In this document: in pieces, positions 1 through 64,000 of the stretch | Numbering within the stretch: the first letter of the stretch is position 1 | How the letters are laid out: each line of letters begins with the position of its first letter | The notes under the pieces: model-generated | What the model saw: only the letters and a program-made list of their open reading frames with translations | Told to the model about the DNA's origin: nothing | The model's database searches: none | Translations under genes and position numbers: made by a program | Source of the DNA: Fibrobacteria bacterium | Lineage (GTDB): Bacteria > Fibrobacterota > Chitinivibrionia > Chitinivibrionales > FEN-1185 | DNA length: 64,000 bases | Assembly (NCBI GenBank): GCA_037447435.1 | Contig: JBBIGR010000026.1 | Span: 1-64,000 of the forward strand | Direction: 5' to 3'

Positions 1-52
1 CACAATACACACAATTAAAAACAAAAAACTGTAAACATTTTTTAGGACTTGA

Positions 53-87
53 CCCCCTTGTGGTAAGAGGGGCCAGGGGTGAGGGTT
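53..87. repeat. Partial copy of the REP-like purine/pyrimidine palindromic element
   Basis: GTGGTAAGAGGGG is the reverse complement of CCCCTCTTACCAC at ~60606. It ends in GGGGTGAGGGTTA like the 53260 copy (the 63798 copy shares GTGAGGGTTA). Confidence 0.55.
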
Positions 88-106
88 ATTAGAATTAGCA
101 ATAACA

Positions 107-1834
107 ATGGAGAAACATATGAAAATTAAAACATGCTTCTGCTTTGGCTCCCTGGTTATACTATTGACATGCGTAATAACTAATGCGCAAGACCTGGGCG
201 TCACCTGCGGTTACCCAAGCTCTGCTCGAAGCAGTACTGGCGGCACCTATAACCATTCCTTATTTAAATCCCACGGGGTCGAAGCTGATTGGTGGGACGA
301 AATCGTCGAAGAAGTATCGTATAGCGGTCTCGATTACATCGGTCCCGATGCCCGGGGCTACAGTCCCAATTTTCCCAATACGGACGCAGGCGATCCGCAT
401 AAGTATGCCAATCTGTGCGCTGCCATGGACCGTCGGCCTTTAGACAATACGTTTAAAGTCGCCATATTCGACGATAACGCCGCATCCTGGACTGCGAACA
501 GGAATCTTGACAAAGGACTTGGCTACGGCTACAATCCGCCGTTCGATTGCGCAGACACGTCCAACTACAGGTATATCTGGGATCTGGATCTCAAAATTTG
601 CATTCAAAATACACCGGATGCGAAACGGTATAAAATCAAAAACAGGATGGTCATGATTTTCTGGAGCGTCAATCCGCCGTTTTGTACGAACCAGGGAAAT
701 GGTCGCATCAAAGCGATTGCACTTATGATCCGTAAACGATGCTTGGCGGATTTCGGGTTTAATCCTTATATCGTTGCCGATCAATCGTGGGTGCAACAGG
801 ACCCTGCATGCAATGATACGAATGTCATCGATGCGGTGCAAAGCTGGTTTGGCGCGCCGGTCACGTCCATGACTCTCACCAATTTCTTTGGTACCAAGTT
901 CGGCGCGTTCTGTCCCGGATTCTGGTATGAGGGCAGCAATGTGTATATGAATCCCAACCATGGTCAGCTCCTCATCAATAACCTGACTAAAACAGTCGGC
1001 GCAGGTGCTCTATCTACATTGGGTGAAGGGTTTTCGGACGAGGAAGAGACGTGCGCTCTTTGGCGAAGCGATGATTCCGTGTATTACGATTATCCGAATC
1101 AGCGCCCCAACATCCTGAGACGGTTTTCACGAAAAGCATGGGCAGACAATTTGAAGGTTGAAGCAGAAGCATGCGATTACTTTTCGGGAATGACTGCAGG
1201 AAACGGGACATACCGTAACGGTGCTATCAACATCACAAAATGCACTGATGTCAATTTGGGATGGGAAGTGACGAAAACGCAAGCCAATGCATGGCTCGAG
1301 TGGAAAGAATTGCCTCTTCCCGCCCAAACCAAGTTCTCGCTCAGGTATTCGTCCACTGCCGCATCGTCGATCGATTTTTCTGTGGATAATACTCCATTGC
1401 CAACAGTAAGCCTGCCTTCCACCAGCGGCGCATGGGCCAGTATTGATGCCGGGACCAAAACATTTGCAGCGAACGGGTTGCACACGGTTCGGTTGACCGT
1501 TGTATCAGGTTCGCCGGACTTAAACTATTTCAATATCATTAAATCGGGAACCGACGTTTCGATGCCTTTAGACGGTCCTGTGCTTCAAAAAAGACCACTG
1601 GGCGTCATGCAGGGCATTTTCGTTTCAAAAGGATTTTCACCGCAATCCGTTTCGGTTGTAGCCGATAAATCGAAGGAGTTTTATGTGGAACTCTTTGATT
1701 GTTTGGGACATAAAACCTATTCTCAAAAGTATATGGGGCAGGGAACAATGCAAACAGTCGCTTTGCCGAAATTAGCGGCAGGTGTTTGGTGCTATCGGAT
1801 TGAAACGCAAAACTCCGTGAGAGCATTGCGATAG
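107..1834 (+). CDS. Secreted DUF5010-type (GH71/99-like TIM barrel) glycoside hydrolase with CBM6/35-like module and C-terminal T9SS-like domain
   Basis: Signal peptide; WWDEIVEEVSYSGLDY and EGFSDEEET motifs; KVEAEACD...LNYFNI CBM-like module; ELFDCLGHK...GVWCYRI tail. Start may be 119. Confidence 0.65.
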   Translation: MEKHMKIKTCFCFGSLVILLTCVITNAQDLGVTCGYPSSARSSTGGTYNHSLFKSHGVEADWWDEIVEEVSYSGLDYIGPDARGYSPNFPNTDAGDPHKYANLCAAMDRRPLDNTFKVAIFDDNAASWTANRNLDKGLGYGYNPPFDCADTSNYRYIWDLDLKICIQNTPDAKRYKIKNRMVMIFWSVNPPFCTNQGNGRIKAIALMIRKRCLADFGFNPYIVADQSWVQQDPACNDTNVIDAVQSWFGAPVTSMTLTNFFGTKFGAFCPGFWYEGSNVYMNPNHGQLLINNLTKTVGAGALSTLGEGFSDEEETCALWRSDDSVYYDYPNQRPNILRRFSRKAWADNLKVEAEACDYFSGMTAGNGTYRNGAINITKCTDVNLGWEVTKTQANAWLEWKELPLPAQTKFSLRYSSTAASSIDFSVDNTPLPTVSLPSTSGAWASIDAGTKTFAANGLHTVRLTVVSGSPDLNYFNIIKSGTDVSMPLDGPVLQKRPLGVMQGIFVSKGFSPQSVSVVADKSKEFYVELFDCLGHKTYSQKYMGQGTMQTVALPKLAAGVWCYRIETQNSVRALR

Positions 1835-1845
1835 ACCGAAACGCT

Positions 1846-3618
1846 TCAGGAAATTTCGAAGGATAATGCGGTCGCGTCGTCGGTCATTTTTTCATCGTTT
1901 ATCAAATCGGTAATCGCGGAAATTACGGACCGCGGGTCAAGCGCCCCGTGCGAGCTGAGGAGTTGCTTCAGGCGTTCGGTGCCGAAAAAAGATCCGTCGG
2001 GAAGCATCGCATCGATAATCCCGTCGGTATAGACAAAAAATCGGTCTCCTTTTTTAATGGGAATTAGCTTTTCCTCCAAAAGCGTTGAAAATATAGTCGT
2101 ATCGAATTCCATACCGAGTGCAATACCCTTTGTCATATGAGTCGTGGGCATTGCTCCGGTTTCATCGATTTGAAGCAAATACGGATGGCCTGCCCGGGCA
2201 TAGCTCATCGTCATTGACTTTGTATCAACAATGCAGCACAGCAATGAAATGAATGAGGTTAAACTGAGCTTGTCTCTCATGGATTTCTGCACGTCGACAA
2301 TAAGGTGCGCGGCAGAAGGCTGGTTGGTTGCGTAAATCTTAAGCGTCGTTCTGAGCATACTCATCAAAAGCGCCGCAGGAACGCCTTTGCCGCATACGTC
2401 TCCGATGGCAATCACCAAATTACCCTGGTCATTGACGAAACAATCCAGATAGTCGCCGCTTACTTCATATGCGGGTCTGTATGCGCATTCGACGATTGCC
2501 TGAGGGAATTCGGACCGTTCGTCGGGAATCAGGGTTTTTTGAATGTTTTGGGCCGCGATCATCTCTCCTTCGTAACGGGCTTTTTCTTTCATAGAGGCAT
2601 GCGTGCGGGCCCGTTCCAAACTGACGCCCGAAACCGAAGCGAGTATGGTGATAAGGTATTTCTCTTTTTCAAAGTTTTCCTCGTTCATGGTCGGAATCAG
2701 CAAAATGATACTGCCCATTTGCTTCTTATCCGCAAAGAGCGGCACGAGAAGCGCATTTTCGAAGGTTGCCGAAGTGTACGGTTCGGCATCGGTTTTTGAA
2801 AGGGAAAAAAGCAGCGTTTCCGGCGAGGATTGCGGAACATGCTCCTTAAGGACGCGCTGCACAAATCCGGTGTCGGCCATTTTCCCGAGCAATTTCGTTG
2901 CACATTGCTGCCGGTATTGTTTTCCCTTTATCTGGAACAACACACCTTCCGTATTCGGGAAATATTCGCAGAAAGAATCAAGAATCACCCTGCAGGTGTC
3001 GTCGACGGTGATTTTGTGGGAAACCGAATAGGAGAATTGATTGATAAAATGCAATTGCCGGATTCGATTTTCCAGCAAGCGGTTCGTGGTCACCAGGTCT
3101 TCGGTTTTTTCCTTGACGCGTTGTTCCAAAAGTGCATTTGACTGGGTCAGCATTTCCTGCGTCTTTTTTTCGATGGTGATATTTCGCGATATGCCGCATG
3201 TGCCCACTATCGTATTGTCGAAATCCCATACGGGAACTTTCGTGCTTGAATACCAAGAAATGTCGTTGTCGGTCGCGTACTTTTCTATTTTCGAAACCGG
3301 GTCGCCGGTTTGAATGATTTTTTGCTCGTCCTGCCGGGCCTGCTTTGCAAATTCAGGAGGGAAAAAGTCAAAATCGGTTTTTTTTGAGGCCATTGAAGGC
3401 GAGGAAATTTTGTGCTTTTCGGCCCAGGCCTTGTTCACCCGCATAAACCTGCTTTGCATATCTTTGAAATAAATTGAATCCGGGATTTGTTCCATGAGCG
3501 TGTTAAAATAAAAACTATCGAGAGAGAGGGCCCGAAGAGATTCTTCATTTTTAGCGCATTTGCTTTCCAATTCCTTGATTCGATGCAAGAGGCTTTCAAC
3601 ATTCTCATTTTGTGACAT
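1846..3618 (-). CDS. PAS-GAF-SpoIIE (PP2C, RsbU-like) serine phosphatase
   Basis: PAS (IPDSIYFKD...KTDFDFFP), coiled coil, GAF-like segment, PP2C motifs VSGDYLD, IGDVCGKGVPAALLM, YTDGIIDA, DDAT. Confidence 0.9.
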   Translation of the reverse strand: MSQNENVESLLHRIKELESKCAKNEESLRALSLDSFYFNTLMEQIPDSIYFKDMQSRFMRVNKAWAEKHKISSPSMASKKTDFDFFPPEFAKQARQDEQKIIQTGDPVSKIEKYATDNDISWYSSTKVPVWDFDNTIVGTCGISRNITIEKKTQEMLTQSNALLEQRVKEKTEDLVTTNRLLENRIRQLHFINQFSYSVSHKITVDDTCRVILDSFCEYFPNTEGVLFQIKGKQYRQQCATKLLGKMADTGFVQRVLKEHVPQSSPETLLFSLSKTDAEPYTSATFENALLVPLFADKKQMGSIILLIPTMNEENFEKEKYLITILASVSGVSLERARTHASMKEKARYEGEMIAAQNIQKTLIPDERSEFPQAIVECAYRPAYEVSGDYLDCFVNDQGNLVIAIGDVCGKGVPAALLMSMLRTTLKIYATNQPSAAHLIVDVQKSMRDKLSLTSFISLLCCIVDTKSMTMSYARAGHPYLLQIDETGAMPTTHMTKGIALGMEFDTTIFSTLLEEKLIPIKKGDRFFVYTDGIIDAMLPDGSFFGTERLKQLLSSHGALDPRSVISAITDLINDEKMTDDATALSFEIS

Positions 3619-3687
3619 GGCAATTTACTCCCCGGTTTGCAAAAAATAAAAAAAGCCCCCAATGCAAATGGCCATTAAGCCAGTATA

Positions 3688-3716
3688 AACATATCCTTAA
3701 AAGCCGGTTATGTCAA
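3688..3716 (-). promoter_or_regulatory. Sigma70-type promoter of the phosphatase gene
   Basis: Minus strand TTGACA-N17-TATGTT, ~70 nt upstream of the start at 3618. Confidence 0.6.
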
Positions 3717-3907
3717 TAAATAATTGCGATAAGAAAAAGTTTCAAAATGTGTTAATTGTATATAAAAATGATTGGGATGTTAGTAGGTTATAGGTTAGTA
3801 ATTGGTATTTTAATTAAAAAGTAAATAATACTCAAGGTTTCAACGCATTGTTTTTTAACGATTAATCGCAACGGTTGCCCCTCGTGAGTATCATTGTACC
3901 ACAGAAA

Positions 3908-3932
3908 TAACGGGTGTGAAATACACCCGTTA
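3908..3932 (-). terminator. Putative intrinsic terminator of the GH2-GH20-barrel operon
   Basis: TAACGGGTGT-gaaat-ACACCCGTTA 10-bp stem downstream of the 3980 stop, followed by TTTCTGT on the minus strand. Confidence 0.55.
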
Positions 3933-3979
3933 GGTGATTGTTACGGAATATGAAGAAAATTGCTATAGCCGATTGAAGG

Positions 3980-5467
3980 TTAAAATGCCGACATCGCCTT
4001 GAGCGCAAAGTACCAATGACTATCGAGCGTTAAAATCTCATCGTAGTCGCGGGCGGTCAGACTGTTCGACATTGTCCTCAGATGATCGCGCGCAGCCTGC
4101 CCCACCAAGGCGAAATTCGGGCCGAACGATTTTTTAATGTAAACCGACCATTTCCAGCTGTCTTTGTCGTATTTGTCCCAATTATAGCTCATACTGGAAT
4201 CCTTGGGATTATTGGAATAACCGTTGAAATAATCGATCTGATTGTCGGGTATTGGCGTTCCTCCGTAGGTCTGTCGCATTACTTGTATTTGATTGCGGTA
4301 ATTATCCGGATAGGGCATTCGGTAATATTCAAATTCACAGGAAAGAACATCAAGGAATTTAAATGCCGGCACATTGAGGCCGAAGGTGACCGGAATACGC
4401 TGCCAAAGCTTATCGTAATAGTCGCCCTGGTTTTCCAATCCCAAAATGTTCACCTCGCCGTAAATCTTGGCATCATTTTCACCAAAAACGCTCGCAACCC
4501 TGTCTGGCAACAGTCCTTTTAAATCAATTGACATACGTCCCATAAGTTTGATGCCGGTGAAGGTATAATAGGCGGTATCCCCTCCAACGGTGTCGATTTT
4601 CCCCGGGGTTTGCGGATCCGGAACATAGACGCCGTTTTTCAAATAGAACGGCACGGTTTCGCCGAAAATGTCTTTTCTCCGCGTGGTCAGGGAATCGTTT
4701 GCAGGAGTGAATCGCGCCAAATCGATGCCGCTGCCGATTTCCAAAACTTTTCCGAGTTTTATACTGCTGAGCCAGGAATACGAAATATCGTAGAGCGGAT
4801 ACATCTGCATTTCCGTAGTGACAAGCAAATCGTTTTTCCAGATGCCGAAAGCGGTCGAGCTGACGCGCAGTCCGGTAAGAACCGAAGCGGTTTTGTCGAA
4901 ATCGGATCTCAGCCAGCCCGGGTATGTCCCGCTTCGAAACAAATTCTCGCCAAGGTTCCGGACATCGGGGTTGTATTTATAAGGAAAAACACCAAGGCCT
5001 ATCTCGGCGGTAAAAACATCATCAGGCACGCCGAAGAAATTTTCGTTATCAAGATAGTAAATGCTTTGCGCCTGGATGAGTGAGACTGTGTTTTCACCCA
5101 AGGCCGGTTGGAGTTGACCAAAGGTACCTTGTATGAGCGGATGGGTGTTGAACCACAAATAACCTTCAATGCTTCCAAAAATGGAAAAGTGTTTATTGAT
5201 GCGGGAACGAAACGTGAAATCCATCACCACATTATTATAGAGTTGCGGCGACTGTTCGTTGCCATACCATTTGGAAGAATTGACCCGGGTCATCATAAAA
5301 CCTGCGGTATCCGATATCGAAATCGCAGGGAGTTTTTCCGTTACTGCGGAATCGTTTGCACCGGATGCGTGCAATACCATAAAAGCAAAAACTATCATGT
5401 TGAAAAAAAACTTGTAAGTATTGTGCTGTGACAAAGAAACCTCCTCATGACAAAAGATTTGGTACAT
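3980..5467 (-). CDS. Hypothetical exported protein, probable outer-membrane beta-barrel
   Basis: Signal-like segment, alternating hydrophobic beta-strands, C-terminal WYFALKAMSAF ending in Phe. Starts 3 nt after the GH20 stop; exact start uncertain. Confidence 0.55.
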   Translation of the reverse strand: MYQIFCHEEVSLSQHNTYKFFFNMIVFAFMVLHASGANDSAVTEKLPAISISDTAGFMMTRVNSSKWYGNEQSPQLYNNVVMDFTFRSRINKHFSIFGSIEGYLWFNTHPLIQGTFGQLQPALGENTVSLIQAQSIYYLDNENFFGVPDDVFTAEIGLGVFPYKYNPDVRNLGENLFRSGTYPGWLRSDFDKTASVLTGLRVSSTAFGIWKNDLLVTTEMQMYPLYDISYSWLSSIKLGKVLEIGSGIDLARFTPANDSLTTRRKDIFGETVPFYLKNGVYVPDPQTPGKIDTVGGDTAYYTFTGIKLMGRMSIDLKGLLPDRVASVFGENDAKIYGEVNILGLENQGDYYDKLWQRIPVTFGLNVPAFKFLDVLSCEFEYYRMPYPDNYRNQIQVMRQTYGGTPIPDNQIDYFNGYSNNPKDSSMSYNWDKYDKDSWKWSVYIKKSFGPNFALVGQAARDHLRTMSNSLTARDYDEILTLDSHWYFALKAMSAF

Positions 5468-5470
5468 ACC

Positions 5471-7348
5471 CTATTTAACAAGGACTTTTCGAACAAGAAA
5501 TCCATTATTGTCAACCACGAAATACAACCCTTTGGCAATCGGGTTAAATCCGGACAAATTTGCCGGGGCATTCTTATTATAACCGGCTAAGGTCCGTCCG
5601 CGAACGTCGATGACTTTGTATTCTCTGTCTGAAAGCAGCTTGAAATCAGACAAGACAGGAGGTCTTGCGCCATGATAAACCAGTGATGTGCCGGCAACAG
5701 GAATCAGTTGCCAATTATAATTGGACAAGGCGTTCGTCGCAGCCCCGCTGTCGGACGCGCATCTGTTGAAGACAACGGTCGGGTCCTGTTTATACCAGCG
5801 TATGCCGAGACAGTCGAACCTGCAACCAATATCGGCCAACCGCGAACTGAAATTGGCCCAATTCAAACTGCTCGCAGGCGACCAACCAAGTTCCGCCACC
5901 GCAGCCATGCGGGGAAACATGTCTCTGTCGGTTATCCCGTTTGCCTCGCCCGACATTTCGGTCCACATCGCGGATTCTATTCCGTAATGATTGACAATAG
6001 ATCCCGATGCGCCGTACAATACCTGGAGGGTGACCATGCTCGTTTTTGTGCACCAGGGGTTATAACCGACGCCGGGTCCTTCGGCCTGGTCGAAATAAAC
6101 GTGGCTGCACCAGGTGAAAATCGTGTTCGGCCTGTCGTTGGCCGCATGATGTATTTGGGTTATTGATGTTGGATTCTGCCAATAGCCGTAAGTATCTTCC
6201 CAGCCGATCGCCTTTCTGCCCAGGCTATTGACGATTGCTTCAACCCGTTTGATGAAATTGATAAACGAGGTTCCCGACACCGGACATTCGTCCCCGCCTA
6301 TATGCAGATACGGGGAGGGGAACACATTCGCCACCTGAGTCCAGACCGTCTTTGCAAAAGTATCGATAACCGCCGGGATCCCGTTAGTTATTGACAAACA
6401 GCTATTTCCAACTCCGGTACCGACATAGAGCGCGTTACAAGGAGCCCAGCAATTTGCCGAAATGGTGATACCCGCCTGCGCAAACGCGGCAATGGCCGAC
6501 TGTATATGGCCGGGCATGTCTATTTCCGGGATAATGGTTATTTTCCGTTCAAGGGCGTACTTGACCAAAGAGTCCCTAAGCTGCGCCTGCGTGTAATACC
6601 AAACCGTTCCCGCCGGGGGATGGGCACCTTCACAATCCGACGCCGCGCCTATCGTTATCAGGTTGTTGTAGGCCGCAAGCGTTGCGCCGGTGGCCGATGC
6701 GGGCGGCGTGATTTGCATGCGCCATCCCTGATCGTCTGTCAAATGAAGGTGCAGGATGTTTTCTTTGAAAAGCGCCATACGGTCGATAAGCTGCCGCAAA
6801 TAGGCGATACTGTGAAAATGCCGTGCCACATCAAAATGGGTGCCTCTATGGGGAAATCTGGGGAAATCCGTGATAACGCAACCCGGCAGTTTTTGCGGGG
6901 CATTGATGCGCTTTCCGATTTCGATTTGCGGCGGCAACATTTGACGTATGGTTTGCACTCCGTAAAACTGCCCGGTCGCGGTCTGCGCGGCGATGACGAT
7001 GCTGTCTTTCGTAATAGTCAATAAATAGCCCTCGTTTCCCAGCGCCGCGTTAACGACTTTTTCGATCTTGATTACGGCATTTTCCCTGCCGATCGCTCGC
7101 GATGCGGTGTCCCACACGTCCGGATTGGCCGCGTGCAATTGGTCGATGATTTTCTTGATCCAGCACACGGTGGAATCCGAGGTCGCGCCGTCGGAGAATA
7201 TCGACACGGATTTCGGTATTGTAAATGAATCGGCCCTTTCGACAACCGATACCGGTACGGGGACAAGGTGGCCAACGTCGGCAAGCGTTTTTCCGATCGT
7301 CAGCATGAAAAACATTAACGTTAATTGACCTAAGCATCGAATTTTCAT
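5471..7348 (-). CDS. GH20 beta-N-acetylhexosaminidase with C-terminal T9SS-like domain
   Basis: DFPRFPHRG, DVARHF, HLHLTDDQGWR, IPEIDMPGH and catalytic HIGGDE. Start set at MKIRC, after an AGGAG RBS. Confidence 0.92.
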   Translation of the reverse strand: MKIRCLGQLTLMFFMLTIGKTLADVGHLVPVPVSVVERADSFTIPKSVSIFSDGATSDSTVCWIKKIIDQLHAANPDVWDTASRAIGRENAVIKIEKVVNAALGNEGYLLTITKDSIVIAAQTATGQFYGVQTIRQMLPPQIEIGKRINAPQKLPGCVITDFPRFPHRGTHFDVARHFHSIAYLRQLIDRMALFKENILHLHLTDDQGWRMQITPPASATGATLAAYNNLITIGAASDCEGAHPPAGTVWYYTQAQLRDSLVKYALERKITIIPEIDMPGHIQSAIAAFAQAGITISANCWAPCNALYVGTGVGNSCLSITNGIPAVIDTFAKTVWTQVANVFPSPYLHIGGDECPVSGTSFINFIKRVEAIVNSLGRKAIGWEDTYGYWQNPTSITQIHHAANDRPNTIFTWCSHVYFDQAEGPGVGYNPWCTKTSMVTLQVLYGASGSIVNHYGIESAMWTEMSGEANGITDRDMFPRMAAVAELGWSPASSLNWANFSSRLADIGCRFDCLGIRWYKQDPTVVFNRCASDSGAATNALSNYNWQLIPVAGTSLVYHGARPPVLSDFKLLSDREYKVIDVRGRTLAGYNKNAPANLSGFNPIAKGLYFVVDNNGFLVRKVLVK

Positions 7349-7437
7349 TTTTTTTATCTCCTTTTTGCTCACCCGTTTTCCTTCAAGGTGAGGCATGATG
7401 TAAATATCTTGTCGTTTTATTGCAAACTATTTCAGAA

Positions 7438-9844
7438 TCACGGCACAATAATTTTTTGAAGCCACTGTTCCTTTGCACTTTTTATTCGCACCGAGTACGC
7501 ACCCGAACCAAGGGGAGTCCTGTTCAGTGGAACGGTTTGCATCCCTTCGTGCAGGTGCAGTTTCTTAACAAACGCAACGCGCGTCCCGTCGAGCGAATAC
7601 ACTGCAATTTCCGCATCTTCCGAGCGCGGCATGGCTAGCCGGAAGGTTGTTCTGCCGGATGCGACACGAAGCGGGACAGTTTCGAGTTTTCCCAAGAATT
7701 CCATGCGAGTGGCCGAAACCGGCGCTGCAGGCAGGTTCTTGAGGATAATGGTATCACGGGCGACCACTTTATTGTTTACGTACCCTTCGGCATACAGGAC
7801 GTTATACTTGATATTTGCGGCGGTCCACTGAAACCGGGTCTTTATGGTGTTCTCGCCCGCATCGCGGGTTCGCTTTCCAAAACGATGCACTGCCGATGGC
7901 ATTGAACAATTCGACTTGTTCGCAGTTGCTGTAAACCCACACGTTTTTGGCTGCAGGAGCCGTCCAACGGTCGAGCCAGGTATGGGATACTATGTATACC
8001 ATGGGCGCTTTTGCACCGTCGGTGTAAAAACTTTTATAAAAGAAAGCAACATCCTTAGGCGTTGTATGGTCGTAAAGGAAAAGCCCTTTTTGATTTTGAT
8101 AATTTATCGTATTGCCGGAAGCAGCGACACGATCGGCGCGAGGTGATGCAAAATCGCCCAGTAACCAAACGCAATGACCGGGGAAAAGCGTTTTTCGCGC
8201 TTCACCCCTGGCGACAAACGCTTCGTGAAGCAGGCATGCATATTCCTGGCTCCAATCGCCAAGCACTTGCGTACCTGGCTCTTTATGGCGTTCTATTGCT
8301 GCGTCGGCGCCGTACTCGCCGATAAGCTGGGTCGGAGCGTAAGAGTTGTATGTGCCATGGTACCACCCTGTCCAATCCTGGGGAGCAAAGGCGTCGACAA
8401 GAGGAAAATTGGAAGCGTATTTTAGTCCGCAAGCTGTTGTGGGCCTTGTCGGGTCGAGCGAATGGGCCAACGTGTTCATCGTCGTTGTATATGAGTTTAT
8501 CATTGCTTCGGTAAGGTTGGGATCGACGACGCTCACCGACTGGTCGTATTCGTTTCCCATGCTCCAAAGCAGTGCGCTCGGATGGTTATAATTCTGTCGT
8601 ATTATTTCCGTAAGCTGGCTTTTTGCATTGTCAAGGAATGCGGGATCCCGCGACATGCCGACCGTGACCGGACACTCGATAAAAAGGAGTATACCGAGTT
8701 GATCGCAGGCTTGCATGACGCTTGGGGCAGGAGGGTAATGCGCATGACGCATGAAATTGAACCCCATGCTCTTGATAAGTTCGATATCGTAACGGTTTTG
8801 TTCGTCGGTAAGTGCATATCCGTATCCCTGACGGTCCTGATGACGGTTTATGCCCCGTAAAAAGAAATTAGCGCCGTTAAGTGTAAATGGGCCGTTGGGC
8901 CTTGGGGGAGTGAACCAGCGGAACCCGAGCGGACTTTCACATTGGTCGATATTCTCCCCGGCAACAGACAATGATGAATATACTTTGTAAAGATACGGTG
9001 CGACGGGTGACCACAAAATCGGGTTTGCGACCGCCGTGCTCGTTTGGTCGAAGGTAAAAAGTTCGCCGGCGGCAATGTCCTGGGTGTTTGTCATAGTCTT
9101 GACAAGAGCTCCGGTTGAATCAAGGACAGTCGTTGTCAGCTTGACCGATTGCGAGGCGGCGGTATAGTTTTTGACCTCGGTTTTAACCCGTACCAAAGAA
9201 GATGCTGCGGAAAGGCCGGGGGTGGAAACGAAGGTTGCCTCGATCTTTTCTTTATCGGTGATGGTGACCCACACGTTCCGGTAAATGCCTCCGTATACCG
9301 CATAGTCGTAACTTGCAGGATAGGTGCCGAACGGTGTGTACATCCATGGCGCTACCGTCGGATCATTGGCGCTGTTGACTTTCACTGCAAGGACATTTTC
9401 GCTTCCGAAAAGGATTTTTGGGGTTAAATCAAAGGAGAAAGCGGTATATCCCCCTTTATGCCGTCCGAGTAATGTTCCATTGAGCCAGACGTCCGTAACG
9501 AGCGCCGCAGCTTCAAATTCTATAAAGATCTGTTTGCCTTGATATTGATTATCTATAGTAAAACGCGTACGATACCATCCTATGCCCCGGTACATTTTAG
9601 GGCCGGTCATGATATCGTTATTCACCTTATCGATACCGCCGTTGAAATCATGCGGAATCGTGATGCTTTGCCAACTTGCATCGTCGAAGTTTGTCTGTTC
9701 GGCATTAGCCATATCCGCTTTCTTAAATTTCCACTGCAAGGTGTTTATCATGTAATGTTGTCTGGTAAAAGCGGCATTAATTAGGCCTGCCATAATAAAA
9801 AAACAAATCATGGTTTTAACATAAAGTAGATACCTTTTCCCCAT
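7438..9844 (-). pseudogene. GH2 beta-galactosidase-like enzyme with a +1 frameshift at ~7879-7882 (pseudogene or sequencing error)
   Basis: LRGINRHQD, RHAHYP, NHPSALLWSMGNE and GEYG motifs. ORF 7438..7902 continues the match to paralog 31283..33637 (SFGKR...TRFQWTAANIKYNVLYA); an extra base lies in an A4 run. Confidence 0.85.
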
Positions 9845-9900
9845 AAAACCTCCTTTAAAAGCGGTGTTTGCCGTTAAATGCGCCGAAAAATATAATTAAT

Positions 9901-10004
9901 TTCTATAAAATTTGGAAACATAAAATGTAAAATAATGCCAATTTAAATTTAATAAAGCCAAATAAATATAATTAACATAAAATATTCTAATAAAAATGGA
10001 AACA
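9901..10004. promoter_or_regulatory. Pair of motif-A sites (TTCTA-N7-TGGAAACA) upstream of GH2
   Basis: TGGAAACA at 9913 and 9997, 84 bp apart, with GTAAAATAATG between them. Confidence 0.55.
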
Positions 10005-10078
10005 AAGGGTCCGCAAAATCGTCTCCTGTATTCTTTGCGATGAACAGTGTCGCCAGTATCAAGAAATTAGGAAATGCT

Positions 10079-11545
10079 CTATCTCGTTATAAAAACGCGT
10101 TGACAAATACTCTTGGTCCCGAAGGTAGTCTTTGCAATATAGCTACCGTTCGGAACTGTTGCAATGTTCCAGGTTGCCCGTCCCTGTTCTATGTCTAAAA
10201 TCCTTATAAGAGACCCGTTGTAATTGAATATGTCAAGCTGAACAATTGTGTTGTCCGTACCGCTTAATACGGTTGGTAACGCGAATTCAATACGGTCGCC
10301 GATGTTCTTTGTCGACATCGCATTGGCTGTTTCGTCCCTATAATTTTTCCCTTTTGCCCGGTTTACCGTTACGGTTGCCGTTTCGTAGGCGCCGATGTCC
10401 GTTGAGGTGCCCTGCGGTCGAGGGACGCCATCGAAATCCGAATCGAATGGCGTGCCGACGTTGTATCCTTTGTTAATTGCAGGTGAGTTTGAGCTCAAAT
10501 GGAAATTGTCGGCGCTCACGTCGACAAATAGCGGGTCTGCGGCAAACGAGTGGGTGCCCTCGTCGTCTGAATCCTTTTGTGGGAAATACATATTGTAATC
10601 GATTGTGTCGCCGTTTGCCGGCCAAATGGCATCTTTGATGTCCCAATTGGAAAAATAGATGATGTTGTTGACTGCTACATTCGTACCATGACCGGAATTG
10701 AATAGTATTGCGGAGCAATGGGACGATCCGGTTCCTTCTGCGTAAAAAGTGTTGTTATATACATGCACATGATTCGTACCGTCTCCGGTGAAAATGCCGG
10801 AGCGCTCGGCACCTTTGCGCATAATAAAGACGTTGTTGTAGATCCAGATGTTGTATGGTGAGGGGGTGTGGTAGTGGTTTATCGCGGGGCCGCCGTAATT
10901 GTCTCTGAAAATATTGTTTCGTATGGTTATATCGTGCGAGCCTGCAGCATTGTAAAGCGCATGGTCGTAGGCTGTCTGGGTAAGGCTGCGTCCCATACGC
11001 TCGAATATGCAATTCTCTATTGTAACATGAGAGCAGCTTTTGGGCGTTATGGCTCCGACTTCCACGGCAAGAATGTCGTGCAGGTAACAATTGCGAAATA
11101 CCAAACCGCGGGCGCCGCCGTCGGGCATGAATGCCCATTGCGTATAGTTGGTAACTTCAAACCCCTCGAAAACCGCGTAGTTGCCCGTTATTGTTAAAAG
11201 CCAATTGGCTCCATTGCCGTTAAAAACCGGCACTTCACTTAAATAGGGCTTCACGACAAGGGGCTTTGCGGCGTTGCCCTCAGCGGTCCATTGAATGTTT
11301 GAATCACCCCAATAATTTCCGCCGCGCATAAATAAAGTATCACCGCTTCCCATGTTCTGATTTGCCTTTGAAAGCGTTTTCCATGGTGCTGAAAAAGTTC
11401 CGGAAGCATTGTCGGAGCCGGTGGGGGAAAGAAAATGAGCGGTAGCGTAAAGGGGTGTAGCAAACCTGAGGCAAATCATTAGCCAAAGAATCAAAGGCTT
11501 ACTTCCGTGACGGGCGACTGAATCCGTTATTTCCCGCTTTTTCAT
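10079..11545 (-). CDS. Secreted right-handed beta-helix protein (pectin-lyase-like fold, choice-of-anchor Q-like) with T9SS-like tail
   Basis: LSPTGSDNASGTFSAPWKTL start, repeated (I/V)xNNxF turns, SPAINKG...DFDGVPRPQG...DIGAYE. Confidence 0.75.
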   Translation of the reverse strand: MKKREITDSVARHGSKPLILWLMICLRFATPLYATAHFLSPTGSDNASGTFSAPWKTLSKANQNMGSGDTLFMRGGNYWGDSNIQWTAEGNAAKPLVVKPYLSEVPVFNGNGANWLLTITGNYAVFEGFEVTNYTQWAFMPDGGARGLVFRNCYLHDILAVEVGAITPKSCSHVTIENCIFERMGRSLTQTAYDHALYNAAGSHDITIRNNIFRDNYGGPAINHYHTPSPYNIWIYNNVFIMRKGAERSGIFTGDGTNHVHVYNNTFYAEGTGSSHCSAILFNSGHGTNVAVNNIIYFSNWDIKDAIWPANGDTIDYNMYFPQKDSDDEGTHSFAADPLFVDVSADNFHLSSNSPAINKGYNVGTPFDSDFDGVPRPQGTSTDIGAYETATVTVNRAKGKNYRDETANAMSTKNIGDRIEFALPTVLSGTDNTIVQLDIFNYNGSLIRILDIEQGRATWNIATVPNGSYIAKTTFGTKSICQRVFITR

Positions 11546-11619
11546 ATTTCACTTCCTTTAGCTGTTTGCCTGGTTGGTCAAAGGTTATAAGGAGTAATTT
11601 ACGAAATAATTTTTAATAT

Positions 11620-11723
11620 TTCACATTTAATTGGAAACATTTTAACTTTTTTATGGTAAAATAATGTTAAATTAAATGTATTTATGGTTTATTGTAAAAT
11701 ATGTTCCAAATTTATTGGAAACA
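11620..11723. promoter_or_regulatory. Pair of motif-A sites upstream of the beta-helix gene
   Basis: TGGAAACA at 11632 and 11716, 84 bp apart; TTCCA-N7-TGGAA at 11704-11720; GTAAAATAATG at 11656. Confidence 0.55.
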
Positions 11724-11780
11724 ATACTGGGAGGTCTTAGAAATATTGAAAGCTTAATTCGCATGCCACATTATATGGGT

Positions 11781-13022
11781 TTAAAACGCAAACGGATCAG
11801 CGCCATTTATTCCGATATCATCGATCCAGATTTCAGTTGAATCGTAAATCGTGAATGCGAGCATTTCCATTTGTGCGGCAAGTTGTTTCCAATGCAAATT
11901 GGCTGTATTAAATGGAGCGACATCCGGAATCCATGAATCATCGGTGTTGAGAACAAATGTTTGCCACTGCGGGGTTAAGGTGATTTCTTTTTCAAGGTCG
12001 CGTACTGCGCCGAATTGCGCCCTAAACGGAACCGAAAAAAAACGTACCGTAATCTTGCCGCTCCCTTTGGCCCTGAATTGCAATGATTGCATGGGCGATA
12101 GATTGGCAAAAGTGTTTTTACCCGATCGGTCACTGGTGAGATCGAGGCCGAAACTGACGTTATTGTGAAACCCCGTATCTGCTTTGCCAATAATATGCAA
12201 AACCGTGCTCAGACCATCGGTAACGTGTCCGCTGTCTGGAATTGTCGGGGCGATGCTGCTTACTCCTGCTCCGTTGACCCACGTAATCCAGTTTGCGCGT
12301 CGCGTCCAGGCTGCAAACGGCCTATTTACTCCGGTTTTTTCAAAATCATCGAGCACAAATTCGGCTCCGGTGTCAAGCCGAATGGAAAATGTGGTGTCTT
12401 TGTCGGGCATATCGATTATCAAATGGCGAAGCGGGACAACGTCGTTATATACCGTCAATACTTGCAAACCCCTGGGAACCGGGGTAAGGGTAAAATTGGT
12501 TCCGGTTCCGGTTATCGTGTCTGCAAGGCTCGTTCCCCGGAGCGTTGCGTATGGTGATTGCGTTGACGAAGGAATTCCCGAAATCGTCCCGTTTATCGAT
12601 AATCCGGGTTTAAGGGTGTCCTGCAACGTGACCGTTACTTTCGAAGAGTCGAGTAAAAACAATCGGTTCGATGCAATTGCTATCGCGTTGCCCGCACTGT
12701 TCTGCATGCTTAACAAATAATTACCCATGGGCATAACTATTGGAGAAAGCTCGAAGCGTCCCGCTTCATCAAGCGCAAAAACGAACCTTTTACGGAAAGA
12801 ATTTGTTTGGGTCCGGTCGCCGGCGATTTCGGATGAAATTGTCAATGCGATAGTGTCTACAAGTAGATTGACATCGGACAGAATAGTGCCGCGGATTGTA
12901 ACTTCCGCGGTAGATTCTCCGGCATCGCTTCCTTTGCCCGTTACCTGGGTTGAAGTGCAGGAAAGCGAGCACAGCACACTGAAAATGGTTGAAATGACTA
13001 TTGTCCGTATATTCCTATTCAT
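11781..13022 (-). CDS. Lipoprotein with C-terminal CBM11/CIA30-like carbohydrate-binding domain (partner of TIGR02147 gene 1)
   Basis: Lipobox LCSLSC; VLDDFE...NLSPMQSLQFRAKGSGKITVRF...ITLTPQWQTF...IWIDDI. Start overlaps the upstream stop by 8 nt. Confidence 0.7.
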   Translation of the reverse strand: MNRNIRTIVISTIFSVLCSLSCTSTQVTGKGSDAGESTAEVTIRGTILSDVNLLVDTIALTISSEIAGDRTQTNSFRKRFVFALDEAGRFELSPIVMPMGNYLLSMQNSAGNAIAIASNRLFLLDSSKVTVTLQDTLKPGLSINGTISGIPSSTQSPYATLRGTSLADTITGTGTNFTLTPVPRGLQVLTVYNDVVPLRHLIIDMPDKDTTFSIRLDTGAEFVLDDFEKTGVNRPFAAWTRRANWITWVNGAGVSSIAPTIPDSGHVTDGLSTVLHIIGKADTGFHNNVSFGLDLTSDRSGKNTFANLSPMQSLQFRAKGSGKITVRFFSVPFRAQFGAVRDLEKEITLTPQWQTFVLNTDDSWIPDVAPFNTANLHWKQLAAQMEMLAFTIYDSTEIWIDDIGINGADPFAF

Positions 13023-13866
13023 CCGATGATCTCCCTTTGACTTTTGCGCGAGGCAACAACTGGAACCCGACATGGCATACGCGGTCGGGTGCATTGTCCT
13101 GCCATTGCAAAGCTAAAAGCTTTTGACGGAAAAGGCGTATTTCTTCACGAACTTTATCGAATCCTTGTTTACTTAAGGAAAGCGTGACCGAAGAATACGG
13201 CCGGTCTTCCGGATCAAGCGCGTCGAAAGCGTGTAAATCCAATTCAAGGTTTTTTTTATGAAACTGCGTCAACACGGTTGAATGTACTACCGGCGGTGTG
13301 GAAATCGTTTCTTCGGTGGAATGATACCTGCCGTCTTCCGTCTTGGCAAGAAAACCGGTTTCGACAAGATATTTAACCGCGCTTTTTACCTGTGATTCCT
13401 TGAGCGGCGGCATGAGCATTCGTGCCAATAGCCCGTAGTCTTCTTTAAAATCGACCATATCGACCAGGTCGCGCACAACGGGATAATACCATTTCGAAAA
13501 ATAACGGCTTTTCCGGTCGTCAAGAGTTTTTCCGCCGTGCACGGATCGTATCGACAGCAATTCAGTGAGAAAGCCGGCCTTTTTATCGGGGTTTTTCTCA
13601 TTGCAGAATCGGACTAGTGTTTCGAAATACCTCGAATCAATGACTTTAAGCCTGAGCGCACGGATAAAATTTTGTATGTACTTTGGGGAAAGCTTTCGTT
13701 GGCCGTTGATCACTCTGACGCAATACGCCGAACCTTCTATACCCGCATCTTTTAAAAAGATTCTGTGCGAGAATGCCGTATCGGTTTCTTTGCGCCAAGC
13801 GAAATAGGCACGCAGATAGTCGCGATATTCGAAAAAGGAAAAAACCGATGGCTCCTGCGCGATCAT
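13015..13866 (-). CDS. TIGR02147 family protein (N-terminal HTH-like region, DUF4423), paralog 1
   Basis: SVFSFFEYRDYLRAYF, FSHRIF..AGI..SAY...VINGQRKLS, YFSKWYYPVVRDL, RPYSSVTLSLS, VCHVGFQLLP. Confidence 0.88.
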   Translation of the reverse strand: MIAQEPSVFSFFEYRDYLRAYFAWRKETDTAFSHRIFLKDAGIEGSAYCVRVINGQRKLSPKYIQNFIRALRLKVIDSRYFETLVRFCNEKNPDKKAGFLTELLSIRSVHGGKTLDDRKSRYFSKWYYPVVRDLVDMVDFKEDYGLLARMLMPPLKESQVKSAVKYLVETGFLAKTEDGRYHSTEETISTPPVVHSTVLTQFHKKNLELDLHAFDALDPEDRPYSSVTLSLSKQGFDKVREEIRLFRQKLLALQWQDNAPDRVCHVGFQLLPRAKVKGRSSDE

Positions 13867-14219
13867 TATTTTCCCGTCGTTTGTTGCATACTCATTGTTT
13901 TGTTTCCATTTTTTTAAGCGTATACACACTTTATTATAGTTGAATTTAGAAAAATATCCAATAAAAATTATGAATTACTAAAAATATTTGTTTCCATATA
14001 TAATGTATATGTCTAAAACTTATATGAGGTACTGGGCAATTTATTATCAATAAAATTTCAACCTGTAAATGATTTTTTAACAAAATCAAGGCATTTTACC
14101 GTAAACCCCGTATATTTATAAAAGCCTGTGTACAAAATAAAGCTTAAGCGATTAACCAAAAGTGATGTCTTTGAAGGGGGAAAATTGTGAATTATTCATG
14201 CACGAACAGGTTCAATACT

Positions 14220-15905
14220 ATGTACGATCGACACAATATCGGTATAGCACTTATCATCCACCTGATAATTTGTATGAATGTGTTTAGCGCAACGTTTACC
14301 GTAAATTCCGCAAGTACGTTTTCGGCAGCTCAAAATAATGCCGTGGCCGGCGATGTGATCGTTTGGACAAATGGAACATATTCGGGAGTTGGCTTAACAC
14401 TCAACAAAAAGGGCATTACCCTTAAACCTGAAAAGGCCGGCGGCGTCATTTTCAATGGAAATTCGAGCGTCGTAATCAGCGGCAGTAACATCACCGTCGC
14501 CGATTTACAATATGTAAACTGCGCCAACACCGGTTCGTCGCCATGCATAAACATTACAGGAAGCAATAACACGCTTGCCGGAATAAATATGAATACCTGT
14601 AGTTCTTATAATTATGTAAAGGTGACCGCCGGAGCCCAATACAATGAGATTTCGAATTGCAATTTTCAAAACAAACCGGAAAATGCACCCAACAACAGCT
14701 TGATCGCGATTGACGAATCCGCAACGGTCCCCAATTATACTAAAATGCGGTATTGTTCATTTCAGCATTGTCCAGGTCCCGGCGGGGACTACGGAAATGA
14801 ACCGATACGGATCGGGCTGCGAGGCGGCTGCGTGTCACGATGCATCATTGAATATTGCTACTTTACCGATTTGGGAGGTTCTGACAATGAAACAATTTCC
14901 AATAAGGCTCTTGAAGATGTGGTCAGGTATTGCACTTTCGATAAGAATCCCTCGGCAGAGATAAGCCTTCGCCACGGAGGAAGGAATCAAATTTACGGTA
15001 ATTTTTTCATTAACAATTCAAAGGGCGTCGTCGTAAAGGAAGGCGACGGAAACATCATTTACAACAATTATTTCAGCACCTCATCTTTTGAACCGATAGT
15101 AATGGCTGTGGGCAATCCTTTATATTCGGTAACGCCGAACAATGCGTCCATAATCCATAACACGTTCTACAATTGCAAAACATCGGACGTGACAAATACG
15201 GTTTGCAAAAACACGAAATTTTTCGACAATATTTTTTACAATTCTCCGGTGAACGGAACCAACGGCAATGTGAGTTATATCGGGAATATCATTTCAGGAA
15301 GCTTTGGCATTTCTCTGCCATCGGGAAACAAAACCGCTGATCCGAAATTCACATTAAACGGCGACGGCTATTACTATTTAGGCGCGGGTAGTCCGGCCAT
15401 CGATGCGGCAAGTGCCGGATATTCTATTCCCGATATCGACAGCCTCGATGAAGATTTCAGAATTGGAAAGGATATAAGCGGAAAGACAAGGCCCGATTAG
15501 ATACAATTAAAAGATGTCGGCTGTTCTGAATATGGCGCGACAGGAACCGTTGTCAATAAACCATTAACCTTAAACGATGTCGGCCCGCTTTATTTACGTG
15601 TAGGACAAACGCAATCGATTAAAAATCCTGTTTTTAAAGGCACCGCGTTCGGTCTTTCATTGAACGTAAATCCGATTTCCCGCAAAGTCGATATTTCTTA
15701 TACCCTTTCAAAAGCATCGGTCGTCCAATTGAAGATCTTCAATGCACAAGGCCAGGCAGTCAAAATGTTGATTGATAAAGAAAAACAAAATGCCGGCCTG
15801 CATTCATATTCGTTTACTATGGCCGGACTTGGCAACAAGGTCTGTTTTGCCCGTTTTTCGGATGGGCTAAAAACGGAAACAGTCAAAGTTGTGACGGCAG
15901 AATAA
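14220..15905 (+). pseudogene. PL6-like (chondroitinase B/alginate lyase) beta-helix lyase with T9SS-like tail, interrupted by an in-frame TAG at 15498-15500
   Basis: AGDVIVWTNGTY, GNEPIRIG, ETISNK, ISLRHG motifs. The frame stays open after TAG (IQLKDVGCSEYG...PLTLNDVGP) into ORF 15660..15905. Confidence 0.8.
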
Positions 15906-16002
15906 TATCAAACGGTTATTTTCAAAGTCTTAACAATATCCGCAAAATGCCGCTGGAAAGATATTCCCCTGGGAACAACGGTGAGGTTGCGTAAATATTT
16001 GC

Positions 16003-16036
16003 AATAGGCAGTATTCAAGAATATATACTGCCTATT
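16003..16036. other. 12-bp inverted repeat (terminator or operator)
   Basis: AATAGGCAGTAT-N10-ATACTGCCTATT between the PL6-like gene and the 16129 gene. Confidence 0.5.
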
Positions 16037-16128
16037 AATTTGATCATACATTTCAGGCTCAAATCCACGGTGCTTTCGGGTAAATTCTTCCTAGGTCCTT
16101 CCCAAATTCTATATGTAAGGATGGTTTT

Positions 16129-19062
16129 ATGCAGGTTAAACAGCATAGTATAGGGCTAATTCTTTTTCTGTTTGTTACTTTTATTGCAAATGCCGCCCCG
16201 AACTGGCAGTTGATTCAGTCATCGTATCCGACAATAGATCCCGTTGTGTCGGCGTATAATCTAAAAGACTTCGGCGCAACCGGCGACGGCGTGACCGATG
16301 TAACCGGATTGGTTCAAACCCTCATCGATTCTTTAGGGAAATTGGGCGGGGGCACTGTATTTTTGCCTGAAGGCAAATACGTGTTCCGCGGTAATATTAC
16401 TATCCGAAAAGGGATTACCTTGCGCGGGGAATGGAGCAAACCGGTAAAAGGGCAGCCGATTAAAGGCACGATCATAATGGCGTACGCGGGACGCGGCAGC
16501 GAGACTGCAACGCCTTTCATTACAATGGAAACGTCGGCGGCGGTACGGGATCTCGCTTTTTGGTATCCGGAACAATTACCGGGGAGCATCACGCCGTATC
16601 CGCCGACAATACAATTCGGGGAGCCGAATTATTTCGGCAATGAATTCTGCAACGCCAAGAATATTACATTGGTCAATGCCTATTCCGGCGTCATATTTTC
16701 CAGGACAAACGGCGGGACCTGTCCCGTCATCAACGGGATTTACGGCACGCCGCTTTCACGCGGTGTTGAAATAGACAATATTTCGGATGTCGGGAGGATT
16801 GAATGGATAGATTTTTCCCCTCAATACTGGTCCGGGTCCGGCTTGGCCAGCGCCCCTGCCGCGGGCAGCGCGTTCGAGACATGGATTTATCAGAACGGTA
16901 CCGGCATCGTTATGCGGAGAAACGACTGGTCGTACGTCTGCTACGTCAACATCGAAGGATATAACAGGGGAGAATATGTCGCGCCTTCTATAGCAAGTCC
17001 CGGCGCGGTAGCCAACGGGCATCAATTCGGAATGACTTTTACGCATTGCAAAACAGGGTTATATCTCGAAGTCGTCAGCGGCAACGGCATCATGTTCACC
17101 CAGGTGAATACCGTCGGTTGCGATACCGGGTTTGTCGTGGGCCCGAACACCTCCGGCGGGGTCCAATTTCACACCTGCACCGTAAACGCAAATATCAACG
17201 CCGTTGCCGTCAATGCGTCTTCGTCGTCTCGGTTCATGATGCAGCAATGCACCTTTTCTAAAGGCGCAGTTAAAATTTTAGGCGGCACGTTTACCGCGGT
17301 CGATTGCGATTTTAACAACGATGCGCCTCAAATCGCTTTTGCAACGAACGGACGGGGCATCATAACGGGAAACCGTTTTAAAACTCCCGTTCAGATTCAA
17401 AACAATTCTCAGTGGACATGCGCGATCGATCATACGCCAGCGACGGAAAAGAAATTACCCTCTTTTCCAATAATAATCCCAACCAGTCATAAACCCGCAA
17501 AAATGGTCATGTACAACGCGGCAAATGCGCCGTATAGCGCGAAAAACGACGGTACAACCGACAATACGTCAGCAATTCAAAATGCTCTCAATCAGGCTGC
17601 CACGGACGGCGGCGGAGTCGTGTTTTTACCGCCTGGAAAGTACAAAGTTGCGGGTAATCTTGTTGTACCGACCGGAGTGGAACTCATGGGATCTTCGGAT
17701 GTCAGTACTGCGCCGTCGGGGCCGGGCAGCATTTTGGAAGTATATGCAGGAAGAGGCAACCCGTCCGCCTCCCCGTTTATCAAGGTTTCCGCCAACAGCG
17801 GCCTTCGCGGTCTCACGTTCGATTATCCTGAACAAAACACGACGCAGCTCCCGAACATCGGCATATACCCCTACCTTATTCAAGTGACCGGAAGTAATGC
17901 CTATATCATTAATGTGGGGATGCGTATGACGTATAGCGGCATCGATCTGTTCACTTACAAATGCGACAATCATTTCGTCGATTATGTCACCGGCCATGCG
18001 TTTAAAACAGCCATAAAAGCGGGTGGCAATTCGACCGGGGGCCAGGTAAATAATTTGCAATTCAATTTAAGCTATGTTTCCGCCGGAAGCGAGTCGAAAT
18101 GGGGAAGCTGGCCGAATTCTCCCGAATCGGGCGGCGGCGCCGCGTTTTCCTATGCAGACGCGAATTTGGATTTCATGGTGTTCGGCGCCTGTCAGAATGA
18201 AATACTATACAACGATTTCGGTTACGGTGCGCAGCGCGGAATAGCGCTGATTTCCGAAAACGGAACAGGCCCGACAGGAATGGCCCTCGGACAAGGAATC
18301 GACGGTTGCAGGCGTTCGGTTTGCATAGAAGCAACAGGCACGACGGGCTTCGATTTTATAAACTCGCAAATCGTATCGCTTGGAGGCACTGCAAATTGCG
18401 ATTACATAGAAACAACCGGTCCTACCGCACTCTCTACTTTTTTCAGTTCCGACTATTGGGGCCAACCGGGATACAGCATTAACATGAACGGCGGGACACT
18501 GAATTTCCAATTAGCCGGTTTTTTTCAGAACGGCACGCAGGGATTTGCAACGGTAAAGGCCGGTGCACTTGCCTTCGACAATTCGGCGATATGGCCGGCA
18601 GGTACCTTGCTCAACAGCGGTGCGGAGCCGAAATTTTCAGCACGATCCTCGGTCCTCGACCCATCGGGAATCAATAAAAGCAACTGTGCGGCATGGGTTA
18701 ATAATCTTGAAAACAATCCCGCAAAAGTCGGCTTGAACCGGGCAGATGAAATTTCCCAAAAAATAATTCGGCTCGTGGGAGTGTTTCAAAACGCAATGAA
18801 ATCCGCAGCAAAAATCGAATATGAATTGCCGGACGATTTTACGGGAATCGAGAAAATCCAGTTTGCGATATACGATGTAACCGGAAAAATGGTTTGGAAA
18901 CAAATACAGTCCAATGGATTCAAATCCGGAAAAAATTTCTGCCGTGTCGATCTGGCAAAGGTTCGCGCATCGGGGTATGGTGTTTTACAAATGCGAGTGA
19001 TCCGCTCTGGCGAAGCGGCACAGGAAAATTTAAGCAAGCACTTTTTATTGCTGGCCCGCTGA
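16129..19062 (+). CDS. Secreted glycoside hydrolase with two pectate_lyase_3-type beta-helix domains (GH55/GH87-like architecture) and T9SS-like tail
   Basis: Two repeats, DFGATGDGVTD...GGTVFLPEGKY and AKNDGTTDNTSAIQNAL...GGVVFLPPGKY; IYDVTGKMV tail. Confidence 0.7.
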   Translation: MQVKQHSIGLILFLFVTFIANAAPNWQLIQSSYPTIDPVVSAYNLKDFGATGDGVTDVTGLVQTLIDSLGKLGGGTVFLPEGKYVFRGNITIRKGITLRGEWSKPVKGQPIKGTIIMAYAGRGSETATPFITMETSAAVRDLAFWYPEQLPGSITPYPPTIQFGEPNYFGNEFCNAKNITLVNAYSGVIFSRTNGGTCPVINGIYGTPLSRGVEIDNISDVGRIEWIDFSPQYWSGSGLASAPAAGSAFETWIYQNGTGIVMRRNDWSYVCYVNIEGYNRGEYVAPSIASPGAVANGHQFGMTFTHCKTGLYLEVVSGNGIMFTQVNTVGCDTGFVVGPNTSGGVQFHTCTVNANINAVAVNASSSSRFMMQQCTFSKGAVKILGGTFTAVDCDFNNDAPQIAFATNGRGIITGNRFKTPVQIQNNSQWTCAIDHTPATEKKLPSFPIIIPTSHKPAKMVMYNAANAPYSAKNDGTTDNTSAIQNALNQAATDGGGVVFLPPGKYKVAGNLVVPTGVELMGSSDVSTAPSGPGSILEVYAGRGNPSASPFIKVSANSGLRGLTFDYPEQNTTQLPNIGIYPYLIQVTGSNAYIINVGMRMTYSGIDLFTYKCDNHFVDYVTGHAFKTAIKAGGNSTGGQVNNLQFNLSYVSAGSESKWGSWPNSPESGGGAAFSYADANLDFMVFGACQNEILYNDFGYGAQRGIALISENGTGPTGMALGQGIDGCRRSVCIEATGTTGFDFINSQIVSLGGTANCDYIETTGPTALSTFFSSDYWGQPGYSINMNGGTLNFQLAGFFQNGTQGFATVKAGALAFDNSAIWPAGTLLNSGAEPKFSARSSVLDPSGINKSNCAAWVNNLENNPAKVGLNRADEISQKIIRLVGVFQNAMKSAAKIEYELPDDFTGIEKIQFAIYDVTGKMVWKQIQSNGFKSGKNFCRVDLAKVRASGYGVLQMRVIRSGEAAQENLSKHFLLLAR

Positions 19063-19122
19063 AATTGCCGATTAAGAACGTAAAAGTAAATTTGCATTAC
19101 TTGTTTTAAGGGGGACTCTTTT

Positions 19123-20697
19123 ATGAGAATGTTGCGGCCTTTTCCGTTTGTATTTATGTTATCTTTTGTCATGAGTCTGGTTCTTGTTCCTGTTTTATTT
19201 TCCGCACAGGGAGCCGGCCCCAAGGGGACAGTCGTTCATTTTACTGTCCCGCATCTTCCTAATAGTCCAGGGATGACTCAGGACGGTCAATATTACTGTT
19301 GGCTTCCCGAAGGCACGGGCCCTTACCGCGCAATCATTTGCCATTTGCACGGCTGCGGCATGGATGGTACGGCCCCGTCGTTCATGAACGATGTCGGGTG
19401 GACCTCGCTTGCTAAAAAGTATCATGCAATCCTGATTGCACCTCAGTACTGCACGTGCGGCGACGCGATCGCCTGCCGCAATTGGTGTTATCCGGATCAG
19501 GGCAAGTCTCATTTAAATTGGGTCGCCGCGGTCGATACGCTTGCAAAGCGGACCAGCCATTCTGAAATCAGCACTATTCCTTGGTGCCTCTGGGGGCATT
19601 CCGGCGGCTCATGGTGGGCTGGAGTAGTAACCGACAAGTACCCGGAACGAACCTGCGCCTGTGTACAAAAATCCTATTGCACAAACATGACCAACCCGCT
19701 ATCGTACAAAGTTCTTGTTTTGCATCAGGACGGCGGTCCGCGGGATGTTGTTCAGGATGACGCCTGTTTTGCCGACGGACGAAGCCATAATGCTTTCTGG
19801 GCGCATAGTGTCGACCCCGGCACCGGTCATGATTGTGCCAACTCGCGCGAACTTGCCATTCCATGGTTTGATATGGCGATGGCTATGCGGCTGCCCGATT
19901 CGGCCGGTGGTCCTGCATCGAAGATGAAACCGGTTGATACAACGAGCGAATGGTTCGGTGACATGGGTTCCCACAATATCGCGCCGCTTCCATCGTTTAC
20001 AGGTAATAAAAACAACGCAAGCTGGTTCCCGAACAGCCGGATGGCCAGGTTATGGCGCACTTACAGTATCACGCCGAGCGGAGCGGGTCAAGTGAAAGAC
20101 TCTACACCACCGCCCAAACCATATAATGTGACCGGGACCTATTCCAATAATTCGATAGTCTTAAACTGGGACTGCGATGCAGATCTCGAAACCGGCATCA
20201 AGACATTCAATGTTTACCGTAATGGCACATTATTGAAAACCATGACCTACACCGGATCGTCCGGCTATCTCGGCACACCAGGATTTCAGGAGTATGGCTT
20301 TGGCGATGATCCAAACCCGAATCCTGCTCCTGCGATGACCTATACCGATGCAACGGTTTCGGGAACCGGGATCTACTCATACCAGGTAAGCTGCATCAAT
20401 TTTTCGAGCCTCGAGGGAATGAAAAGCGACTCTATCGTATTGAAGAACTGCCAGGTAACGGTAATCAATACCTCCCGGATCCAGGCATCGGCGCCTTTCG
20501 CGCTCGTTTCGCGCTGCTGGAACCTTGACAACGGCAAGATCAGTCTCAGAGCCGGCCTTGTTGATATGTACGATATTCGCGGACGGCAACTGAAAACCGT
20601 TGCTCTTACGGCCGATGGCTTGATTGACCTGAGATCGCTTCTTGGAGCCTCGGCGGCCGAGAAGGTAATTGTGGTGAAGAATCGAGCCATGTACTAA
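19123..20697 (+). CDS. Secreted alpha/beta-hydrolase (esterase-like) with FN3-like domain and T9SS-like tail
   Basis: HLHGCG oxyanion segment, WGHSGG nucleophile elbow, PGTGH, FN3-like LNWD...FNVYRNG...YSYQVS. Confidence 0.65.
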   Translation: MRMLRPFPFVFMLSFVMSLVLVPVLFSAQGAGPKGTVVHFTVPHLPNSPGMTQDGQYYCWLPEGTGPYRAIICHLHGCGMDGTAPSFMNDVGWTSLAKKYHAILIAPQYCTCGDAIACRNWCYPDQGKSHLNWVAAVDTLAKRTSHSEISTIPWCLWGHSGGSWWAGVVTDKYPERTCACVQKSYCTNMTNPLSYKVLVLHQDGGPRDVVQDDACFADGRSHNAFWAHSVDPGTGHDCANSRELAIPWFDMAMAMRLPDSAGGPASKMKPVDTTSEWFGDMGSHNIAPLPSFTGNKNNASWFPNSRMARLWRTYSITPSGAGQVKDSTPPPKPYNVTGTYSNNSIVLNWDCDADLETGIKTFNVYRNGTLLKTMTYTGSSGYLGTPGFQEYGFGDDPNPNPAPAMTYTDATVSGTGIYSYQVSCINFSSLEGMKSDSIVLKNCQVTVINTSRIQASAPFALVSRCWNLDNGKISLRAGLVDMYDIRGRQLKTVALTADGLIDLRSLLGASAAEKVIVVKNRAMY

Positions 20698-20765
20698 ACA
20701 ATCATAAGTATAAGCACAATCCAGCTTATTCTCATACCCCCTCACGCCTGGCCTCTCTCTTTTCC

Positions 20766-21264
20766 ATGCCCAAGCATGCGGCCGAATCATTTTGGCGGCC
20801 TGCGGAGTGCATCAAACGCGAATCCCGATATATGCCTCTCGATTCTATTGTCAATGTCCGTTTCATTAAAGTGAGCAATGAAGGTGCGATGCCGGCGGGC
20901 GGCAAATTTGCAATACGCGACTTGCGGGTTTTTGGAAATGGAAATTGCGGTCCTCCACCCGGTGTTGCGTCGTTCACGGTTTCTTGGAGTGCATCGGACA
21001 AAAGAATGGCAACTATAAGTTGGCCGAAAGCAGCCAATGTCGATGGATATATTCTGCCGGATTCAATCTACTAAATTCTATACCGTTATTGGTAATCGGT
21101 TTAGTGTACCCGCGGACATTTCCGGAAAAACCGTTTCAAAAGTATATGACAGTTCCGGGAAGCTTATTTACAGCGGGGTTGCCAATAATGGATTTATCGA
21201 TATCTCAGGAAATAATAAAAAAATCAACTGCGTGTTGTTCTTAAGCTTTTCGCCGAAACGTTAA
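20766..21264 (+). pseudogene. Gene remnant: F5/8-type plus FN3 fragment (as in C-termini of GH43 proteins) and, in another frame, a T9SS-like tail
   Basis: RFIKVSNEGAMPAGGKFAIRDLRVFGNG...ATISWPKAANVDGY, then VYDSSGKLIY in a different frame. No signal peptide or catalytic domain. Confidence 0.55.
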
Positions 21265-21440
21265 TATCGATTGATTGCCTGCCCTTTAATTTTCTTCTAA
21301 CTCGAAGTTGGAATTGCCGGAATAGGAGATTCCTTATGCAATTATTGGGCACAAAATAATTTTAAAAAAATAAGTAACTAATATTAATTAATGTATAATA
21401 CAATGAAAATAAACAAGATATAAAAGATAATAATATGAAA

Positions 21441-21459
21441 TGGGCACAAAATGTGCCCG
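21441..21459. promoter_or_regulatory. Motif-B palindrome TGGGCACA-AAA-TGTGCCCG upstream of TIGR02147 gene 2
   Basis: Near-perfect inverted repeat; a second copy of TGGGCACAAAAT at 21346-21357; TATATT at 21510. Confidence 0.65.
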
Positions 21460-21543
21460 GAAAAAATGTCATTATGCAAAAATTATCTCGTTATAAAGAA
21501 GGTTCTGTTTATATTACTATGAATACTCATTCGGGAGCCTTTT

Positions 21544-22392
21544 ATGGCAAATAAGAAATTGAACATTTATACTTACAACGATTTCAGAACGTATTTGGCC
21601 GATTATTTCGAAAATCGGCGACAGCAAATGAGATCGTTTTCAATTCGCTATTTTGCCCAAAAAGCCGGTATTGCTTCCCATAGTTTTATTTCTGCGGTCA
21701 TTAAAGGGAAAAGGAACCTGACTCCAGATGTCAAACAAAAATTCGCGCAGGGTTTAGGATTTGATCAAAACGAGCTTCGGTATTTTAATTTGCTCGTCGA
21801 TTTTAACCAGGCAAAACTTTCCCAGGAAAAACAAGATCTTTTTGAACAACTTAATGGTTTGCGGCGAAATACGTCTTTTTACAAATTGAATAAAGCCCAT
21901 TATGAATACATGGCGAAATGGTATCATTTCGTCATACGCGAACTTGCGGTATACGCCCCATGGAACGGCGACTACAATCGCCTCGCATCAATAGTGTTGC
22001 CCCGGATTTCCGAATCGGAAGCCAAGGCTGCCGTAAAATTGCTTATGGAAATAGGCGTTCTGTATCGCAAAGACGATGGACATTATTGTCAAACCGATAA
22101 AATCGTTTCAACGCAGGACATTCCGGGACATCTTGTCAAACAGGCCCGCAGGCAGTTTATCGAACTTTCGGTACGCGCATCTGATGAAATAAATCCGAAC
22201 GTGCGGAATTTAGGCTCTACAACGTTGACTTTAACCAAGAAGAATTATTCCAAAGCGGTTGAAATTATGGAAGAAGCACGACGAAAGCTTATCGTGTTAT
22301 CTCAAGACGAGACATCGGTCGACCGGGTTTATCAGGCGCATTTGCATCTGTTTCCATTAAGTAAAGAAATAGATTCTGCGGAGGAATCATGA
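21544..22392 (+). CDS. TIGR02147 family protein, paralog 2
   Basis: NIYTYNDFRTYLADYF, FSIRYFAQKAGIASHSFISAVIKGKRNLT, YMAKWYHFVIREL, RNLGSTTLTL, VYQAHLHLFPL. Confidence 0.9.
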   Translation: MANKKLNIYTYNDFRTYLADYFENRRQQMRSFSIRYFAQKAGIASHSFISAVIKGKRNLTPDVKQKFAQGLGFDQNELRYFNLLVDFNQAKLSQEKQDLFEQLNGLRRNTSFYKLNKAHYEYMAKWYHFVIRELAVYAPWNGDYNRLASIVLPRISESEAKAAVKLLMEIGVLYRKDDGHYCQTDKIVSTQDIPGHLVKQARRQFIELSVRASDEINPNVRNLGSTTLTLTKKNYSKAVEIMEEARRKLIVLSQDETSVDRVYQAHLHLFPLSKEIDSAEES

Positions 22393-24050
22393 AACGACAT
22401 GCCTTTTTCTTTGCGGCCCTGGTAACGGTATGCCTGTGCATGCTGCGCTGTTCAACAGGTAAATTGGCGGGTGCAACAGACATGCCCAATGAACAAACCA
22501 CGATAACCGCCGGCATTCTCTACGGACCCGACAGACCGGCTTCCGGGGTGACCATAATGGTCGTTCCTTCCGAATATCTTGCGCCAATTCCGGGAAACCT
22601 CGGCAAGACGCAGCGTTTTATTGCGAGAACAACAACCGACGAATCGGGAAATTTTTACGTGGATTCCCTTGATAACGGCGATTACGTCATTGAGGCGAAC
22701 GATGAAAAAAGCGCGGCGTGCGTCATACGGTGCCAAATTGACAATGGAATAAAAAACAGGAAACTCGGCGTCTTTACGATTAAGCCTTTTGGGGCAATCG
22801 CGGGGAAAATCGACACCGCGGGAGGTTCGGGAATTACGCGGTATGTTCAAATTTTCGGCTTAAACAGAGTTGCTTTGGTCAAAGCCGACGGAACATTTGG
22901 TTTCGACAGCATTCCGGCCGACACGTTCACACTGCGGATTACCTGCCTCGATTCGACGAAATTACCGGTTTTGTATTCGACAGTGCAGACCCGCGCCGGG
23001 GAAACCGTTCCCGATTATCCGGGATTAAATCTCTCCAAACAGGTGTTTCTCAATACCACGGTCGGCGGGGCAAATGTGCCGGCAAACGTTTATAATTTTC
23101 CCGTGCTCGTTCGCTTAACAAACAGCAATTTTATGTTTAACAGGGCGCAACCCAAAGGGCAGGACTTGAGAATAATAAAATCGAACGGAACTTTGCTTCC
23201 CTTTGAAATAGAACAATGGGACAGTGCTGCCGGGCTTGCCGAGATTTGGGTGAAAGTCGATACCGTGTTTGGAAATAATAATTCGCAAAATTTCTGGTTG
23301 TTTTGGGGAGCGGGTACGGCCGGTACGGTGCACGCCTCATTGTCCAACGGCGCAACGGTATTCGATACGGCAAACGGATTTCAGGGTGTTTGGCATATGG
23401 GACAAACAACCGGCTCGGTTGTCAACGACGCAACGGTCAATCATTTCGATGCCACTCCTTCGGATACGGCTCCTGTTTCGGTTGCGGGCGTCGTTGGGGC
23501 TGCCGCGCAATTCGACGGGGTTTCAAGCTTTTTGACCATGAAAGCAACGGCATCCGGAAAATTGAATTTTCCCGAGCAAGGAATCTATATGGTTTCCGCA
23601 TGGGTAATGGCCGATACATTGAAAACCGGCGACAATTTACAGCGTCAATATATCCTGCAAAAAGGCAACAATCAGTATACGCTGCAATTGAGTAATTCGC
23701 AAAACTGGGATTTTGGCGAATACGAAAGTGCAAATAGATGGAGTTATACTGCAAGCCCGGGTACTGCCCATGTGTGGTCGCATATTGCCGCGGTCAGGAT
23801 AAACAGTAAAATGTACTTGTATGTCAACGGCATTTGCGCGGACAGCACCGTGAAATTCATTCCGCTTACCGAAGCGCGCAGTACCGATGCCGATTTGGTT
23901 ATCGGAAAGCACGCAGGAGCGGCTTTTACCTCCTATTTTGCCGGTAAAGTGGATGAAGTACGCATTGAAAACAGTGCGGTGGGGGCCGATTGGATCCGAT
24001 TGTGTTATATGAACCAAAGGATCGACGATAAGCTTACTCAAATAAAGTAA
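22389..24050 (+). CDS. Lipoprotein with carboxypeptidase-regulatory-like, DUF2341 and LamG/concanavalin-A lectin-like domains (partner of TIGR02147 gene 2)
   Basis: ATGA overlap; Cys-containing lipobox region (CMLRC); NFPVLVRL...GQDLR...FEIEQWD...IWVKV; WSHIAAV...LYVNG...YFAGKVDEVRI. Confidence 0.8.
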   Translation: MKRHAFFFAALVTVCLCMLRCSTGKLAGATDMPNEQTTITAGILYGPDRPASGVTIMVVPSEYLAPIPGNLGKTQRFIARTTTDESGNFYVDSLDNGDYVIEANDEKSAACVIRCQIDNGIKNRKLGVFTIKPFGAIAGKIDTAGGSGITRYVQIFGLNRVALVKADGTFGFDSIPADTFTLRITCLDSTKLPVLYSTVQTRAGETVPDYPGLNLSKQVFLNTTVGGANVPANVYNFPVLVRLTNSNFMFNRAQPKGQDLRIIKSNGTLLPFEIEQWDSAAGLAEIWVKVDTVFGNNNSQNFWLFWGAGTAGTVHASLSNGATVFDTANGFQGVWHMGQTTGSVVNDATVNHFDATPSDTAPVSVAGVVGAAAQFDGVSSFLTMKATASGKLNFPEQGIYMVSAWVMADTLKTGDNLQRQYILQKGNNQYTLQLSNSQNWDFGEYESANRWSYTASPGTAHVWSHIAAVRINSKMYLYVNGICADSTVKFIPLTEARSTDADLVIGKHAGAAFTSYFAGKVDEVRIENSAVGADWIRLCYMNQRIDDKLTQIK

Positions 24051-24102
24051 ATCGCTGTTCATAATGAATATTTGTAAACTTCATGCCCTATAAGGAGGCA
24101 TT

Positions 24103-26517
24103 ATGAAGCCGGAATACCGTATTGTCTTTTCAATGAAAAAAAACGCTCATTCAATCGGTTTGGTTCTTTTTACGGCATTAACGCTTTCGTATGCCGCTCC
24201 GACGGCATTTCGCGTGCGCGCTCCGGACAGCGTATGGACAAAAGCGCATATGCCGGTATTTACATGGGATGCCAGTGCCGGTGCGGATCAATATGAGCTT
24301 TGGATCGACGGAGTCAGGAGCGTACAAGGTATTACGAAGACCAACCAGACTGCGACGCAAAATCTTTCCGACGGAAGACATGTATGGTTTGTTAAGGCAA
24401 TCGGCGGCGGAGTTGCCCAAAGCAGCGTTGACACCGCATCCTTCAATATCGGATCTGCCCCGGCACATCTGTGGGACTATACCGACGGTTTCGAAAGAGG
24501 CGATTTGGGCGATTACGTGTCCGACGGCATTGCAATATCCAATACCGGGATAAACGGCGCAAAATCGGCTTCATATCAAACAACGTCTTCAACCGCAATG
24601 CATTATGCGTTCAATCCGGTATTTACCAATACGCAAGAAGCGGAAGCGTCGGTGCTGTTTAGTCTCGATGATGCGAATGCCGATGTGGGCGTCGGCTTTG
24701 CGGAGGAAAACGGCGTGTGGTGTTATGCGATGATAGACAGAGTAAATAAAAGCATCAATATAGAACGTCGTGCATCCTATCCGATCGGCCCGCACACGCA
24801 ATCCGGTTTTACTCGGTCAAACTGGACCGAACGTCAGGAAAACGGCTTTTATATTTGGTGTTCCGATACGCAACCAATGCCGCCGCTATCGCAGGCGACA
24901 ACGTATCGTTTGAAATTTCAAATGTCGAACCGGTTACCCTCTATGGGAAAAGCCGCTCAGGCGATCGTTGAAAAAGCAGACGGTACGGTGCTGTGTTCGG
25001 TCCGAAGCTTCCTTGATGATGTTTTTGCGCCGCATCCGTTGTTTATCATTAAAGGCGGTAACGCCCGCGTGGATGATTTCCGTTTTCAACTTCTTGACAG
25101 GTGGTCATACAATTGGAAGCCGCATCAGGGGCCGATCAATCCGGCCTGGAGCGGGTTCAATCCTGCCGTCTGGCGAGATGCAAACAAAAAATGGTGGATG
25201 ACTTCGAGAACCGACAACAAGATACGCTGGAGTACCGATGGAGTCAACTGGTCGACTCAGACCGCCAATGCGCCGCCGGTATCCATTATGGACCCTGCCG
25301 TTCTCGGCATGAACGGCACGCCGTTTAACGACGGGAGAACATACCTTGCTTCATGCAACGGTTGTTGCAGTGCGCCGGTCGAAATTTTTTACGCGACCGA
25401 TCCGGCAACCGGCAACTGGACAAAATGGGGAGAACATGCGGGGCTTCCCGATTGCGGTCGGGAACATGTTTTTTTCGACACGAAAGATTGGCCCACGCTT
25501 GCCCCTATTTCCTACAACGGGACAAATTACCGGTTTCTCAGTATTCTCGAAGGCGATGTCGGGCATGGCGGCAGCACGATGATTAAATTGTCGAACGACG
25601 AAGTGAATTACACGAAAATCGAATGTGCCGATTTATACGGAAACGCCGCAAATAATCCGTTACAATTAAAAAACCTCTGGATGGAAGAATGCCTGAATTC
25701 GGCAACAAGCTGCGCTATGGCACTCGACAGCAATATCCGGGTTATGGGCTTTAAAGACGGTATGCGTTATGAAAAAGCAATTCCGCAGGAAATAATGCTC
25801 GATGGAAAACAACCCTGGAAAGTAAAGGCGTTTCAAACCATACCCGGCTTTCCCTATTATTGGGGGGATTGGCATAAGGTAAGAGATAAAGCCGGTGCTT
25901 CTTGGTATGGCGGCAAATACGAATGGCCTTCTTGCTTTGTCTGGGTGCCGGAAGAAAAACAAGTTTATTGCTATTGGGGCGAAGAGAATACGATAAACCT
26001 GTCCACTGCACTTGTCGTACCGGAGTTCGCGTGCGCGTCACTGTCGACCGATACCTCGACAATCGACCCAACTTCCCAGTTCCGCGTCACTGCGACATTA
26101 TGGAATTTCGGCGATGAAGCGGGTAATGATACGGTCAAACTGCTCAGCGACGGGGCACTGGTAGACACGCGTGTGTTGCATCTCAATGCAAATACCGATT
26201 CGACCATTGTGTTCAGTTTAACGGCAATGTCGGGCGGCGTTCATGTACTGGCAATTGACAATCGTAAAACAAGCGTGTTTGTGACGGGTTCGTCGGCAGT
26301 GGCGAAGTCGGGTATTGTTTCCATGCCTGCATTTAAACCGAATCTTCCGTATTCGATCAGAATATTCGACTTGTTGGGAAAAAACGTACGCACGATACTT
26401 TCGGATCGTGATGAAATTAATTCGGTAACGCTCTTACAGCGGTACGCTCACGGTGTTTATGTGGCAAATATCTATCGGAACGGAATATTGACAAAGAAAC
26501 AAGTACTGCTTCGGTGA
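24103..26517 (+). CDS. Secreted multidomain protein, possible five-bladed beta-propeller glycosidase, with CARDB-like domain and T9SS-like tail
   Basis: Signal peptide; FNPAVWRD...WSTDGVNW...MDPAV propeller-type motifs; VTATLWNFGDEAG CARDB-like; IFDLLGKNVR tail. Confidence 0.5.
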   Translation: MKPEYRIVFSMKKNAHSIGLVLFTALTLSYAAPTAFRVRAPDSVWTKAHMPVFTWDASAGADQYELWIDGVRSVQGITKTNQTATQNLSDGRHVWFVKAIGGGVAQSSVDTASFNIGSAPAHLWDYTDGFERGDLGDYVSDGIAISNTGINGAKSASYQTTSSTAMHYAFNPVFTNTQEAEASVLFSLDDANADVGVGFAEENGVWCYAMIDRVNKSINIERRASYPIGPHTQSGFTRSNWTERQENGFYIWCSDTQPMPPLSQATTYRLKFQMSNRLPSMGKAAQAIVEKADGTVLCSVRSFLDDVFAPHPLFIIKGGNARVDDFRFQLLDRWSYNWKPHQGPINPAWSGFNPAVWRDANKKWWMTSRTDNKIRWSTDGVNWSTQTANAPPVSIMDPAVLGMNGTPFNDGRTYLASCNGCCSAPVEIFYATDPATGNWTKWGEHAGLPDCGREHVFFDTKDWPTLAPISYNGTNYRFLSILEGDVGHGGSTMIKLSNDEVNYTKIECADLYGNAANNPLQLKNLWMEECLNSATSCAMALDSNIRVMGFKDGMRYEKAIPQEIMLDGKQPWKVKAFQTIPGFPYYWGDWHKVRDKAGASWYGGKYEWPSCFVWVPEEKQVYCYWGEENTINLSTALVVPEFACASLSTDTSTIDPTSQFRVTATLWNFGDEAGNDTVKLLSDGALVDTRVLHLNANTDSTIVFSLTAMSGGVHVLAIDNRKTSVFVTGSSAVAKSGIVSMPAFKPNLPYSIRIFDLLGKNVRTILSDRDEINSVTLLQRYAHGVYVANIYRNGILTKKQVLLR

Positions 26518-26771
26518 ATATACCGATATGGTGCCGCGAACCCAGGATTGGTACTATATGGCGAGGCTTTCGTATTATTTCTAAACCTTTGCTTGCCGTT
26601 TTGCTTTTGCTTCGAAGGAAAATCGCTCAATGAACAAATCCAGTCTCGTTTAATTTTATATAATCCCCTTAAATTAGCTAAATTAAACGGTAAAGTCTTT
26701 TACCGGAATTTGCGTTCAATTTTATAAAAAGATCTGGGGTTTTTGCATCCTATGCATGGGATAATTACAGT

Positions 26772-27290
26772 ATGAATGCGAACAGCTTTGTGAAGCTTTT
26801 AATAATCCTTTTTTTCAATATTTCGGGAGTGGCACAGCAAATTACGGTAGAAGATTTTGTAAAAAAATCCGACGTGAAACCGGCCATCGGGACCAGGGGT
26901 AGTCTTAAAAATACGAAAGTAGCTCCTGTCAACAAACACATTCGTGCAATACCGTGCATCGACAATAACGTTTTACGGCTTAGTATAGAAAACAAGGTGT
27001 CGTTCGTTCGGGTGACTCGAATCAATTTGCTGGGTAGGGCAATTGGCCCTTTGTTTGAGGGATTTCTTGAAAAAGGCCGGCACGATTTAGACCTTTCGAC
27101 TTATAAAACCGCAGCAAGAGTTTACTTTTTATCGGTTAATATCAACGGCAAAGAAACGTTTTTAAAAGTAATGCCCGGTATTACGTTAGTATTAGTTGCC
27201 AAATCGCCTTTAGCTATGCGACAATATGAAAATAGCGAATTTTGTGATAAATTTTATTCAATAGACAACCATTCGGACAAAGGAGCTTAG
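26772..27290 (+). CDS. Small exported hypothetical protein made largely of a T9SS-CTD-like domain (possibly truncated)
   Basis: Signal peptide; INLLGRAI...LEKGRH...VYFLSVNINGK. Stops 1 nt before the next start. Confidence 0.45.
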   Translation: MNANSFVKLLIILFFNISGVAQQITVEDFVKKSDVKPAIGTRGSLKNTKVAPVNKHIRAIPCIDNNVLRLSIENKVSFVRVTRINLLGRAIGPLFEGFLEKGRHDLDLSTYKTAARVYFLSVNINGKETFLKVMPGITLVLVAKSPLAMRQYENSEFCDKFYSIDNHSDKGA

Positions 27291-27291
27291 T

Positions 27292-28785
27292 ATGGTACAC
27301 AGCGCTTGTAAAACAATCAGGAAAATCGCGGTCGTCGGCGTCATATCACTATGCTTTTTTGCATCCGCGTGGGCTGCAAGCGGTCCCGGTGATGTCGTGG
27401 GCAAGATTACCGTCGGGTATCAGGGCTGGTTTGCCTGTCAGGGAGACGGCGCTCCCATAAACGGGTGGTGGCATTATACCCAGAATTGGGGGGCTGCTCC
27501 GTCGCCGACCAATCAGGGAATAAAATCATGGCCCGACATGCGGGAATACACAAAGAGCTATCAGACGGGGTATGCAAATCTCGGTAATGGACAGCCGGCG
27601 AAACTTTTTTCCTCATACGATCAGTCTACGGTTAATCTCCATTTCTTCTGGATGCATCAATATGGGATAGACTGTGCCGCATTGCAACGGTTCAACCCGT
27701 TCGGCGGCGAAGGACCCACGCGGGATTCGATGGCAAACAAAGTGAGAATAGCTGCGGAAGCCTATGGGGTAAAGTTTTACATCATGTACGACATAACCGG
27801 CTGGACGACCATGCAAGCCGATATAAAGACCGACTGGACAAATAAGATGTCGAAACTGACCGCATCGTCCATGTATGCCAAGCAGAACGACAAACCGGTG
27901 GTTTGCGTGTGGGGGCTTGCTTATAACGACGCAGGTCATCCGCAAACCGCCGCCGCCTGCATTGATATCGTGACGTGGCTAAAAAACCAGGGTTGCTACG
28001 TGATCGGCGGGACGCCGCGCGAATGGCGCACAAGAACCGACTTTCTCCCCATGTTGCACAGCCTCAATATGATTTCTCCTTGGTTAATCGGCGCCGTCGG
28101 GGACGTGGCCGGTTCGGACGGAATTTATACCAACTACTTTTTGCCCGATATTGCAGAATGCAATGCGAACGGCGTCGATTATCAGCCGTGCGTTTTGCCG
28201 GGCGACAATTCATTAAAGCAACGCGCGCACGGCGATTTTATGTGGCGAGAATTTTATAACGCCATCCGGGCGGGTTCCCAGGGCATTTACATCTCGATGT
28301 ACGACGAGTTCAACGAAGGGCATCAAATCTGCAAAACCGCGGAAGATGCCAGCATGATTCCGACCGGATCGAACTTTATCGGGTTGAGCCAGGAAGACGG
28401 GACCGTATGCTCATCCGATTATTATTTGCGCCTGACCGGAGACGGCGGTAAAATGCTGAAAAAGCAAATCGCATTGACCGCAACCCGACCGACACAACCC
28501 ACGGCCGCACTTGCGATAAAAAACGCCGACTGGGAAATGCAAGGTTTTAATAAAACGGTTTTATCGTTCGGCACTCATAAATCGCTTGTCTTGCCTGCAC
28601 GGTCGAGCGTCGTAACGGTTTACGATATGTGCGGGAAAATCGTTGCCAATATTCCTGTTGTCAATAATGTCGCGGCCTGGCACGGTACAAACTCGTATGG
28701 AAGGCCCGTATCGGCAGGCAGTTATGTCGCATGTGCGGTCGAGGGGAAAAACAGTATTGTAAAGACTTTTGTATTGGACCGATAG
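27292..28785 (+). CDS. GH71/GH99-like glycoside hydrolase with C-terminal FlgD-Ig/T9SS-like domain
   Basis: GYQGWF, WPDMREY, WMHQYGIDCAALQRF, FYIMYD, YISMYDEFNEG, SDYYLRLTG. Confidence 0.78.
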   Translation: MVHSACKTIRKIAVVGVISLCFFASAWAASGPGDVVGKITVGYQGWFACQGDGAPINGWWHYTQNWGAAPSPTNQGIKSWPDMREYTKSYQTGYANLGNGQPAKLFSSYDQSTVNLHFFWMHQYGIDCAALQRFNPFGGEGPTRDSMANKVRIAAEAYGVKFYIMYDITGWTTMQADIKTDWTNKMSKLTASSMYAKQNDKPVVCVWGLAYNDAGHPQTAAACIDIVTWLKNQGCYVIGGTPREWRTRTDFLPMLHSLNMISPWLIGAVGDVAGSDGIYTNYFLPDIAECNANGVDYQPCVLPGDNSLKQRAHGDFMWREFYNAIRAGSQGIYISMYDEFNEGHQICKTAEDASMIPTGSNFIGLSQEDGTVCSSDYYLRLTGDGGKMLKKQIALTATRPTQPTAALAIKNADWEMQGFNKTVLSFGTHKSLVLPARSSVVTVYDMCGKIVANIPVVNNVAAWHGTNSYGRPVSAGSYVACAVEGKNSIVKTFVLDR

Positions 28786-28837
28786 GGTGTTACGGACCGT
28801 TCGCTTTGGCGCTACAGTCAAGCGCTCAAATCCGTCT

Positions 28838-28867
28838 AAAACCTCGGTACTATACCGAGGTTTTTTT
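28838..28867. terminator. Bidirectional intrinsic terminator between convergent genes
   Basis: AAAACCTCGGTA-cta-TACCGAGGTTTT plus a T run. Confidence 0.8.
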
Positions 28868-30158
28868 ATTGTTTCAATACGTCGAGGCCGACACCGTTAA
28901 GGTAAAAATCGTCCAGATACAAATGGAGCGTATCGCCGATTGCATTGGTAAACCGGGAAAATTCGAATTCAACATCGATGATGTTTTTCGATTCCGTCGA
29001 CCACGGGTATTGTGATGCCGTCTGCAACGCCGGTAAAACCCGTAAGGAGTCTATGGGTATTTGCAAGTTTTGCCACGATGAAGTCAGGGTTATGGGGATC
29101 GTATAATCGGAAATACTTCTTGAAATACTGTCCAAAACTTTGGATTCGAATCGCACCCAGATTACCCCATTTCCCCGGACTTTAAGAGAAAAACTTTGCA
29201 TTGCCGACAAATCGATGCCGGTATTGACAAAAGGACGGAATGAAATGCCTGCCGTCGCGTAAGGCGCCGAATTGCAATTGCTGTCCAAAACGACGCTGAA
29301 CTCCATTGCCATTCCCGCTCCCGCGGCCCCAATGCCCGCAGTCACCGCGATAGAGGATTGGCACGACAGCGGCGGCGGATTCGTTGCCGAATGCAACGCC
29401 CAGGTCCAGGCATTGATTGTGTTATCCCATGACAATGTTCCCGATTCCGTAACCGCATACCAGTGTGCTTTACCGGGGAATATCGTTCCAAGCGACGTGG
29501 GGCCGACATTGGTTTCAAAATTGTCTAAAAGCATTCTGTCGGCGGCGCCATTCAGCGCGGTATCTGTTTTGACAATGCCGGATTCCAGGGTTATACCGCC
29601 GCAGGTGGTTATTGCAGGTGAAGATGATGACTTGTCGATTCCGAGCAATGCGTACGGTCCCGGGGCGACTTTACTGAAATTAAAAGACCCGTTTGCGGCC
29701 AATGCAGCCCGGTAGGCGGATCCGGCAAGAAACAGGCTGGAAAATGACGAAGCACCTTCGTGGAATGATCCGGCGTACGAGGCATATTGGTCGAGCCGCA
29801 GAGTATCGTTTTCGAGTTTTGCCCTTGTCTTGCCAGAGGCGAAATAGCCTTGGTCCGCATAGTCTATTTGCACGTTGACCGTGGCGTAATTGTCGTGTTT
29901 TCTCAGAGCGAAACGGCCGTCTTTATCCGCTACGGTGCTTTCGATAACCGCGGATGTTCCAAATTGCAAACTATCGAACCAGCCGTTCTCATCGATGATT
30001 CGGACCACGGCACCGCTTGCCGGCGTGCCGTTGGACAATACGGCATACGTATTGACCGTTTCCGTACCGCCGCCGCCGGTTGTCTGAGTTATTCCGCAAG
30101 ATAACAGGAATGCGATTAATACCGTTAGTACTGTTTTAGGCCGAAAGACAAGTATCAT
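28866..30158 (-). CDS. Lipoprotein with C-terminal CBM11/CIA30-like domain (partner of TIGR02147 gene 3)
   Basis: Lipobox FLLSC; LLDNFE...IDLSAMQSFSLKVRGNGVIWVRF...ITLTSSWQNL...LYLDDF, homologous to 11781..13022; ATGA overlap with the upstream gene. Confidence 0.75.
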   Translation of the reverse strand: MILVFRPKTVLTVLIAFLLSCGITQTTGGGGTETVNTYAVLSNGTPASGAVVRIIDENGWFDSLQFGTSAVIESTVADKDGRFALRKHDNYATVNVQIDYADQGYFASGKTRAKLENDTLRLDQYASYAGSFHEGASSFSSLFLAGSAYRAALAANGSFNFSKVAPGPYALLGIDKSSSSPAITTCGGITLESGIVKTDTALNGAADRMLLDNFETNVGPTSLGTIFPGKAHWYAVTESGTLSWDNTINAWTWALHSATNPPPLSCQSSIAVTAGIGAAGAGMAMEFSVVLDSNCNSAPYATAGISFRPFVNTGIDLSAMQSFSLKVRGNGVIWVRFESKVLDSISRSISDYTIPITLTSSWQNLQIPIDSLRVLPALQTASQYPWSTESKNIIDVEFEFSRFTNAIGDTLHLYLDDFYLNGVGLDVLKQ

Positions 30159-30991
30159 CGGCCCCCCCCGCCCGTTTTTTTATTACATGTTAAAGGAAAT
30201 ACCTGGAAGTTCAATTGATATACTTCCTCGGCATCGCCGTCCTTTTTCACCATTTCCATAATTTCGTGCCGGACTTCCGTCAATCTTTCCCGAATAGCCA
30301 CAAGGCAAGCGGCCGAGGTACTGAGGGTCAGCGTGGAAATATCGCGTTCCTCTTTGGGTATCCGTTCGATTGCCGACGCGGCGAGCTGACTCATTTCCCG
30401 TTGGAAGGCCCTGACTGCCATGGCGCGCGTCACGCCGTCGGAAGAAACGAATTGATCCGTGGCACGATATATCCCGTCTTTTTCCCGGACTACCATGCCG
30501 AGCTTTTCCAAAAGTTTCACCGAATTTTTTGCCTGCGCCGGAGTAATGGGCGGAAGCATTCGTGCCGCCAAATCGGAAAAATCACCTTTAAACGAAATTA
30601 CTTTTATCGCTTCCCACACCGCAACATTATGCCAGGAGGAGAAATATTCATAATTGTCTTTGTCTAGAGTTTTCGAAACCGGATTTCGCAACGCTAAAAG
30701 TTTTTCGAAATACAGCCGCTCCTGCTCCGGCCGTTTTGCCTTGTTGAAGCGGACAAGCGCCGCAAAATATTCGCCTTCACGTTTGTTTAGCTTCAGGAAT
30801 TCGATAAGTTTGGGAACCGCTGCTTCCGAAATGTGCTTCTGCTTGTTTAAAACTTTTACATAAAAACTCGCATCAAGCCCGGTTTTAAGAGAAATATACC
30901 GGAACGAAAAAAAACGCTGATTGTTTTTGCTGTCTTTATAATGATCCCGGAGATAATCCTGGTATTCCAGGTATTCGAAAATGTCTGTCAT
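30155..30991 (-). CDS. TIGR02147 family protein, paralog 3
   Basis: MTDIFEYLEYQDYLRDHY, FSFRYISLKTGLDASFYVKVL, YFSSWHNVAVWE, ERDISTLTLS, VYQLNFQVFPL; GGAG RBS before 30991. Confidence 0.9.
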   Translation of the reverse strand: MTDIFEYLEYQDYLRDHYKDSKNNQRFFSFRYISLKTGLDASFYVKVLNKQKHISEAAVPKLIEFLKLNKREGEYFAALVRFNKAKRPEQERLYFEKLLALRNPVSKTLDKDNYEYFSSWHNVAVWEAIKVISFKGDFSDLAARMLPPITPAQAKNSVKLLEKLGMVVREKDGIYRATDQFVSSDGVTRAMAVRAFQREMSQLAASAIERIPKEERDISTLTLSTSAACLVAIRERLTEVRHEIMEMVKKDGDAEEVYQLNFQVFPLTCNKKTGGGGR

Positions 30992-31138
30992 GGTTGTCTC
31001 CCAGGACGAATAACCGTTATTTTTTTGCCCATAGCCTTTTTGTGGAATAAAAACAAGCTTGGTTTGGCCACTTTCCTTATAGTATACGCTCAAACAGGCA
31101 AAAAATCATCATGATATGTGAAAGAACTCATTGTATCT

Positions 31139-31156
31139 GTGGAACAAAGGTTCCAC
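31139..31156. promoter_or_regulatory. Motif-C palindrome (putative operator), copy 1
   Basis: GTGGAAC-AAAG-GTTCCAC in the divergent gap between TIGR02147-3 and GH2; GGGAGA-N17-TATTTT (31208) downstream. Confidence 0.72.
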
Positions 31157-31282
31157 GAAAACAATCAGCGGCACGGTAATGGTAGGGAGAATAATTCGCA
31201 TGAGAATTATTTTGTTTGTGAATTTCGAGTCACTCGATAAAGGCAGTTTTTCACGAAACTAAGGCAAACTAAGGAAAAATTC

Positions 31283-33637
31283 ATGACAGGACCAAAGCAG
31301 CATTTTTTTTTATTCTTTGTGGCAGCAATCATTCCATTTTTGTTTTTTGGAACCGTGCAGGCACGTGAAAAGATTTCAATAGACAGCCTTACCTGGAAAT
31401 TCATAAAACAGGATATAGCTTCGGCGCAGTCTGCAACATTTAACGACGCGTCCTGGGCAAATGTAAAACTCCCGCACGATTTTAACGGGGGAATAGACGG
31501 CATTAATAACGATATGTTCAAGGGCCCGAGTCAGTACCGCGGCCCAACTTGGTACCGTACGAAATTCACCCTTGATGCCGCAAATAGCGCAAAAAAAGTA
31601 TTTATCGAATTTGAAGGCGCGTCACTCGTTGCAACGGTATGGGTTAACGGAGACAGCATCGGCCAACACCGGGGCGGGTATACTGCGTTTACCTATGATA
31701 TTACATCGTCGGTTAAATTCGGGCAGGATAATATCCTTGCCGTTAAAGTGAGCAATGCCAACGATCCGACAATTGCACCGTGGATGTTCGTACCGTTCGG
31801 CAACTATCCGACGAGTATAGATTACGGGGTATACGGCGGGATTTATCGCAATGTATCGTTGATACTTACGGATAAGGTTAAAATCGAGGCAACATTCCAA
31901 TCAACGCCGAACGTCTCGGCCGCATCATCTAATGTAAAGGTACGGTCCGAAATAAGGAATTACGACGGCACGCCCCAGACGGTTACCGTACGCACGCAGG
32001 TTCTTGACGCTTTAGGTACCGAGGTCACCGTCATCGAATCCACCCAGAGCGTTGCCGCGGGGCAAACGGTATCGTTTGTCCAGACGAGCCCCAGCATAAC
32101 GAGCCCGCATCTTTGGTCGCCATCGGACCCGTATCTTTACACGGTTCGGTCTATTGCAATTGTTAATACCATCGAGACCGATCGTGTGGAAAACAAACTC
32201 GGTTTCAGGTGGTATCAGCTTAAAAACAAAACTGCTTTCACGCTCAACGGCCAGAACCTTTTTCTGCGGGGAATCAACAGGCATCAGGACCGCGCCGGGT
32301 TCGGTTACGCGCTTACCAAGGAACAAAACGTGTACGATATTGCACTTATCAAGTCCGGAGGATTCAATTTCCTTCGCCACGCACACTATCCGGCCGATCC
32401 TTCAGTCATGAGGGCATGTGATTCCCTCGGCATCATGGTGTGGCTGGAAATACCCATGACCGTATGCATTTCTACAAACCCGGGATTTAAAGCAAACGTG
32501 CTTTCGCAGCTTACCGAAATGATACGGCAGAATTACAATCATCCGAGTGTGATCGTATGGGGAATGGGCAACGAATCGGACCAGGATGTGGGAAAAAATA
32601 ATGATCCGCTTACCGAGTCGTATTCAAACCAGGTTATAAGCGCGCTCAATGCCCAGGCACATCTTTTAGACAGCACGCGCGTTACAACCGGTTGCAACTG
32701 GCGCTATGCTTCGAATCAGGCGATCGTGGATGTGTATTCTCCGCAGGACTGGACCGGTTGGTACAGCGGTGTCTATACCTCCTACAATCCGTCGAGTCTC
32801 ATCGGTGAATATGGTGCCGATGCCGACATATCCACTCATAAAGAAACCGGCGTTTTGCTTGACTGGAGCCAGGAATATCAGTGCCGGTTGCTGGAATATA
32901 AAGTTTCGAAAGGCGAAAGTGTCGCTGCCGCGTATCCCGGCCACTGCGTTTGGATAAGCTTTGATTTCGCCTCACCACGGCAGGACCGTGTGATCGGTCC
33001 AAATTCAAATACGATCAATTATATGAATCAGAAAGGGCTCTTTACCCATGATAGAAAGCCCAAAGACGCCTTCTATTTTTACAAGAGTTTTCAAACAAGC
33101 GGAAAAACTGCGCCCATGGTTTATATCGTATCGCATACGTGGCTGAATCGCTGGACGGCAGCCGGCGCAAAAAACATTTGGGCGTACAGCAATTGCGACA
33201 GCGTAGAGCTGTTCAACGATTACGGGAAAACGTCTTTTGGCAAACGGGCACGCACCGGCGGCGAACTCGGCAATACAAGGTTTGAATGGAATGCCGCCAA
33301 TGTCAAGTATAATGTCCTGTATGCGATAGGATATGTCAATAGCCAGCCGGTGGCGCGGGACACAATTATTTTGAATAACCTGCCGGGGTTGCCCGTGGGA
33401 ACGATCGACCGTAAAAACCCCCTCATTCTCACCCCTGCCACGGTTTTTGAAAATGCGTCTCAGTGTCATGAGGTGACGGTTTATTCGGCAAGCGGAGCGG
33501 TTGTGCGCTTCAACGTCGAAAACAATACCATAAAGCAATTAGCCAGCCTGTCTCGCGGAGTGTACATTGTCAAATATGTCGGGCCCGATGGCATCGCCAG
33601 GCGCATGTCTTATGTTGTTTCCCGGCCGTTCCATTAA
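31283..33637 (+). CDS. GH2 beta-galactosidase-like enzyme with C-terminal T9SS-like domain
   Basis: LRGINRHQD, RHAHYP, NHPSVIVWGMGNE, GEYG; close paralog of 7438..9844. Confidence 0.9.
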   Translation: MTGPKQHFFLFFVAAIIPFLFFGTVQAREKISIDSLTWKFIKQDIASAQSATFNDASWANVKLPHDFNGGIDGINNDMFKGPSQYRGPTWYRTKFTLDAANSAKKVFIEFEGASLVATVWVNGDSIGQHRGGYTAFTYDITSSVKFGQDNILAVKVSNANDPTIAPWMFVPFGNYPTSIDYGVYGGIYRNVSLILTDKVKIEATFQSTPNVSAASSNVKVRSEIRNYDGTPQTVTVRTQVLDALGTEVTVIESTQSVAAGQTVSFVQTSPSITSPHLWSPSDPYLYTVRSIAIVNTIETDRVENKLGFRWYQLKNKTAFTLNGQNLFLRGINRHQDRAGFGYALTKEQNVYDIALIKSGGFNFLRHAHYPADPSVMRACDSLGIMVWLEIPMTVCISTNPGFKANVLSQLTEMIRQNYNHPSVIVWGMGNESDQDVGKNNDPLTESYSNQVISALNAQAHLLDSTRVTTGCNWRYASNQAIVDVYSPQDWTGWYSGVYTSYNPSSLIGEYGADADISTHKETGVLLDWSQEYQCRLLEYKVSKGESVAAAYPGHCVWISFDFASPRQDRVIGPNSNTINYMNQKGLFTHDRKPKDAFYFYKSFQTSGKTAPMVYIVSHTWLNRWTAAGAKNIWAYSNCDSVELFNDYGKTSFGKRARTGGELGNTRFEWNAANVKYNVLYAIGYVNSQPVARDTIILNNLPGLPVGTIDRKNPLILTPATVFENASQCHEVTVYSASGAVVRFNVENNTIKQLASLSRGVYIVKYVGPDGIARRMSYVVSRPFH

Positions 33638-33820
33638 TTAGCAAGCACAAAGAGTAATCAAAGTACTATTCTCTGCAAAAAATGTTGTCGAGCCGAACCC
33701 AGTCTATCATTGAAAATTTCTTGGAAATCAAAATTACACGTTTAAGTGTTGTCAAAAACTCGGAATTTTTTGGGGATTTAAAAGAAATTTCGGCTATATT
33801 ATCAGGCGGGGGTATAATTC

Positions 33821-34828
33821 ATGAAAAATCAATTTGCAAGTCTGTTTGTTGCCGCTTTTGCGGTATTAAGTTTGCATTGCGGCGTTTTTGCCGACGTAAT
33901 TCAGGTAAACGTGAGTTCCATTCTCAATACGCGGTCGATCACGACTTTGACTAACGGAAGTCTTGTCACCTGGATAAACGGCGTTGACGGAGGCGGCGCA
34001 TCCGACGGATACCTGACAATGGCAGCATCGCTTTTTAAAGGCGACAAAAACCCTCATGCGCTGCCCGACAGCGGGAAAATTGCCGCAGACACAAATCATC
34101 CTGAAGTCATGCTGAACTATTCCAACAGCGATGGAAAAAACAATCAAACGCATTTTGTCGTGGGTTCCGGAGAGTTCACGTTTTCGGTCCCGCAAACAAA
34201 TTATTCCAAGATGTTTCTTTTTTTTACCAGCTCCGAAGGAACATCTTCGATACAAGTGACATTAACCTATGCGGACGCTACGGAATCCAAAGCCTTTGTC
34301 GTACCGGATTATTACACCGATATTCCTTCGAACGATCAGAATTTCTGCTACCTTGTCAAAGACCTTGCAAAATGGAACAAACAGAATGTCATGACCGAAA
34401 CGAATCATCATAACATCGATGCGTTGAACGTTCATCCGAATGCCGCGAAGGTCCTTACGGCAATAAAAGTTCAAAAAAGTCAGGCAGGCTATATGGTGTT
34501 TTGGGGCGCAACCGGGGTTTCGACAAAATCAACTTATGTCGAACACGGCTTTTCAAACTGTGTGCCCGGAAATACGATAAAGGCCGTTCGTGCAATGCAA
34601 AGAACGGGCGTCGGAAACAATCGTATTGCTTTAGTCAATATTCCCGCCCAAACGGACGTTTCCGTTTTTTCGACACGCGGTCAAAATAGTTACAAGGCTT
34701 CTTTTGTGCAAGCAGGGACGATTTACCTGGAGGGAGTTAACGGGAAAAAACTTCCGCCGGGGACCTATGTATGCAGGTTGACATTGGGTGAAGAGATCAG
34801 ATATTTAAAGGTTTTCAAGGCCCAATAA
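33821..34828 (+). CDS. Secreted hypothetical protein with T9SS-like tail
   Basis: Signal peptide, beta-rich domain, VSVFSTRGQ...PPGTYVCRL tail. Confidence 0.6.
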   Translation: MKNQFASLFVAAFAVLSLHCGVFADVIQVNVSSILNTRSITTLTNGSLVTWINGVDGGGASDGYLTMAASLFKGDKNPHALPDSGKIAADTNHPEVMLNYSNSDGKNNQTHFVVGSGEFTFSVPQTNYSKMFLFFTSSEGTSSIQVTLTYADATESKAFVVPDYYTDIPSNDQNFCYLVKDLAKWNKQNVMTETNHHNIDALNVHPNAAKVLTAIKVQKSQAGYMVFWGATGVSTKSTYVEHGFSNCVPGNTIKAVRAMQRTGVGNNRIALVNIPAQTDVSVFSTRGQNSYKASFVQAGTIYLEGVNGKKLPPGTYVCRLTLGEEIRYLKVFKAQ

Positions 34829-35069
34829 CCCCCTCGGCCGCACAGTATCGCGTTTTGCGGCAAACCGTTCAAAATCGCTTTGGCCCGCCTTTGCATCACT
34901 ATATATAAATATATCGTAAAATTAATTCCTTTAATTTGTTTTCTGGCGTTTCCTTCCCTCAAACCTTACATTACCTCATGATGGGTCAGGGGATTTATTT
35001 CCCTCATAATTTGTAATATATCATTGATTTTCAAAAGTATTCACTATAGTATGGATTGAAGGAGAGTTT

Positions 35070-37439
35070 ATGCGCTCAAGTATTCTGGTTTTTGCCGAGT
35101 TATTTACCGTTTTATTCGCAACCGTCTCCTTTGCTGCGGAAGTATATGTTTCGCCAACGGGAAACGATGCGGCAAGCGGGGCTATCGGTTCGCCGCTTGC
35201 GACAATTGCCGCAGCGCGCGATAAAGCCGACCAGCTTAAAGCCGGAAACACTCCGGTGATGATTTACTTTAGGGAAGGAACCTATTATTTGACCGCACCG
35301 GTTGTGATTGGCCCCGCCAATTCGGGAACCGCGCAAGCGCCAATCGTTTATGCCGGATACCCCGGAGAAAATCCCGTTATCAGCGGAGGAATCAGGGTAC
35401 CGGATACGGTGTCGTGGACGGTTTCATCCGGGCAGATCATGGTAACTACCATTACACCCAATCTTAAAATCGACCAGCTTTTTCTTAACGGCAAACGAAT
35501 GATAATGGCGCGATATCCGAATTTTGATTCGACTAAGGTTATTTTGGACGGCTATGATGCGAATTGTTTCAGTACCGCAAGGGTCGCGACGTGGAAGAGC
35601 CCTGCCGAGGGACCTGGATATATCCGTGCCCTGCATCCGAATCAATGGGGGAGCGAGTCGTATACCATAACCGGCAAAAACAGCGACAATACGTTGACCA
35701 TGCAATGGGCCGGTGATAATAACAACGGCAATACCATGCATCCGACTTACCGCATGGTCGAAAATATCTTCGAAGAATTGGACGCCCCGAAAGAATGGTA
35801 TTATCGAAAAGCAACAGGGCAGCTTTATTTTTACCCGCCCGCGGGAACTAATCTGAAAACCGCAAAAATCGAACTTGCATCGCAGGACGAACTTATCAGG
35901 ATCGTTGGAACGGCAACAGCCAAAGCGTCGTACGTAACCTTTAAGAACCTGACATTTACCCATACGTATCGCACCTTGTTCAGCAAGACGTATGAGCCGA
36001 TTTTGAGAAGCGATTGGCATATTGCCCGGAGCGGTTGCGTGTACATGGAAAATACGGACCATATCCGCATCGAGAGCTGCTTGTTCGATCAAATCGGCGG
36101 CAACGGCATTTTTATGAGCGGCTATAACAAGTTTAATATCGTGTTCAATAACAATTTCGTCGACAACGGCGCTTCATGCGTCAATTTGATCGGTCTGCAA
36201 AGCGCCGTGCGCTGCGCGGCGAATTGGTCTCCGGCAATAAACTGTACCGACAAGACCCCTGGGCCGCTCACGCAGGATTATCCGGCATTTATCAGGGTCG
36301 AAAACAACATGATGAACCATCTGGGACGGTTCGAAAAACAAACGTCGGGCGTGAACCTGGGGATTACCGAATGCGATACGGTATTGCACAACACCATTCA
36401 CGATTGTCCTCGCGCAGCGGTCAATATAAACACCGGGCGTTTCGGCGGACATGAAATTGCCTATAACTGGATTTATAATTCCGTTTTGGAAACCGAGGAC
36501 CACGGTCCGTTCAATTCGTGGGGACGGGACCGCAATCTTGACTTTAAGGATGATACGGCCGCAACGCAGCTCGATGCTTGGAAAACAACGGTCATTCATA
36601 ATAACAGATGGGAAGTCCGGCAAGGACTTTTCGGCCTCGATCTCGACGATCAATCGTCGAATTACCTTATGTTCAACAATCTGCTTTTAGGGAGCGGTCT
36701 CAAAATGCAATGGAGCAGACATAATACCTAGTATAATAATATACTTGCCAATGGTGCCAATACAACGATAACCGGCGTGTGGTGGGGCTCCAACGATTAC
36801 ATGACGCGCAATATTTTTACCAGCGGTCAGACCTATTGGTGTAACTTTTTTTCCCCGATCAGCGACCCGAACCTTGTTGCCGACACCATTGCCAAACATG
36901 TCAGATTGATCGATTCAAATCTGGTCTCGTCGGGTGCGGGAAGCGTATCTACCGAAGCAGGCAGCGTTACCTGGACCCGATGGCATAGCGCAGGGCTGGA
37001 TATGCATTCGGCAGCAGGCGACCCGATGTTTGTCGATGTCAACCAGACCTGGCCGGGGTACGGCCCAAAAGGCAATTATCAGGTCAAACCCGGTTCGCCG
37101 GCCTTGAACATCGGTTTTAAAAATTTCGCAATGGATTCCTTCGGCGTCATGAGCGTTGCAACTGCAACCGTTCAGGCTCCTTTTCCCGGTCGCCTCATGG
37201 AGAATGGAGCGGCACATATGTCCGATAAGGTACGATACGCATCGGGCATGGTCATGATTTCTCTGGCCGGAAATTACCGGGTGACGGTAACGACGGCGCA
37301 AGGCAGAATAGTCGCCGCTTTTTCAGGAAAAGGCATTTCAAACTTTGCCGTTACTAAAAAAATGGCGGGAAGCGGACTGTATTTGTTAACTGTCAATAGT
37401 GCGCAAGGAATATTCACGAGGAAATTATTGATACATTGA
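35070..37439 (+). pseudogene. GH141-like right-handed beta-helix glycosidase with T9SS-like tail, interrupted by an in-frame TAG at 36729-36731
   Basis: YVSPTGND, REGTYYL, MARYPN, ENIFEELDAPKEWY, DHGPFNSWGRDR, LDLDDQSSNY. The frame continues after TAG (YNNILANG...) into ORF 36777..37439. Confidence 0.78.
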
Positions 37440-37464
37440 TATATGTTGTGGAAGGGGAATAATT

Positions 37465-39504
37465 ATGATCACGCATCGGATTTGCGGAATGAACCGGGGG
37501 CTTTTCATACTTTTGACCGCATGCGTCTTAGCAGGAGGGGCCATGGCGGCGCAAAATACCGTGGGCGCGACGACCCCGTTTACAATTATGGAAGGAGAGT
37601 CGGGAACGCTGGGCGGCGGGGCGACTGTTCGCAAGTTGCAAACCATACCCGCCAATGCCGTTTCGAGCCCGGAACTCGAGGCGTCGGGCAGGGCGTTTGT
37701 CCAGCTCACCGCAACCGGACAGTCGGTATCGTGGGTCAATCCGGTCGACAGCGACAACACGATCAATATCCGTGAGTGTATCCCCGACGCGCCCGCCGGC
37801 GGCGGCATCGACGCGACGCTCGATCTGTATGTCAACGGCGTTTTGCGCCAGGCCATACCCCTGACGTCGAGGCAAACCTGGGTTTACGAAGGTAACAACG
37901 GCAATAACAACGGCATGAGCCAGGATCCTTCAACCGGCGGTCCGCATGTGTTTTACGATGAATCGCGCACATTCATTACCGGCCAGGCGCTTAAGGTCGG
38001 CGATACCATCATGCTCAAGAAAGACGCGACAAACACCGCATCGTTTTACTATATCGACTGCATCGATCTCGAATCGACTTCGCCAAAAGCCCGACCCGCG
38101 AACTCGCTTTCCGTTGCGGATTACGGCGCGACCGGGACCGGAACCGCAAATGTCAACAACGCGTTCAATTCGTGTTGCAACGCCGCTAAATCGCAGGGCA
38201 AGATCGTTTGGATTCCTGCCGGTACATACTACATGACAAATTGGAGTCCCAATGGCGTTACCATAGCCGGCGCAGGAATGTGGTATACCACGTTATACTT
38301 TACAATGGGTCAGATTCAGTCGAATTCGTGCAGTTTTCAGGATCTTTGCGTCGACGCAGTGACTGTGCAACGCGACCAGGGTATGGGCGGTGTCAATACG
38401 AACGGTTCGAATTATGTGATCGACCGCGTTTGGGCCATTCACGGATGCTGGGCCGGGTTCTGGTGTTGCGGCACGAACGTCACGCTGCAAAACAGCCGTT
38501 CGTCGATTTGCTGGGGCGACGGTCTCAATATGAACAACGGCACCGGCGGCGGCGGGACAGGAACCAACCTTCTCGCACAGAATAACTTTACGCGCGGATG
38601 CGGCGACGACGGCGTCACCGTGTACTCTGTCTCGTACTCTCAGGAAGTAAACGGCGCCGTTTTACGAAACAACACGACGGTTGCGATGTGGTGGGCCAAC
38701 GGCCTGCGTATTGCCGGCGGCAAAAACGTTCGCGCCGAAAACAACCTGCTTCTCGACGATGTGAAAGAAGCGGGTTTATTTATCGGCATCTACGGCTCCG
38801 ACGGCAGCAACCTGGATTCATCCGTGATCACCGGCAACGTAATCGTTCGGGCGGGCAACTCCCGCAATCCTTCAGGCATATGCGTCAATGGTTCGCCGGG
38901 CGGAAAACTGGTCAATACGGTCATTTCCAACAACACCATCAAAGATGCGCAATTTTACGGCGTGCTTGTGGGGAGTGATCTTGAGACCATTACAATGAGG
39001 AACAACATAATCGACCATCCTGCGCAAACCGCTATCTGGATTCAGGGCAGCGCAAAAGGATCGGCAAACATAGACTCCTGTCAACTCATCAACCGTATCG
39101 CAAAACAACTCGCTTACAAAAATGATGCGGGTACCGCTTTTCCCGTAACTTTCGGAGCCCACAATTACGGGATTCCCGATACCTTACCCGCTACCGATAT
39201 CAATTTTACGCAGCAAAACCCGAAATCTCGGCAAAATCTGTCGATCTTTCAAACTCACAATCTCTTGAAAATCCGCTATGGCGGAAGTTTGGAACAGGGG
39301 AATGTCCTGGCCTCGATTTACAATTCCGCCGGCCGGCTGATGTGGAAAAGCGGAAAATTATCATCCTATCCGCTTCAAGGCGATTTTATTTGCGCAACAA
39401 GCAATTTCGGTAATGGGGTTTATATCCTGACCCTCACGGAAAGCGACGATCTTAACCATTACCCAAAAGCAATTTCCCGCACATTTATCGTATCGAACCG
39501 ATAG
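37465..39504 (+). CDS. GH87-like (alpha-1,3-glucanase/mycodextranase-type) beta-helix glycosidase with T9SS-like tail
   Basis: VGATTPF.IMEGE, EASGRAFVQL, IPDAPAGGGIDATLDLYVNG, HVFYDESR, WGDGLN, TRGCGDDG, WWANG. Confidence 0.75.
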   Translation: MITHRICGMNRGLFILLTACVLAGGAMAAQNTVGATTPFTIMEGESGTLGGGATVRKLQTIPANAVSSPELEASGRAFVQLTATGQSVSWVNPVDSDNTINIRECIPDAPAGGGIDATLDLYVNGVLRQAIPLTSRQTWVYEGNNGNNNGMSQDPSTGGPHVFYDESRTFITGQALKVGDTIMLKKDATNTASFYYIDCIDLESTSPKARPANSLSVADYGATGTGTANVNNAFNSCCNAAKSQGKIVWIPAGTYYMTNWSPNGVTIAGAGMWYTTLYFTMGQIQSNSCSFQDLCVDAVTVQRDQGMGGVNTNGSNYVIDRVWAIHGCWAGFWCCGTNVTLQNSRSSICWGDGLNMNNGTGGGGTGTNLLAQNNFTRGCGDDGVTVYSVSYSQEVNGAVLRNNTTVAMWWANGLRIAGGKNVRAENNLLLDDVKEAGLFIGIYGSDGSNLDSSVITGNVIVRAGNSRNPSGICVNGSPGGKLVNTVISNNTIKDAQFYGVLVGSDLETITMRNNIIDHPAQTAIWIQGSAKGSANIDSCQLINRIAKQLAYKNDAGTAFPVTFGAHNYGIPDTLPATDINFTQQNPKSRQNLSIFQTHNLLKIRYGGSLEQGNVLASIYNSAGRLMWKSGKLSSYPLQGDFICATSNFGNGVYILTLTESDDLNHYPKAISRTFIVSNR

Positions 39505-39518
39505 GGTTCGATTTCCGT

Positions 39519-39565
39519 CGACAGGTATCCTGTTGCATTGTTGCGACAATACCTGTCGTTTTTTT
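39519..39565 (+). terminator. Intrinsic terminator after the GH87-like gene
   Basis: CGACAGGTAT..TGTTGCA-ttgt-TGCGACA-ATACCTGTCG followed by T7. Confidence 0.75.
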
Positions 39566-39716
39566 GTCTGAAATTGTTGTCATTTCAATAGGGCGAACTG
39601 CATCTTTCGTCTAAGCGGTCGATCAAACCTCCTCGTATTTGCGGAACATCTGCGACGGCGTTTATTTTATTCAACTTCGTCATAATGGCGAAAATGCCAT
39701 TGTAAAGACCAATATC

Positions 39717-39745
39717 TTGACTAAATAGGTGTTTCTCAGTATAAT
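39717..39745 (+). promoter_or_regulatory. Near-consensus sigma70 promoter
   Basis: TTGACT-N17-TATAAT. Confidence 0.75.
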
Positions 39746-39751
39746 TAAGAA

Positions 39752-39890
39752 CGGAATGTCCACTTGGGTTGCAATGAAATGCGAGCGCGTTTTGCGATAT
39801 TATCGATACGAAATATGTCCAAAACTCAGGAAAGGTAAACAATAATACCGTGGAACCGCAATTCCACGGTATTATTGTTTACCATGTATT
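39752..39890 (+). ncRNA. Candidate structured leader RNA or sRNA
   Basis: Follows a strong promoter; three possible stems, then a perfect 22-bp hairpin (39834-39883). No known family recognised. Confidence 0.35.
39850..39867. promoter_or_regulatory. Motif-C copy 2 (one mismatch), inside a 22-bp inverted repeat
   Basis: GTGGAAC-CGCA-ATTCCAC; CTGAGA at 39896 and TATATT at 39918. Confidence 0.62.
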
Positions 39891-39959
39891 TTATCCTGAG
39901 AAAAAGAAATCGCGCTTTATATTATTATATTAAAACCATATAAAACCCTGGGGGGCTTT

Positions 39960-42350
39960 ATGCAAAAAAACACCACAGCCGTCATTTTCGGCATACTCGC
40001 CGTTTCGGCTTCCGCTGCATTTGGACAAATCGGTCAGATCACCAACTCCGGTCATGTGATTAATGCCCAAGGGCAAGCCCTTAAAAACGCGATGATAACC
40101 TATACCAATCCGGATAAACGACTAAATTATGCTTTTTCCGATGCAAATGGAAATTTCGGCGTCGCTACCGCCCTTCAAAAAAGTGAAATGACCGCAGGTG
40201 GCCCAAACGGCGTATTTCGCGATGTCACTGTTTCGGGTGCCAAACTTGGGTTTTCGCTTTCCGAACGCAAATTGGTGACAATCGATTTGTTCGACATGGT
40301 CGGAAAGCATGTTGCTTCGGCTTTGAATCGAAACCTTGAAAAAGGGAATTACGTTGTCGACGTCAAAGTGCCGGGAAACCGCGCATTCGGCGGCAACGTT
40401 TACTTTGTTAAAATCAAATCGGACAATGAAACCGTTGTCCGCAAGGTTGTCGGGCTTTCCGCTGCCGGCGGCAAATCGGTATCCGCAGGAAATCCGGGAA
40501 CAGTATCGCCGGCGATTTCCCTTGCCAAAGCCGCCGCAGTCACCGATACGCTGAGGGTGGGAAAAACCGGGTATAAGGCGGTGTACATACCCGTGAGCAC
40601 CGGAACCGAAAATGTCGGGAACGTGACCCTTGTCAAATACGACATCGAGGCGCGCATCGATTCCGTTATGAACAAATTGACTCTTGCCAACAAAGTCGTA
40701 TTGATGACCGAAGACAATCCGGACCCCGCAAATCCGTATAAATCCGGCACAGGTATTTACAACGCAGGAGTGGCCCCGGACGGGAACGGCTTTAACAATT
40801 GGAACAACGCCCGCATGGCAACGGGAATGAAAATTCCCTCGATATCGGGATACGATTGCGTGCACGGGTATATCGGCGGCGGTTCCGTCGAAGGAACCAT
40901 GTTTCCTCATAATCAAGCAATGGGATGCATTCAGGACACGCTGCTTATTCAGAAAGCCGGACGCGTGACGGCGCTCGAAAGCGCGAGCAGGGGAGTTTAT
41001 TGGGCCTTTGCGCCATGCGTCGCGGTTTGCCGAAACGAACATTGGGGAAGAATTTACGAAGGGCCGGGCGAAACTCCGGACAATTGCGCACGGGTCGGAC
41101 GCCATTTAATACTCGGAATGCAAGGAAGAGACTTGTCACTGAATACCTCGATCGTTGCGACCGCAAAGCATTTTGCCGGTGACGGCGGCACTCAGGGAGG
41201 AACGAACGCGGGGAATACGGTAGGGACCGATGCGGTTCTGAGAGCCATTCATTTGCCGCCCTATGTTGCCGCAATCGAAGCCGAGGTCGGATGCATTATG
41301 CCGTCGTTTTCGAGTTGGAACGGCATCGGCAGTCATGCCAATAAACCGCTTCTCACGGACTGGCTAAAAACGCAACAGGGTTTCGACGGCTTTACCATTG
41401 GTGATTGGCAAGCGCATACGTTTCAGGGCGGTTCCGACAGACAATCTTGTGTCAATGCCACCATCAATGCCGGACTCGATAATCCCATGGCACCGGGAAT
41501 CGGCGCGCAAACCGAAAGCGACATCACTGCAGGAAACGCCAGCGGCGCGATTTCTATCGATCGCATCAACGATGCCTGCAGAAGGATTTTACGCATAATT
41601 ATCAGGAAAGGGCTTTTGGAGAATTATCACGCCCTTGCCGGATACGATCAATATTTCCATTCCGATTTGCACAAGCAGGTCGCACGGCAATGCGTGGCAG
41701 CGTCCATGGTGGTTTTGAAAAACGATAACAATACGCTGCCGCTTAAAAAAGGGAATCAGAAAATAGCCGTCATCGGTATGTGGGGCAATGATGTCGGATT
41801 GCAATGCGGCGGTTGGACTCTTGGATGGCAAGGTGCCGAAGGTGCGCAAAAACCGGCCGGAACAACCCTGTTTCAATCGCTTCAGCAACAGGGTAACGGC
41901 AATACCGTCACCTATTCCGCCGACGGCAGCAATATTCCCGGCGACGCAAGCACTGTCGTCGTTTGCGTCGGAATCAATCCGGCTGCGGAATATACCAAGA
42001 CCGATTCGCAATTGCAGCTTACCGATTCTCAATACGGAAAAATCAGCGATCTCATGGGTAAAGCATCTGCGTCGGGCAAACCGGTTGTCCTTGTATTGTT
42101 TGTCGATGGGCCGGTTGTCGTGACGCAATATATAAATCAGGCGAAGGCGGTCGTCTGCGCGTGGCTCGGCAGTCCGGAAGGAGCGGGATACGGCGATATT
42201 CTGTACGGCGACGTGCATCCCAGCGGCAAATTGAACCATACCTGGCCGTCGACGCTGTCCCAGATTCCGATCAACGACGGCAACATGGGAGATGCGACCG
42301 GTTCAGGCGGAACCCCTCTTTTCCCATTGGGATTCGGTCTGACCTATTAA
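39960..42350 (+). CDS. GH3 beta-glucosidase with an N-terminal carboxypeptidase-like domain interrupted by a T9SS-CTD-like insert
   Basis: GYDCVHG, FPHN, WGRIYEG, KHFAGDGG, IGDW nucleophile, C-terminal LFPLGFGLTY. Confidence 0.9.
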   Translation: MQKNTTAVIFGILAVSASAAFGQIGQITNSGHVINAQGQALKNAMITYTNPDKRLNYAFSDANGNFGVATALQKSEMTAGGPNGVFRDVTVSGAKLGFSLSERKLVTIDLFDMVGKHVASALNRNLEKGNYVVDVKVPGNRAFGGNVYFVKIKSDNETVVRKVVGLSAAGGKSVSAGNPGTVSPAISLAKAAAVTDTLRVGKTGYKAVYIPVSTGTENVGNVTLVKYDIEARIDSVMNKLTLANKVVLMTEDNPDPANPYKSGTGIYNAGVAPDGNGFNNWNNARMATGMKIPSISGYDCVHGYIGGGSVEGTMFPHNQAMGCIQDTLLIQKAGRVTALESASRGVYWAFAPCVAVCRNEHWGRIYEGPGETPDNCARVGRHLILGMQGRDLSLNTSIVATAKHFAGDGGTQGGTNAGNTVGTDAVLRAIHLPPYVAAIEAEVGCIMPSFSSWNGIGSHANKPLLTDWLKTQQGFDGFTIGDWQAHTFQGGSDRQSCVNATINAGLDNPMAPGIGAQTESDITAGNASGAISIDRINDACRRILRIIIRKGLLENYHALAGYDQYFHSDLHKQVARQCVAASMVVLKNDNNTLPLKKGNQKIAVIGMWGNDVGLQCGGWTLGWQGAEGAQKPAGTTLFQSLQQQGNGNTVTYSADGSNIPGDASTVVVCVGINPAAEYTKTDSQLQLTDSQYGKISDLMGKASASGKPVVLVLFVDGPVVVTQYINQAKAVVCAWLGSPEGAGYGDILYGDVHPSGKLNHTWPSTLSQIPINDGNMGDATGSGGTPLFPLGFGLTY

Positions 42351-42356
42351 TGCATT

Positions 42357-42374
42357 GTGGAACAAACGTTCCAC
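42357..42374. promoter_or_regulatory. Motif-C copy 3
   Basis: GTGGAAC-AAAC-GTTCCAC; ATGAGA (42403)-N17-TATATT (42426) with an extended TG. Confidence 0.72.
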
Positions 42375-42495
42375 GGAAAGCGAATCGGTACGGCCATTGG
42401 TTATGAGAAAACAGGCAATCGATGTTATATTATTTGGTATCGTCAAGTTGTGTGAGGCGGTATCGGTTGAATTCAAGGATTAAAGGAGTCTTACG

Positions 42496-44868
42496 ATGAA
42501 AAAATCTTTAAAGTTGATTTTAGCGGTCGTCGCGGTATCGTCGGTTGCTTTTGGGCAAAGCGGCGATTTTACGGTGTCGGGAATTGTCAAAACCGGCGGC
42601 CAGCCTCTTGAAGGTGCTACCGCATCGTACACGAGTCTTGGAAAGCGGTTGTCTTGGGACATTTCCGGCTCTACCGGAGCTTTTGGACCGACAACCGGCA
42701 TCATCGGCGCCCCCAAATCGCCCGGATCCATCGGGATGATCGCTCATGGTCCCCTTGCAATCGAAGTATTCGACGTTTTGGGAAATAAAGTGACTTCATT
42801 TTCGACGGTTCTTGATAAAGGAAAATACTCCGTCGAAGCGGTTTCTTCCAAATTGCCCAAATCCGTATACCTGATGAAAATTACCGGCAATGGAACGGTG
42901 TCGTACCAAACCTACATCAACACCGGAAAAGCCGGGGTCGGTTCGTTGGCGACTAATGGGGCGAGCGCAAACGGTGTATTGCTGGCGAAAAAACTTGCGG
43001 TGGTCGATACTGTTCGCATCGGTAAAACAGGGTATACTCCGGTCAAGGTCGCGATCCAATCCTATACCGATGATATCGGGACCGTTACCCTGACGAAAAT
43101 TGATATCGAATCCGAAGTGTCCGCATTGCTTGCCAAAATGTCCAATGCCGAGATCGCAGGCCAACTGATACAGATCGATTGTCCGTCGAGCGGCGACATC
43201 ACCGGGAAATTTCTCGGAACCGTGTTCGGCGGCGGCACCGACGGTCCGAGCAGCGGATCGCCTACCGGATCGGGAACAGCCGCACAATGGGCGGCGTTCA
43301 ACGACAATTTCAGAAACATCGGTTCCGGCCTAAAGAGCCCCATACTAACGGAATGGGACGTTATTCACGGCTATGGAAAATGCAAAGGTGCCACGGTTTA
43401 TCCTCATAACATCGGGCTCGGATGTACGTGGGACACTACCGTTGTCCAGAAATGCTATCGAGTTGCCGGTATCGAAAGCAGGGGTTGCGGTATCCTTCTG
43501 GGGTATGGCCCGTGCATCGCGGTTCCGCAGGATTACAGATGGGGAAGAGTTTACGAAGGATTTTCAGGTTCCCCGGTCCTGACCCAGGCAATGGCAAGGG
43601 CAGCAGTGCTCGGTTCGCAAACAACCGACCTTTCCAATCCTCTCGCCTATGCCGCATGCGTAAAGCATTTTGCCGGTGACGGCGGGTCGACGCAAGGCCT
43701 GAACCCCGGAGCCACTACCGGCGACGAGGCGACGCTGGAGTCCATTCATTTGCCCGGATACGCTGCCGCAATTAAAGCCGGCGCCGCATCCGTTATGTCT
43801 TCCTATTCAACCTGGAACGGAACCAATTGCACTCAAAATAAAGCATTACTCACCGACTGGTTGAAAACAAGTCAAGGGTTCGACGGATATGTAAATTCAG
43901 ACTGGAGCGCCACCTATCAATTCGGCAACGACACGAAACTTGCTTTTCAAGCAGGACTCGATGTGCCGATGCTCGGCGCGAATTCGGATGCCGGTCAGAA
44001 CGGCAAACCTTCGGTCGGATCCGTTGCCACCGATATGTTGAACAGCGGCGGAACCGATGCCGCCCGTATCAAAGATGCTGCGGCACGCGTAATACGATTA
44101 AAATATAAAATGGACCTTTTTCATCAGCCGCTTTCCACCAATTCGGCCGTGACCGCTCTTGTTGGAAGTCAAGCTCATCGCGATATTGCCCGCGAAGCGG
44201 TGCGCAAATCCCTTGTTCTGCTCAAAACGACCACGGGATTATTACCGCTTTCAAAAACCGCAAAAATCACTCTTGTCGGCCCGCACGCGCAGGACATCGG
44301 AATGCAATGCGGCGGTTGGACTCTCGGATGGCAAGGGTTAACGGGAAATTCAATGCCCGGAACTACTATCAGGCAAGGATTTGAGAGCATCGGCGGCACC
44401 GGCAACATTTCCTACAGCGCCGACGGTAACGGCATTACCGGAGACGTAGCGGTTGTTTGCATCGGAGAACAGCCCTATGCCGAAACCGCCGGAGACATTG
44501 TCGATGGAACCGTGCCGCACACCATGTCGATTCCCGAAGCCAACCTGGTGACTCAGGCAAAAGCGTCCGGCAAACCGGTCGTTTGCGTGATGATTACCGG
44601 ACGTCCGATGGATATCTCGGCAATTATGACTGCAGATGCCATCGTGGCTGCCTGGTTGCCCGGCACCGAAGGAGGCGGCATTGCGGAAGTATTGTATGGA
44701 AACTACAAGTTTACCGGTAAGCTTGGAATGGCTTGGCCGGCAAACGCAAATTCGGAACCAACTAAAAACGGCGTAGGAACAACACCCCGATACGCCTATG
44801 GTTTTGGTCTTAAAGCCGACGGCACGCAGCTTCCTGCCGGTTTGTACGGCTCCGGGGTAAATCCATAA
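42496..44868 (+). CDS. GH3 beta-glucosidase, tandem paralog
   Basis: WDVIHG, YPHNIGLG, WGRVYEG, KHFAGDGG, NSDW, AWLPGTEGGG, YAYGFGL. Confidence 0.9.
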   Translation: MKKSLKLILAVVAVSSVAFGQSGDFTVSGIVKTGGQPLEGATASYTSLGKRLSWDISGSTGAFGPTTGIIGAPKSPGSIGMIAHGPLAIEVFDVLGNKVTSFSTVLDKGKYSVEAVSSKLPKSVYLMKITGNGTVSYQTYINTGKAGVGSLATNGASANGVLLAKKLAVVDTVRIGKTGYTPVKVAIQSYTDDIGTVTLTKIDIESEVSALLAKMSNAEIAGQLIQIDCPSSGDITGKFLGTVFGGGTDGPSSGSPTGSGTAAQWAAFNDNFRNIGSGLKSPILTEWDVIHGYGKCKGATVYPHNIGLGCTWDTTVVQKCYRVAGIESRGCGILLGYGPCIAVPQDYRWGRVYEGFSGSPVLTQAMARAAVLGSQTTDLSNPLAYAACVKHFAGDGGSTQGLNPGATTGDEATLESIHLPGYAAAIKAGAASVMSSYSTWNGTNCTQNKALLTDWLKTSQGFDGYVNSDWSATYQFGNDTKLAFQAGLDVPMLGANSDAGQNGKPSVGSVATDMLNSGGTDAARIKDAAARVIRLKYKMDLFHQPLSTNSAVTALVGSQAHRDIAREAVRKSLVLLKTTTGLLPLSKTAKITLVGPHAQDIGMQCGGWTLGWQGLTGNSMPGTTIRQGFESIGGTGNISYSADGNGITGDVAVVCIGEQPYAETAGDIVDGTVPHTMSIPEANLVTQAKASGKPVVCVMITGRPMDISAIMTADAIVAAWLPGTEGGGIAEVLYGNYKFTGKLGMAWPANANSEPTKNGVGTTPRYAYGFGLKADGTQLPAGLYGSGVNP

Positions 44869-44894
44869 TATAAGACGACTACAATTTTGGTTTA

Positions 44895-44917
44895 AGGGGC
44901 GTTGCGCAAACGCCCCT
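44895..44917 (+). terminator. GC-rich hairpin after the second GH3 gene
   Basis: AGGGGCGTT-gcgca-AACGCCCCT. Confidence 0.5.
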
Positions 44918-45246
44918 GTCTTCCGTACGCCCTGTATGGCAAGTCCTGTTTTTTGCGACCAGCGGCAATTTCCTGCCGCTTATGGTAAATATTAAAGCAT
45001 TGCCTCTGGGAGCTTTTGTTGTTATAATTGAAGATGAGATTACAAAAAACAAGGCTCAACGTATTTGGGTTAATCATTAATAATAAGTAATTAAATATCT
45101 ATACAAATCATTGTGTTGTAAGTAATAGCTTATATGTATGGCGTAATTAGGAAAAAATAGGATATTCTTTTTGAAAATTTTGGATTATATTGGTGCTTAT
45201 TGTTGAATTTGAAGCAAAAAAAATCTGAGTTTTATTAAAAAAGGGG

Positions 45247-45831
45247 ATGAAATCCATGGGAGGGAAAAAAGTCTGCTCTGGTTTTGCTTTCGTGTGCTTG
45301 TTCTTGAGCGTGTTTTTTTATGCCTGCGGACCATCCACCACAGCCGGAAATACCCCAACGGTTACGCTTTCTGATTTGGCGATTACCACGCAAATCGCGG
45401 GGTGGGCACCGTTGGATACTACTGCATATTTTGTGGACAGCACGATGATCAATTTTGTCAATGGCGGAAACGTTTCGTATTGCGGCGCGTGCAATGGAAA
45501 CAGCGTTCTGAAGGCGGGTATTTGCACGAAACTGGCGACAGGGCAAAACAATAAGGCGAAAATATTCGTCATGGACTATGGGACTTCGGCAAACGCGATT
45601 ACCGAATTTAATGCAAGGGTAAATTCGCAGTTAAAAAGTTCAGTCGTTCCAATCGGTTCTTTTTCGCAAACCGTTGCCGTCGGTTCCACCGTCGGCGGCG
45701 GGCTGTATACTTTTTGCTGTATGAAGAATTTCTACATAGAATCGCAATTGAGCAATTACGATTCGACCGCCGTTGCCCAGCGCGATGCAAATGTTTTTCT
45801 CACGTATTATCAATCGAAAATTAAGCCGTAA
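45247..45831 (+). CDS. Lipoprotein, DUF6599-like
   Basis: Lipobox FFYAC; GW...MINFVNGG..SY and IFVMDYGT..NA motifs; directly upstream of a DUF362 gene. Confidence 0.5.
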   Translation: MKSMGGKKVCSGFAFVCLFLSVFFYACGPSTTAGNTPTVTLSDLAITTQIAGWAPLDTTAYFVDSTMINFVNGGNVSYCGACNGNSVLKAGICTKLATGQNNKAKIFVMDYGTSANAITEFNARVNSQLKSSVVPIGSFSQTVAVGSTVGGGLYTFCCMKNFYIESQLSNYDSTAVAQRDANVFLTYYQSKIKP

Positions 45832-45872
45832 CAGGTACTATATCGCATTGCTATTAAAGGGGGGAATTTGCC

Positions 45873-47348
45873 ATGGCGGAAAAAATGTCCGGAAGCAGGA
45901 GAAATTTTTTAAAAGCATCGGCTTTAGGTGCGGCATCGCTGGCGGTATTGGGACCGCAGGCAAAAAAGGCCGCAGCCGCGACCATTAGTGCCAAAACCAT
46001 CCCGCTTAATACTACGCCGATCAACCAGGATATCGAAAATCTTCGCGTCGCCTATATCACCGATCAGGCGATGCTGCGCAGCAGCAATTATCCCGGTTTC
46101 GATTCGTTCAACAATGCAACCAATACGACCACCGGCGTCGTTTATTCTGTTGTAAAGGACAATATCGATAAACTCGCTTGCGCGCTTGCCAATAAGACGA
46201 GCATCGCGGACGCTTGGGCGACCATTTTCAAAATTCCCTCGACAAAAACCTGGGCAACCGCAAAAGCCGCAATCAAGGTGAATGCTTTTGCAAACGATCA
46301 TCCCTGCGTGCCGATTGTCGCCAAAATATGCGAAGTGCTTATCGGTAAAGGAATCGTTTCGTCGAATATTACGATATTCGACATGAATCCGAACCCGTCG
46401 GAAATCTACAGTAGCTATACCGGTGCGGGCAAACAAATCCCGGCCGGTGTCGTGTACAGCGGAGCCGGCGGCACGACGCTGCAGTTTCCCGCGGCATCCG
46501 GGGGCTACTCGTTTCCCGCATCCTCATGCCTAGACGGCGCCGACATATTTGTAAACATAGCGGTCAATAAGGGACACGACCGTATTCATTCGTATAGCGG
46601 CGTCACCATGTGCCAAAAAAACATGAAGGGCGCCGTGGATTTCGGGCATCAGGGAGAGGAACCGGCCGGAGACCCAGTGGGCGGACCGGCAAAATTGGTT
46701 GCGGTGAATTCCTGCGACTATGTCGTCGGTAATATTCCGGCCGCCTATCCCGCTAAAATGCAATTATGCATTGTCGATTCGTTATGGGGCGGCAGGGAAG
46801 GCGACTGGTCGGGCGCCATCGATAACGGCAACGATTTATACTCGATAGCCATGGGTACGTTTCCCGGAGCGGTCGATTATGTTTCGACAATGAAAATACG
46901 GGCGAAAAAATTCGGCAATTGGTATCAACCCATAGTAGACAAATTTATTACCGGTTACGGATATTCGGCAGCCGATATCACCACGCTTATGGCCGCCGCA
47001 AGCGGCGCCGGAAAAGGCCTTGTCGACGCATCAAAAACCGCAGTGGGACCGGCGCAAATCGAAAATTCAAATTTAATGAAGCACGGTATGATCAGAGTGG
47101 CCCTGTGCACCGGCGGCATCGGGTCCGTTGCGGACCTCTATATTGCAAAAGGAGAAACCCCCGTCGCGGCCGAAATCCATGATGTTTCCGGCAGGCTGGT
47201 GAGGACTCTTGCAACGCAAGTCGGTGCGATGCAGATCGTATGGGATGGAAAAAACGATGCGGGCTCGAGGGTTCGCAGCGGTAGTTACATCGTGACTGTT
47301 TTTGGCCAAAAGACCAGGGCCTCCGCGGAGATCCTTGTCGGAAGGTAA
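45873..47348 (+). CDS. Tat-exported DUF362-like protein with C-terminal FlgD-Ig/T9SS-like domain
   Basis: SRRNFLK twin-arginine signal; AIKVN, ADIFVNIAVNKGH...GVTMCQKNMKG, LCIVDSL; IHDVSGRLVRTL...WDGKNDAG...GSY. Confidence 0.72.
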   Translation: MAEKMSGSRRNFLKASALGAASLAVLGPQAKKAAAATISAKTIPLNTTPINQDIENLRVAYITDQAMLRSSNYPGFDSFNNATNTTTGVVYSVVKDNIDKLACALANKTSIADAWATIFKIPSTKTWATAKAAIKVNAFANDHPCVPIVAKICEVLIGKGIVSSNITIFDMNPNPSEIYSSYTGAGKQIPAGVVYSGAGGTTLQFPAASGGYSFPASSCLDGADIFVNIAVNKGHDRIHSYSGVTMCQKNMKGAVDFGHQGEEPAGDPVGGPAKLVAVNSCDYVVGNIPAAYPAKMQLCIVDSLWGGREGDWSGAIDNGNDLYSIAMGTFPGAVDYVSTMKIRAKKFGNWYQPIVDKFITGYGYSAADITTLMAAASGAGKGLVDASKTAVGPAQIENSNLMKHGMIRVALCTGGIGSVADLYIAKGETPVAAEIHDVSGRLVRTLATQVGAMQIVWDGKNDAGSRVRSGSYIVTVFGQKTRASAEILVGR

Positions 47349-47375
47349 TAAAACGAACGGGACGGGTGGCCGATA

Positions 47376-48419
47376 ATGCCGATCAGGATCAATGTAGTTA
47401 TGGGCGGGCCGTCGGCCGAGCACGACATTTCATTGCTTTCGGCAATGGACGTGCTGACGCATCTCGACCGTAAACGATATGGTGTTCGCGCCGTTGTCGT
47501 TACCATGGACCTGGAATTTTATTATTGCGACATCGATGATGTAGTCCCGCAAACGGAAGAATTTTTATCACCCGACAAATACAAATCATTTTCCGGACCG
47601 TTTAAGCCCTATTCGTCTGCACCGGTTTGGGAAAATTGCGATGTCGCTTTCCTTGCCATACATGGGGCATTTGGCGAAGACGGTCTGTTACAGGGATTCT
47701 TGGATTCAAATCTGATACCGTATACCGGTTCCGGCGTTTACTCAAGCGCTACCGGAATGAACAAAATCGCTTCGAAAATCCTATTTGAACAAAACGGGAT
47801 CAAAACCCCTCCGTATTATATTACAGGAAATACTCACCCTGAAATCACCTGGCAATTTCTTGCCGAAAGATTCGATTATCCCATGTTTGTCAAGTGCCCC
47901 CATTCCGGATCCTCCCGGCTTATGACCCGTGTGGATTGCGGGGCGGGATTGGGAACAAAAATCACGGAATACGTGCAGTATTCGCCGGACGTACTGGTGG
48001 AAAAAGGAATCAAAGGCAGTGAATTCGCGGTTTCGGTTTTGGAAATGCCGGATGGTACCGTCGCTGTTCTTCCTCCTGTAAAGATCAATCTTGTAAAGAC
48101 CAATTATTTCAGCCATTCGGCGAAGTTCGGAAGCAATGGCGCTGAAAAAATCGTGCCGTGTTCCATTGACGCGGTATTGTCTGAAAAAATCAACGCTTTG
48201 GCTCTCAAATGTCACCGGATTCTCGGATGCCGGGGAGCTTCTACATCGGACATCATCGTCGATACGGACAATGTCCCCTATGTCCTAGAAATCAATACGT
48301 TGCCCAAAATGACCGTGGATTCCTTGCTCCCCTTATCCTTTAAAGCAACGGGCGGAACTTATGAAGAACTGCTGGATATACTGATTTCGGTTGCATGCAA
48401 AAACCCTGTTTCACCATAG
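47376..48419 (+). CDS. ddl: D-alanine--D-alanine ligase-like ATP-grasp enzyme with divergent active site
   Basis: MGGPSAEHDISLLSA, IHGAFGEDG, PYTGSG, MNK, FVK..SGSS, EINTLP. Confidence 0.8.
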   Translation: MPIRINVVMGGPSAEHDISLLSAMDVLTHLDRKRYGVRAVVVTMDLEFYYCDIDDVVPQTEEFLSPDKYKSFSGPFKPYSSAPVWENCDVAFLAIHGAFGEDGLLQGFLDSNLIPYTGSGVYSSATGMNKIASKILFEQNGIKTPPYYITGNTHPEITWQFLAERFDYPMFVKCPHSGSSRLMTRVDCGAGLGTKITEYVQYSPDVLVEKGIKGSEFAVSVLEMPDGTVAVLPPVKINLVKTNYFSHSAKFGSNGAEKIVPCSIDAVLSEKINALALKCHRILGCRGASTSDIIVDTDNVPYVLEINTLPKMTVDSLLPLSFKATGGTYEELLDILISVACKNPVSP

Positions 48420-48439
48420 GGAATGGACGGAATTAGACT

Positions 48440-48457
48440 GTGGAACATGGGTTCCAC
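48440..48457. promoter_or_regulatory. Motif-C copy 4
   Basis: GTGGAAC-ATGG-GTTCCAC; CTGAAA (48485)-N17-TATGTT (48508). Confidence 0.72.
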
Positions 48458-48584
48458 GGAATCCTGAGACCGAAGCGTTTAATCCTGAAAAATTAGCTTT
48501 TCTGCCGTATGTTTATTGTTGTGGGGAATATACTGATATAGTATATGAAATAATTGCTTAAGCGCTTTAAATAAGGGGGTTGTA

Positions 48585-49790
48585 ATGCATACAATGAACT
48601 CAAATCGTCATTTTGCATGGAACGGCATTCCCAAATTTTGGGTATTCGTATTTGTTAGTGCCTGCTTTTTGTTTCAAAGTTTTGCGCAACAAACCGTTGT
48701 CCAACAGCATGGGCAGCTTAAAGTAGTCGGTAATCATATTGTGGACAAAAACGGTATTCCGATAGCTTTGCACGGTATGTCGATGTATAGCTGGAACAAT
48801 CAGGGTTTAATGTTTTACAATGCATCCGCAGTTAGCCATCTTGTCAACGATTGGAAATGCACGGTTCTGCGTATCCCAATTCTTCCGGGCAGCGTTTCGT
48901 CCCAGACAACACCCCTGAGGACCGTGGTTGACGCATGCATTGCCAACGGCATTTACGCGATCATCGATTGGCATTCCATGGGCGGTGCCGATGCAAACGC
49001 ATGCTCCAACTTCATGAAGAGCATGGCCACGTCCTACGGCAATACCCCCAACGTGATGTACGAGACATGGAACGAACCGGTGAGTGAAACCTGGGCAACC
49101 ATCAAGGCATATCACGAGACGGTCATCGCCGCTATCCGCACTATCGACCCGGACAACATCATCATCTGCGGAGACCCGCAATGGGACCAACACCCGGAGC
49201 AGGCGGCGGCCAGCCCCATTACCAGTTCGACGAATATCGCGTATTCATTCCACTTTTACGCAGCCACTCACAAATTTGCATCCATGGGTCCTAACGTGGC
49301 CACGGCATTGAAGAACGGCATTGCGCTGTTCGTCACCGAATACGGTTCTTGCGAAGCAAGCGGCAGCGGCGCGTTCGACTCGTCGGAAACGCGCAAGTGG
49401 TGGCATTTCCTTGATTCCAATTCCATCGGATGCACCAACTGGGCCGTGGAAACCAACGGTGAGACAGCGTCCGCATTCAATTCCACCGCCGGTTCGACGG
49501 GGCCCTGGGGAAATTCGAGCATGACGACACCCGGCATATTCGTGATGAATTACATCAAAAACAGTTATCAGCTGCAAAGCACGGTCTCGAACGCATATTC
49601 ATTTTCCAGGCAACAAACCAGGCCCGCGGCGGCAAAGGCCTTATCCCCGGCCGGCGATCGCACATCCACCGTTTTCGCGCTTAACGGCGCGATTGTAAAT
49701 ATGCCGGCCGCAGGCAAAAGATCGTGCGGCAATTATGTCGTTAGAAGCCAAGGAAACGATAAAAATCAATCGGTCGATTTTATCCGATAA
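48585..49790 (+). CDS. GH5 endoglucanase (subfamily 2-like cellulase)
   Basis: HGQLKVVG, LHGMS, IYAIIDWH, YETWNEP, HFYAATH, FVTEYG. Confidence 0.9.
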   Translation: MHTMNSNRHFAWNGIPKFWVFVFVSACFLFQSFAQQTVVQQHGQLKVVGNHIVDKNGIPIALHGMSMYSWNNQGLMFYNASAVSHLVNDWKCTVLRIPILPGSVSSQTTPLRTVVDACIANGIYAIIDWHSMGGADANACSNFMKSMATSYGNTPNVMYETWNEPVSETWATIKAYHETVIAAIRTIDPDNIIICGDPQWDQHPEQAAASPITSSTNIAYSFHFYAATHKFASMGPNVATALKNGIALFVTEYGSCEASGSGAFDSSETRKWWHFLDSNSIGCTNWAVETNGETASAFNSTAGSTGPWGNSSMTTPGIFVMNYIKNSYQLQSTVSNAYSFSRQQTRPAAAKALSPAGDRTSTVFALNGAIVNMPAAGKRSCGNYVVRSQGNDKNQSVDFIR

Positions 49791-49949
49791 CATAGTGTCA
49801 GCACCGGCGTAAAATTCGTGGTGCTGAAAACGGCAACGCAACAAATGAGAATCGGGCCGATCGTGCGGAATGCGGAAACGGCGAAATAACGGCGCGCGCG
49901 CAAGAGTGGGTTATTAAACGTTATAATAAAATATTTGGGAGATGCGTTT

Positions 49950-51527
49950 ATGAAAAAAAGGGGATTCGACATGAGTAAACAAAAAGACCGCTCACGCGTA
50001 TCGCGCGCGAAAATGGGCGTAATGGGTATTGTTTTCGTACTGCTGTGCGGCAGTTTCGGCGCCGTATTCTCGTACTACACCACCTCGGGCCAAAACATCG
50101 TCGACAGAGCGACCCGGAAGCAAGTCACCATTCTCAAAGGTGTCGGAATCGGGGGGTGGCTCGAACCCGAAGGGTATATGTGGGGAAGCGGCCAATACGA
50201 CAGCCCGCGCAAAATAGAAAAAGCGATCAGCGACCTGATCGGTCCGGCAGCGGCGGATTCGTTTTGGCTTTTATATCATTGGAATTTTTTCAACGAAGCC
50301 GATGTAAAGGCCTGCAAAGGTTGGGGAATGAATGCCATTCGTATTCCCATTGCCGCCGGCGTTTTACAGGCACGCGACAGTCAACCTTCGGCCCCGCCGT
50401 ATAAATATTATCCCGAAGGATGGCGCATTCTCGACAGTCTGGTTACCTGGTGCGATCGTTGGCAGCTCGGAATCATCTGGGACCTGCATTGCGCGCCCGG
50501 CAGCCAGAACGCCCAAAACATTTCCGACGTCGACGCTACGGGCAAAGCAACATTGTGGACCGATACGGCAACGTATTGGCCGCGGACCAAAGACATATGG
50601 TTTAAAATCGCGGACCGTTATAAAACCCGTCCGAGCATAATCGGCTACGATTTGCTCAACGAGCCGCTGGTCACGAGTTTGGGATTCAACGGAAATCTGC
50701 TGCGGAAGATTTACGTCGAATTGACCGATACGATACGGACCATAGACACCGTCGGAATAATGTTTGTCGAAGGGCAATGGTGGGCGCGCGACATTTCGAT
50801 ACTCGAACCCATCAATTGGGACAAACACCTGTGCATTGCACATCACGAATATCCGCCCATCATCAGTTGCGACGGCATGAAAGGTTCGGCGAATGGAACT
50901 TCGTGGGACCCGTGTGCGTCGCGCACCAAATACGATATCCCGATATGGCATGGCGAAACCGGCGAACAAGGCCCGCCGTATTCGCGCAACATCCAGTCGA
51001 CCGATTTCTTGACGACAAATAATATCGGTTATTCCTGGTGGTGCGAAAAGAAATTCAACTCCCAGAATGCGCCGTATAATTGCCCGAAGACTTCCGGCTT
51101 CAACAGCATACTGAGCTATTGGAACGGCGGCGCAAAGCCGTCGGCGACGGATGCGAAAAACTGGCTTTTCGACCAGGCGCGTAAAACGACCATAAGTTAT
51201 TGCACGCTCGATGCGGACATGATCAGTTCGCTTAAACTGGATCCCAAGGGTATCGTTTCGGCGCTTCCGTTTACCCCGGCCCGGGAAAAGATGGACCGTA
51301 CTATGATAATCGCGCACAAAACCGGCGCTCTTGCGATAGAATTGCCGTCGGATCAAAAGTTTACAACCGAAATTATCGACATGCGGGGTAAAACCGTTTA
51401 TCGGAAAACCGTGAACGGTTCGCGTCTCGATATTGCAAACGACGCGATTCCTTCCGGTTTGTACATTGTCCGGGTGGCGGGTGAAAAAACGGTGCTGCAA
51501 CAGCGGTTCGTCGCCTTGCATAAGTAA
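49950..51527 (+). CDS. GH5 glycoside hydrolase with T9SS-like tail
   Basis: GIGGWLEPEGYM, GMNAIRIP, DLHCAPGSQN, GYDLLNEP, WHGETGE; start uncertain (49935-49971). Confidence 0.85.
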   Translation: MKKRGFDMSKQKDRSRVSRAKMGVMGIVFVLLCGSFGAVFSYYTTSGQNIVDRATRKQVTILKGVGIGGWLEPEGYMWGSGQYDSPRKIEKAISDLIGPAAADSFWLLYHWNFFNEADVKACKGWGMNAIRIPIAAGVLQARDSQPSAPPYKYYPEGWRILDSLVTWCDRWQLGIIWDLHCAPGSQNAQNISDVDATGKATLWTDTATYWPRTKDIWFKIADRYKTRPSIIGYDLLNEPLVTSLGFNGNLLRKIYVELTDTIRTIDTVGIMFVEGQWWARDISILEPINWDKHLCIAHHEYPPIISCDGMKGSANGTSWDPCASRTKYDIPIWHGETGEQGPPYSRNIQSTDFLTTNNIGYSWWCEKKFNSQNAPYNCPKTSGFNSILSYWNGGAKPSATDAKNWLFDQARKTTISYCTLDADMISSLKLDPKGIVSALPFTPAREKMDRTMIIAHKTGALAIELPSDQKFTTEIIDMRGKTVYRKTVNGSRLDIANDAIPSGLYIVRVAGEKTVLQQRFVALHK

Positions 51528-51625
51528 ATCAATACGGTCCGTATACCGTTGCAACGTCCGGCCGGTTATTGTAAAACGTCGGTATATATCGAGTTCATCT
51601 ATTTTTATAATACAAGAGGTACGGT

Positions 51626-53218
51626 ATGCAATTGTCACTATCGGGTCGTTTGGTTGCGGCACTGTTCGCCGCCATGGTTTCCGCCTCGTTCGCACAAACC
51701 ATTAGTCCCCTTCTGGTGGGACAGAATGTGTGGATGAATCCAAACGACAAGATTTGGCAGCTGGTTACCGATTGCGGCGTGCAATCGATTCGCATCGGCG
51801 GGGCAGGCTACGACAACGGTATGCCGAGCAATGCGACGCTCATGGATTGGGTGACAAGAATCAAGAAAATGGGCGCAGAACCCATCATGCAGGTATCCAG
51901 ATACGGCAATGCCCAGCAAGCGGCAAACCTGGTCACCTATTTTAATAAAACCTCGAATGTCCACATTACGTATTGGTCAATCGGCAACGAGCCGGATTTG
52001 AATGCAAGCCCCGGCGCCGCCAATGTCGCGGCATATATCAAATCGTTTGCCACTGCCATGAAGGCGGTTGACCCGACCATTAAAATTTATGTTGCGGATT
52101 GCGCATGGCTCGACGCACCGTATTACAATTCGCTGTTCGGCGGGGACCAGGATGTATGCGGCAAGGATAATAACGGCAATTATTATGTCGACGGCGCATC
52201 GTTCCATACCTATCCGTTCGGCAGTTCCTACAGTCGCGATCAGGTGGTAAACACCGCTGCGGCCGGCATTCGGAGCAGCGCGGTCACGTTGAAGGCTTTA
52301 TTGTCAAATGCAAATACGAAAAACAACCGGACCGGTGCCAATGCCCTTGGCTGGGGACTCACGGAATTCAACATAACCTATGCGAATCCCAGTCCCAATA
52401 ACCCGGACGGATACGGCGTCCATTCCTACCTGAACGGCCAGTTTTTTGCCGAAGTATTCGGCATCGGCATGGCCTATGGCGCAAATTTTATGAATACCTG
52501 GAGCATGTTCGAAAGCAACGGCAGCCGCAACAGCACGGACCTCAGTTTCCTGGACGGTACAAACATGACGCCACGGTCGTCATATTATCACATGCAACTC
52601 ATTGCCAAGAATTTCTCGGGTACTTACGCGGCAGGAACTTCGAATCTTGCCAATGTAAGGGCCTATGGCTGTAAAGATACGGGCAAGATCTGCGTGATGA
52701 TTTTGAACATGGAAAACTCGGCCCAGCGAGCGTATACGGTACAGCTCAATACAACGGCGATAAGCGGAAGCGCGGAATCTAAAATCAATATCGACGCGGG
52801 TTGCGCAAAAAGCTATTCGGGCACCATAGCGAACCAATCGACACAAGTATTGGTGTTCACCGCCGACGGCCAGATTTCAAAAAAATATTCCTATTCCTTG
52901 ACCATGTATAGTGCGAATCAGGCGCCGTCGGTTGAGACTTTTTCCGTGAAAACCATACCGGATTCACGGTTTACCCGAAGCGAACGATTTTCGTCGCCCC
53001 ATTTGACGGTATACGGACCGGAGGTCGACGTATCCCTTCCCGCATCGGGACATTTTTCGATAGACCTTATTTCCGCTACCGGCAAAACCGTGTCCTCGAT
53101 GAGCGGATACGGGACATCGTACCGGCTGCACTGTGCGGATCGTGCTCCCGGAATATACTTTGTCAAACTTCAAGCCGCCGGAAAATGCATTATGCGGAAA
53201 TTGATACTCGATAAATGA
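51626..53218 (+). CDS. Clan GH-A glycoside hydrolase (GH44/51/79-like) with T9SS-like tail
   Basis: SIRIGG, YWSIGNEPD, AMKAVDPTIKI, SFHTYPF, LTEFN. Confidence 0.65.
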   Translation: MQLSLSGRLVAALFAAMVSASFAQTISPLLVGQNVWMNPNDKIWQLVTDCGVQSIRIGGAGYDNGMPSNATLMDWVTRIKKMGAEPIMQVSRYGNAQQAANLVTYFNKTSNVHITYWSIGNEPDLNASPGAANVAAYIKSFATAMKAVDPTIKIYVADCAWLDAPYYNSLFGGDQDVCGKDNNGNYYVDGASFHTYPFGSSYSRDQVVNTAAAGIRSSAVTLKALLSNANTKNNRTGANALGWGLTEFNITYANPSPNNPDGYGVHSYLNGQFFAEVFGIGMAYGANFMNTWSMFESNGSRNSTDLSFLDGTNMTPRSSYYHMQLIAKNFSGTYAAGTSNLANVRAYGCKDTGKICVMILNMENSAQRAYTVQLNTTAISGSAESKINIDAGCAKSYSGTIANQSTQVLVFTADGQISKKYSYSLTMYSANQAPSVETFSVKTIPDSRFTRSERFSSPHLTVYGPEVDVSLPASGHFSIDLISATGKTVSSMSGYGTSYRLHCADRAPGIYFVKLQAAGKCIMRKLILDK

Positions 53219-53259
53219 CGGATTCCGAGTAAAAGAACAATTCAGATTATACTTAATTT

Positions 53260-53335
53260 CCCTCACCCCTTTTCCCCTCTCCCATTAATGGGAGAGGGGA
53301 AAAGGGGTGAGGGGGTTAAGGGGTGAGGGTTAAAA
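53260..53335. repeat. REP-like element with a perfect 54-bp palindrome
   Basis: CCCTCACCCCTTTTCCCCTCTCCCATT|AATGGGAGAGGGGAAAAGGGGTGAGGG (53260-53313), then GGTTAAGGGGTGAGGGTTAAAAA. Confidence 0.85.
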
Positions 53336-53423
53336 AGGCAATAAAGTGATCATTTTTATAAATTACTTAGTAATAAGAAGTTTGTTTTGAAACAAACATA
53401 TTCTCTTTGAGAGGATTCATATT

Positions 53424-56111
53424 ATGATGAAACGTACGGCAAACTATGTTATAGTCAATGCCCTTTTTGCATTGCTCTGTTTCTATGGCATAGGTTATGG
53501 CTTTACCTGCCCGGGATCTGAAGCGGGAAATACCAATTCAAACGGCAATTACGTGCTCGGCATGCCTATCGGCGGCATCGGCGGGGGAAACTTTAATTTC
53601 CTGCCCGACGGCAAGTACAATCAGACCTGGATCCGCGTTGCCGCCGATGCAGGCGCAGCACCGCTGTGCATGGTTTTCGAAAAAAGGGGGGCAACGGTAT
53701 TTTCGGCCAATTTACAAAATGCGGGATCGATGACCACCACGTTTACCGGTTATTGGCCCACGGTCAAAATGCAATACGCGCAAACCGGCATGATAGACAA
53801 CGTCGGTATGGAATGCTTTTCTCCTATTTGCACGGGAGACAATAAGAACTCTTCCTTGCCGCTTGCGTTTTTCATATTCACCGTTACCAATACGGGTACC
53901 GCAGCCGACACGGTCGCATTCGCGCTTTCCAACGGAGCAAATGCGACGGTGATAAAAAACGGGACAAAAGTCATCGGCATGAAAAGCAATACGGTTTGCG
54001 TCATGGTCGATACGGCAAAAACCAATGATGCGGACACGATCACCTGCGGAAACGCGGCCTCCGATTTCACCCAGGACGGGTTGCTTGCAAACAATGCCGC
54101 AGGGATACTGGCAAAGCGCGTCGTTGTTGCCCCCAATTCGAGTGCAACCGTTACCTTCAGCGTCGCATGGACAAATGTCAATAACGGCTATTACCGCAAT
54201 TTCTTCACCGATGCGCAGGTCCTCGCCGCTTACGGCAGGGACAGCGCGATCGTTCTCAAAGCAAAAGTCGACAATTGGCACAATAAAATCCTTAATTCAA
54301 ATCTTCCGGACTGGCTCAAAGATTTGGCAATCAATTGCCTGCATGTGTATAATTCCATGACCGATTGGGTCACGCCGAACACCTACGGTATGGCCGAATC
54401 CATGAGCAGCGGCATTTACGGTACGAACGACCAGGCGTATCATGCATCGTTTGCCTTGCCGGTCTTTGCGCCGGATGCGGAATGGTCGCAGGTCGAACGA
54501 ATGGCCACCACGGCCCAGCAAACAAACGGCCTGTTCGGGCATACGTATAATTTCGGCGACGGCGTGCGCGCGGACGTCGGGCAGAAATTCATACTCGAGG
54601 TTTATCGTAATTATCAATGGACCGGAAACACGGCCCAGCTCACCGCGCGGTATAACAATATCGCCCTTGCCGTTTCCGGCATTCGCGGCGAAGACAACAA
54701 CAACGATGGGTTGACCGACGATAACAATATGACCACCTACGACAACGCGGGCACTGCCTGGAACATACCGTCCAAGGAATTCGACAACGAAATTTATCTG
54801 GGCGCGCTCAAGGCTGCGGCGAGTGCCGCTTCGGCGCTTGGCAAACCGGCCGATTCCGCAAAGTTTGCAGGGTATTTCAATACGAGTTCGGCAAGTTTCG
54901 AGAAAAATAACGGCAGCGGGTTTTGGGATTCTACCAGAGCAAGCTCCAGCGGAAAGAAAGGGTATTATACGGGCTCGACCAATACCTCGGCCAACGGCCA
55001 GGCGATTTGGGACGGATCGCTTTTTGGCCAATGGGGTGCCGATGTATGCGGGCTGGGGCCGCTGCATCCCGAAAGCAGGATCGAAAGCCAGTTGCGGATG
55101 ATAAACGACGCCTGTCTTGACCAGCGCAACCCGCCCTGTTACGCGTTGATGCAGGCATATCCGAATGTCAATTGCTCCGGCGGCAATCCGCAGGGAACGT
55201 ATTTCAACACTACCTGCGTCACCTATAGCGCGTATCCTGCGGGCGATTTGTGCGTCGGGTTCGGACACAACAGTCCCGACATTTCCATGCGCGCCCTGCA
55301 TGCGTTCTGGAACAACACGTTCAGTAAATACAAGCGCGTGTATAATGTGCCGTGCAAATTCGACATCAACGGCGCAGGGACCGACTGGGGCATAAACCGG
55401 TATATGAATCCGCCCGCTTGCTTCGCATCGCTATACGGCATCATGGGTTTTGCCATCGATATCAATGCAAAGAAAATCTGGCTCAAGCCGTCTTTACCCA
55501 CCGGTGCGCAGTATAAAATGGATTCTCTTATCGCAGGTCCGCTCATGAATCCGCTTTCGTGCGGTACCATCGATTATCGCAAAGACCCGGCAACAAGCGG
55601 CCAGCGTTTGTTCGTGAAATTCGATTCTCCGTTGCAGTTCGACCGGATGTTCGTTAAAAAACTGGGATCGCAAAAAGTGGCCGTTACAAAACAGGGCGCA
55701 AGCGTAAACGCAACCATAGCGGTGAACACCGGCGACACGTCGGAATACATGATATCCTTTGCCAATACGCTTTCCATAGACAAATCCGGCGTCGGTATTA
55801 TTGTCGGCGATTATCCCGTTTCCACCCGAGTTGCCCTGCAACAAGGTCAAAAAGCGGTAACATTTAACGCCGCGGTACGGCAAAAAACGGTTTACTTTTC
55901 TTATTACTTGCCACAGGCGGCACCGGTTTCGATATTCTTGGTCAATTCTTTGGGCCGCACTTGGGCCGTTGGGGTTGTTGCCGGCGATTGCGGCGTTGGC
56001 GCCCATACCGTGCGATATACCTGGAACGATAAACCCGCCGGAGTTTACTATGCAAAGTTAATGGCGGGGAACGCTTGTGTGGAAACCGGGAAGTTCGTCA
56101 CCGTCAGATAA
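53424..56111 (+). CDS. GH116-like glycosidase with T9SS-like tail
   Basis: GMPIGGIGGG, FSP...KNSSLP, LPDWLK, GTNDQ, TTYDN, SLFGQW, RYMNP. Confidence 0.75.
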   Translation: MMKRTANYVIVNALFALLCFYGIGYGFTCPGSEAGNTNSNGNYVLGMPIGGIGGGNFNFLPDGKYNQTWIRVAADAGAAPLCMVFEKRGATVFSANLQNAGSMTTTFTGYWPTVKMQYAQTGMIDNVGMECFSPICTGDNKNSSLPLAFFIFTVTNTGTAADTVAFALSNGANATVIKNGTKVIGMKSNTVCVMVDTAKTNDADTITCGNAASDFTQDGLLANNAAGILAKRVVVAPNSSATVTFSVAWTNVNNGYYRNFFTDAQVLAAYGRDSAIVLKAKVDNWHNKILNSNLPDWLKDLAINCLHVYNSMTDWVTPNTYGMAESMSSGIYGTNDQAYHASFALPVFAPDAEWSQVERMATTAQQTNGLFGHTYNFGDGVRADVGQKFILEVYRNYQWTGNTAQLTARYNNIALAVSGIRGEDNNNDGLTDDNNMTTYDNAGTAWNIPSKEFDNEIYLGALKAAASAASALGKPADSAKFAGYFNTSSASFEKNNGSGFWDSTRASSSGKKGYYTGSTNTSANGQAIWDGSLFGQWGADVCGLGPLHPESRIESQLRMINDACLDQRNPPCYALMQAYPNVNCSGGNPQGTYFNTTCVTYSAYPAGDLCVGFGHNSPDISMRALHAFWNNTFSKYKRVYNVPCKFDINGAGTDWGINRYMNPPACFASLYGIMGFAIDINAKKIWLKPSLPTGAQYKMDSLIAGPLMNPLSCGTIDYRKDPATSGQRLFVKFDSPLQFDRMFVKKLGSQKVAVTKQGASVNATIAVNTGDTSEYMISFANTLSIDKSGVGIIVGDYPVSTRVALQQGQKAVTFNAAVRQKTVYFSYYLPQAAPVSIFLVNSLGRTWAVGVVAGDCGVGAHTVRYTWNDKPAGVYYAKLMAGNACVETGKFVTVR

Positions 56112-56162
56112 AATCAACGGCAATACCGAAACTTGCCGTCTGTATGAGGAGCGAGGCCGATT

Positions 56163-59054
56163 TTGAAGGACGGGAAATCCGGGCAATTACTGTTTATTCT
56201 TTATTTTTTATCCGGGTTTTGCGCGCTTGTCTATGAAGTTTTATGGACAAGAATGTTCGGATTCGTTCTTGGCACCACCAGTGTCGCATGGGCAATCGTC
56301 CTTGCGGCATATATGGGCGGCATGGCGCTGGGTTCGTTTTTCGGCGGCCGCCTGGCCGACCGCATCGCCAATCCGCTTAAGGCTTTTGCGTTTTGTGAAG
56401 TTGCAATCGGTCTTTTCGGCGCATGTTCATGGCCTATAATCGGTGTAGCGCAGCAGGTTTTTTCTTCCCCCTCGTTTTTGACCCTTGTCCCCGCGCCGCT
56501 TACCGAAATAGTAAAAATAACCGCATCGGTATTGATGCTTTCGGTACCCACCGCTTGTATGGGCGCGACATTCCCGCTTGTGAGCCGCGGCATATTGACT
56601 CGAAATTCCGGTAATGCCAAAGCAATCGGGCTCATTTATTCCGTCAATACGTTCGGCGCTGTTTTGGGTGCCGTGTCCACCGGCTTCGTATTGTTGTCGG
56701 GCCTGGGAATTTCCCTTTCACTGTTTGCGGCCGCATCAATCAACATCGTCATCGCGACGATACTTTTATTTGCATTTAAACAAAATCTTCCGCAAAACCC
56801 GGACCCCGATTTGGAATTGGAAATTAAAACCCCCAAGACCTTCGATGACGGGAGGATGCGCGTTTTCGCATTTGTTCTTGCCTGTACGGGATTTTGCACC
56901 ATGGCTTTCGAAGTGCTGTGGGCGCGATCCCTTGTTTATTTTCTGACAAGCACGACCTATGCGTTTACGGCCATGCTCAGCGTGGTCCTTGCAGGGCTTG
57001 CCTGCGGCGCGATGATTGCAACGGCAATCGGCAAAAAAACGACAAACGGTCGCATATGGATATCCGCTTTTCAAATGTTCATCGGGATATTCGCCTGCAT
57101 AACGCCCTTGCTTTTGCAGCATATCGATCCGTTGATTCATCATATCGAAACCGCGCTTTCGCATACCTGGTTTAATTGGGTGATTGTGCGCTATGCGGTT
57201 TGTTTAGGAATGGTTTTTCCGCCCGCATTGTGTATGGGGGCCACGTTTCCATTGTCCATGGGTTATGCAATCGGGTCGTTCAAAGATTCGGGAAAATCAA
57301 TCGGGTTGCTGCTTTTTGTCAATACCGCCGCTTCGATACTTGGGGCGCTTACGGTTACCTTTCTCTTTGTGCCGAGCGTGGGTACACAAGCCTCGTTTGT
57401 CGTTATCGCCCTGGGGAATTTTTGCGCAGGATTTTTCGTATTCGGTCGAAACAAAATCGCCCGGTCTAAATTATTTATTCCGACAGTTGCGGTAATCGCA
57501 TTGTTGCTTGTCGTATTGTTATTATTTGCAAACAAATTTCCAATGGTAGGCTTCAGCAGCGCCGTTCGCATGGCCCAGCGTCCTATTCGTGTGGTTTCGT
57601 ATAAAGAAGACCGGGCTGTAAGCGTTGCGGTATTGAAAACGGACCGCGAGCGAATTCTTAATATAGACGGATTCAATGCCGCGGGCACGTACCGATACGA
57701 ATACATGCATCTGATGGGGCATTTGCCGGTTCTTTTGGCACAGCATCCGGATACCGCGCTCGTTATTTGTCTTGGCACCGGCACCACCTGCGGAGCCGTC
57801 GGGCTGCATGAGAATGTATTGTGGGTAGATTGTGCCGAAATTTCCAGAGCGGTCATTTCGTCCGTAAATGTATTTGCCGATGTCAACAATAACCTCGAAC
57901 GGAATTTAAAAATCCATATTCTTTGTGAAGACGGAAGGAACCATTTGCTTCGTTCGAAGCGGATGTACGACGTCATTACCCTCGAACCCATGCATCCGTA
58001 TTTGTCATCGGCCACGAATTTGTATTCCGCCGATTTTTACGCACTATGCAAAAAGCGGCTTTCACAACACGGTGTCATGGCGCAATGGGCGCCGCTGCAT
58101 GTTTTATCTCCCAAAGAATATCGCATGCTCATTCATAGCTTTACGTCGGTGTTTCCGCATGCGTCTTTGTGGTTTTTAGGCACCGAAGGGATTTTGATAG
58201 GAACAATGGATTCATTGCATTTGAATATCGATGCGCTAAAAATGAAAATGGCACAGGAAGGTGTTGCAAAGGATATGGCAACGATTTCGCTGGCCGAACC
58301 GGCCCGGTTGCTTTCATGTTTCGTCATGGATGAGCGCGCGCTTGCGGCATATGTCGATGGCGTCGGGACAATGACCGACGACCGCCCGATAATAGAATTC
58401 ACGGCGCCGCGAAACCTTGCTTTGCCTGCAGACCGGATGTGGCTTGCGAATATGGAAGAATTGGAAAAACGGCGGGTTTCGGTCTTGCCGTTTATCGATC
58501 AAGGCTCTCATTTTTCGCTTGCCGAGGTGGTTAGATCCGGCGAGGCTGCATCCTTTGGGATGAAATCGGAAATAGCGTTTGTCAAACAGGATTTTTCCCA
58601 TGCCTTGGCCCTTGCCGATTCCGCTTTGGCGCGCGTGAGCGGCGATACCACGTTCAAAATGATTAGGGCCCAGGCGGCAGAAGGGGTTATGACGATAAGC
58701 TTAAATAAGGCCCGGTGGTTTCGTCGTCTGGGAAATTTACAGGAGGCGGAGAAAGCCTATTTACAGGCATCGGCTGTCGATTCTTCGAGTGCGGCGTTGC
58801 AAACCGAAATTACCACGCTATACACGCAAATGGAATTGTTCGACCTTGCGCTGCCTCATGCATTGCGGGCAACCGAACTGTCGCCCGATCCCGAGCTTAC
58901 GGTCAATCTTGCGGTTGTCTATATGAATTTGAATAGGCCTTCGGATGCACAAACCGCATTACGTCAAGCGCTCCGCCTGCAAAGCTCAAATAAACGTGCG
59001 CTCTATTATCTCAAAATGCTTGATGAAGAAAAGGGAAAAACCTTACAGCTTTAA
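56163..59054 (+). CDS. Fused MFS-type membrane protein/spermidine synthase with C-terminal TPR repeats
   Basis: SGFCALVYEVLWTR repeated, MGATFP, YSVNTFGA, ICLGTGTT, AEIS, EDGRNHL, YDVITLEP, NLYSADFY, DDRPIIEF. Confidence 0.88.
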   Translation: MKDGKSGQLLFILYFLSGFCALVYEVLWTRMFGFVLGTTSVAWAIVLAAYMGGMALGSFFGGRLADRIANPLKAFAFCEVAIGLFGACSWPIIGVAQQVFSSPSFLTLVPAPLTEIVKITASVLMLSVPTACMGATFPLVSRGILTRNSGNAKAIGLIYSVNTFGAVLGAVSTGFVLLSGLGISLSLFAAASINIVIATILLFAFKQNLPQNPDPDLELEIKTPKTFDDGRMRVFAFVLACTGFCTMAFEVLWARSLVYFLTSTTYAFTAMLSVVLAGLACGAMIATAIGKKTTNGRIWISAFQMFIGIFACITPLLLQHIDPLIHHIETALSHTWFNWVIVRYAVCLGMVFPPALCMGATFPLSMGYAIGSFKDSGKSIGLLLFVNTAASILGALTVTFLFVPSVGTQASFVVIALGNFCAGFFVFGRNKIARSKLFIPTVAVIALLLVVLLLFANKFPMVGFSSAVRMAQRPIRVVSYKEDRAVSVAVLKTDRERILNIDGFNAAGTYRYEYMHLMGHLPVLLAQHPDTALVICLGTGTTCGAVGLHENVLWVDCAEISRAVISSVNVFADVNNNLERNLKIHILCEDGRNHLLRSKRMYDVITLEPMHPYLSSATNLYSADFYALCKKRLSQHGVMAQWAPLHVLSPKEYRMLIHSFTSVFPHASLWFLGTEGILIGTMDSLHLNIDALKMKMAQEGVAKDMATISLAEPARLLSCFVMDERALAAYVDGVGTMTDDRPIIEFTAPRNLALPADRMWLANMEELEKRRVSVLPFIDQGSHFSLAEVVRSGEAASFGMKSEIAFVKQDFSHALALADSALARVSGDTTFKMIRAQAAEGVMTISLNKARWFRRLGNLQEAEKAYLQASAVDSSSAALQTEITTLYTQMELFDLALPHALRATELSPDPELTVNLAVVYMNLNRPSDAQTALRQALRLQSSNKRALYYLKMLDEEKGKTLQL

Positions 59055-59330
59055 CAGCCGCGAACCATGAACAATAATGACAATTTCGAGAGCATTTTCT
59101 TTTATGCGGTATACGATGCGGTAATTTCCGAGGATCTTTTCCCGTAAAGTAGGGATATTGTACTCAGGGACAATTCTGCCTATTTCAGGGAATTCTGAAG
59201 TTGTTTCAATAACGTCAAGTACTCGACGTGCAAAAATCATTGCATAGTGTTGCGAATCGCGTTCAATATAGGTGCAGATTTCTTCAAGACATTGGGCTGC
59301 ATGAGGTGACCAAATTATTTTCCGAGCCAT
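59043..59330 (-). CDS. Type II toxin, RelE/ParE family
   Basis: KIIWSPHA...LEEICTYIERDS...FPEIGRIVPE...LRE...NYRIVYRI...VHGSRLL. Confidence 0.88.
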   Translation of the reverse strand: MARKIIWSPHAAQCLEEICTYIERDSQHYAMIFARRVLDVIETTSEFPEIGRIVPEYNIPTLREKILGNYRIVYRIKENALEIVIIVHGSRLLKL

Positions 59331-59503
59331 TTTGAAAGCCTATCTCGGACTATTTCGTGAGGAATTCCTTTTCCTTCGTCGAGTTCCTTCGTGCTTCGAT
59401 CGACTTGAATGCGAAAATGCAATTCCTCCATGATGTCGTCTACCGTGGATTCGTCCGGCAATGCGCGTATCATTTCAATGACTTGGTCTTTTTCTTTAAT
59501 CAT
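59315..59503 (-). CDS. Cognate antitoxin of the RelE/ParE toxin
   Basis: Small acidic 62-aa ORF (LPDESTVDDIMEEL...EGKGIPHE) overlapping the toxin start. Confidence 0.8.
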   Translation of the reverse strand: MIKEKDQVIEMIRALPDESTVDDIMEELHFRIQVDRSTKELDEGKGIPHEIVRDRLSKWLGK

Positions 59504-59740
59504 TATAAAACTCCTTGCAATAACAACAATGTACTATATACTTCCAAAATAATACGGATTCAAGGGGTGAAGTGATTAAAGTGTTATAGGCTTTTAGAGT
59601 CTATAATTTATACGTAATTGTTAAATCACATTAAAAATGCATTTTAATTTGACACGGGATTTAGCAAAAAGCAGTTTTATATCATTAAATTTGACTTGTA
59701 TAGACAATCACCGTATTTATCATTTCTTCAAGGGGGCACC

Positions 59741-60583
59741 ATGTTGAAAAGATTCACGTCTCTGGCTATTTTCGTTTCCGCGTTAACCGTTAGTTTCAGT
59801 TTAAATTCTTCGGCTGGAACTATCAATTTGTTATCGTCCGATAATGTGACCTGGACTGCAGATGTTGGAAATGCCACGTGTACATTATTGCCACGTGTTT
59901 CCGGAGATTCGATTGCGGCAAGTTGGACAATGAAACCGGGTGCATGGAATAATACATGGATTTCAATTTATGGAAAACCGTTAGTAGATTTTTCTAATGC
60001 GGATAGTATAAAAATTGCCTACACTAATGATAATAAGGATGGATTTTCCATTCGTTTGACAATAATTGTAAACTTAGACACCTCGATGTGGCAATCACCT
60101 TATCTTAATGGACATCCATTGCCTCAAGCAGCAACTTTGCCGCTTAATTCGACAACATTTCCTATCCAATTCGCCAAAACCGGTTCAACATTCAGACTTG
60201 ATAGCTTGAAATCGATTTCCTTTATAAATAATACCAATCCTACTACAATTGCTGCCGGTACTACGGTGACCGGCAATTATAATATTACGCAACTTATTGC
60301 AACTACAAAAGGTGCTTCATCCGTTAAACCGACAGCGAACATTGAATCCCGCATCTCCACTGGAGCAATCAAAATTTCAACTTCTGGCTTCGTCGCACCA
60401 ATGGCAGGAACATATACTGTATCCATTTACAATGTGAATGGTGCAATGGTTCGCACATTCAACGGGAATTATAAAGCAGGTTTGAATGCAATTGACTTTT
60501 CTAAAATTGGAGCAGGGTCCTTTATTGTCAAAGTTCTTGGAAATGGTTTGACCGGATCAGACAGATTAGTATTGAGCAAATAA
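59741..60583 (+). CDS. Secreted protein with a possible CBM-like beta-sandwich and T9SS-like tail
   Basis: Signal peptide after a GGGGG RBS; DFSNADSIKIAY; SIYNVNGAMVR...GSFIVKV. Confidence 0.6.
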   Translation: MLKRFTSLAIFVSALTVSFSLNSSAGTINLLSSDNVTWTADVGNATCTLLPRVSGDSIAASWTMKPGAWNNTWISIYGKPLVDFSNADSIKIAYTNDNKDGFSIRLTIIVNLDTSMWQSPYLNGHPLPQAATLPLNSTTFPIQFAKTGSTFRLDSLKSISFINNTNPTTIAAGTTVTGNYNITQLIATTKGASSVKPTANIESRISTGAIKISTSGFVAPMAGTYTVSIYNVNGAMVRTFNGNYKAGLNAIDFSKIGAGSFIVKVLGNGLTGSDRLVLSK

Positions 60584-60596
60584 TATAACGTGACCT

Positions 60597-60658
60597 TCAC
60601 CCCTTCCCCTCTTACCACTAGGGCACTTCGCCCATTAATGGGAGAGGGGAGAAGGTGA
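60597..60658. repeat. REP-like element, degenerate copy
   Basis: TCACCCCTTCCCCTCT...CCCATTAATGGGAGAGGGGAGAAGGTGA. Confidence 0.75.
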
Positions 60659-60919
60659 TCAGGCTTCTCAAAGCAATTTTGTATTATTAATTAATATTCC
60701 CGCTTGAATCCGTTCTTATCAATATGACATTCGTCGCATTATTTCCGCAGATTGCATATCCGCCGTCGGTTGTTTGTTGAACGGAATAACCGTTTTCATC
60801 TCCGGTTCCGCCAAAGGTTTTTGTCCAAGTTTGGGTACAGATCTCAATCACTTAAAAGCAGTTCAAATAAATCAATAGGCCAAATCCAAAGAGAAAAAAA
60901 GTTGTCGGATAAACAATGG

Positions 60920-63742
60920 TCATTTATTTCTAACTAACAGCACTGATGAGCCACTCACCTTGAGCATACCGGAACCATAAAAACCATCCATGCTGGAATA
61001 GAGGTAACGATAGCTCGCAAAAGTTGCATCCATTTCCGTTGCACTCCACCAACTACCGGTACCACCATTGCCTCCAAAACTTCCACCATCATCACGATAG
61101 CCACCAGGAAGGGCCGAAAAACCGCTTCTATTGTTTGTCGTCAAATCAGTGCCTATTGCTCCAGGTGTCGCAGATGTTGCCCAGTCTGTTTTTGCTGCCA
61201 AAGATTTTGCTATCTTATCGCCCGTTGTTGTTCCATCCCAATTATAGCCATTAGCAATCAAATAATTTTGCAATGTATCCCATTCCGCTATTGTTGGAAT
61301 ATGCCATCCTGCAGGAGCAAGCTTACCTGTGTTTATGGCATACCAATTATAAAGCGCTCCGAATTTATTAATGCTATCGGTATTGGCCGAGTTTCCATAA
61401 TAACAATAGCCTGGCGTGCTAAGAGCAGCCCATGTCGCATTGTCTGTAACTTTTGGTATTACAGTGCTGTCGTTATATCTTGTTGCTCTAAAATTTTGTA
61501 TCATCCATGTTTGGTTGCCAATTCTGACAGTATCGTAAACATTCCCATCAATATCTTTAACACTCCACTTAGCATATACAGGAATGTTGCCGGTTACAAT
61601 TGTATTCGCGGTAAATGATGTTCCATGTCCGTTTGTTCCAGTCCACCATCCATCAAAGACAAACCCTATTTTGGTTGGTGCCGTTGGCAGCGAACCGATT
61701 GTTGTGGCAGGTGATGTTACGCTTTTAATTGTGGGATTTGGCGCGACAGTTGCGCCTTGCCCATCAAAGGTAACAGTGTAAGTGTTTGGTGACCATTTGG
61801 CATAGAGAATTACATTTACAGAAGCCATTTGAAATGTAGATCCGGGTATACGATCTGTTCCAGTACCCGTGGAATTAGTATTCCAACCCGTAAAAGTATA
61901 CCCCGTTCGCACTAAGGACCCACTATTATCAAGTACCGATATCGTTTCACCGTTAATATATGCGTTATTGTCAACCGGAACAGATCCTCCAATGTTTCCG
62001 TTACCATTATAAGTGACGGAAAAAGAAGGTATCCATTTCGCATAAAGAATGATTGGTGCTATAATAGGAGTGGAAAAATTGAATTGAATGGTCAATGCCG
62101 CATCTGAAAACCAACCCGCAAATATATTGCCAATTTTTATAGGTATTGTCGGCGAAGTGGCGATTGTATTGTAAATCACCTTTTGATTATCGACGGTACT
62201 CCCGCCATTGCTATTGAACTGGATTGTAAATGAATCTATTAACCATTTGGCATATAGGTTAATATTTGTTGATCCCATAGCAAAAGTTCCAGATGCAGTA
62301 TATGTTGTCCCACTTCCATCCGCAATTGTATTCCAGCCAATAAATGTAAATCCAGTTTTCGCTAGGCTACCATTACTTTGCACTGCCACCATAGCGCCTG
62401 ATTCGTATCTGATTGTATCAATGGGAACGGTTCCATTTGTATTGCCATTTCCATTATAGCTAACCGAATATTTGGGAATATTCACCGTTATAATTGCCCC
62501 GGATGAATCGCGCCCGGCGGAATTTTGAATGATCACATAATACAAACCGGAATCGATGCTTGCAATACTGGTTTTTTTCCAAAAGGTTTGGGTGCCGCTC
62601 ATGAGTAAAATTCCCGCATGATACCAGGAATACAACGGCGCGGGAACCGCATCGGTATTGATACCGACCGACAGCAGTACGGAATCGCCTTTGTTAACTG
62701 TTTTATTGGAAAGCGGCAACATGACGCGGGGTGCGACTTTATTTGAATCGCTATTCGCAATTTTGCTTATTTCAAGGAACACCTTTAACGTATCGTCTTT
62801 TATCGGCACGCCGTTGTCGAAAGCCCGGAATATGACGGTGTCGTTCTTTATGGAATCCGTACCCAAATATCCGGCAGGAACGGCCCAGATGAATAACGAA
62901 TCGTTGAAGCGATAATTGGCAGGAGCCTTGAGCACTTTTATGGAATCGATTTGTCCGACATCGGGATCGGTTGCTTTAACCGTAAGCGAGCATATGCCGG
63001 TCGCCGATATTTTATTTTTCACTTTAACAAGAGATAAAATCGGTTTCGAGTTTACAACGGTCGTATTGGAAATTACCGACACCGTCGAAGTTGCCGAGCT
63101 AACCGTATCGCCCCATTTATCGGTCACGAAACAATAATAGGTTCCCGAATCGCTAAATGAAATATGGTTCAATAAAAGTGCGACATCCGTTTTTCCGGAC
63201 AATTGCGATGATCCGTGATACCATTGATAGGTAAACGGTCCGTCTCCCTCCGGGGAAACGGTGAGTGTTGTCACGGAATCGGGATTTTGGATTACGGTGG
63301 TTGGTTTTACGGATGCTTTTATCGATTTCCCCGCAATGCGAATTTCGCCGCTTTGCGTCGATGTTCTTCCGCCCTGTATATCGGCAATGACCGAAATCAC
63401 CCATCGTCCGGCAGTCGTAAAAGTCAAACCGTACCATAGCGTATCGGCATTGAAAGTTTTGATGACAAATGCCGAATCGGTGTTGTTCTTGAATTTAATA
63501 ATTGTAAAGGTTATCGAATCGATGAGATTGGAAACCGAAGGGCATACGCCGATTCTGACCGCATTGCCCACGGTATCGTACACGATGCTTCCTGAGGCCA
63601 AAACGCCTTTGGAATCCCTAAATGCCAACGAAATTTTGGCATTGTCGGCATCGGTAAAGGGGTTTTGCGGGTTTGTGCAAAATAACGCGAGAAGAAGTAA
63701 CGGCATTACATATAATAATACCGGCAAAATCTTTTTATTCAT
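60920..63742 (-). CDS. Surface lipoprotein with Ig-like domains, four InlB B-type (Listeria-Bacteroides) repeats and a C-terminal Fib_succ_major (FISUMP) domain
   Basis: Lipobox LALFC; YQWY/DSGTYYC Ig motifs; four units ending (L/V)YAKW; DIDGNVYDTVRIGNQTWMIQN, GALYNWYA, PAGWHIPT, GFSALPGG, WWSATE. Confidence 0.88.
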   Translation of the reverse strand: MNKKILPVLLYVMPLLLLALFCTNPQNPFTDADNAKISLAFRDSKGVLASGSIVYDTVGNAVRIGVCPSVSNLIDSITFTIIKFKNNTDSAFVIKTFNADTLWYGLTFTTAGRWVISVIADIQGGRTSTQSGEIRIAGKSIKASVKPTTVIQNPDSVTTLTVSPEGDGPFTYQWYHGSSQLSGKTDVALLLNHISFSDSGTYYCFVTDKWGDTVSSATSTVSVISNTTVVNSKPILSLVKVKNKISATGICSLTVKATDPDVGQIDSIKVLKAPANYRFNDSLFIWAVPAGYLGTDSIKNDTVIFRAFDNGVPIKDDTLKVFLEISKIANSDSNKVAPRVMLPLSNKTVNKGDSVLLSVGINTDAVPAPLYSWYHAGILLMSGTQTFWKKTSIASIDSGLYYVIIQNSAGRDSSGAIITVNIPKYSVSYNGNGNTNGTVPIDTIRYESGAMVAVQSNGSLAKTGFTFIGWNTIADGSGTTYTASGTFAMGSTNINLYAKWLIDSFTIQFNSNGGSTVDNQKVIYNTIATSPTIPIKIGNIFAGWFSDAALTIQFNFSTPIIAPIILYAKWIPSFSVTYNGNGNIGGSVPVDNNAYINGETISVLDNSGSLVRTGYTFTGWNTNSTGTGTDRIPGSTFQMASVNVILYAKWSPNTYTVTFDGQGATVAPNPTIKSVTSPATTIGSLPTAPTKIGFVFDGWWTGTNGHGTSFTANTIVTGNIPVYAKWSVKDIDGNVYDTVRIGNQTWMIQNFRATRYNDSTVIPKVTDNATWAALSTPGYCYYGNSANTDSINKFGALYNWYAINTGKLAPAGWHIPTIAEWDTLQNYLIANGYNWDGTTTGDKIAKSLAAKTDWATSATPGAIGTDLTTNNRSGFSALPGGYRDDGGSFGGNGGTGSWWSATEMDATFASYRYLYSSMDGFYGSGMLKVSGSSVLLVRNK

Positions 63743-63797
63743 TTATTGTCCTTTATTGTAGTATCCTTCGACAAGGTCAACGAATGCGTTTTCATTT

Positions 63798-63865
63798 CCC
63801 TCACCCCTCTTCCCATTAATGGGAGAGGGGAAAAGGGGAATGGGGTTAAGAAGTGAGGGTTAAAA
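63798..63865. repeat. REP-like element copy
   Basis: CCCTCACCCCTCTTCCCATTAATGGGAGAGGGGAAAAGGGG...GGTTAAG..GTGAGGGTTAAAA. Confidence 0.8.
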
Positions 63866-64000
63866 ATAGAATTTATGTAGTCCTACATTTTAACTCATTA
63901 GTAACATATAAAATATTATTCCGCAAATAAGAGGTATGTGATTACCGTCACATTTTTGTCTTTATCCAAATTTATTTGGTTATTCGGTATCCGTTTATCA

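Follow-up and report, generated by a model that had tools for sequence, protein, structure and literature searches.

TIGR02147 proteins of Fibrobacterota, paired with envelope lipoproteins and paralog-specific upstream motifs, as likely gene switches for polysaccharide breakdown

The window, that is the whole 64,000 nt stretch of Fibrobacterota DNA analysed here, carries three cassettes, each made up of a TIGR02147 gene (TF1 to TF3) and an overlapping lipoprotein gene (LP1 to LP3; Table 1). The three TIGR02147 genes named in an earlier note on this DNA all score above the NCBIfam cut-off of 50 bits and match the model over nearly its full length (positions 1–3 to 270–271 of 272), and Pfam DUF4423 is found in the C-terminal half of TF1, TF2 and TF3 (E 2.7e-29, 4.5e-25 and 1.7e-29, respectively). 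The gene overlaps described in that note, of 8 nt or an ATGA, were likewise recovered, measuring 4 or 8 nt in all three cassettes. The stop of TF2 and the start of LP2 share an ATGA (22389–22392), as do TF3 and LP3 (30155–30158), and the likely start of LP1, the ATG at 13022, gives an 8 nt overlap with TF1. Three co-directional genes after LP2, encoding proteins of 804, 172 and 497 aa, possibly share its operon, judging by their spacing.

Table 1. Cassette genes, motif sites and predicted target genes, with positions in the window
Feature	Position	Strand	Basis or remark
GH2 glycoside hydrolase, predicted motif A target	7802-9844	-	
Motif A pair	9913-9920 + 9997-10004	-	84 nt apart; before GH2 gene 7802-9844
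Secreted beta-helix-type protein, predicted motif A target	10079-11545	-	weak DUF1565, DUF5123 and T9SS-tail matches
Motif A pair, TGTTTCCA on gene strand	11632-11639 + 11716-11723	-	84 nt apart; before gene 10079-11545
LP1, lipoprotein, start overlapping TF1 (8 nt)	11781-13022	-	homologous to LP3 in its C-terminal domain
TF1, TIGR02147 paralog, recognition helix EGSAYCVRVINGQRK	13015-13866	-	NCBIfam 235 bits; DUF4423
Motif A proximal copy before TF1, TGGAAACA on gene strand	13901-13908	-	downstream of -10-like TATAAT (13938-13933)
Motif A distal copy before TF1, TGGAAACA	13989-13996	-	88 nt from proximal copy
Motif B distal copy before TF2, TGGGCACAAAAT	21346-21357	+	
Motif B proximal copy before TF2, TGGGCACAAAAT	21441-21459	+	extended to dyad GGGCACA-AAA-TGTGCCC
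TF2, TIGR02147 paralog, recognition helix ASHSFISAVIKGKRN	21544-22392	+	NCBIfam 251 bits; DUF4423; paralog modelled
LP2, lipoprotein with CarboxypepD_reg-like, DUF2341 and LamG domains	22389-24050	+	Pfam; ATGA overlap with TF2
Three co-directional genes after LP2 (804, 172, 497 aa)	24103-28785	+	without clear family
LP3, lipoprotein, Ig-like beta-sandwiches and CBM11/CIA30-like C-terminal domain	28866-30158	-	structure model
TF3, TIGR02147 paralog, recognition helix DASFYVKVLNKQKH	30155-30991	-	NCBIfam 275 bits; DUF4423
Extra TTCCAC half-site	31042-31047	-	downstream of TF3 -10-like box
Motif C dyad GTGGAAC-N4-GTTCCAC	31139-31156	.	between TF3 and divergent GH2 gene
GH2, predicted motif C target	31283-33637	+	
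Motif C dyad, one mismatch	39850-39867	.	110 nt before GH3 gene
GH3, predicted motif C target	39960-42350	+	
Motif C dyad	42357-42374	.	139 nt before second GH3 gene
Second GH3, predicted motif C target	42496-44868	+	
Motif C dyad	48440-48457	.	145 nt before GH5 gene
GH5 cellulase-family enzyme, predicted motif C target	48585-49790	+	

To our knowledge, TIGR02147 ('Fsuc_second') and Pfam DUF4423 (PF14394) have been named without their function ever being described, and a literature search on the function of the family found no paper, in agreement with the earlier note. Of 201 genomes sampled from the phylum, 189 have TIGR02147, and none of 14 control genomes has it; Atlas clusters of TIGR02147/DUF4423 are most frequent in Bdellovibrionota and Fibrobacterota. 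A first count gave as many as about 89 candidate loci in a single genome, which puts TIGR02147 among the phylum's largest gene families. The present genome has 27 paralogs.

The N-terminus of TIGR02147 had been taken for an XRE-type HTH, and this fold is present in the AF2 model of TF2 (mean pLDDT 85.5), in which the HTH is followed by a winged helix and then by two long helices. Residues 11–95 of the model resemble the five-helix XRE fold of HigA, DdrO, 3pxp and 2eby in VIA-align (Z 7.3–8.5, rmsd 2.4–3.1, 74–82 residues), where a Z under 8 can reflect a common arrangement, and residues 117–196 resemble the winged helices of ArsR, MarR and HxlR at Z about 7. When TF1 to TF3 were scanned with Pfam, HTH_3 was matched by TF2 alone and below the gathering score (17 bits versus 23). 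The recognition helix is followed by a G-K-R-N-L turn that is almost invariant across the paralogs, and outside the HTH W126, R132-E133-L134, R221 and F270-P271 are invariant.

LP1, LP2 and LP3 each have a signal peptide and a lipobox Cys, followed by the Gly-rich segments quoted previously. The sugar-binding-type folds proposed for the ends of the lipoproteins are found by Pfam in LP2 (DUF2341 and Laminin_G_3) and are predicted for LP3 by a structure model (pLDDT 83.3). The best solved matches of this model are CBM11 structures (Foldseek E 8e-9, target TM 0.67–0.69; 6r3m, 6r31 and 1v0a), with CBM11 bound to mixed-linkage glucan among them, followed by CIA30/NDUFAF1, CBM30 and Bacteroides SGBP-B chains; E values for the C-terminal domain against CBM11/CIA30 run from 8e-9 to 2e-7. 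By modelled fold, the C-terminal domain of LP3 is a CBM11-like beta-jelly-roll, and glycan binding is predicted for it. LP1 and LP3 share 28 % identity over 111 aa of their C-terminal domains (E 1e-8). Pfam CBM_11 and CIA30 gave no match in LP1 or LP3 at E<=0.1, and a paralogous partner lipoprotein has a weak CIA30 match below the cut-off (E 1.4e-4).

The pairing of regulator and lipoprotein is not confined to the window. Partners with a lipobox and Gly-rich motif are found at 24 of the 27 TF loci in this genome, and an HMM of the lipoprotein N-module retrieves 23 ORFs at E up to 2.4e-7, all within TF operons, with nothing better than 2.5e-5 outside the TF operons of this genome. Across 81 genomes of the order, all 11 that lack TIGR02147 also lack the module, and 69 of the 70 that have TIGR02147 have the module. 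The constant N-module comprises the lipobox Cys, a G-[ST]-E-T-T-N-G motif with an invariant Glu and the first beta-sandwich, and the ends behind it vary (CBM11-like, DUF2341+LamG, Kelch or LRR). The pairing is kept also for paralogs whose predicted targets are non-carbohydrate genes. A keyword literature search found no paper describing it.

Each of the three paralogs has its own distinct upstream motif (A, B or C), as the earlier note had reported. Motif C occurs in 5 exact copies in 5.05 Mb, all intergenic, versus about 0.02 expected by arithmetic for 14 fixed bases, and there is one further copy with one mismatch. Of the 30 intergenic copies of motif A in the genome, six lie in three intergenic regions of the window (234, 235 and 353 nt), arranged as pairs on the same strand with spacings of 84, 84 and 88 nt; one other such pair is found in the whole genome, inside a gene. 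The proximal copy before the motif A-associated GH2 gene overlaps a -35-like hexamer. The 12-mer of motif B is found nowhere in the genome but at its two sites before TF2.

Two of the three motifs, A and C, do recur before CAZyme genes as had been claimed, with GH2, GH3, GH5 and GH16 among the predicted targets. The six motif C dyads stand 96–173 nt before genes for GH2, GH3, GH3, GH5, GH16 and an outer-membrane-type, CarboxypepD_reg-led protein of 755 aa. A related genome whose regulator has the same helix as TF3 (G007) contains 7 motif C dyads at one mismatch versus 1 for a reversed control pattern. One of these lies in front of both the TF ortholog and a divergently oriented GH26 gene, and the other six before GH5, GH43, GH26, two DUF5060 genes and an MFS gene. 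The dyad of another paralog sits between its TF and a GH9+CBM3 gene. Were each TF to autoregulate only its own lipoprotein operon, the cassette would be a self-contained switch for a variable envelope component unrelated to carbohydrate use, and motifs at enzyme genes would be incidental. The confinement of motif B to TF2 would fit, as would the dyads of paralogs C34 and C10, which are unique in the genome, and the patchiness of close relatives of the window TFs among related genomes; those of TF2 (E<=1e-75) occur in 2 of 80 other genomes of the order, and the best same-genus match of TF3 is about 49 % identical. However, motifs A and C and the dyads of three further paralogs recur before additional genes at fixed distances, and the motif C sites, 6 here and 7 in G007, without exception face a glycan-related gene or the TF. 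A purely self-contained switch is improbable.

Covariation of the motif with the HTH recognition helix, put forward in the earlier note as a check, was seen across 147 TIGR02147 TFs from 41 genomes. GTTTTC-N5-GAAAAC is found in 14 of 15 members of the SSAGFFxN helix class versus 1 of 132 others, GTTCAC-N4-GTGAAC in 6/7 of its helix class versus 0/140, GT[GT]G-N9-11-CCAC in 10/12 versus 3/135 and GTAG-N10-CTAC in 7/11 versus 1/136, these counts being post hoc in that the classes were drawn after the enriched k-mers had been seen. Sharing of an upstream 11-mer between TFs of different taxonomic families rises from 1.9 % of pairs at helix identity <0.3 to 20.8 % at >=0.85, and in the 9-mer version none of 500 label shuffles attains the observed figure, although such k-mer-sharing statistics are inflated because relatives share ancestry. 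Relatives of TF1 mostly carry TGTTTCCA, TGTTGCCA or TGTTACCA, according to helix type, with the exception of three near-identical relatives that carry TGGAAACA and not the TGTTGCCA of their helix class. A TF2 ortholog (66 %) keeps GGGCACA. Within this genome, an obvious repeat or dyad is present at only about a third of the 27 paralogs, TF upstream regions hardly stand out from 955 controls in a crude longest-repeat test, and perfect 7-N4-7 dyads are found in 6 of 27 TF upstream regions versus 67 of 1224, with three of the six resembling terminators of neighbouring genes.

Since the upstream dyad changes with the recognition helix, TIGR02147 proteins are argued to bind their own operators. Alternatively, the motifs could be read by a factor outside the family, such as alternative (ECF-type) sigma factors or unrelated regulators: GTGGAAC and TGGAAAC seem to resemble the GGAAC-like -35 elements of ECF sigma factors. 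Most motifs, however, are dyads or paired sites 74–133 nt apart and not -35/-10 pairs, no Pfam sigma factor is found in the window, and the motifs change with the TIGR02147 helix across genomes, so that any other reader would need a second, matching set of paralogous factors. Such a reader is hardly credible, and we infer from covariation and position that the TF itself reads the dyads.

The reading we prefer, at a probability of roughly 65 %, is that each cassette is an operon of a cytoplasmic TIGR02147 protein, likely a transcription factor acting on a paralog-specific operator, and an exported lipoprotein with a predicted glycan-binding role at the envelope. Because each cassette has its own conserved motif and two of the motifs recur before genes for sugar-degrading enzymes, TIGR02147 proteins are likely gene switches, and likely the missing ones for polysaccharide breakdown in this bacterial group. 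The TF would bind as a dimer, recognizing either a dyad or two half-sites spaced by about 8 helical turns, at a predicted site about 85–170 nt before its own start codon, and would bind that sequence again in front of further genes. The regulon of TF3 would be of beta-glucan type (GH2, two GH3 and GH5 in the window, GH16 and the outer-membrane-type gene elsewhere); TF1 would control its own operon and the beta-helix protein and GH2 genes, and TF2 its own operon only. Dyads at target genes lie about 45–75 nt upstream of a -10-like box, a position typical of activators, and an additional half-site on or downstream of the -10 box in the TFs' own promoters points to negative autoregulation; both roles are suggested by site position. 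The lipoprotein would most likely act like a surface glycan-binding protein of Bacteroidota and capture polymer, the imported breakdown products of which may act on the second domain of the TF (winged helix plus helices). A cytoplasmic inducer is a guess, since the TFs have no recognisable small-molecule-binding domain. The name of carbohydrate-sensing system given in the earlier note does not suit the family as a whole, which is not confined to carbohydrate genes: one paralog class here has 13 intergenic predicted operator sites, found ahead of VIT/VWA, TonB-receptor-like, radical-SAM and other genes, and at other loci of the genome some partner lipoproteins have Kelch or LRR domains as their C-terminal ends.

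The chief competitor of this explanation is a signal passed directly from lipoprotein to TF. In it, the variable C-terminal domain would sense an extracytoplasmic ligand, and the N-module would signal to the DUF4423 part via a shared membrane component encoded elsewhere. The one-to-one pairing, the translational coupling and the matched presence and absence over 81 genomes speak for such a trans-envelope pair, as do the receptor-like architecture of constant N-module and variable ends, the persistence of pairing in paralogs with non-CAZyme predicted targets and the location of the invariant TF residues outside the HTH. Co-regulation of the lipoprotein as mere cargo leaves the constant N-module in every paralog unexplained, including those with non-carbohydrate regulons and Kelch or LRR partners. 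However, the TFs have neither signal peptide nor membrane segment, the mature lipoprotein has no cytoplasmic part, and no route for a signal across the envelope and no candidate transducer were found, a PAS-SpoIIE protein being the only other regulator or membrane sensor family member seen in the window. The conserved N-module motif is equally explicable as a sorting or tether signal. On balance the sensor pair is possible but rather unlikely. In its broadest and still tentative form, it would be a phylum-wide modular signalling system of new build, in which an acylated envelope receptor with swappable ligand ends is matched one-to-one with a cytoplasmic double-HTH TF of swappable DNA specificity; the Cys...G-[ST]-E-T-T-N-G module and the DUF4423 core might dock on a shared putative membrane transducer, or the link might be a fragment of the lipoprotein precursor. 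If true, it would fill the role taken elsewhere by two-component systems, hybrid two-component systems and sigma/anti-sigma pairs.

New here for TIGR02147 are the fold assignment, the predicted operators and regulons and the obligate lipoprotein partner. If, as we prefer, these proteins are local switches of glycan-degrading genes, the question is directly testable, with predicted operators and targets in hand for several paralog classes. The lipoprotein partner would represent either a new coupling of receptor to cytoplasmic regulator or a rule of one glycan-binding surface protein per regulator.

Compared with XRE regulators such as HigA antitoxins, DdrO and phage repressors, the N-terminal 85 residues of modelled TF2 superpose and the predicted operators are likewise dyads, but the HTH is trailed by a winged helix and two long helices, an arrangement not found among the structural matches. 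RRNPP regulators (PlcR, PrgX, Rgg) adjoin genes for secreted peptides, and in enterococcal pheromones the signal comes from a lipoprotein signal peptide. The cassettes are similar in that a cytoplasmic XRE-HTH regulator is encoded beside an exported product; however, the TIGR02147 TFs have no TPR domain, and there is no evidence of a lipoprotein peptide re-entering the cytoplasm. SigI/RsgI systems consist of multiple paralogous regulator pairs, each tied to a carbohydrate-binding extracytoplasmic module and CAZyme genes. The cassettes likewise form multiple paralogous pairs with a carbohydrate-binding-type module and CAZyme genes, but lack a sigma-70 domain and a membrane-spanning anti-sigma factor (no Pfam sigma or anti-sigma match in TFs, lipoproteins or neighbours) and carry the binding module on a separate lipoprotein. 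The earlier analogy with SigI/RsgI and HTCS holds for role only, none of the defining parts of either being present; the TFs contain no periplasmic sensor, histidine kinase, receiver or AraC domain.

Bacteroidota polysaccharide utilization loci, with their SusR, hybrid two-component or ECF/anti-sigma regulators, also have one regulator per glycan locus and clustered GH genes. SGBP-B, which is among the fold matches of LP3, is likewise lipid-anchored with Ig-like spacer domains and a terminal glycan-binding domain. Unlike these regulators, TIGR02147 proteins are small and cytoplasmic, have no periplasmic sensor domain and are translationally coupled to a lipoprotein, and no SusD or TonB-receptor Pfam match was found among the 36 window proteins scanned. 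The lipoprotein export signal of Bacteroidetes, given as C-X-K-(D/E)2-X (PMC5080379), differs from the conserved post-Cys motif of the TIGR02147 partners. Whichever role the partner lipoprotein plays, knowing that role would help to read polysaccharide-use loci of Fibrobacterota from sequence, as SusC/SusD does in Bacteroidota.

All three TIGR02147 genes (TF1, TF2 and TF3, see table) score 235–275 bits against the NCBIfam model TIGR02147 (cut-off 50) and carry Pfam DUF4423 in the C-terminal half of the protein. The overlap with a downstream lipoprotein gene (LP1, LP2 or LP3) described in the earlier note was recovered as ATGA at TF2/LP2 and at TF3/LP3, and as 8 nt at TF1/LP1, provided that LP1 starts at ATG 13022. 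Each lipoprotein has a lipobox Cys behind a signal peptide, together with the reported Gly-rich segment, and motif A (8-nt copies in pairs), motif B (a dyad before TF2) and motif C (GTGGAAC-N4-GTTCCAC) are likewise in place. Rfam (gathering) and ARAGORN gave zero matches over the window; no known riboswitch or RNA accounts for the upstream regions. The assembly comprises 5.05 Mb in 96 contigs, the window being contig 26; the closest protein relatives are labelled, by some sources, Chitinivibrionales, Chitinispirillaceae or Fibrobacterota.

Positions of the genes and sites discussed (window coordinates unless a contig is named)
Feature	Position	Strand	Remarks
PAS + SpoIIE-type phosphatase protein	1846-3618	-	Sole other signalling-type protein in the window by Pfam
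GH20 gene	5471-7396	-	
GTGGAAC half-site	7527-7533		Alone, outside any dyad; 131 nt before the GH20 gene
GH2 gene	7802-9844		
Beta-helix gene	10079-11545		Weak type IX sorting-domain match
TF1	13015-13866	-	
TF2	21544-22392	+	
Protein	24103-26517		Weak type IX sorting-domain match
TF3	30155-30991	-	
D-Ala-D-Ala ligase gene	47376-48419	+	Within glycoside hydrolase cluster, directly upstream of a motif C dyad
Protein	51626-53218		Weak type IX sorting-domain match
933-aa fusion	56253-59054	+	MFS transporter, spermidine-synthase-like and TPR regions
Protein	59741-60583		Weak type IX sorting-domain match
940-aa protein	60920-63742	-	Fib_succ_major domain (the phylum's other large paralogous family) with Listeria-Bacteroides repeats and Ig domains
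Frame-split TIGR02147 paralog	contig C28, 60972-61804	-	Two frames, model positions 1-180 and 171-271

Of the 27 TIGR02147 loci in the genome, one is frameshift-split and one truncated. A partner lipoprotein with a lipobox Cys and a Gly-rich motif of the G-[ST]-E-T-x-N type is found at 24 of the 27; it is the next gene in 23 cases and is separated by a secreted-protein gene in the remaining one. A strict lipoprotein regular expression matched 7 partners and was replaced by an HMM of the conserved N-terminal module (Cys, motif and first beta-sandwich; 22 seeds). This model returned 23 ORFs in the genome at E values up to 2.4e-7, namely the 22 seeds and one more, all in TIGR02147 operons; the next-best match (2.5e-5) falls on a contig stretch without such a gene. 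A second model, built mainly from other genomes' sequences, was run on 81 genomes of the order and found the module in 69. It is missing from all 11 genomes without any TIGR02147 and from 1 of the 70 that have it, a genome with just two TIGR02147 matches. Across the phylum, 189 of 201 sampled genomes have TIGR02147 itself (genome G194 is counted in this tally only), vs 0 of 14 control genomes. The frame-split paralog still has an intact partner gene downstream. Members from different families within the order are closer to TF2 and TF3 than those of the five same-genus genomes, which suggests cassette turnover or transfer.

An AF2 model of TF2, based on an alignment of 35 family members, reached a mean pLDDT of 85.5. 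Residues 11–95 superpose on XRE-type HTH domains (HigA antitoxins, DdrO, 3pxp and 2eby; VIA-align Z 7.3–8.5) and residues 117–196 on ArsR/MarR/HxlR winged helices (Z about 7), values that are moderate and, by the tool's own warning, may reflect common arrangements. The N-terminal match spans a whole domain, with an XRE-like G-K-R-N-L turn visible in the alignment; beyond the winged helix come two long helices, then a conserved tail (...LFPLS). Foldseek with the whole model gave zero matches at E≤0.001, the per-domain superpositions being informative instead, and a profile search of PDB sequences returned weak HTH matches alone (E 0.11–0.22). Direct reading of TF1, TF2 and TF3 revealed neither a signal peptide nor a membrane segment.

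Upstream of many paralogs in this genome, a private repeat or dyad precedes a common -10-like box of the TATATT type. Repeats of at least 10 nt lie upstream of 9 of the 27 TIGR02147 genes vs 180 of 955 controls, the longest-exact-repeat statistic being nearly uninformative, and perfect 7-N4-7 dyads upstream of 6/27 vs 67/1224, with three of the six terminator-like. A comparative set of 147 TIGR02147 members drawn from 41 genomes (300–350 nt upstream and the N-terminal 90 residues) was grouped by recognition helix, and every group shows a dyad of its own, similarly spaced from the start codon. GTTTTC-N5-GAAAAC is found in 14/15 of the SSAGFFxN group vs 1/132 others, GTTCAC-N4-GTGAAC in 6/7 of its group vs 0/140, GT[GT]G-N9-11-CCAC in 10/12 of the group of TF3 vs 3/135, and GTAG-N10-CTAC in 7/11 of its group vs 1/136, counts that are post hoc since the groups were drawn after enriched k-mers had been seen. 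In a group-free test on 8475 pairs of members from different taxonomic families, a shared upstream 11-mer occurs in 1.9% of pairs at helix identity below 0.3 and in 20.8% at identity of at least 0.85, figures that shared ancestry inflates; for 9-mers, the observed value was reached by 0 of 500 label shuffles. Unconstrained intergenic DNA would not be expected to persist at 40–65% protein identity across families. The earlier note had proposed that these three TIGR02147 proteins are paralog-specific transcription factors paired with envelope glycan sensors; as a prediction, the transcription-factor part of that proposal is well supported.

Exact motif C dyads number 5 in the genome, with about 0.02 expected; all 5 are intergenic, three of them within the window, and a sixth copy has one mismatch. 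The six sites lie 96–173 nt before their genes. Within the window these are GH2 (divergent from TF3), GH3, GH3 and GH5, with sites at 31139, 39850, 42357 and 48440; outside it they are a GH16 gene and a gene whose 755-aa product begins with a CarboxypepD_reg domain. In a relative genome (G007), the TF3 ortholog has a recognition helix identical to that of TF3, and one-mismatch copies of motif C number 7 vs 1 for a reversed control pattern. One precedes the ortholog and a divergent GH26 gene; the others precede GH5, GH43 and GH26 genes, two DUF5060 proteins and an MFS transporter.

Motif A has 30 intergenic copies genome-wide, six of which form three same-strand pairs (spaced 84, 84 and 88 nt) before the GH2 gene (9913/9997), the beta-helix gene (11632/11716) and TF1 (13901/13989); relative to the gene that follows, the TF1 pair is inverted compared with the other two. 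Among TF1 relatives TGTTGCCA or TGTTACCA predominates, tracking helix type, and three near-identical ones carry TGGAAACA instead. Motif B (21346/21441) is private to TF2 in this genome. Orthologs of TF2 are rare (2 of 80 other genomes of the order and 1 close metagenome locus), so support for motif B is thin; a 66% metagenome ortholog retains GGGCACA and GGGCATA, and a 56% ortholog retains TGTGCCC. A sigma-54 promoter reading of motif B, from its GG-N10-GC spacing, was dropped, since the site forms a dyad and a relative retains a half-site only.

The motif C dyads of target genes sit about 45–75 nt upstream of the -10-like box, and TF1, TF3 and the GTTCAC class have an extra half-site on the -10 box or immediately downstream of it. 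The proximal motif A copy at the GH2 gene overlaps a -35-like hexamer. Judged by site position only, targets may be activated and the TIGR02147 genes negatively autoregulated. Of the three cassettes, two bear out the proposed carbohydrate link, motifs A and C standing before CAZyme genes. Elsewhere in the genome, the dyad of another paralog faces a GH9+CBM3 cellulase gene. GTTTTC-N5-GAAAAC, apparently the operator of the TIGR02147 class with the highest conservation, occurs in 17 copies (contigs C1, C4, C5, C12, C13, C14, C31, C32, C52, C59 and C87), 13 of them intergenic, before three VIT or VIT/VWA genes, one gene each of TonB-receptor-like, radical-SAM, GT87 and flagellar hook type, and others. 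These sites suggest a broader, non-carbohydrate regulon; in this genome the partner of the corresponding TIGR02147 protein is the Kelch lipoprotein.

LP3 was modelled as a chain of beta-sandwiches (pLDDT 83.3). The best solved match of its terminal domain is CBM11 bound to mixed-linkage glucan (E 8e-9), followed by CIA30/NDUFAF1 and CBM30, and over its full length the model matches Bacteroides surface glycan-binding proteins. LP1 shares this C-terminal domain, and LP2 carries DUF2341 and LamG. The domain scan covered 16 of the 21 partners encoded elsewhere in the genome, start placement by script having failed for four of the others. LamG is the terminal domain in four (accompanied by DUF2341 in three), Kelch repeats in one and LRR in one; one has a weak CIA30 match, three consist of two short sandwiches only, and six have no recognisable domain past the first domains. 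The post-Cys motif was considered as a Bacteroidetes lipoprotein export signal and rejected, as sequence and position differ. Weak Pfam matches, all below the cut-off, to the C-terminal sorting domain of type IX secretion occur in four unannotated window proteins adjoining the CAZyme genes (see table); the GH16 protein on contig C19 also has such a match.

As modelled, the fold and architecture of the lipoproteins are consistent with a glycan-capturing surface protein. The lipoprotein could also be a receptor that signals directly to its TIGR02147 protein; strict one-to-one pairing, the constant N-terminal module and the persistence of pairing in non-carbohydrate regulons suit a receptor better than cargo. 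Direct signalling is regarded as the less likely reading, though a substantial one. An indirect route is preferred; a way through the membrane is not apparent, and an inner-membrane permease lies within the predicted regulon of the relative genome. By this route polymer would be captured outside the cell by the lipoprotein, an inducer would then act inside the cell, and the second domain of the TIGR02147 protein would be the sensing part.

In the main texts searched, TIGR02147, DUF4423 and PF14394 occur only as a table entry in one paper. The passages covered on Fibrobacter succinogenes regulators and lipoproteins contain no description of such a pair. At the level of sequence comparison, this analysis adds the covariation of recognition helix and operator, the predicted multi-gene CAZyme regulons kept between genera, and the genome-level co-occurrence of TIGR02147 and the lipoprotein module.

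Follow-up and report, generated by a model that had tools for sequence, protein, structure and literature searches.

A repeated palindrome upstream of glycoside hydrolase genes in a Fibrobacteria bacterium: likely operator of an adjacent TIGR02147/DUF4423 protein

Palindromes upstream of secreted enzyme genes

The DNA analysed here, referred to as the window, is a stretch of 64,000 nt from the 5.05-Mb genome of a Fibrobacteria bacterium. It contains genes for four glycoside hydrolases (GH2, GH3, GH3 and GH5), each preceded by a copy of the 18-base palindrome GTGGAAC-N4-GTTCCAC. Copy 1 is located in the gap between the GH2 gene and the divergent gene of paralog 3, a TIGR02147/DUF4423 protein encoded together with a lipoprotein (Table 1). 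A first-pass annotation had reported copies at 31139, 39850, 42357 and 48440, a G behind each of them and the families of the four downstream genes. All of this was borne out, with a single mismatch at 39850 and perfect copies at the other three positions. A 48-bp near-perfect inverted repeat (39835-39882) in which copy 2 is embedded had gone unmentioned there.

Table 1. Annotated and predicted features of the locus (window coordinates)
Feature	Position	Strand	Remarks
Predicted lipoprotein gene	28866..30158	-	430 aa with Cys21; weak match to CarboxypepD_reg; translational coupling with paralog 3 through a 4-nt overlap
Lipoprotein tether motif	30051..30074	-	residues 29-36; conserved; nearly confined to TIGR02147 partners
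TIGR02147/DUF4423 paralog 3 gene	30155..30991	-	278 aa from Met at 30991; mechanical TTG ORF start 31093; likely cognate activator
Predicted recognition helix of paralog 3	30848..30871	-	residues 41-48; Ser42 covaries with half-site base 3
Predicted -10 TATACT, paralog 3 promoter	31081..31086	-	52 nt from copy 1; kept in homologs L022, L023, L011, L028
Candidate operator copy 1	31139..31156	.	perfect; divergent gap; in phase with GH2 promoter (+) and paralog 3 promoter (-)
Predicted -10, GH2 promoter	31208..31213	+	51 nt past copy 1
GH2 glycoside hydrolase gene	31283..33637	+	predicted target
48-bp near-perfect inverted repeat	39835..39882	.	encloses copy 2
Candidate operator copy 2	39850..39867	.	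one mismatch
Predicted weak promoter, first GH3	39896..39923	+	CTGAGA, 16 nt, TATATT
First GH3 glycoside hydrolase gene	39960..42350	+	predicted target
Candidate operator copy 3	42357..42374	.	perfect; first GH3 stop 6 nt before
Predicted weak promoter, second GH3	42403..42431	+	ATGAGA, 17 nt, TATATT with TG extension
Second GH3 glycoside hydrolase gene	42496..44868	+	predicted target
Candidate operator copy 4	48440..48457	.	perfect; D-Ala-D-Ala ligase gene stop 20 nt before
Predicted -10 TATGTT, GH5 promoter	48508..48513	+	weakest of set
GH5 glycoside hydrolase gene	48585..49790	+	predicted target

Within the window, seven matches with at most three mismatches were found versus a mean of 2.12 in shuffled sequences, and 0 of 100 shuffles reached 7. 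Across the whole genome, the 4-nt spacer yielded 5 perfect and 2 one-mismatch matches, and the remaining spacers from 0 to 12 together 0 perfect and 5 one-mismatch matches. Six copies are good ones: a matrix built from them scores 29.5-32.5 on its own sites and 18.9 on the next match. The genome-wide scan, which the first-pass annotation had suggested, added two copies to the four of the window, with the same spacing to a -10-like hexamer; they are located upstream of a GH16 gene and of a gene for a secreted CarboxypepD_reg protein. All six copies are intergenic (the non-coding share of the genome is 8.4%) and precede genes for secreted proteins, in five cases glycoside hydrolases. Copy 1 and the additional copy C22:34835 reside in divergent gaps. 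The flanks differ between the copies, with no shared surrounding sequence. A search of the genome contigs for related loci gave no confirmed relative, and no RNA holder was listed for window positions 39500-43000.

The exact palindrome was absent from the 60 relatives searched, including five of the same genus, because its arms vary and the presence of the paralog is patchy. A search of 81 genomes with a two-mismatch pattern matched 73 of them and was too noisy for use. The absence of the exact motif from 60 relatives makes it unlike the site of a global regulator. This bears on the extremely unlikely reading as a LexA box, a CRP-family site or inverted parS halves. The core resembles GAAC-N4-GTTC, which we take to be the Gram-positive SOS box, and presumably also inverted parS halves. 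Two LexA genes are present in the genome, and 21 perfect TGTGA-N6-TCACA boxes indicate that a CRP-like regulon exists. However, the motif is absent from both lexA promoters and from the upstream region of any DNA-repair gene, the CRP boxes differ from it in sequence and spacing, and no parS-like match was found. Target genes and distribution largely refute these three readings.

Predicted promoters and the position of the sites

The first-pass annotation had placed TAT(A/T/G)TT hexamers at 31208, 39918, 42426 and 48508, where they are indeed found. The distance between palindrome end and -10-like hexamer is 50-51 nt in all six genome copies, including both copies outside the window, versus a hexamer background of 0.031 per position. 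A GA(G/A)AA element described in the same annotation is present at the window copies; the two remaining genome copies lack it, and it is therefore regarded as a poor -35 only and not as part of the motif. Each of the six sites consists of one dyad, which on the upstream side stops about 28 nt short of the -35 and leaves the core promoter uncovered. Its centre is located 59-61 nt before the -10 hexamer, which corresponds to about -72 if the hexamer starts at -12; other family members have centres 48-51 nt before the -10, i.e. at about -62 on the same assumption. The core promoters are predicted to be weak: of the four in the window, two reach a score of 9 of 12 and the other two were not picked up at the scan threshold, and all have poor -35 elements. 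Transcription is predicted to start near 31220, 39930, 42438 and 48520 on the plus strand and near 31074 on the minus strand. No -24/-12 pair common to the copies was seen by eye, and a sigma54 reading was dropped. On the minus strand, a -10 that the first-pass annotation had missed faces paralog 3, 52 nt from copy 1. Therefore, copy 1 likely serves both directions, the GH2 promoter as well as that of paralog 3.

This arrangement is reminiscent of class I activation by E. coli CRP, for which dyad sites near -61.5 or -71.5 are described (PMC4132738). In both cases, a dyad lies upstream of a weak promoter; here it would be near one of these two positions, a helical turn apart, if transcription starts as predicted from the -10 hexamers. 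In contrast to CRP, another protein family and another site are involved, and dozens of paralogs with small regulons would take the place of one global factor. The activator-site reading of the first-pass annotation gains support from geometry, which was correctly predicted for the two copies outside the window. The relative G007, which has a 63% homolog of paralog 3, fits as well: its seven variant sites all have a -10-like hexamer 50-54 nt away. The G007 genes downstream of these sites encode two GH26 proteins, GH5, a GH43-like protein, two DUF5060 proteins and an MFS transporter.

Could the palindromes instead act in RNA, as terminator or stabiliser hairpins, or represent a dispersed repeat? 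RNA folding of the four window regions yielded -11 to -26 kcal/mol, copy 2 forms a 20-pair stem flagged as terminator-like, and copies 3 and 4 follow stop codons. The first-pass annotation had itself named a hairpin as alternative. It is now disfavoured and considered very unlikely: the copies at 31139 and C22:34835, two of six, occupy divergent gaps without a 3' end close by, a mismatch breaks the stem in 7/7 G007 sites, and a hairpin would not be expected to keep a constant distance from a -10. The unshared flanks speak against a repeat. The intrinsic terminator was rejected, as copy 2 is the only one of the four window copies that was flagged.

Paralog 3 as candidate activator

Paralog 3 is a clear member of TIGR02147 (Fsuc_second; 275 bits, cut-off 50) and DUF4423 (PF14394; 103 bits, cut-off 30). 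Its structure model (pLDDT 88 overall) comprises a predicted XRE-like HTH, an ArsR-like winged HTH and a C-terminal alpha/beta part. N-terminal helices predicted at residues 10-24, 30-37, 41-48, 56-65 and 70-84 (pLDDT >90) form a five-helix domain with the HTH at helices 2-3. Model residues 6-92 align to XRE/HigA-type HTH domains, with 3pxp (Z 8.7, rmsd 3.2, 82 residues), 2eby and 3trb at Z 8.6-8.7, and residues 102-191 to an ArsR-like winged HTH at Z 8.8; such values are middling for small helical domains. The remainder is predicted to be Kfla_6221-like. Among 82 family members, weak Pfam HTH matches were obtained to HTH_36 (23), HTH_19 (9) and HTH_3 (6). No significant PDB match was obtained in a sequence search with alignment A1 (best E 0.37), Foldseek yielded no match at E<=0.001, and a protein atlas search returned only DUF4423 clusters.

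Since the genome contains 28 matches to the family (about 27 paralogs), proximity to copy 1 is a weak argument for paralog 3. Its proposal as activator in the first-pass annotation is nonetheless supported: the palindrome is conserved upstream of its homologs, an XRE-type HTH is predicted, and helix and site covary. A variant, GTGGA-N7..9-TCCAC, precedes the gene at 22 of the 27 paralog 3 group loci versus 0 of 12 others, and the flanks around it diverge. Before the homologs' own promoters, the variants are located at about -62 or about -72, positions that differ by one helical turn. Four loci (L033, L035, L036, L037) encode the same helix as paralog 3 and lack the palindrome upstream; two of their genomes have variant sites without an in-phase -10, and exact variant sites are absent from the remaining two. 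Presence/absence of the palindrome, 13/19 versus 5/61 genomes, is confounded by GTTG/GTTG sites in genus g26, which are probably those of another paralog, by matches inside ORFs in G047 and G049, and by kinship, as related genomes are not independent.

Across 36 promoters, helix and site similarity correlate with a Mantel r of 0.67 (partial 0.57 given C-terminal identity); the significance of Mantel and Fisher tests across related genomes is overstated. Ser42 is the top mutual-information residue for half-site base 3: the GTGG arm occurs with Ser42 in 14/14 cases and with other residues in 0/6. On the tree, this rule comprises only three changes; well-supported branches provide two independent pairs (sign test p 0.5), and the rule is therefore not statistically independent of shared descent. 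Together, these data suggest that the site sequence follows the recognition helix, with a helix-site rule drawn from few independent changes.

A real operator might also be used by another protein, either the family member C34:33725, two paralogs joined as a heterodimer or a regulator unrelated to them. The C34:33725 gene itself is preceded by conserved GTGGAACCA half-sites, and at 5/6 of the closest C34-type loci, GTGGAACC is found upstream, with TATATT typically 60 nt further on. Furthermore, the palindrome-rich genomes G000 and G007 have both paralog types, and the C22 copy contains the complete GTGGAACCA. However, three genomes with a close C34-type protein and no close paralog 3 homolog (G022, G051 and G064) have 0, 0 and 1 palindrome, the latter inside an ORF. 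Conversely, G044, G068 and G050 have a palindrome before the paralog 3 homolog, and their C34-like proteins are all distant ones with a TGTTACC half-site. In addition, the CA that follows the half-site is not kept in most arms of the motif, and both palindrome arms change with the paralog 3 helix. Action of another protein is considered unlikely.

The palindrome is best read as the likely operator of the adjacent paralog 3, and with a probability of about 0.8, paralog 3 is a self-activating class I activator that uses six such sites. A dimer would bind the palindrome through the predicted XRE-type HTH and, from about -72, recruit RNA polymerase to weak sigma70-type promoters; the position would suit a contact with the alpha C-terminal domain. 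Secreted glycoside hydrolases would be switched on rather than repressed, and activation of its own gene by paralog 3 would provide positive feedback.

Bound paralog 3 might also repress, loop or block read-through. Repressors are, as is well established, common among XRE and ArsR-type proteins, and the location of copies 3 and 4 directly past upstream stop codons suits such a role. Moreover, a near-consensus promoter at 39717-39745 precedes copy 2 with its long hairpin, and a protein bound to this copy might obstruct elongation. The sites, though, are separated from the -35 and leave the core promoter free, they occupy two positions one helical turn apart upstream of poor -35 elements, and in F. 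succinogenes, family genes are up on cellulose alongside carbohydrate-active enzymes (see below). Repression, looping or a read-through block has a low probability compared with activation by paralog 3.

The TIGR02147/DUF4423 family and related systems

Fibrobacterota include major cellulose and chitin degraders. Of 121 genomes of this phylum, 113 contain TIGR02147 matches, and a single genome may encode 40 or more members. A palindrome of the GT..AC type occurs in 71/141 TIGR02147 promoters versus 228/1208 promoters of other genes. It was not seen in the other 70 family promoters, and the 6/30 obtained for genome G126, which represents a distant family in the phylum, is background level. The filter undercounts because paralogs with non-GT arms or half-sites are missed. 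Distances from centre to hexamer fall in two windows 10 nt apart in 36 of 55 cases, these phase windows and the -10 pattern having been chosen after the first sites had been seen. For held-out promoters, those of proteins less than 40% identical to paralog 3, 21/34 distances occupy 8 in-phase positions of 61. Each of the about 27 paralogs likely has its own operator and regulon, and sister proteins in plant-fibre-degrading bacteria appear to act likewise, each with its own palindrome.

A literature search, with subscription journals mostly outside its scope, found the family nowhere described as regulators; TIGR02147 was unmentioned and DUF4423 appeared as one table entry. For TIGR02147/DUF4423, which had no described function in the papers searched and is still annotated as hypothetical, this analysis provides predicted regulons and candidate operators, together with a rule for their position and one residue that may recognise the DNA. 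Of the 360 genes with higher expression on cellulose than on cellobiose in F. succinogenes S85, 13 are TIGR02147 genes (logFC 1.7-5.5); the four 'down' sheets contain no TIGR02147 gene (PMC12323243 supplement 4). There, cellulose raises the expression of family genes and of carbohydrate-active enzymes alike, and the authors state that clustered enzyme genes 'may belong to regulons' for which no regulator is named (PMC12323243). Concrete operators and predicted regulons make the question of how these enzymes are switched on directly testable. In addition, dozens of paralogs with matched sites represent a natural series for studying DNA-binding specificity and regulon evolution and a possible source of orthogonal activator-operator pairs.

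Two described systems share features with paralog 3. MmyB/MltR, a pathway-specific activator with many paralogs per genome, combines an XRE five-helix N-terminal domain with a larger C-terminal module (PMC3406030; PDB 3pxp). Paralog 3 resembles it in its XRE-type N-terminal domain, its larger C-terminal module and its many paralogs in the genome; the alignment to 3pxp covers residues 7-92 only. In contrast, the MmyB C-terminus is a PAS-like six-stranded ligand-binding domain, whereas the paralog 3 model has a winged HTH and long helices and no such sheet. MmyB is not known to have a coupled lipoprotein, and its targets are antibiotic clusters. Controller (C) proteins of restriction-modification (R-M) systems, e.g. 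C.AhdI, are XRE-type dimers that activate their own operon from an upstream palindrome, with positive feedback (PMC2275141). Paralog 3 would share the XRE-type domain and the palindrome upstream of its own operon, and probably also dimer formation and feedback. C proteins bind a pair of adjacent operators at the promoter, probably contact sigma70 region 4 and control an endonuclease; paralog 3 has a single site well upstream, its co-transcribed gene encodes a predicted lipoprotein, and distant genes share the site. Among the 35 window ORFs scanned, no R-M family was found.

ECF sigma/anti-sigma, SigI/RsgI, Rgg/SHP and PrgX/cCF10 are polysaccharide-sensing or peptide-controlled regulator systems. 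Such pairs comprise a cytoplasmic regulator and a dedicated envelope partner, occur as many paralogous pairs and control secreted enzymes, a layout that paralog 3 and its lipoprotein would share. Paralog 3 differs as a predicted HTH protein that would act on sigma70-type promoters, with a predicted partner lipoprotein without obvious cytoplasmic domain.

A lipoprotein-like gene follows in 143 of the 148 family loci with a downstream ORF. The tether motif has the consensus G-x-G-[TS]-[ED]-T-x-N. A complex prediction with two paralog 3 chains and the first 30 mature lipoprotein residues, in which only the lipoprotein fragment was scored and controls were not included, reached 0.30 versus a mark of 0.32 and speaks neither for nor against a contact. 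We speculate that the coupled lipoprotein with its tether motif controls the state of the activator in response to glycan. Rather doubtful at present is a wider proposal, by which pairs of TIGR02147 proteins and lipoproteins would form a trans-envelope signalling class and the main control of polysaccharide-degrading enzymes in Fibrobacterota: glycan would be sensed outside, the tether would relay the signal to its own activator, a private palindrome would be read by a simple helix-to-base code, and regulons would be rewired between species. In that proposal, the targets would be of the beta-glucan type here and of the mannan type in G007.

Palindrome copies and promoter geometry

The palindrome GTGGAAC-N4-GTTCCAC is judged a real operator, most likely that of paralog 3 (the TIGR02147/DUF4423 protein encoded beside copy 1), which, with a probability of roughly 0.8, would act at it as a self-activating class I activator. 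All four copies reported in the first-pass annotation were recovered at their positions in the window, together with the G directly behind each, the TAT(A/T/G)TT hexamer 50-51 nt downstream and, by Pfam, the glycoside hydrolase genes that follow (Table). At ≤3 mismatches the window holds seven matches; its shuffles hold 2.12 on average, and none of 100 reaches at least seven. At copy 1, TATACT lies 52 nt off on the minus strand, pointing at paralog 3. A domain scan of 35 ORFs, picked from 114 listed, found three TIGR02147/DUF4423 genes in the window by Pfam/TIGR profiles. Taxon names of homologs (Chitinivibrionales, Chitinispirillaceae) assign the organism to Fibrobacterota.

The proposed genome-wide scan for palindrome, hexamer spacing and gene class was run on the 5.05-Mb genome (G000). 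Spacer 4 yielded five perfect and two one-mismatch matches, spacers 0-3 and 5-12 no perfect and five one-mismatch matches. One match (C74, a contig of G000) is located within an ORF and has a low matrix score. A matrix derived from the remaining six gives them scores of 29.5-32.5 (next match 18.9). All six are intergenic; the non-coding share of the genome is ~8.4% by our own ORF calling. Two of them lie outside the window and served as a held-out test: Both are followed by GG and keep the hexamer geometry. At offsets 50-52, a hexamer of this kind has a background chance of 0.031, with a hexamer list broadened once these two sites were known. The GA(G/A)AA element, read earlier as a poor -35 box, follows all four window copies and is absent from the two others. 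Only at copy 2 does the alternative of an RNA hairpin carry some weight. Readings as LexA, CRP or parS sites do not fit.

Several minor features were seen. Copy 2 is enclosed by a 48-bp inverted repeat, and ~90 nt upstream of this repeat is a near-consensus sigma70 promoter (11 of 12), whose product may be a short RNA or, for the GH3 gene, an attenuated leader. The window contains two paralogous GH2 genes, of which only the second has the palindrome. Perfect CRP-type boxes (TGTGA-N6-TCACA) number 21 in the genome. In each of the two lexA promoters, TGTG(T/C)AT...TACAC-like elements recur, a candidate SOS box of the lineage.

Location of the features (C, contig of the named genome)
Feature	Location	Remark
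Copy 1	window 31139	GH2
Copy 2	window 39850	GH3
Copy 3	window 42357	GH3
Copy 4	window 48440	GH5
Copy outside window	G000 C19:70062 (-)	TATATT after 50 nt; GH16
Copy outside window	G000 C22:34835 (-)	TATTAT after 51 nt; 755-aa secreted protein, CarboxypepD_reg-like start
One-mismatch match	G000 C74:6188
Paralog 3	window 30155-30991 (-)
sigma70 promoter	window 39717-39745
Inverted repeat	window 39835-39882
GH2 genes	window 7802-9844, 31283-33637
Paralog 2 palindrome	window 21442-21458	51 nt before TATATT
Paralog 2 region	window 21544-24050
MFS fusion protein	window 56163-59054
CRP-type box	window 63937
lexA promoters	L054 1410-1460, L055 1430-1480
TGTTTTC-N5-GAAAACA site	G000 C5:127890
CGTATCC-N5-GGATACG-like sites	G000 C52:3558, C4:42578, C3:195568, C46:12008
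N-terminal-only TIGR02147 ORFs	G003 C7:43540, C27:59284; G002 C3:191398, C33:51857; G005 C49:54049

Paralog 3 as the probable acting protein

The nearness of paralog 3 to copy 1 is a weak argument because the TIGR02147 family has 28 matches in the genome. Exact motif C was not found among 60 relatives, and therefore paralog 3 homologs were collected (40 loci, one being the window itself). Where the helix begins with D/N-A-S/G (27 loci, 42-92% identity), GTGGA-N7..9-TCCAC (≤1 mismatch, ≤330 nt upstream) precedes 22, compared with 0 of 12 others (34-44% identity), a split made post hoc with the output already known. The five misses are L028, which has a GTTG/CAAC version, L033, L035, L036 and L037. 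In the closest homologs, palindrome and -10 are conserved and the DNA in between has diverged. Locus L023 has a second copy upstream of a GH3 gene. GTKGAAC-N4-GTTCMAC occurs in 13/19 genomes that encode a close homolog of paralog 3 vs. 5/61 others, a comparison affected by several confounders. Across 36 promoters, half-site similarity tracks the nine residues that surround helix 3 (r 0.67; 0.57 as a partial correlation with C-terminal identity held). Together with the palindrome variant before 22 of 27 homologs, this supports the earlier nomination of paralog 3 as candidate activator.

Ser42 is the top residue for half-site base 3. Among 20 GTxG-type sites, a GTGG arm is found in 14/14 with Ser42 and in 0/6 with other residues, which amounts to three changes and only two well-supported independent pairs (p 0.5). 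The palindrome filter retains only 6 of 30 promoters of the distant genome G126, although two in-phase sites there (L208, L219) agree with the helix pattern of other genomes.

Another paralog (G000 C34:33725) might be involved in cross-talk at the palindrome. It has conserved GTGGAACCA half-sites upstream of its own gene, but its distribution matches the palindrome worse than that of paralog 3. In its clade (L236-L261) a single half-site takes the place of a dyad; proteins with an S-H-N-F helix have GTGGAACCA, those with an S-P-N-Y helix TGTTACC. The latter starts just ~17 nt upstream of the -10 in several genomes, which suggests a second activation geometry.

The AlphaFold model of paralog 3 (pLDDT 88, pTM 0.63, 82-sequence alignment) starts with five helices at the N-terminus, followed by a winged HTH and a pair of long helices. 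Residues 6-92 resemble XRE/HigA-type domains (3pxp, Z 8.7, rmsd 3.2, 82 residues; 2eby, Z 8.7; 3trb, Z 8.6), residues 102-191 ArsR-like regulators (2oqg, Z 8.8) and residues 109-267 Kfla_6221 (4g6q, Z 8.2); Z-scores of 8.2-8.8 are middling where domains are helical. Foldseek returned no match for the model at E≤0.001, and Pfam HTH matches of TIGR02147 proteins are weak. Judged from sequence and model, the paralog 3 system would work as class I activators do, with DNA binding by an XRE-type domain. Paralog 3 is a member of neither the MmyB nor the R-M controller family.

Sites and lipoprotein-like partners across the TIGR02147 family

Family promoters (141 after collapse at 85% identity, 158 before) came from G000, five further genomes (G002, G003, G005, G007, G075) and the paralog 3 homologs. 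A search blind to the -10 found a GT..AC palindrome in 71/141 (other genes: 228/1208; shuffle mean: 23), with a centre-to-hexamer distance of 48-51 or 58-61 in 36 of 55 cases. For proteins <40% identical to paralog 3, the figures are 49/114 for the palindrome and 21/34 for in-phase distances. If the hexamer starts at -12, the centres would fall at about -62 and -72, in agreement with the class I CRP positions given in PMC4132738.

In G000, strict in-phase palindromes precede 7/27 paralogs vs. 96/1209 other genes (off-phase controls in paralog promoters: 0/27 and 3/27), and their sequence varies from paralog to paralog. Two of these sequences stand for large predicted regulons. TGTTTTC-N5-GAAAACA has 19 matches, 13 of them intergenic and eight with a -10 at 39-41 nt. 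The intergenic sites (the tabulated one and 12 others) mostly precede the -10 of secreted-protein genes at this distance; the one before its own paralog is embedded in a palindrome with 17-bp arms. The CGTATCC-N5-GGATACG type has 40 matches at two mismatches; its 14 intergenic sites are mostly followed by a -10 at 49-51 nt, and a variant is located upstream of the C52 paralog. Other paralog palindromes have only one or two sites each. Paralog 2 has a perfect palindrome, GGGCACA-N3-TGTGCCC, found once in the genome, with an extra half-site upstream; DUF2341 and Laminin_G_3 domains are present in the lipoprotein coupled to it.

Genome G007 has seven palindrome sites, each pairing a GTGG arm with a GTTG arm and showing a -10-like hexamer at 50-54 nt (7/7); one falls inside an ORF by our own calling. 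The targets are two GH26, GH5, GH43-like, two DUF5060 and an MFS transporter gene, and therefore the regulon is not the same between species. At the sites of G057 and G079 the -10 geometry was not found.

An ORF follows the regulator gene at 148 of the 158 family loci. By a loose filter, 143 of these ORFs are lipoprotein-like; 68 share a 4-nt overlap with the regulator gene. These partners, highly variable in length and other domains, carry G-[GST]-G-[TS]-[ED]-T-x-N soon after the Cys, with clade-specific variants. A matrix trained without G000 gave at least 8 bits in 15/21 G000 partners vs. 1/477 other lipoprotein-like ORFs; therefore, the motif is partner-specific. ORFs of about 100-240 aa (Table) match TIGR02147 over no more than its first ~110 positions and are either stand-alone HTH versions or broken copies.

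Published induction data and novelty

In the literature on TIGR02147, DUF4423 and Fibrobacterota regulation, no description of an activator role was found, nor was a relevant passage in the available part of PMC4704652. The analysis adds the six-site regulon with its held-out prediction, the two-position phasing, the candidate helix-to-base rule, the rewiring of the regulon from species to species, the putative tether motif specific to the partners, and the link to published induction data. According to the available parts of PMC12323243, 360 genes of Fibrobacter succinogenes S85 are up on cellulose vs. cellobiose, 13 of them TIGR02147 (logFC 1.7-5.5; supplement 4), and 16, 7 and 15 TIGR02147 genes are up in three co-culture contrasts. 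The term occurs 74 times, always in the four 'up' sheets and never in the four 'down' sheets; one TIGR02147 gene is down in a separate contrast with yeast added (supplement 7). Section 19 contains no comment on these genes. The induction fits substrate-induced, self-amplifying regulators, S85 being another lineage where the palindrome filter may not hold.

Elsewhere in the window, a 963-aa protein fuses MFS, spermidine-synthase-like and TPR parts.
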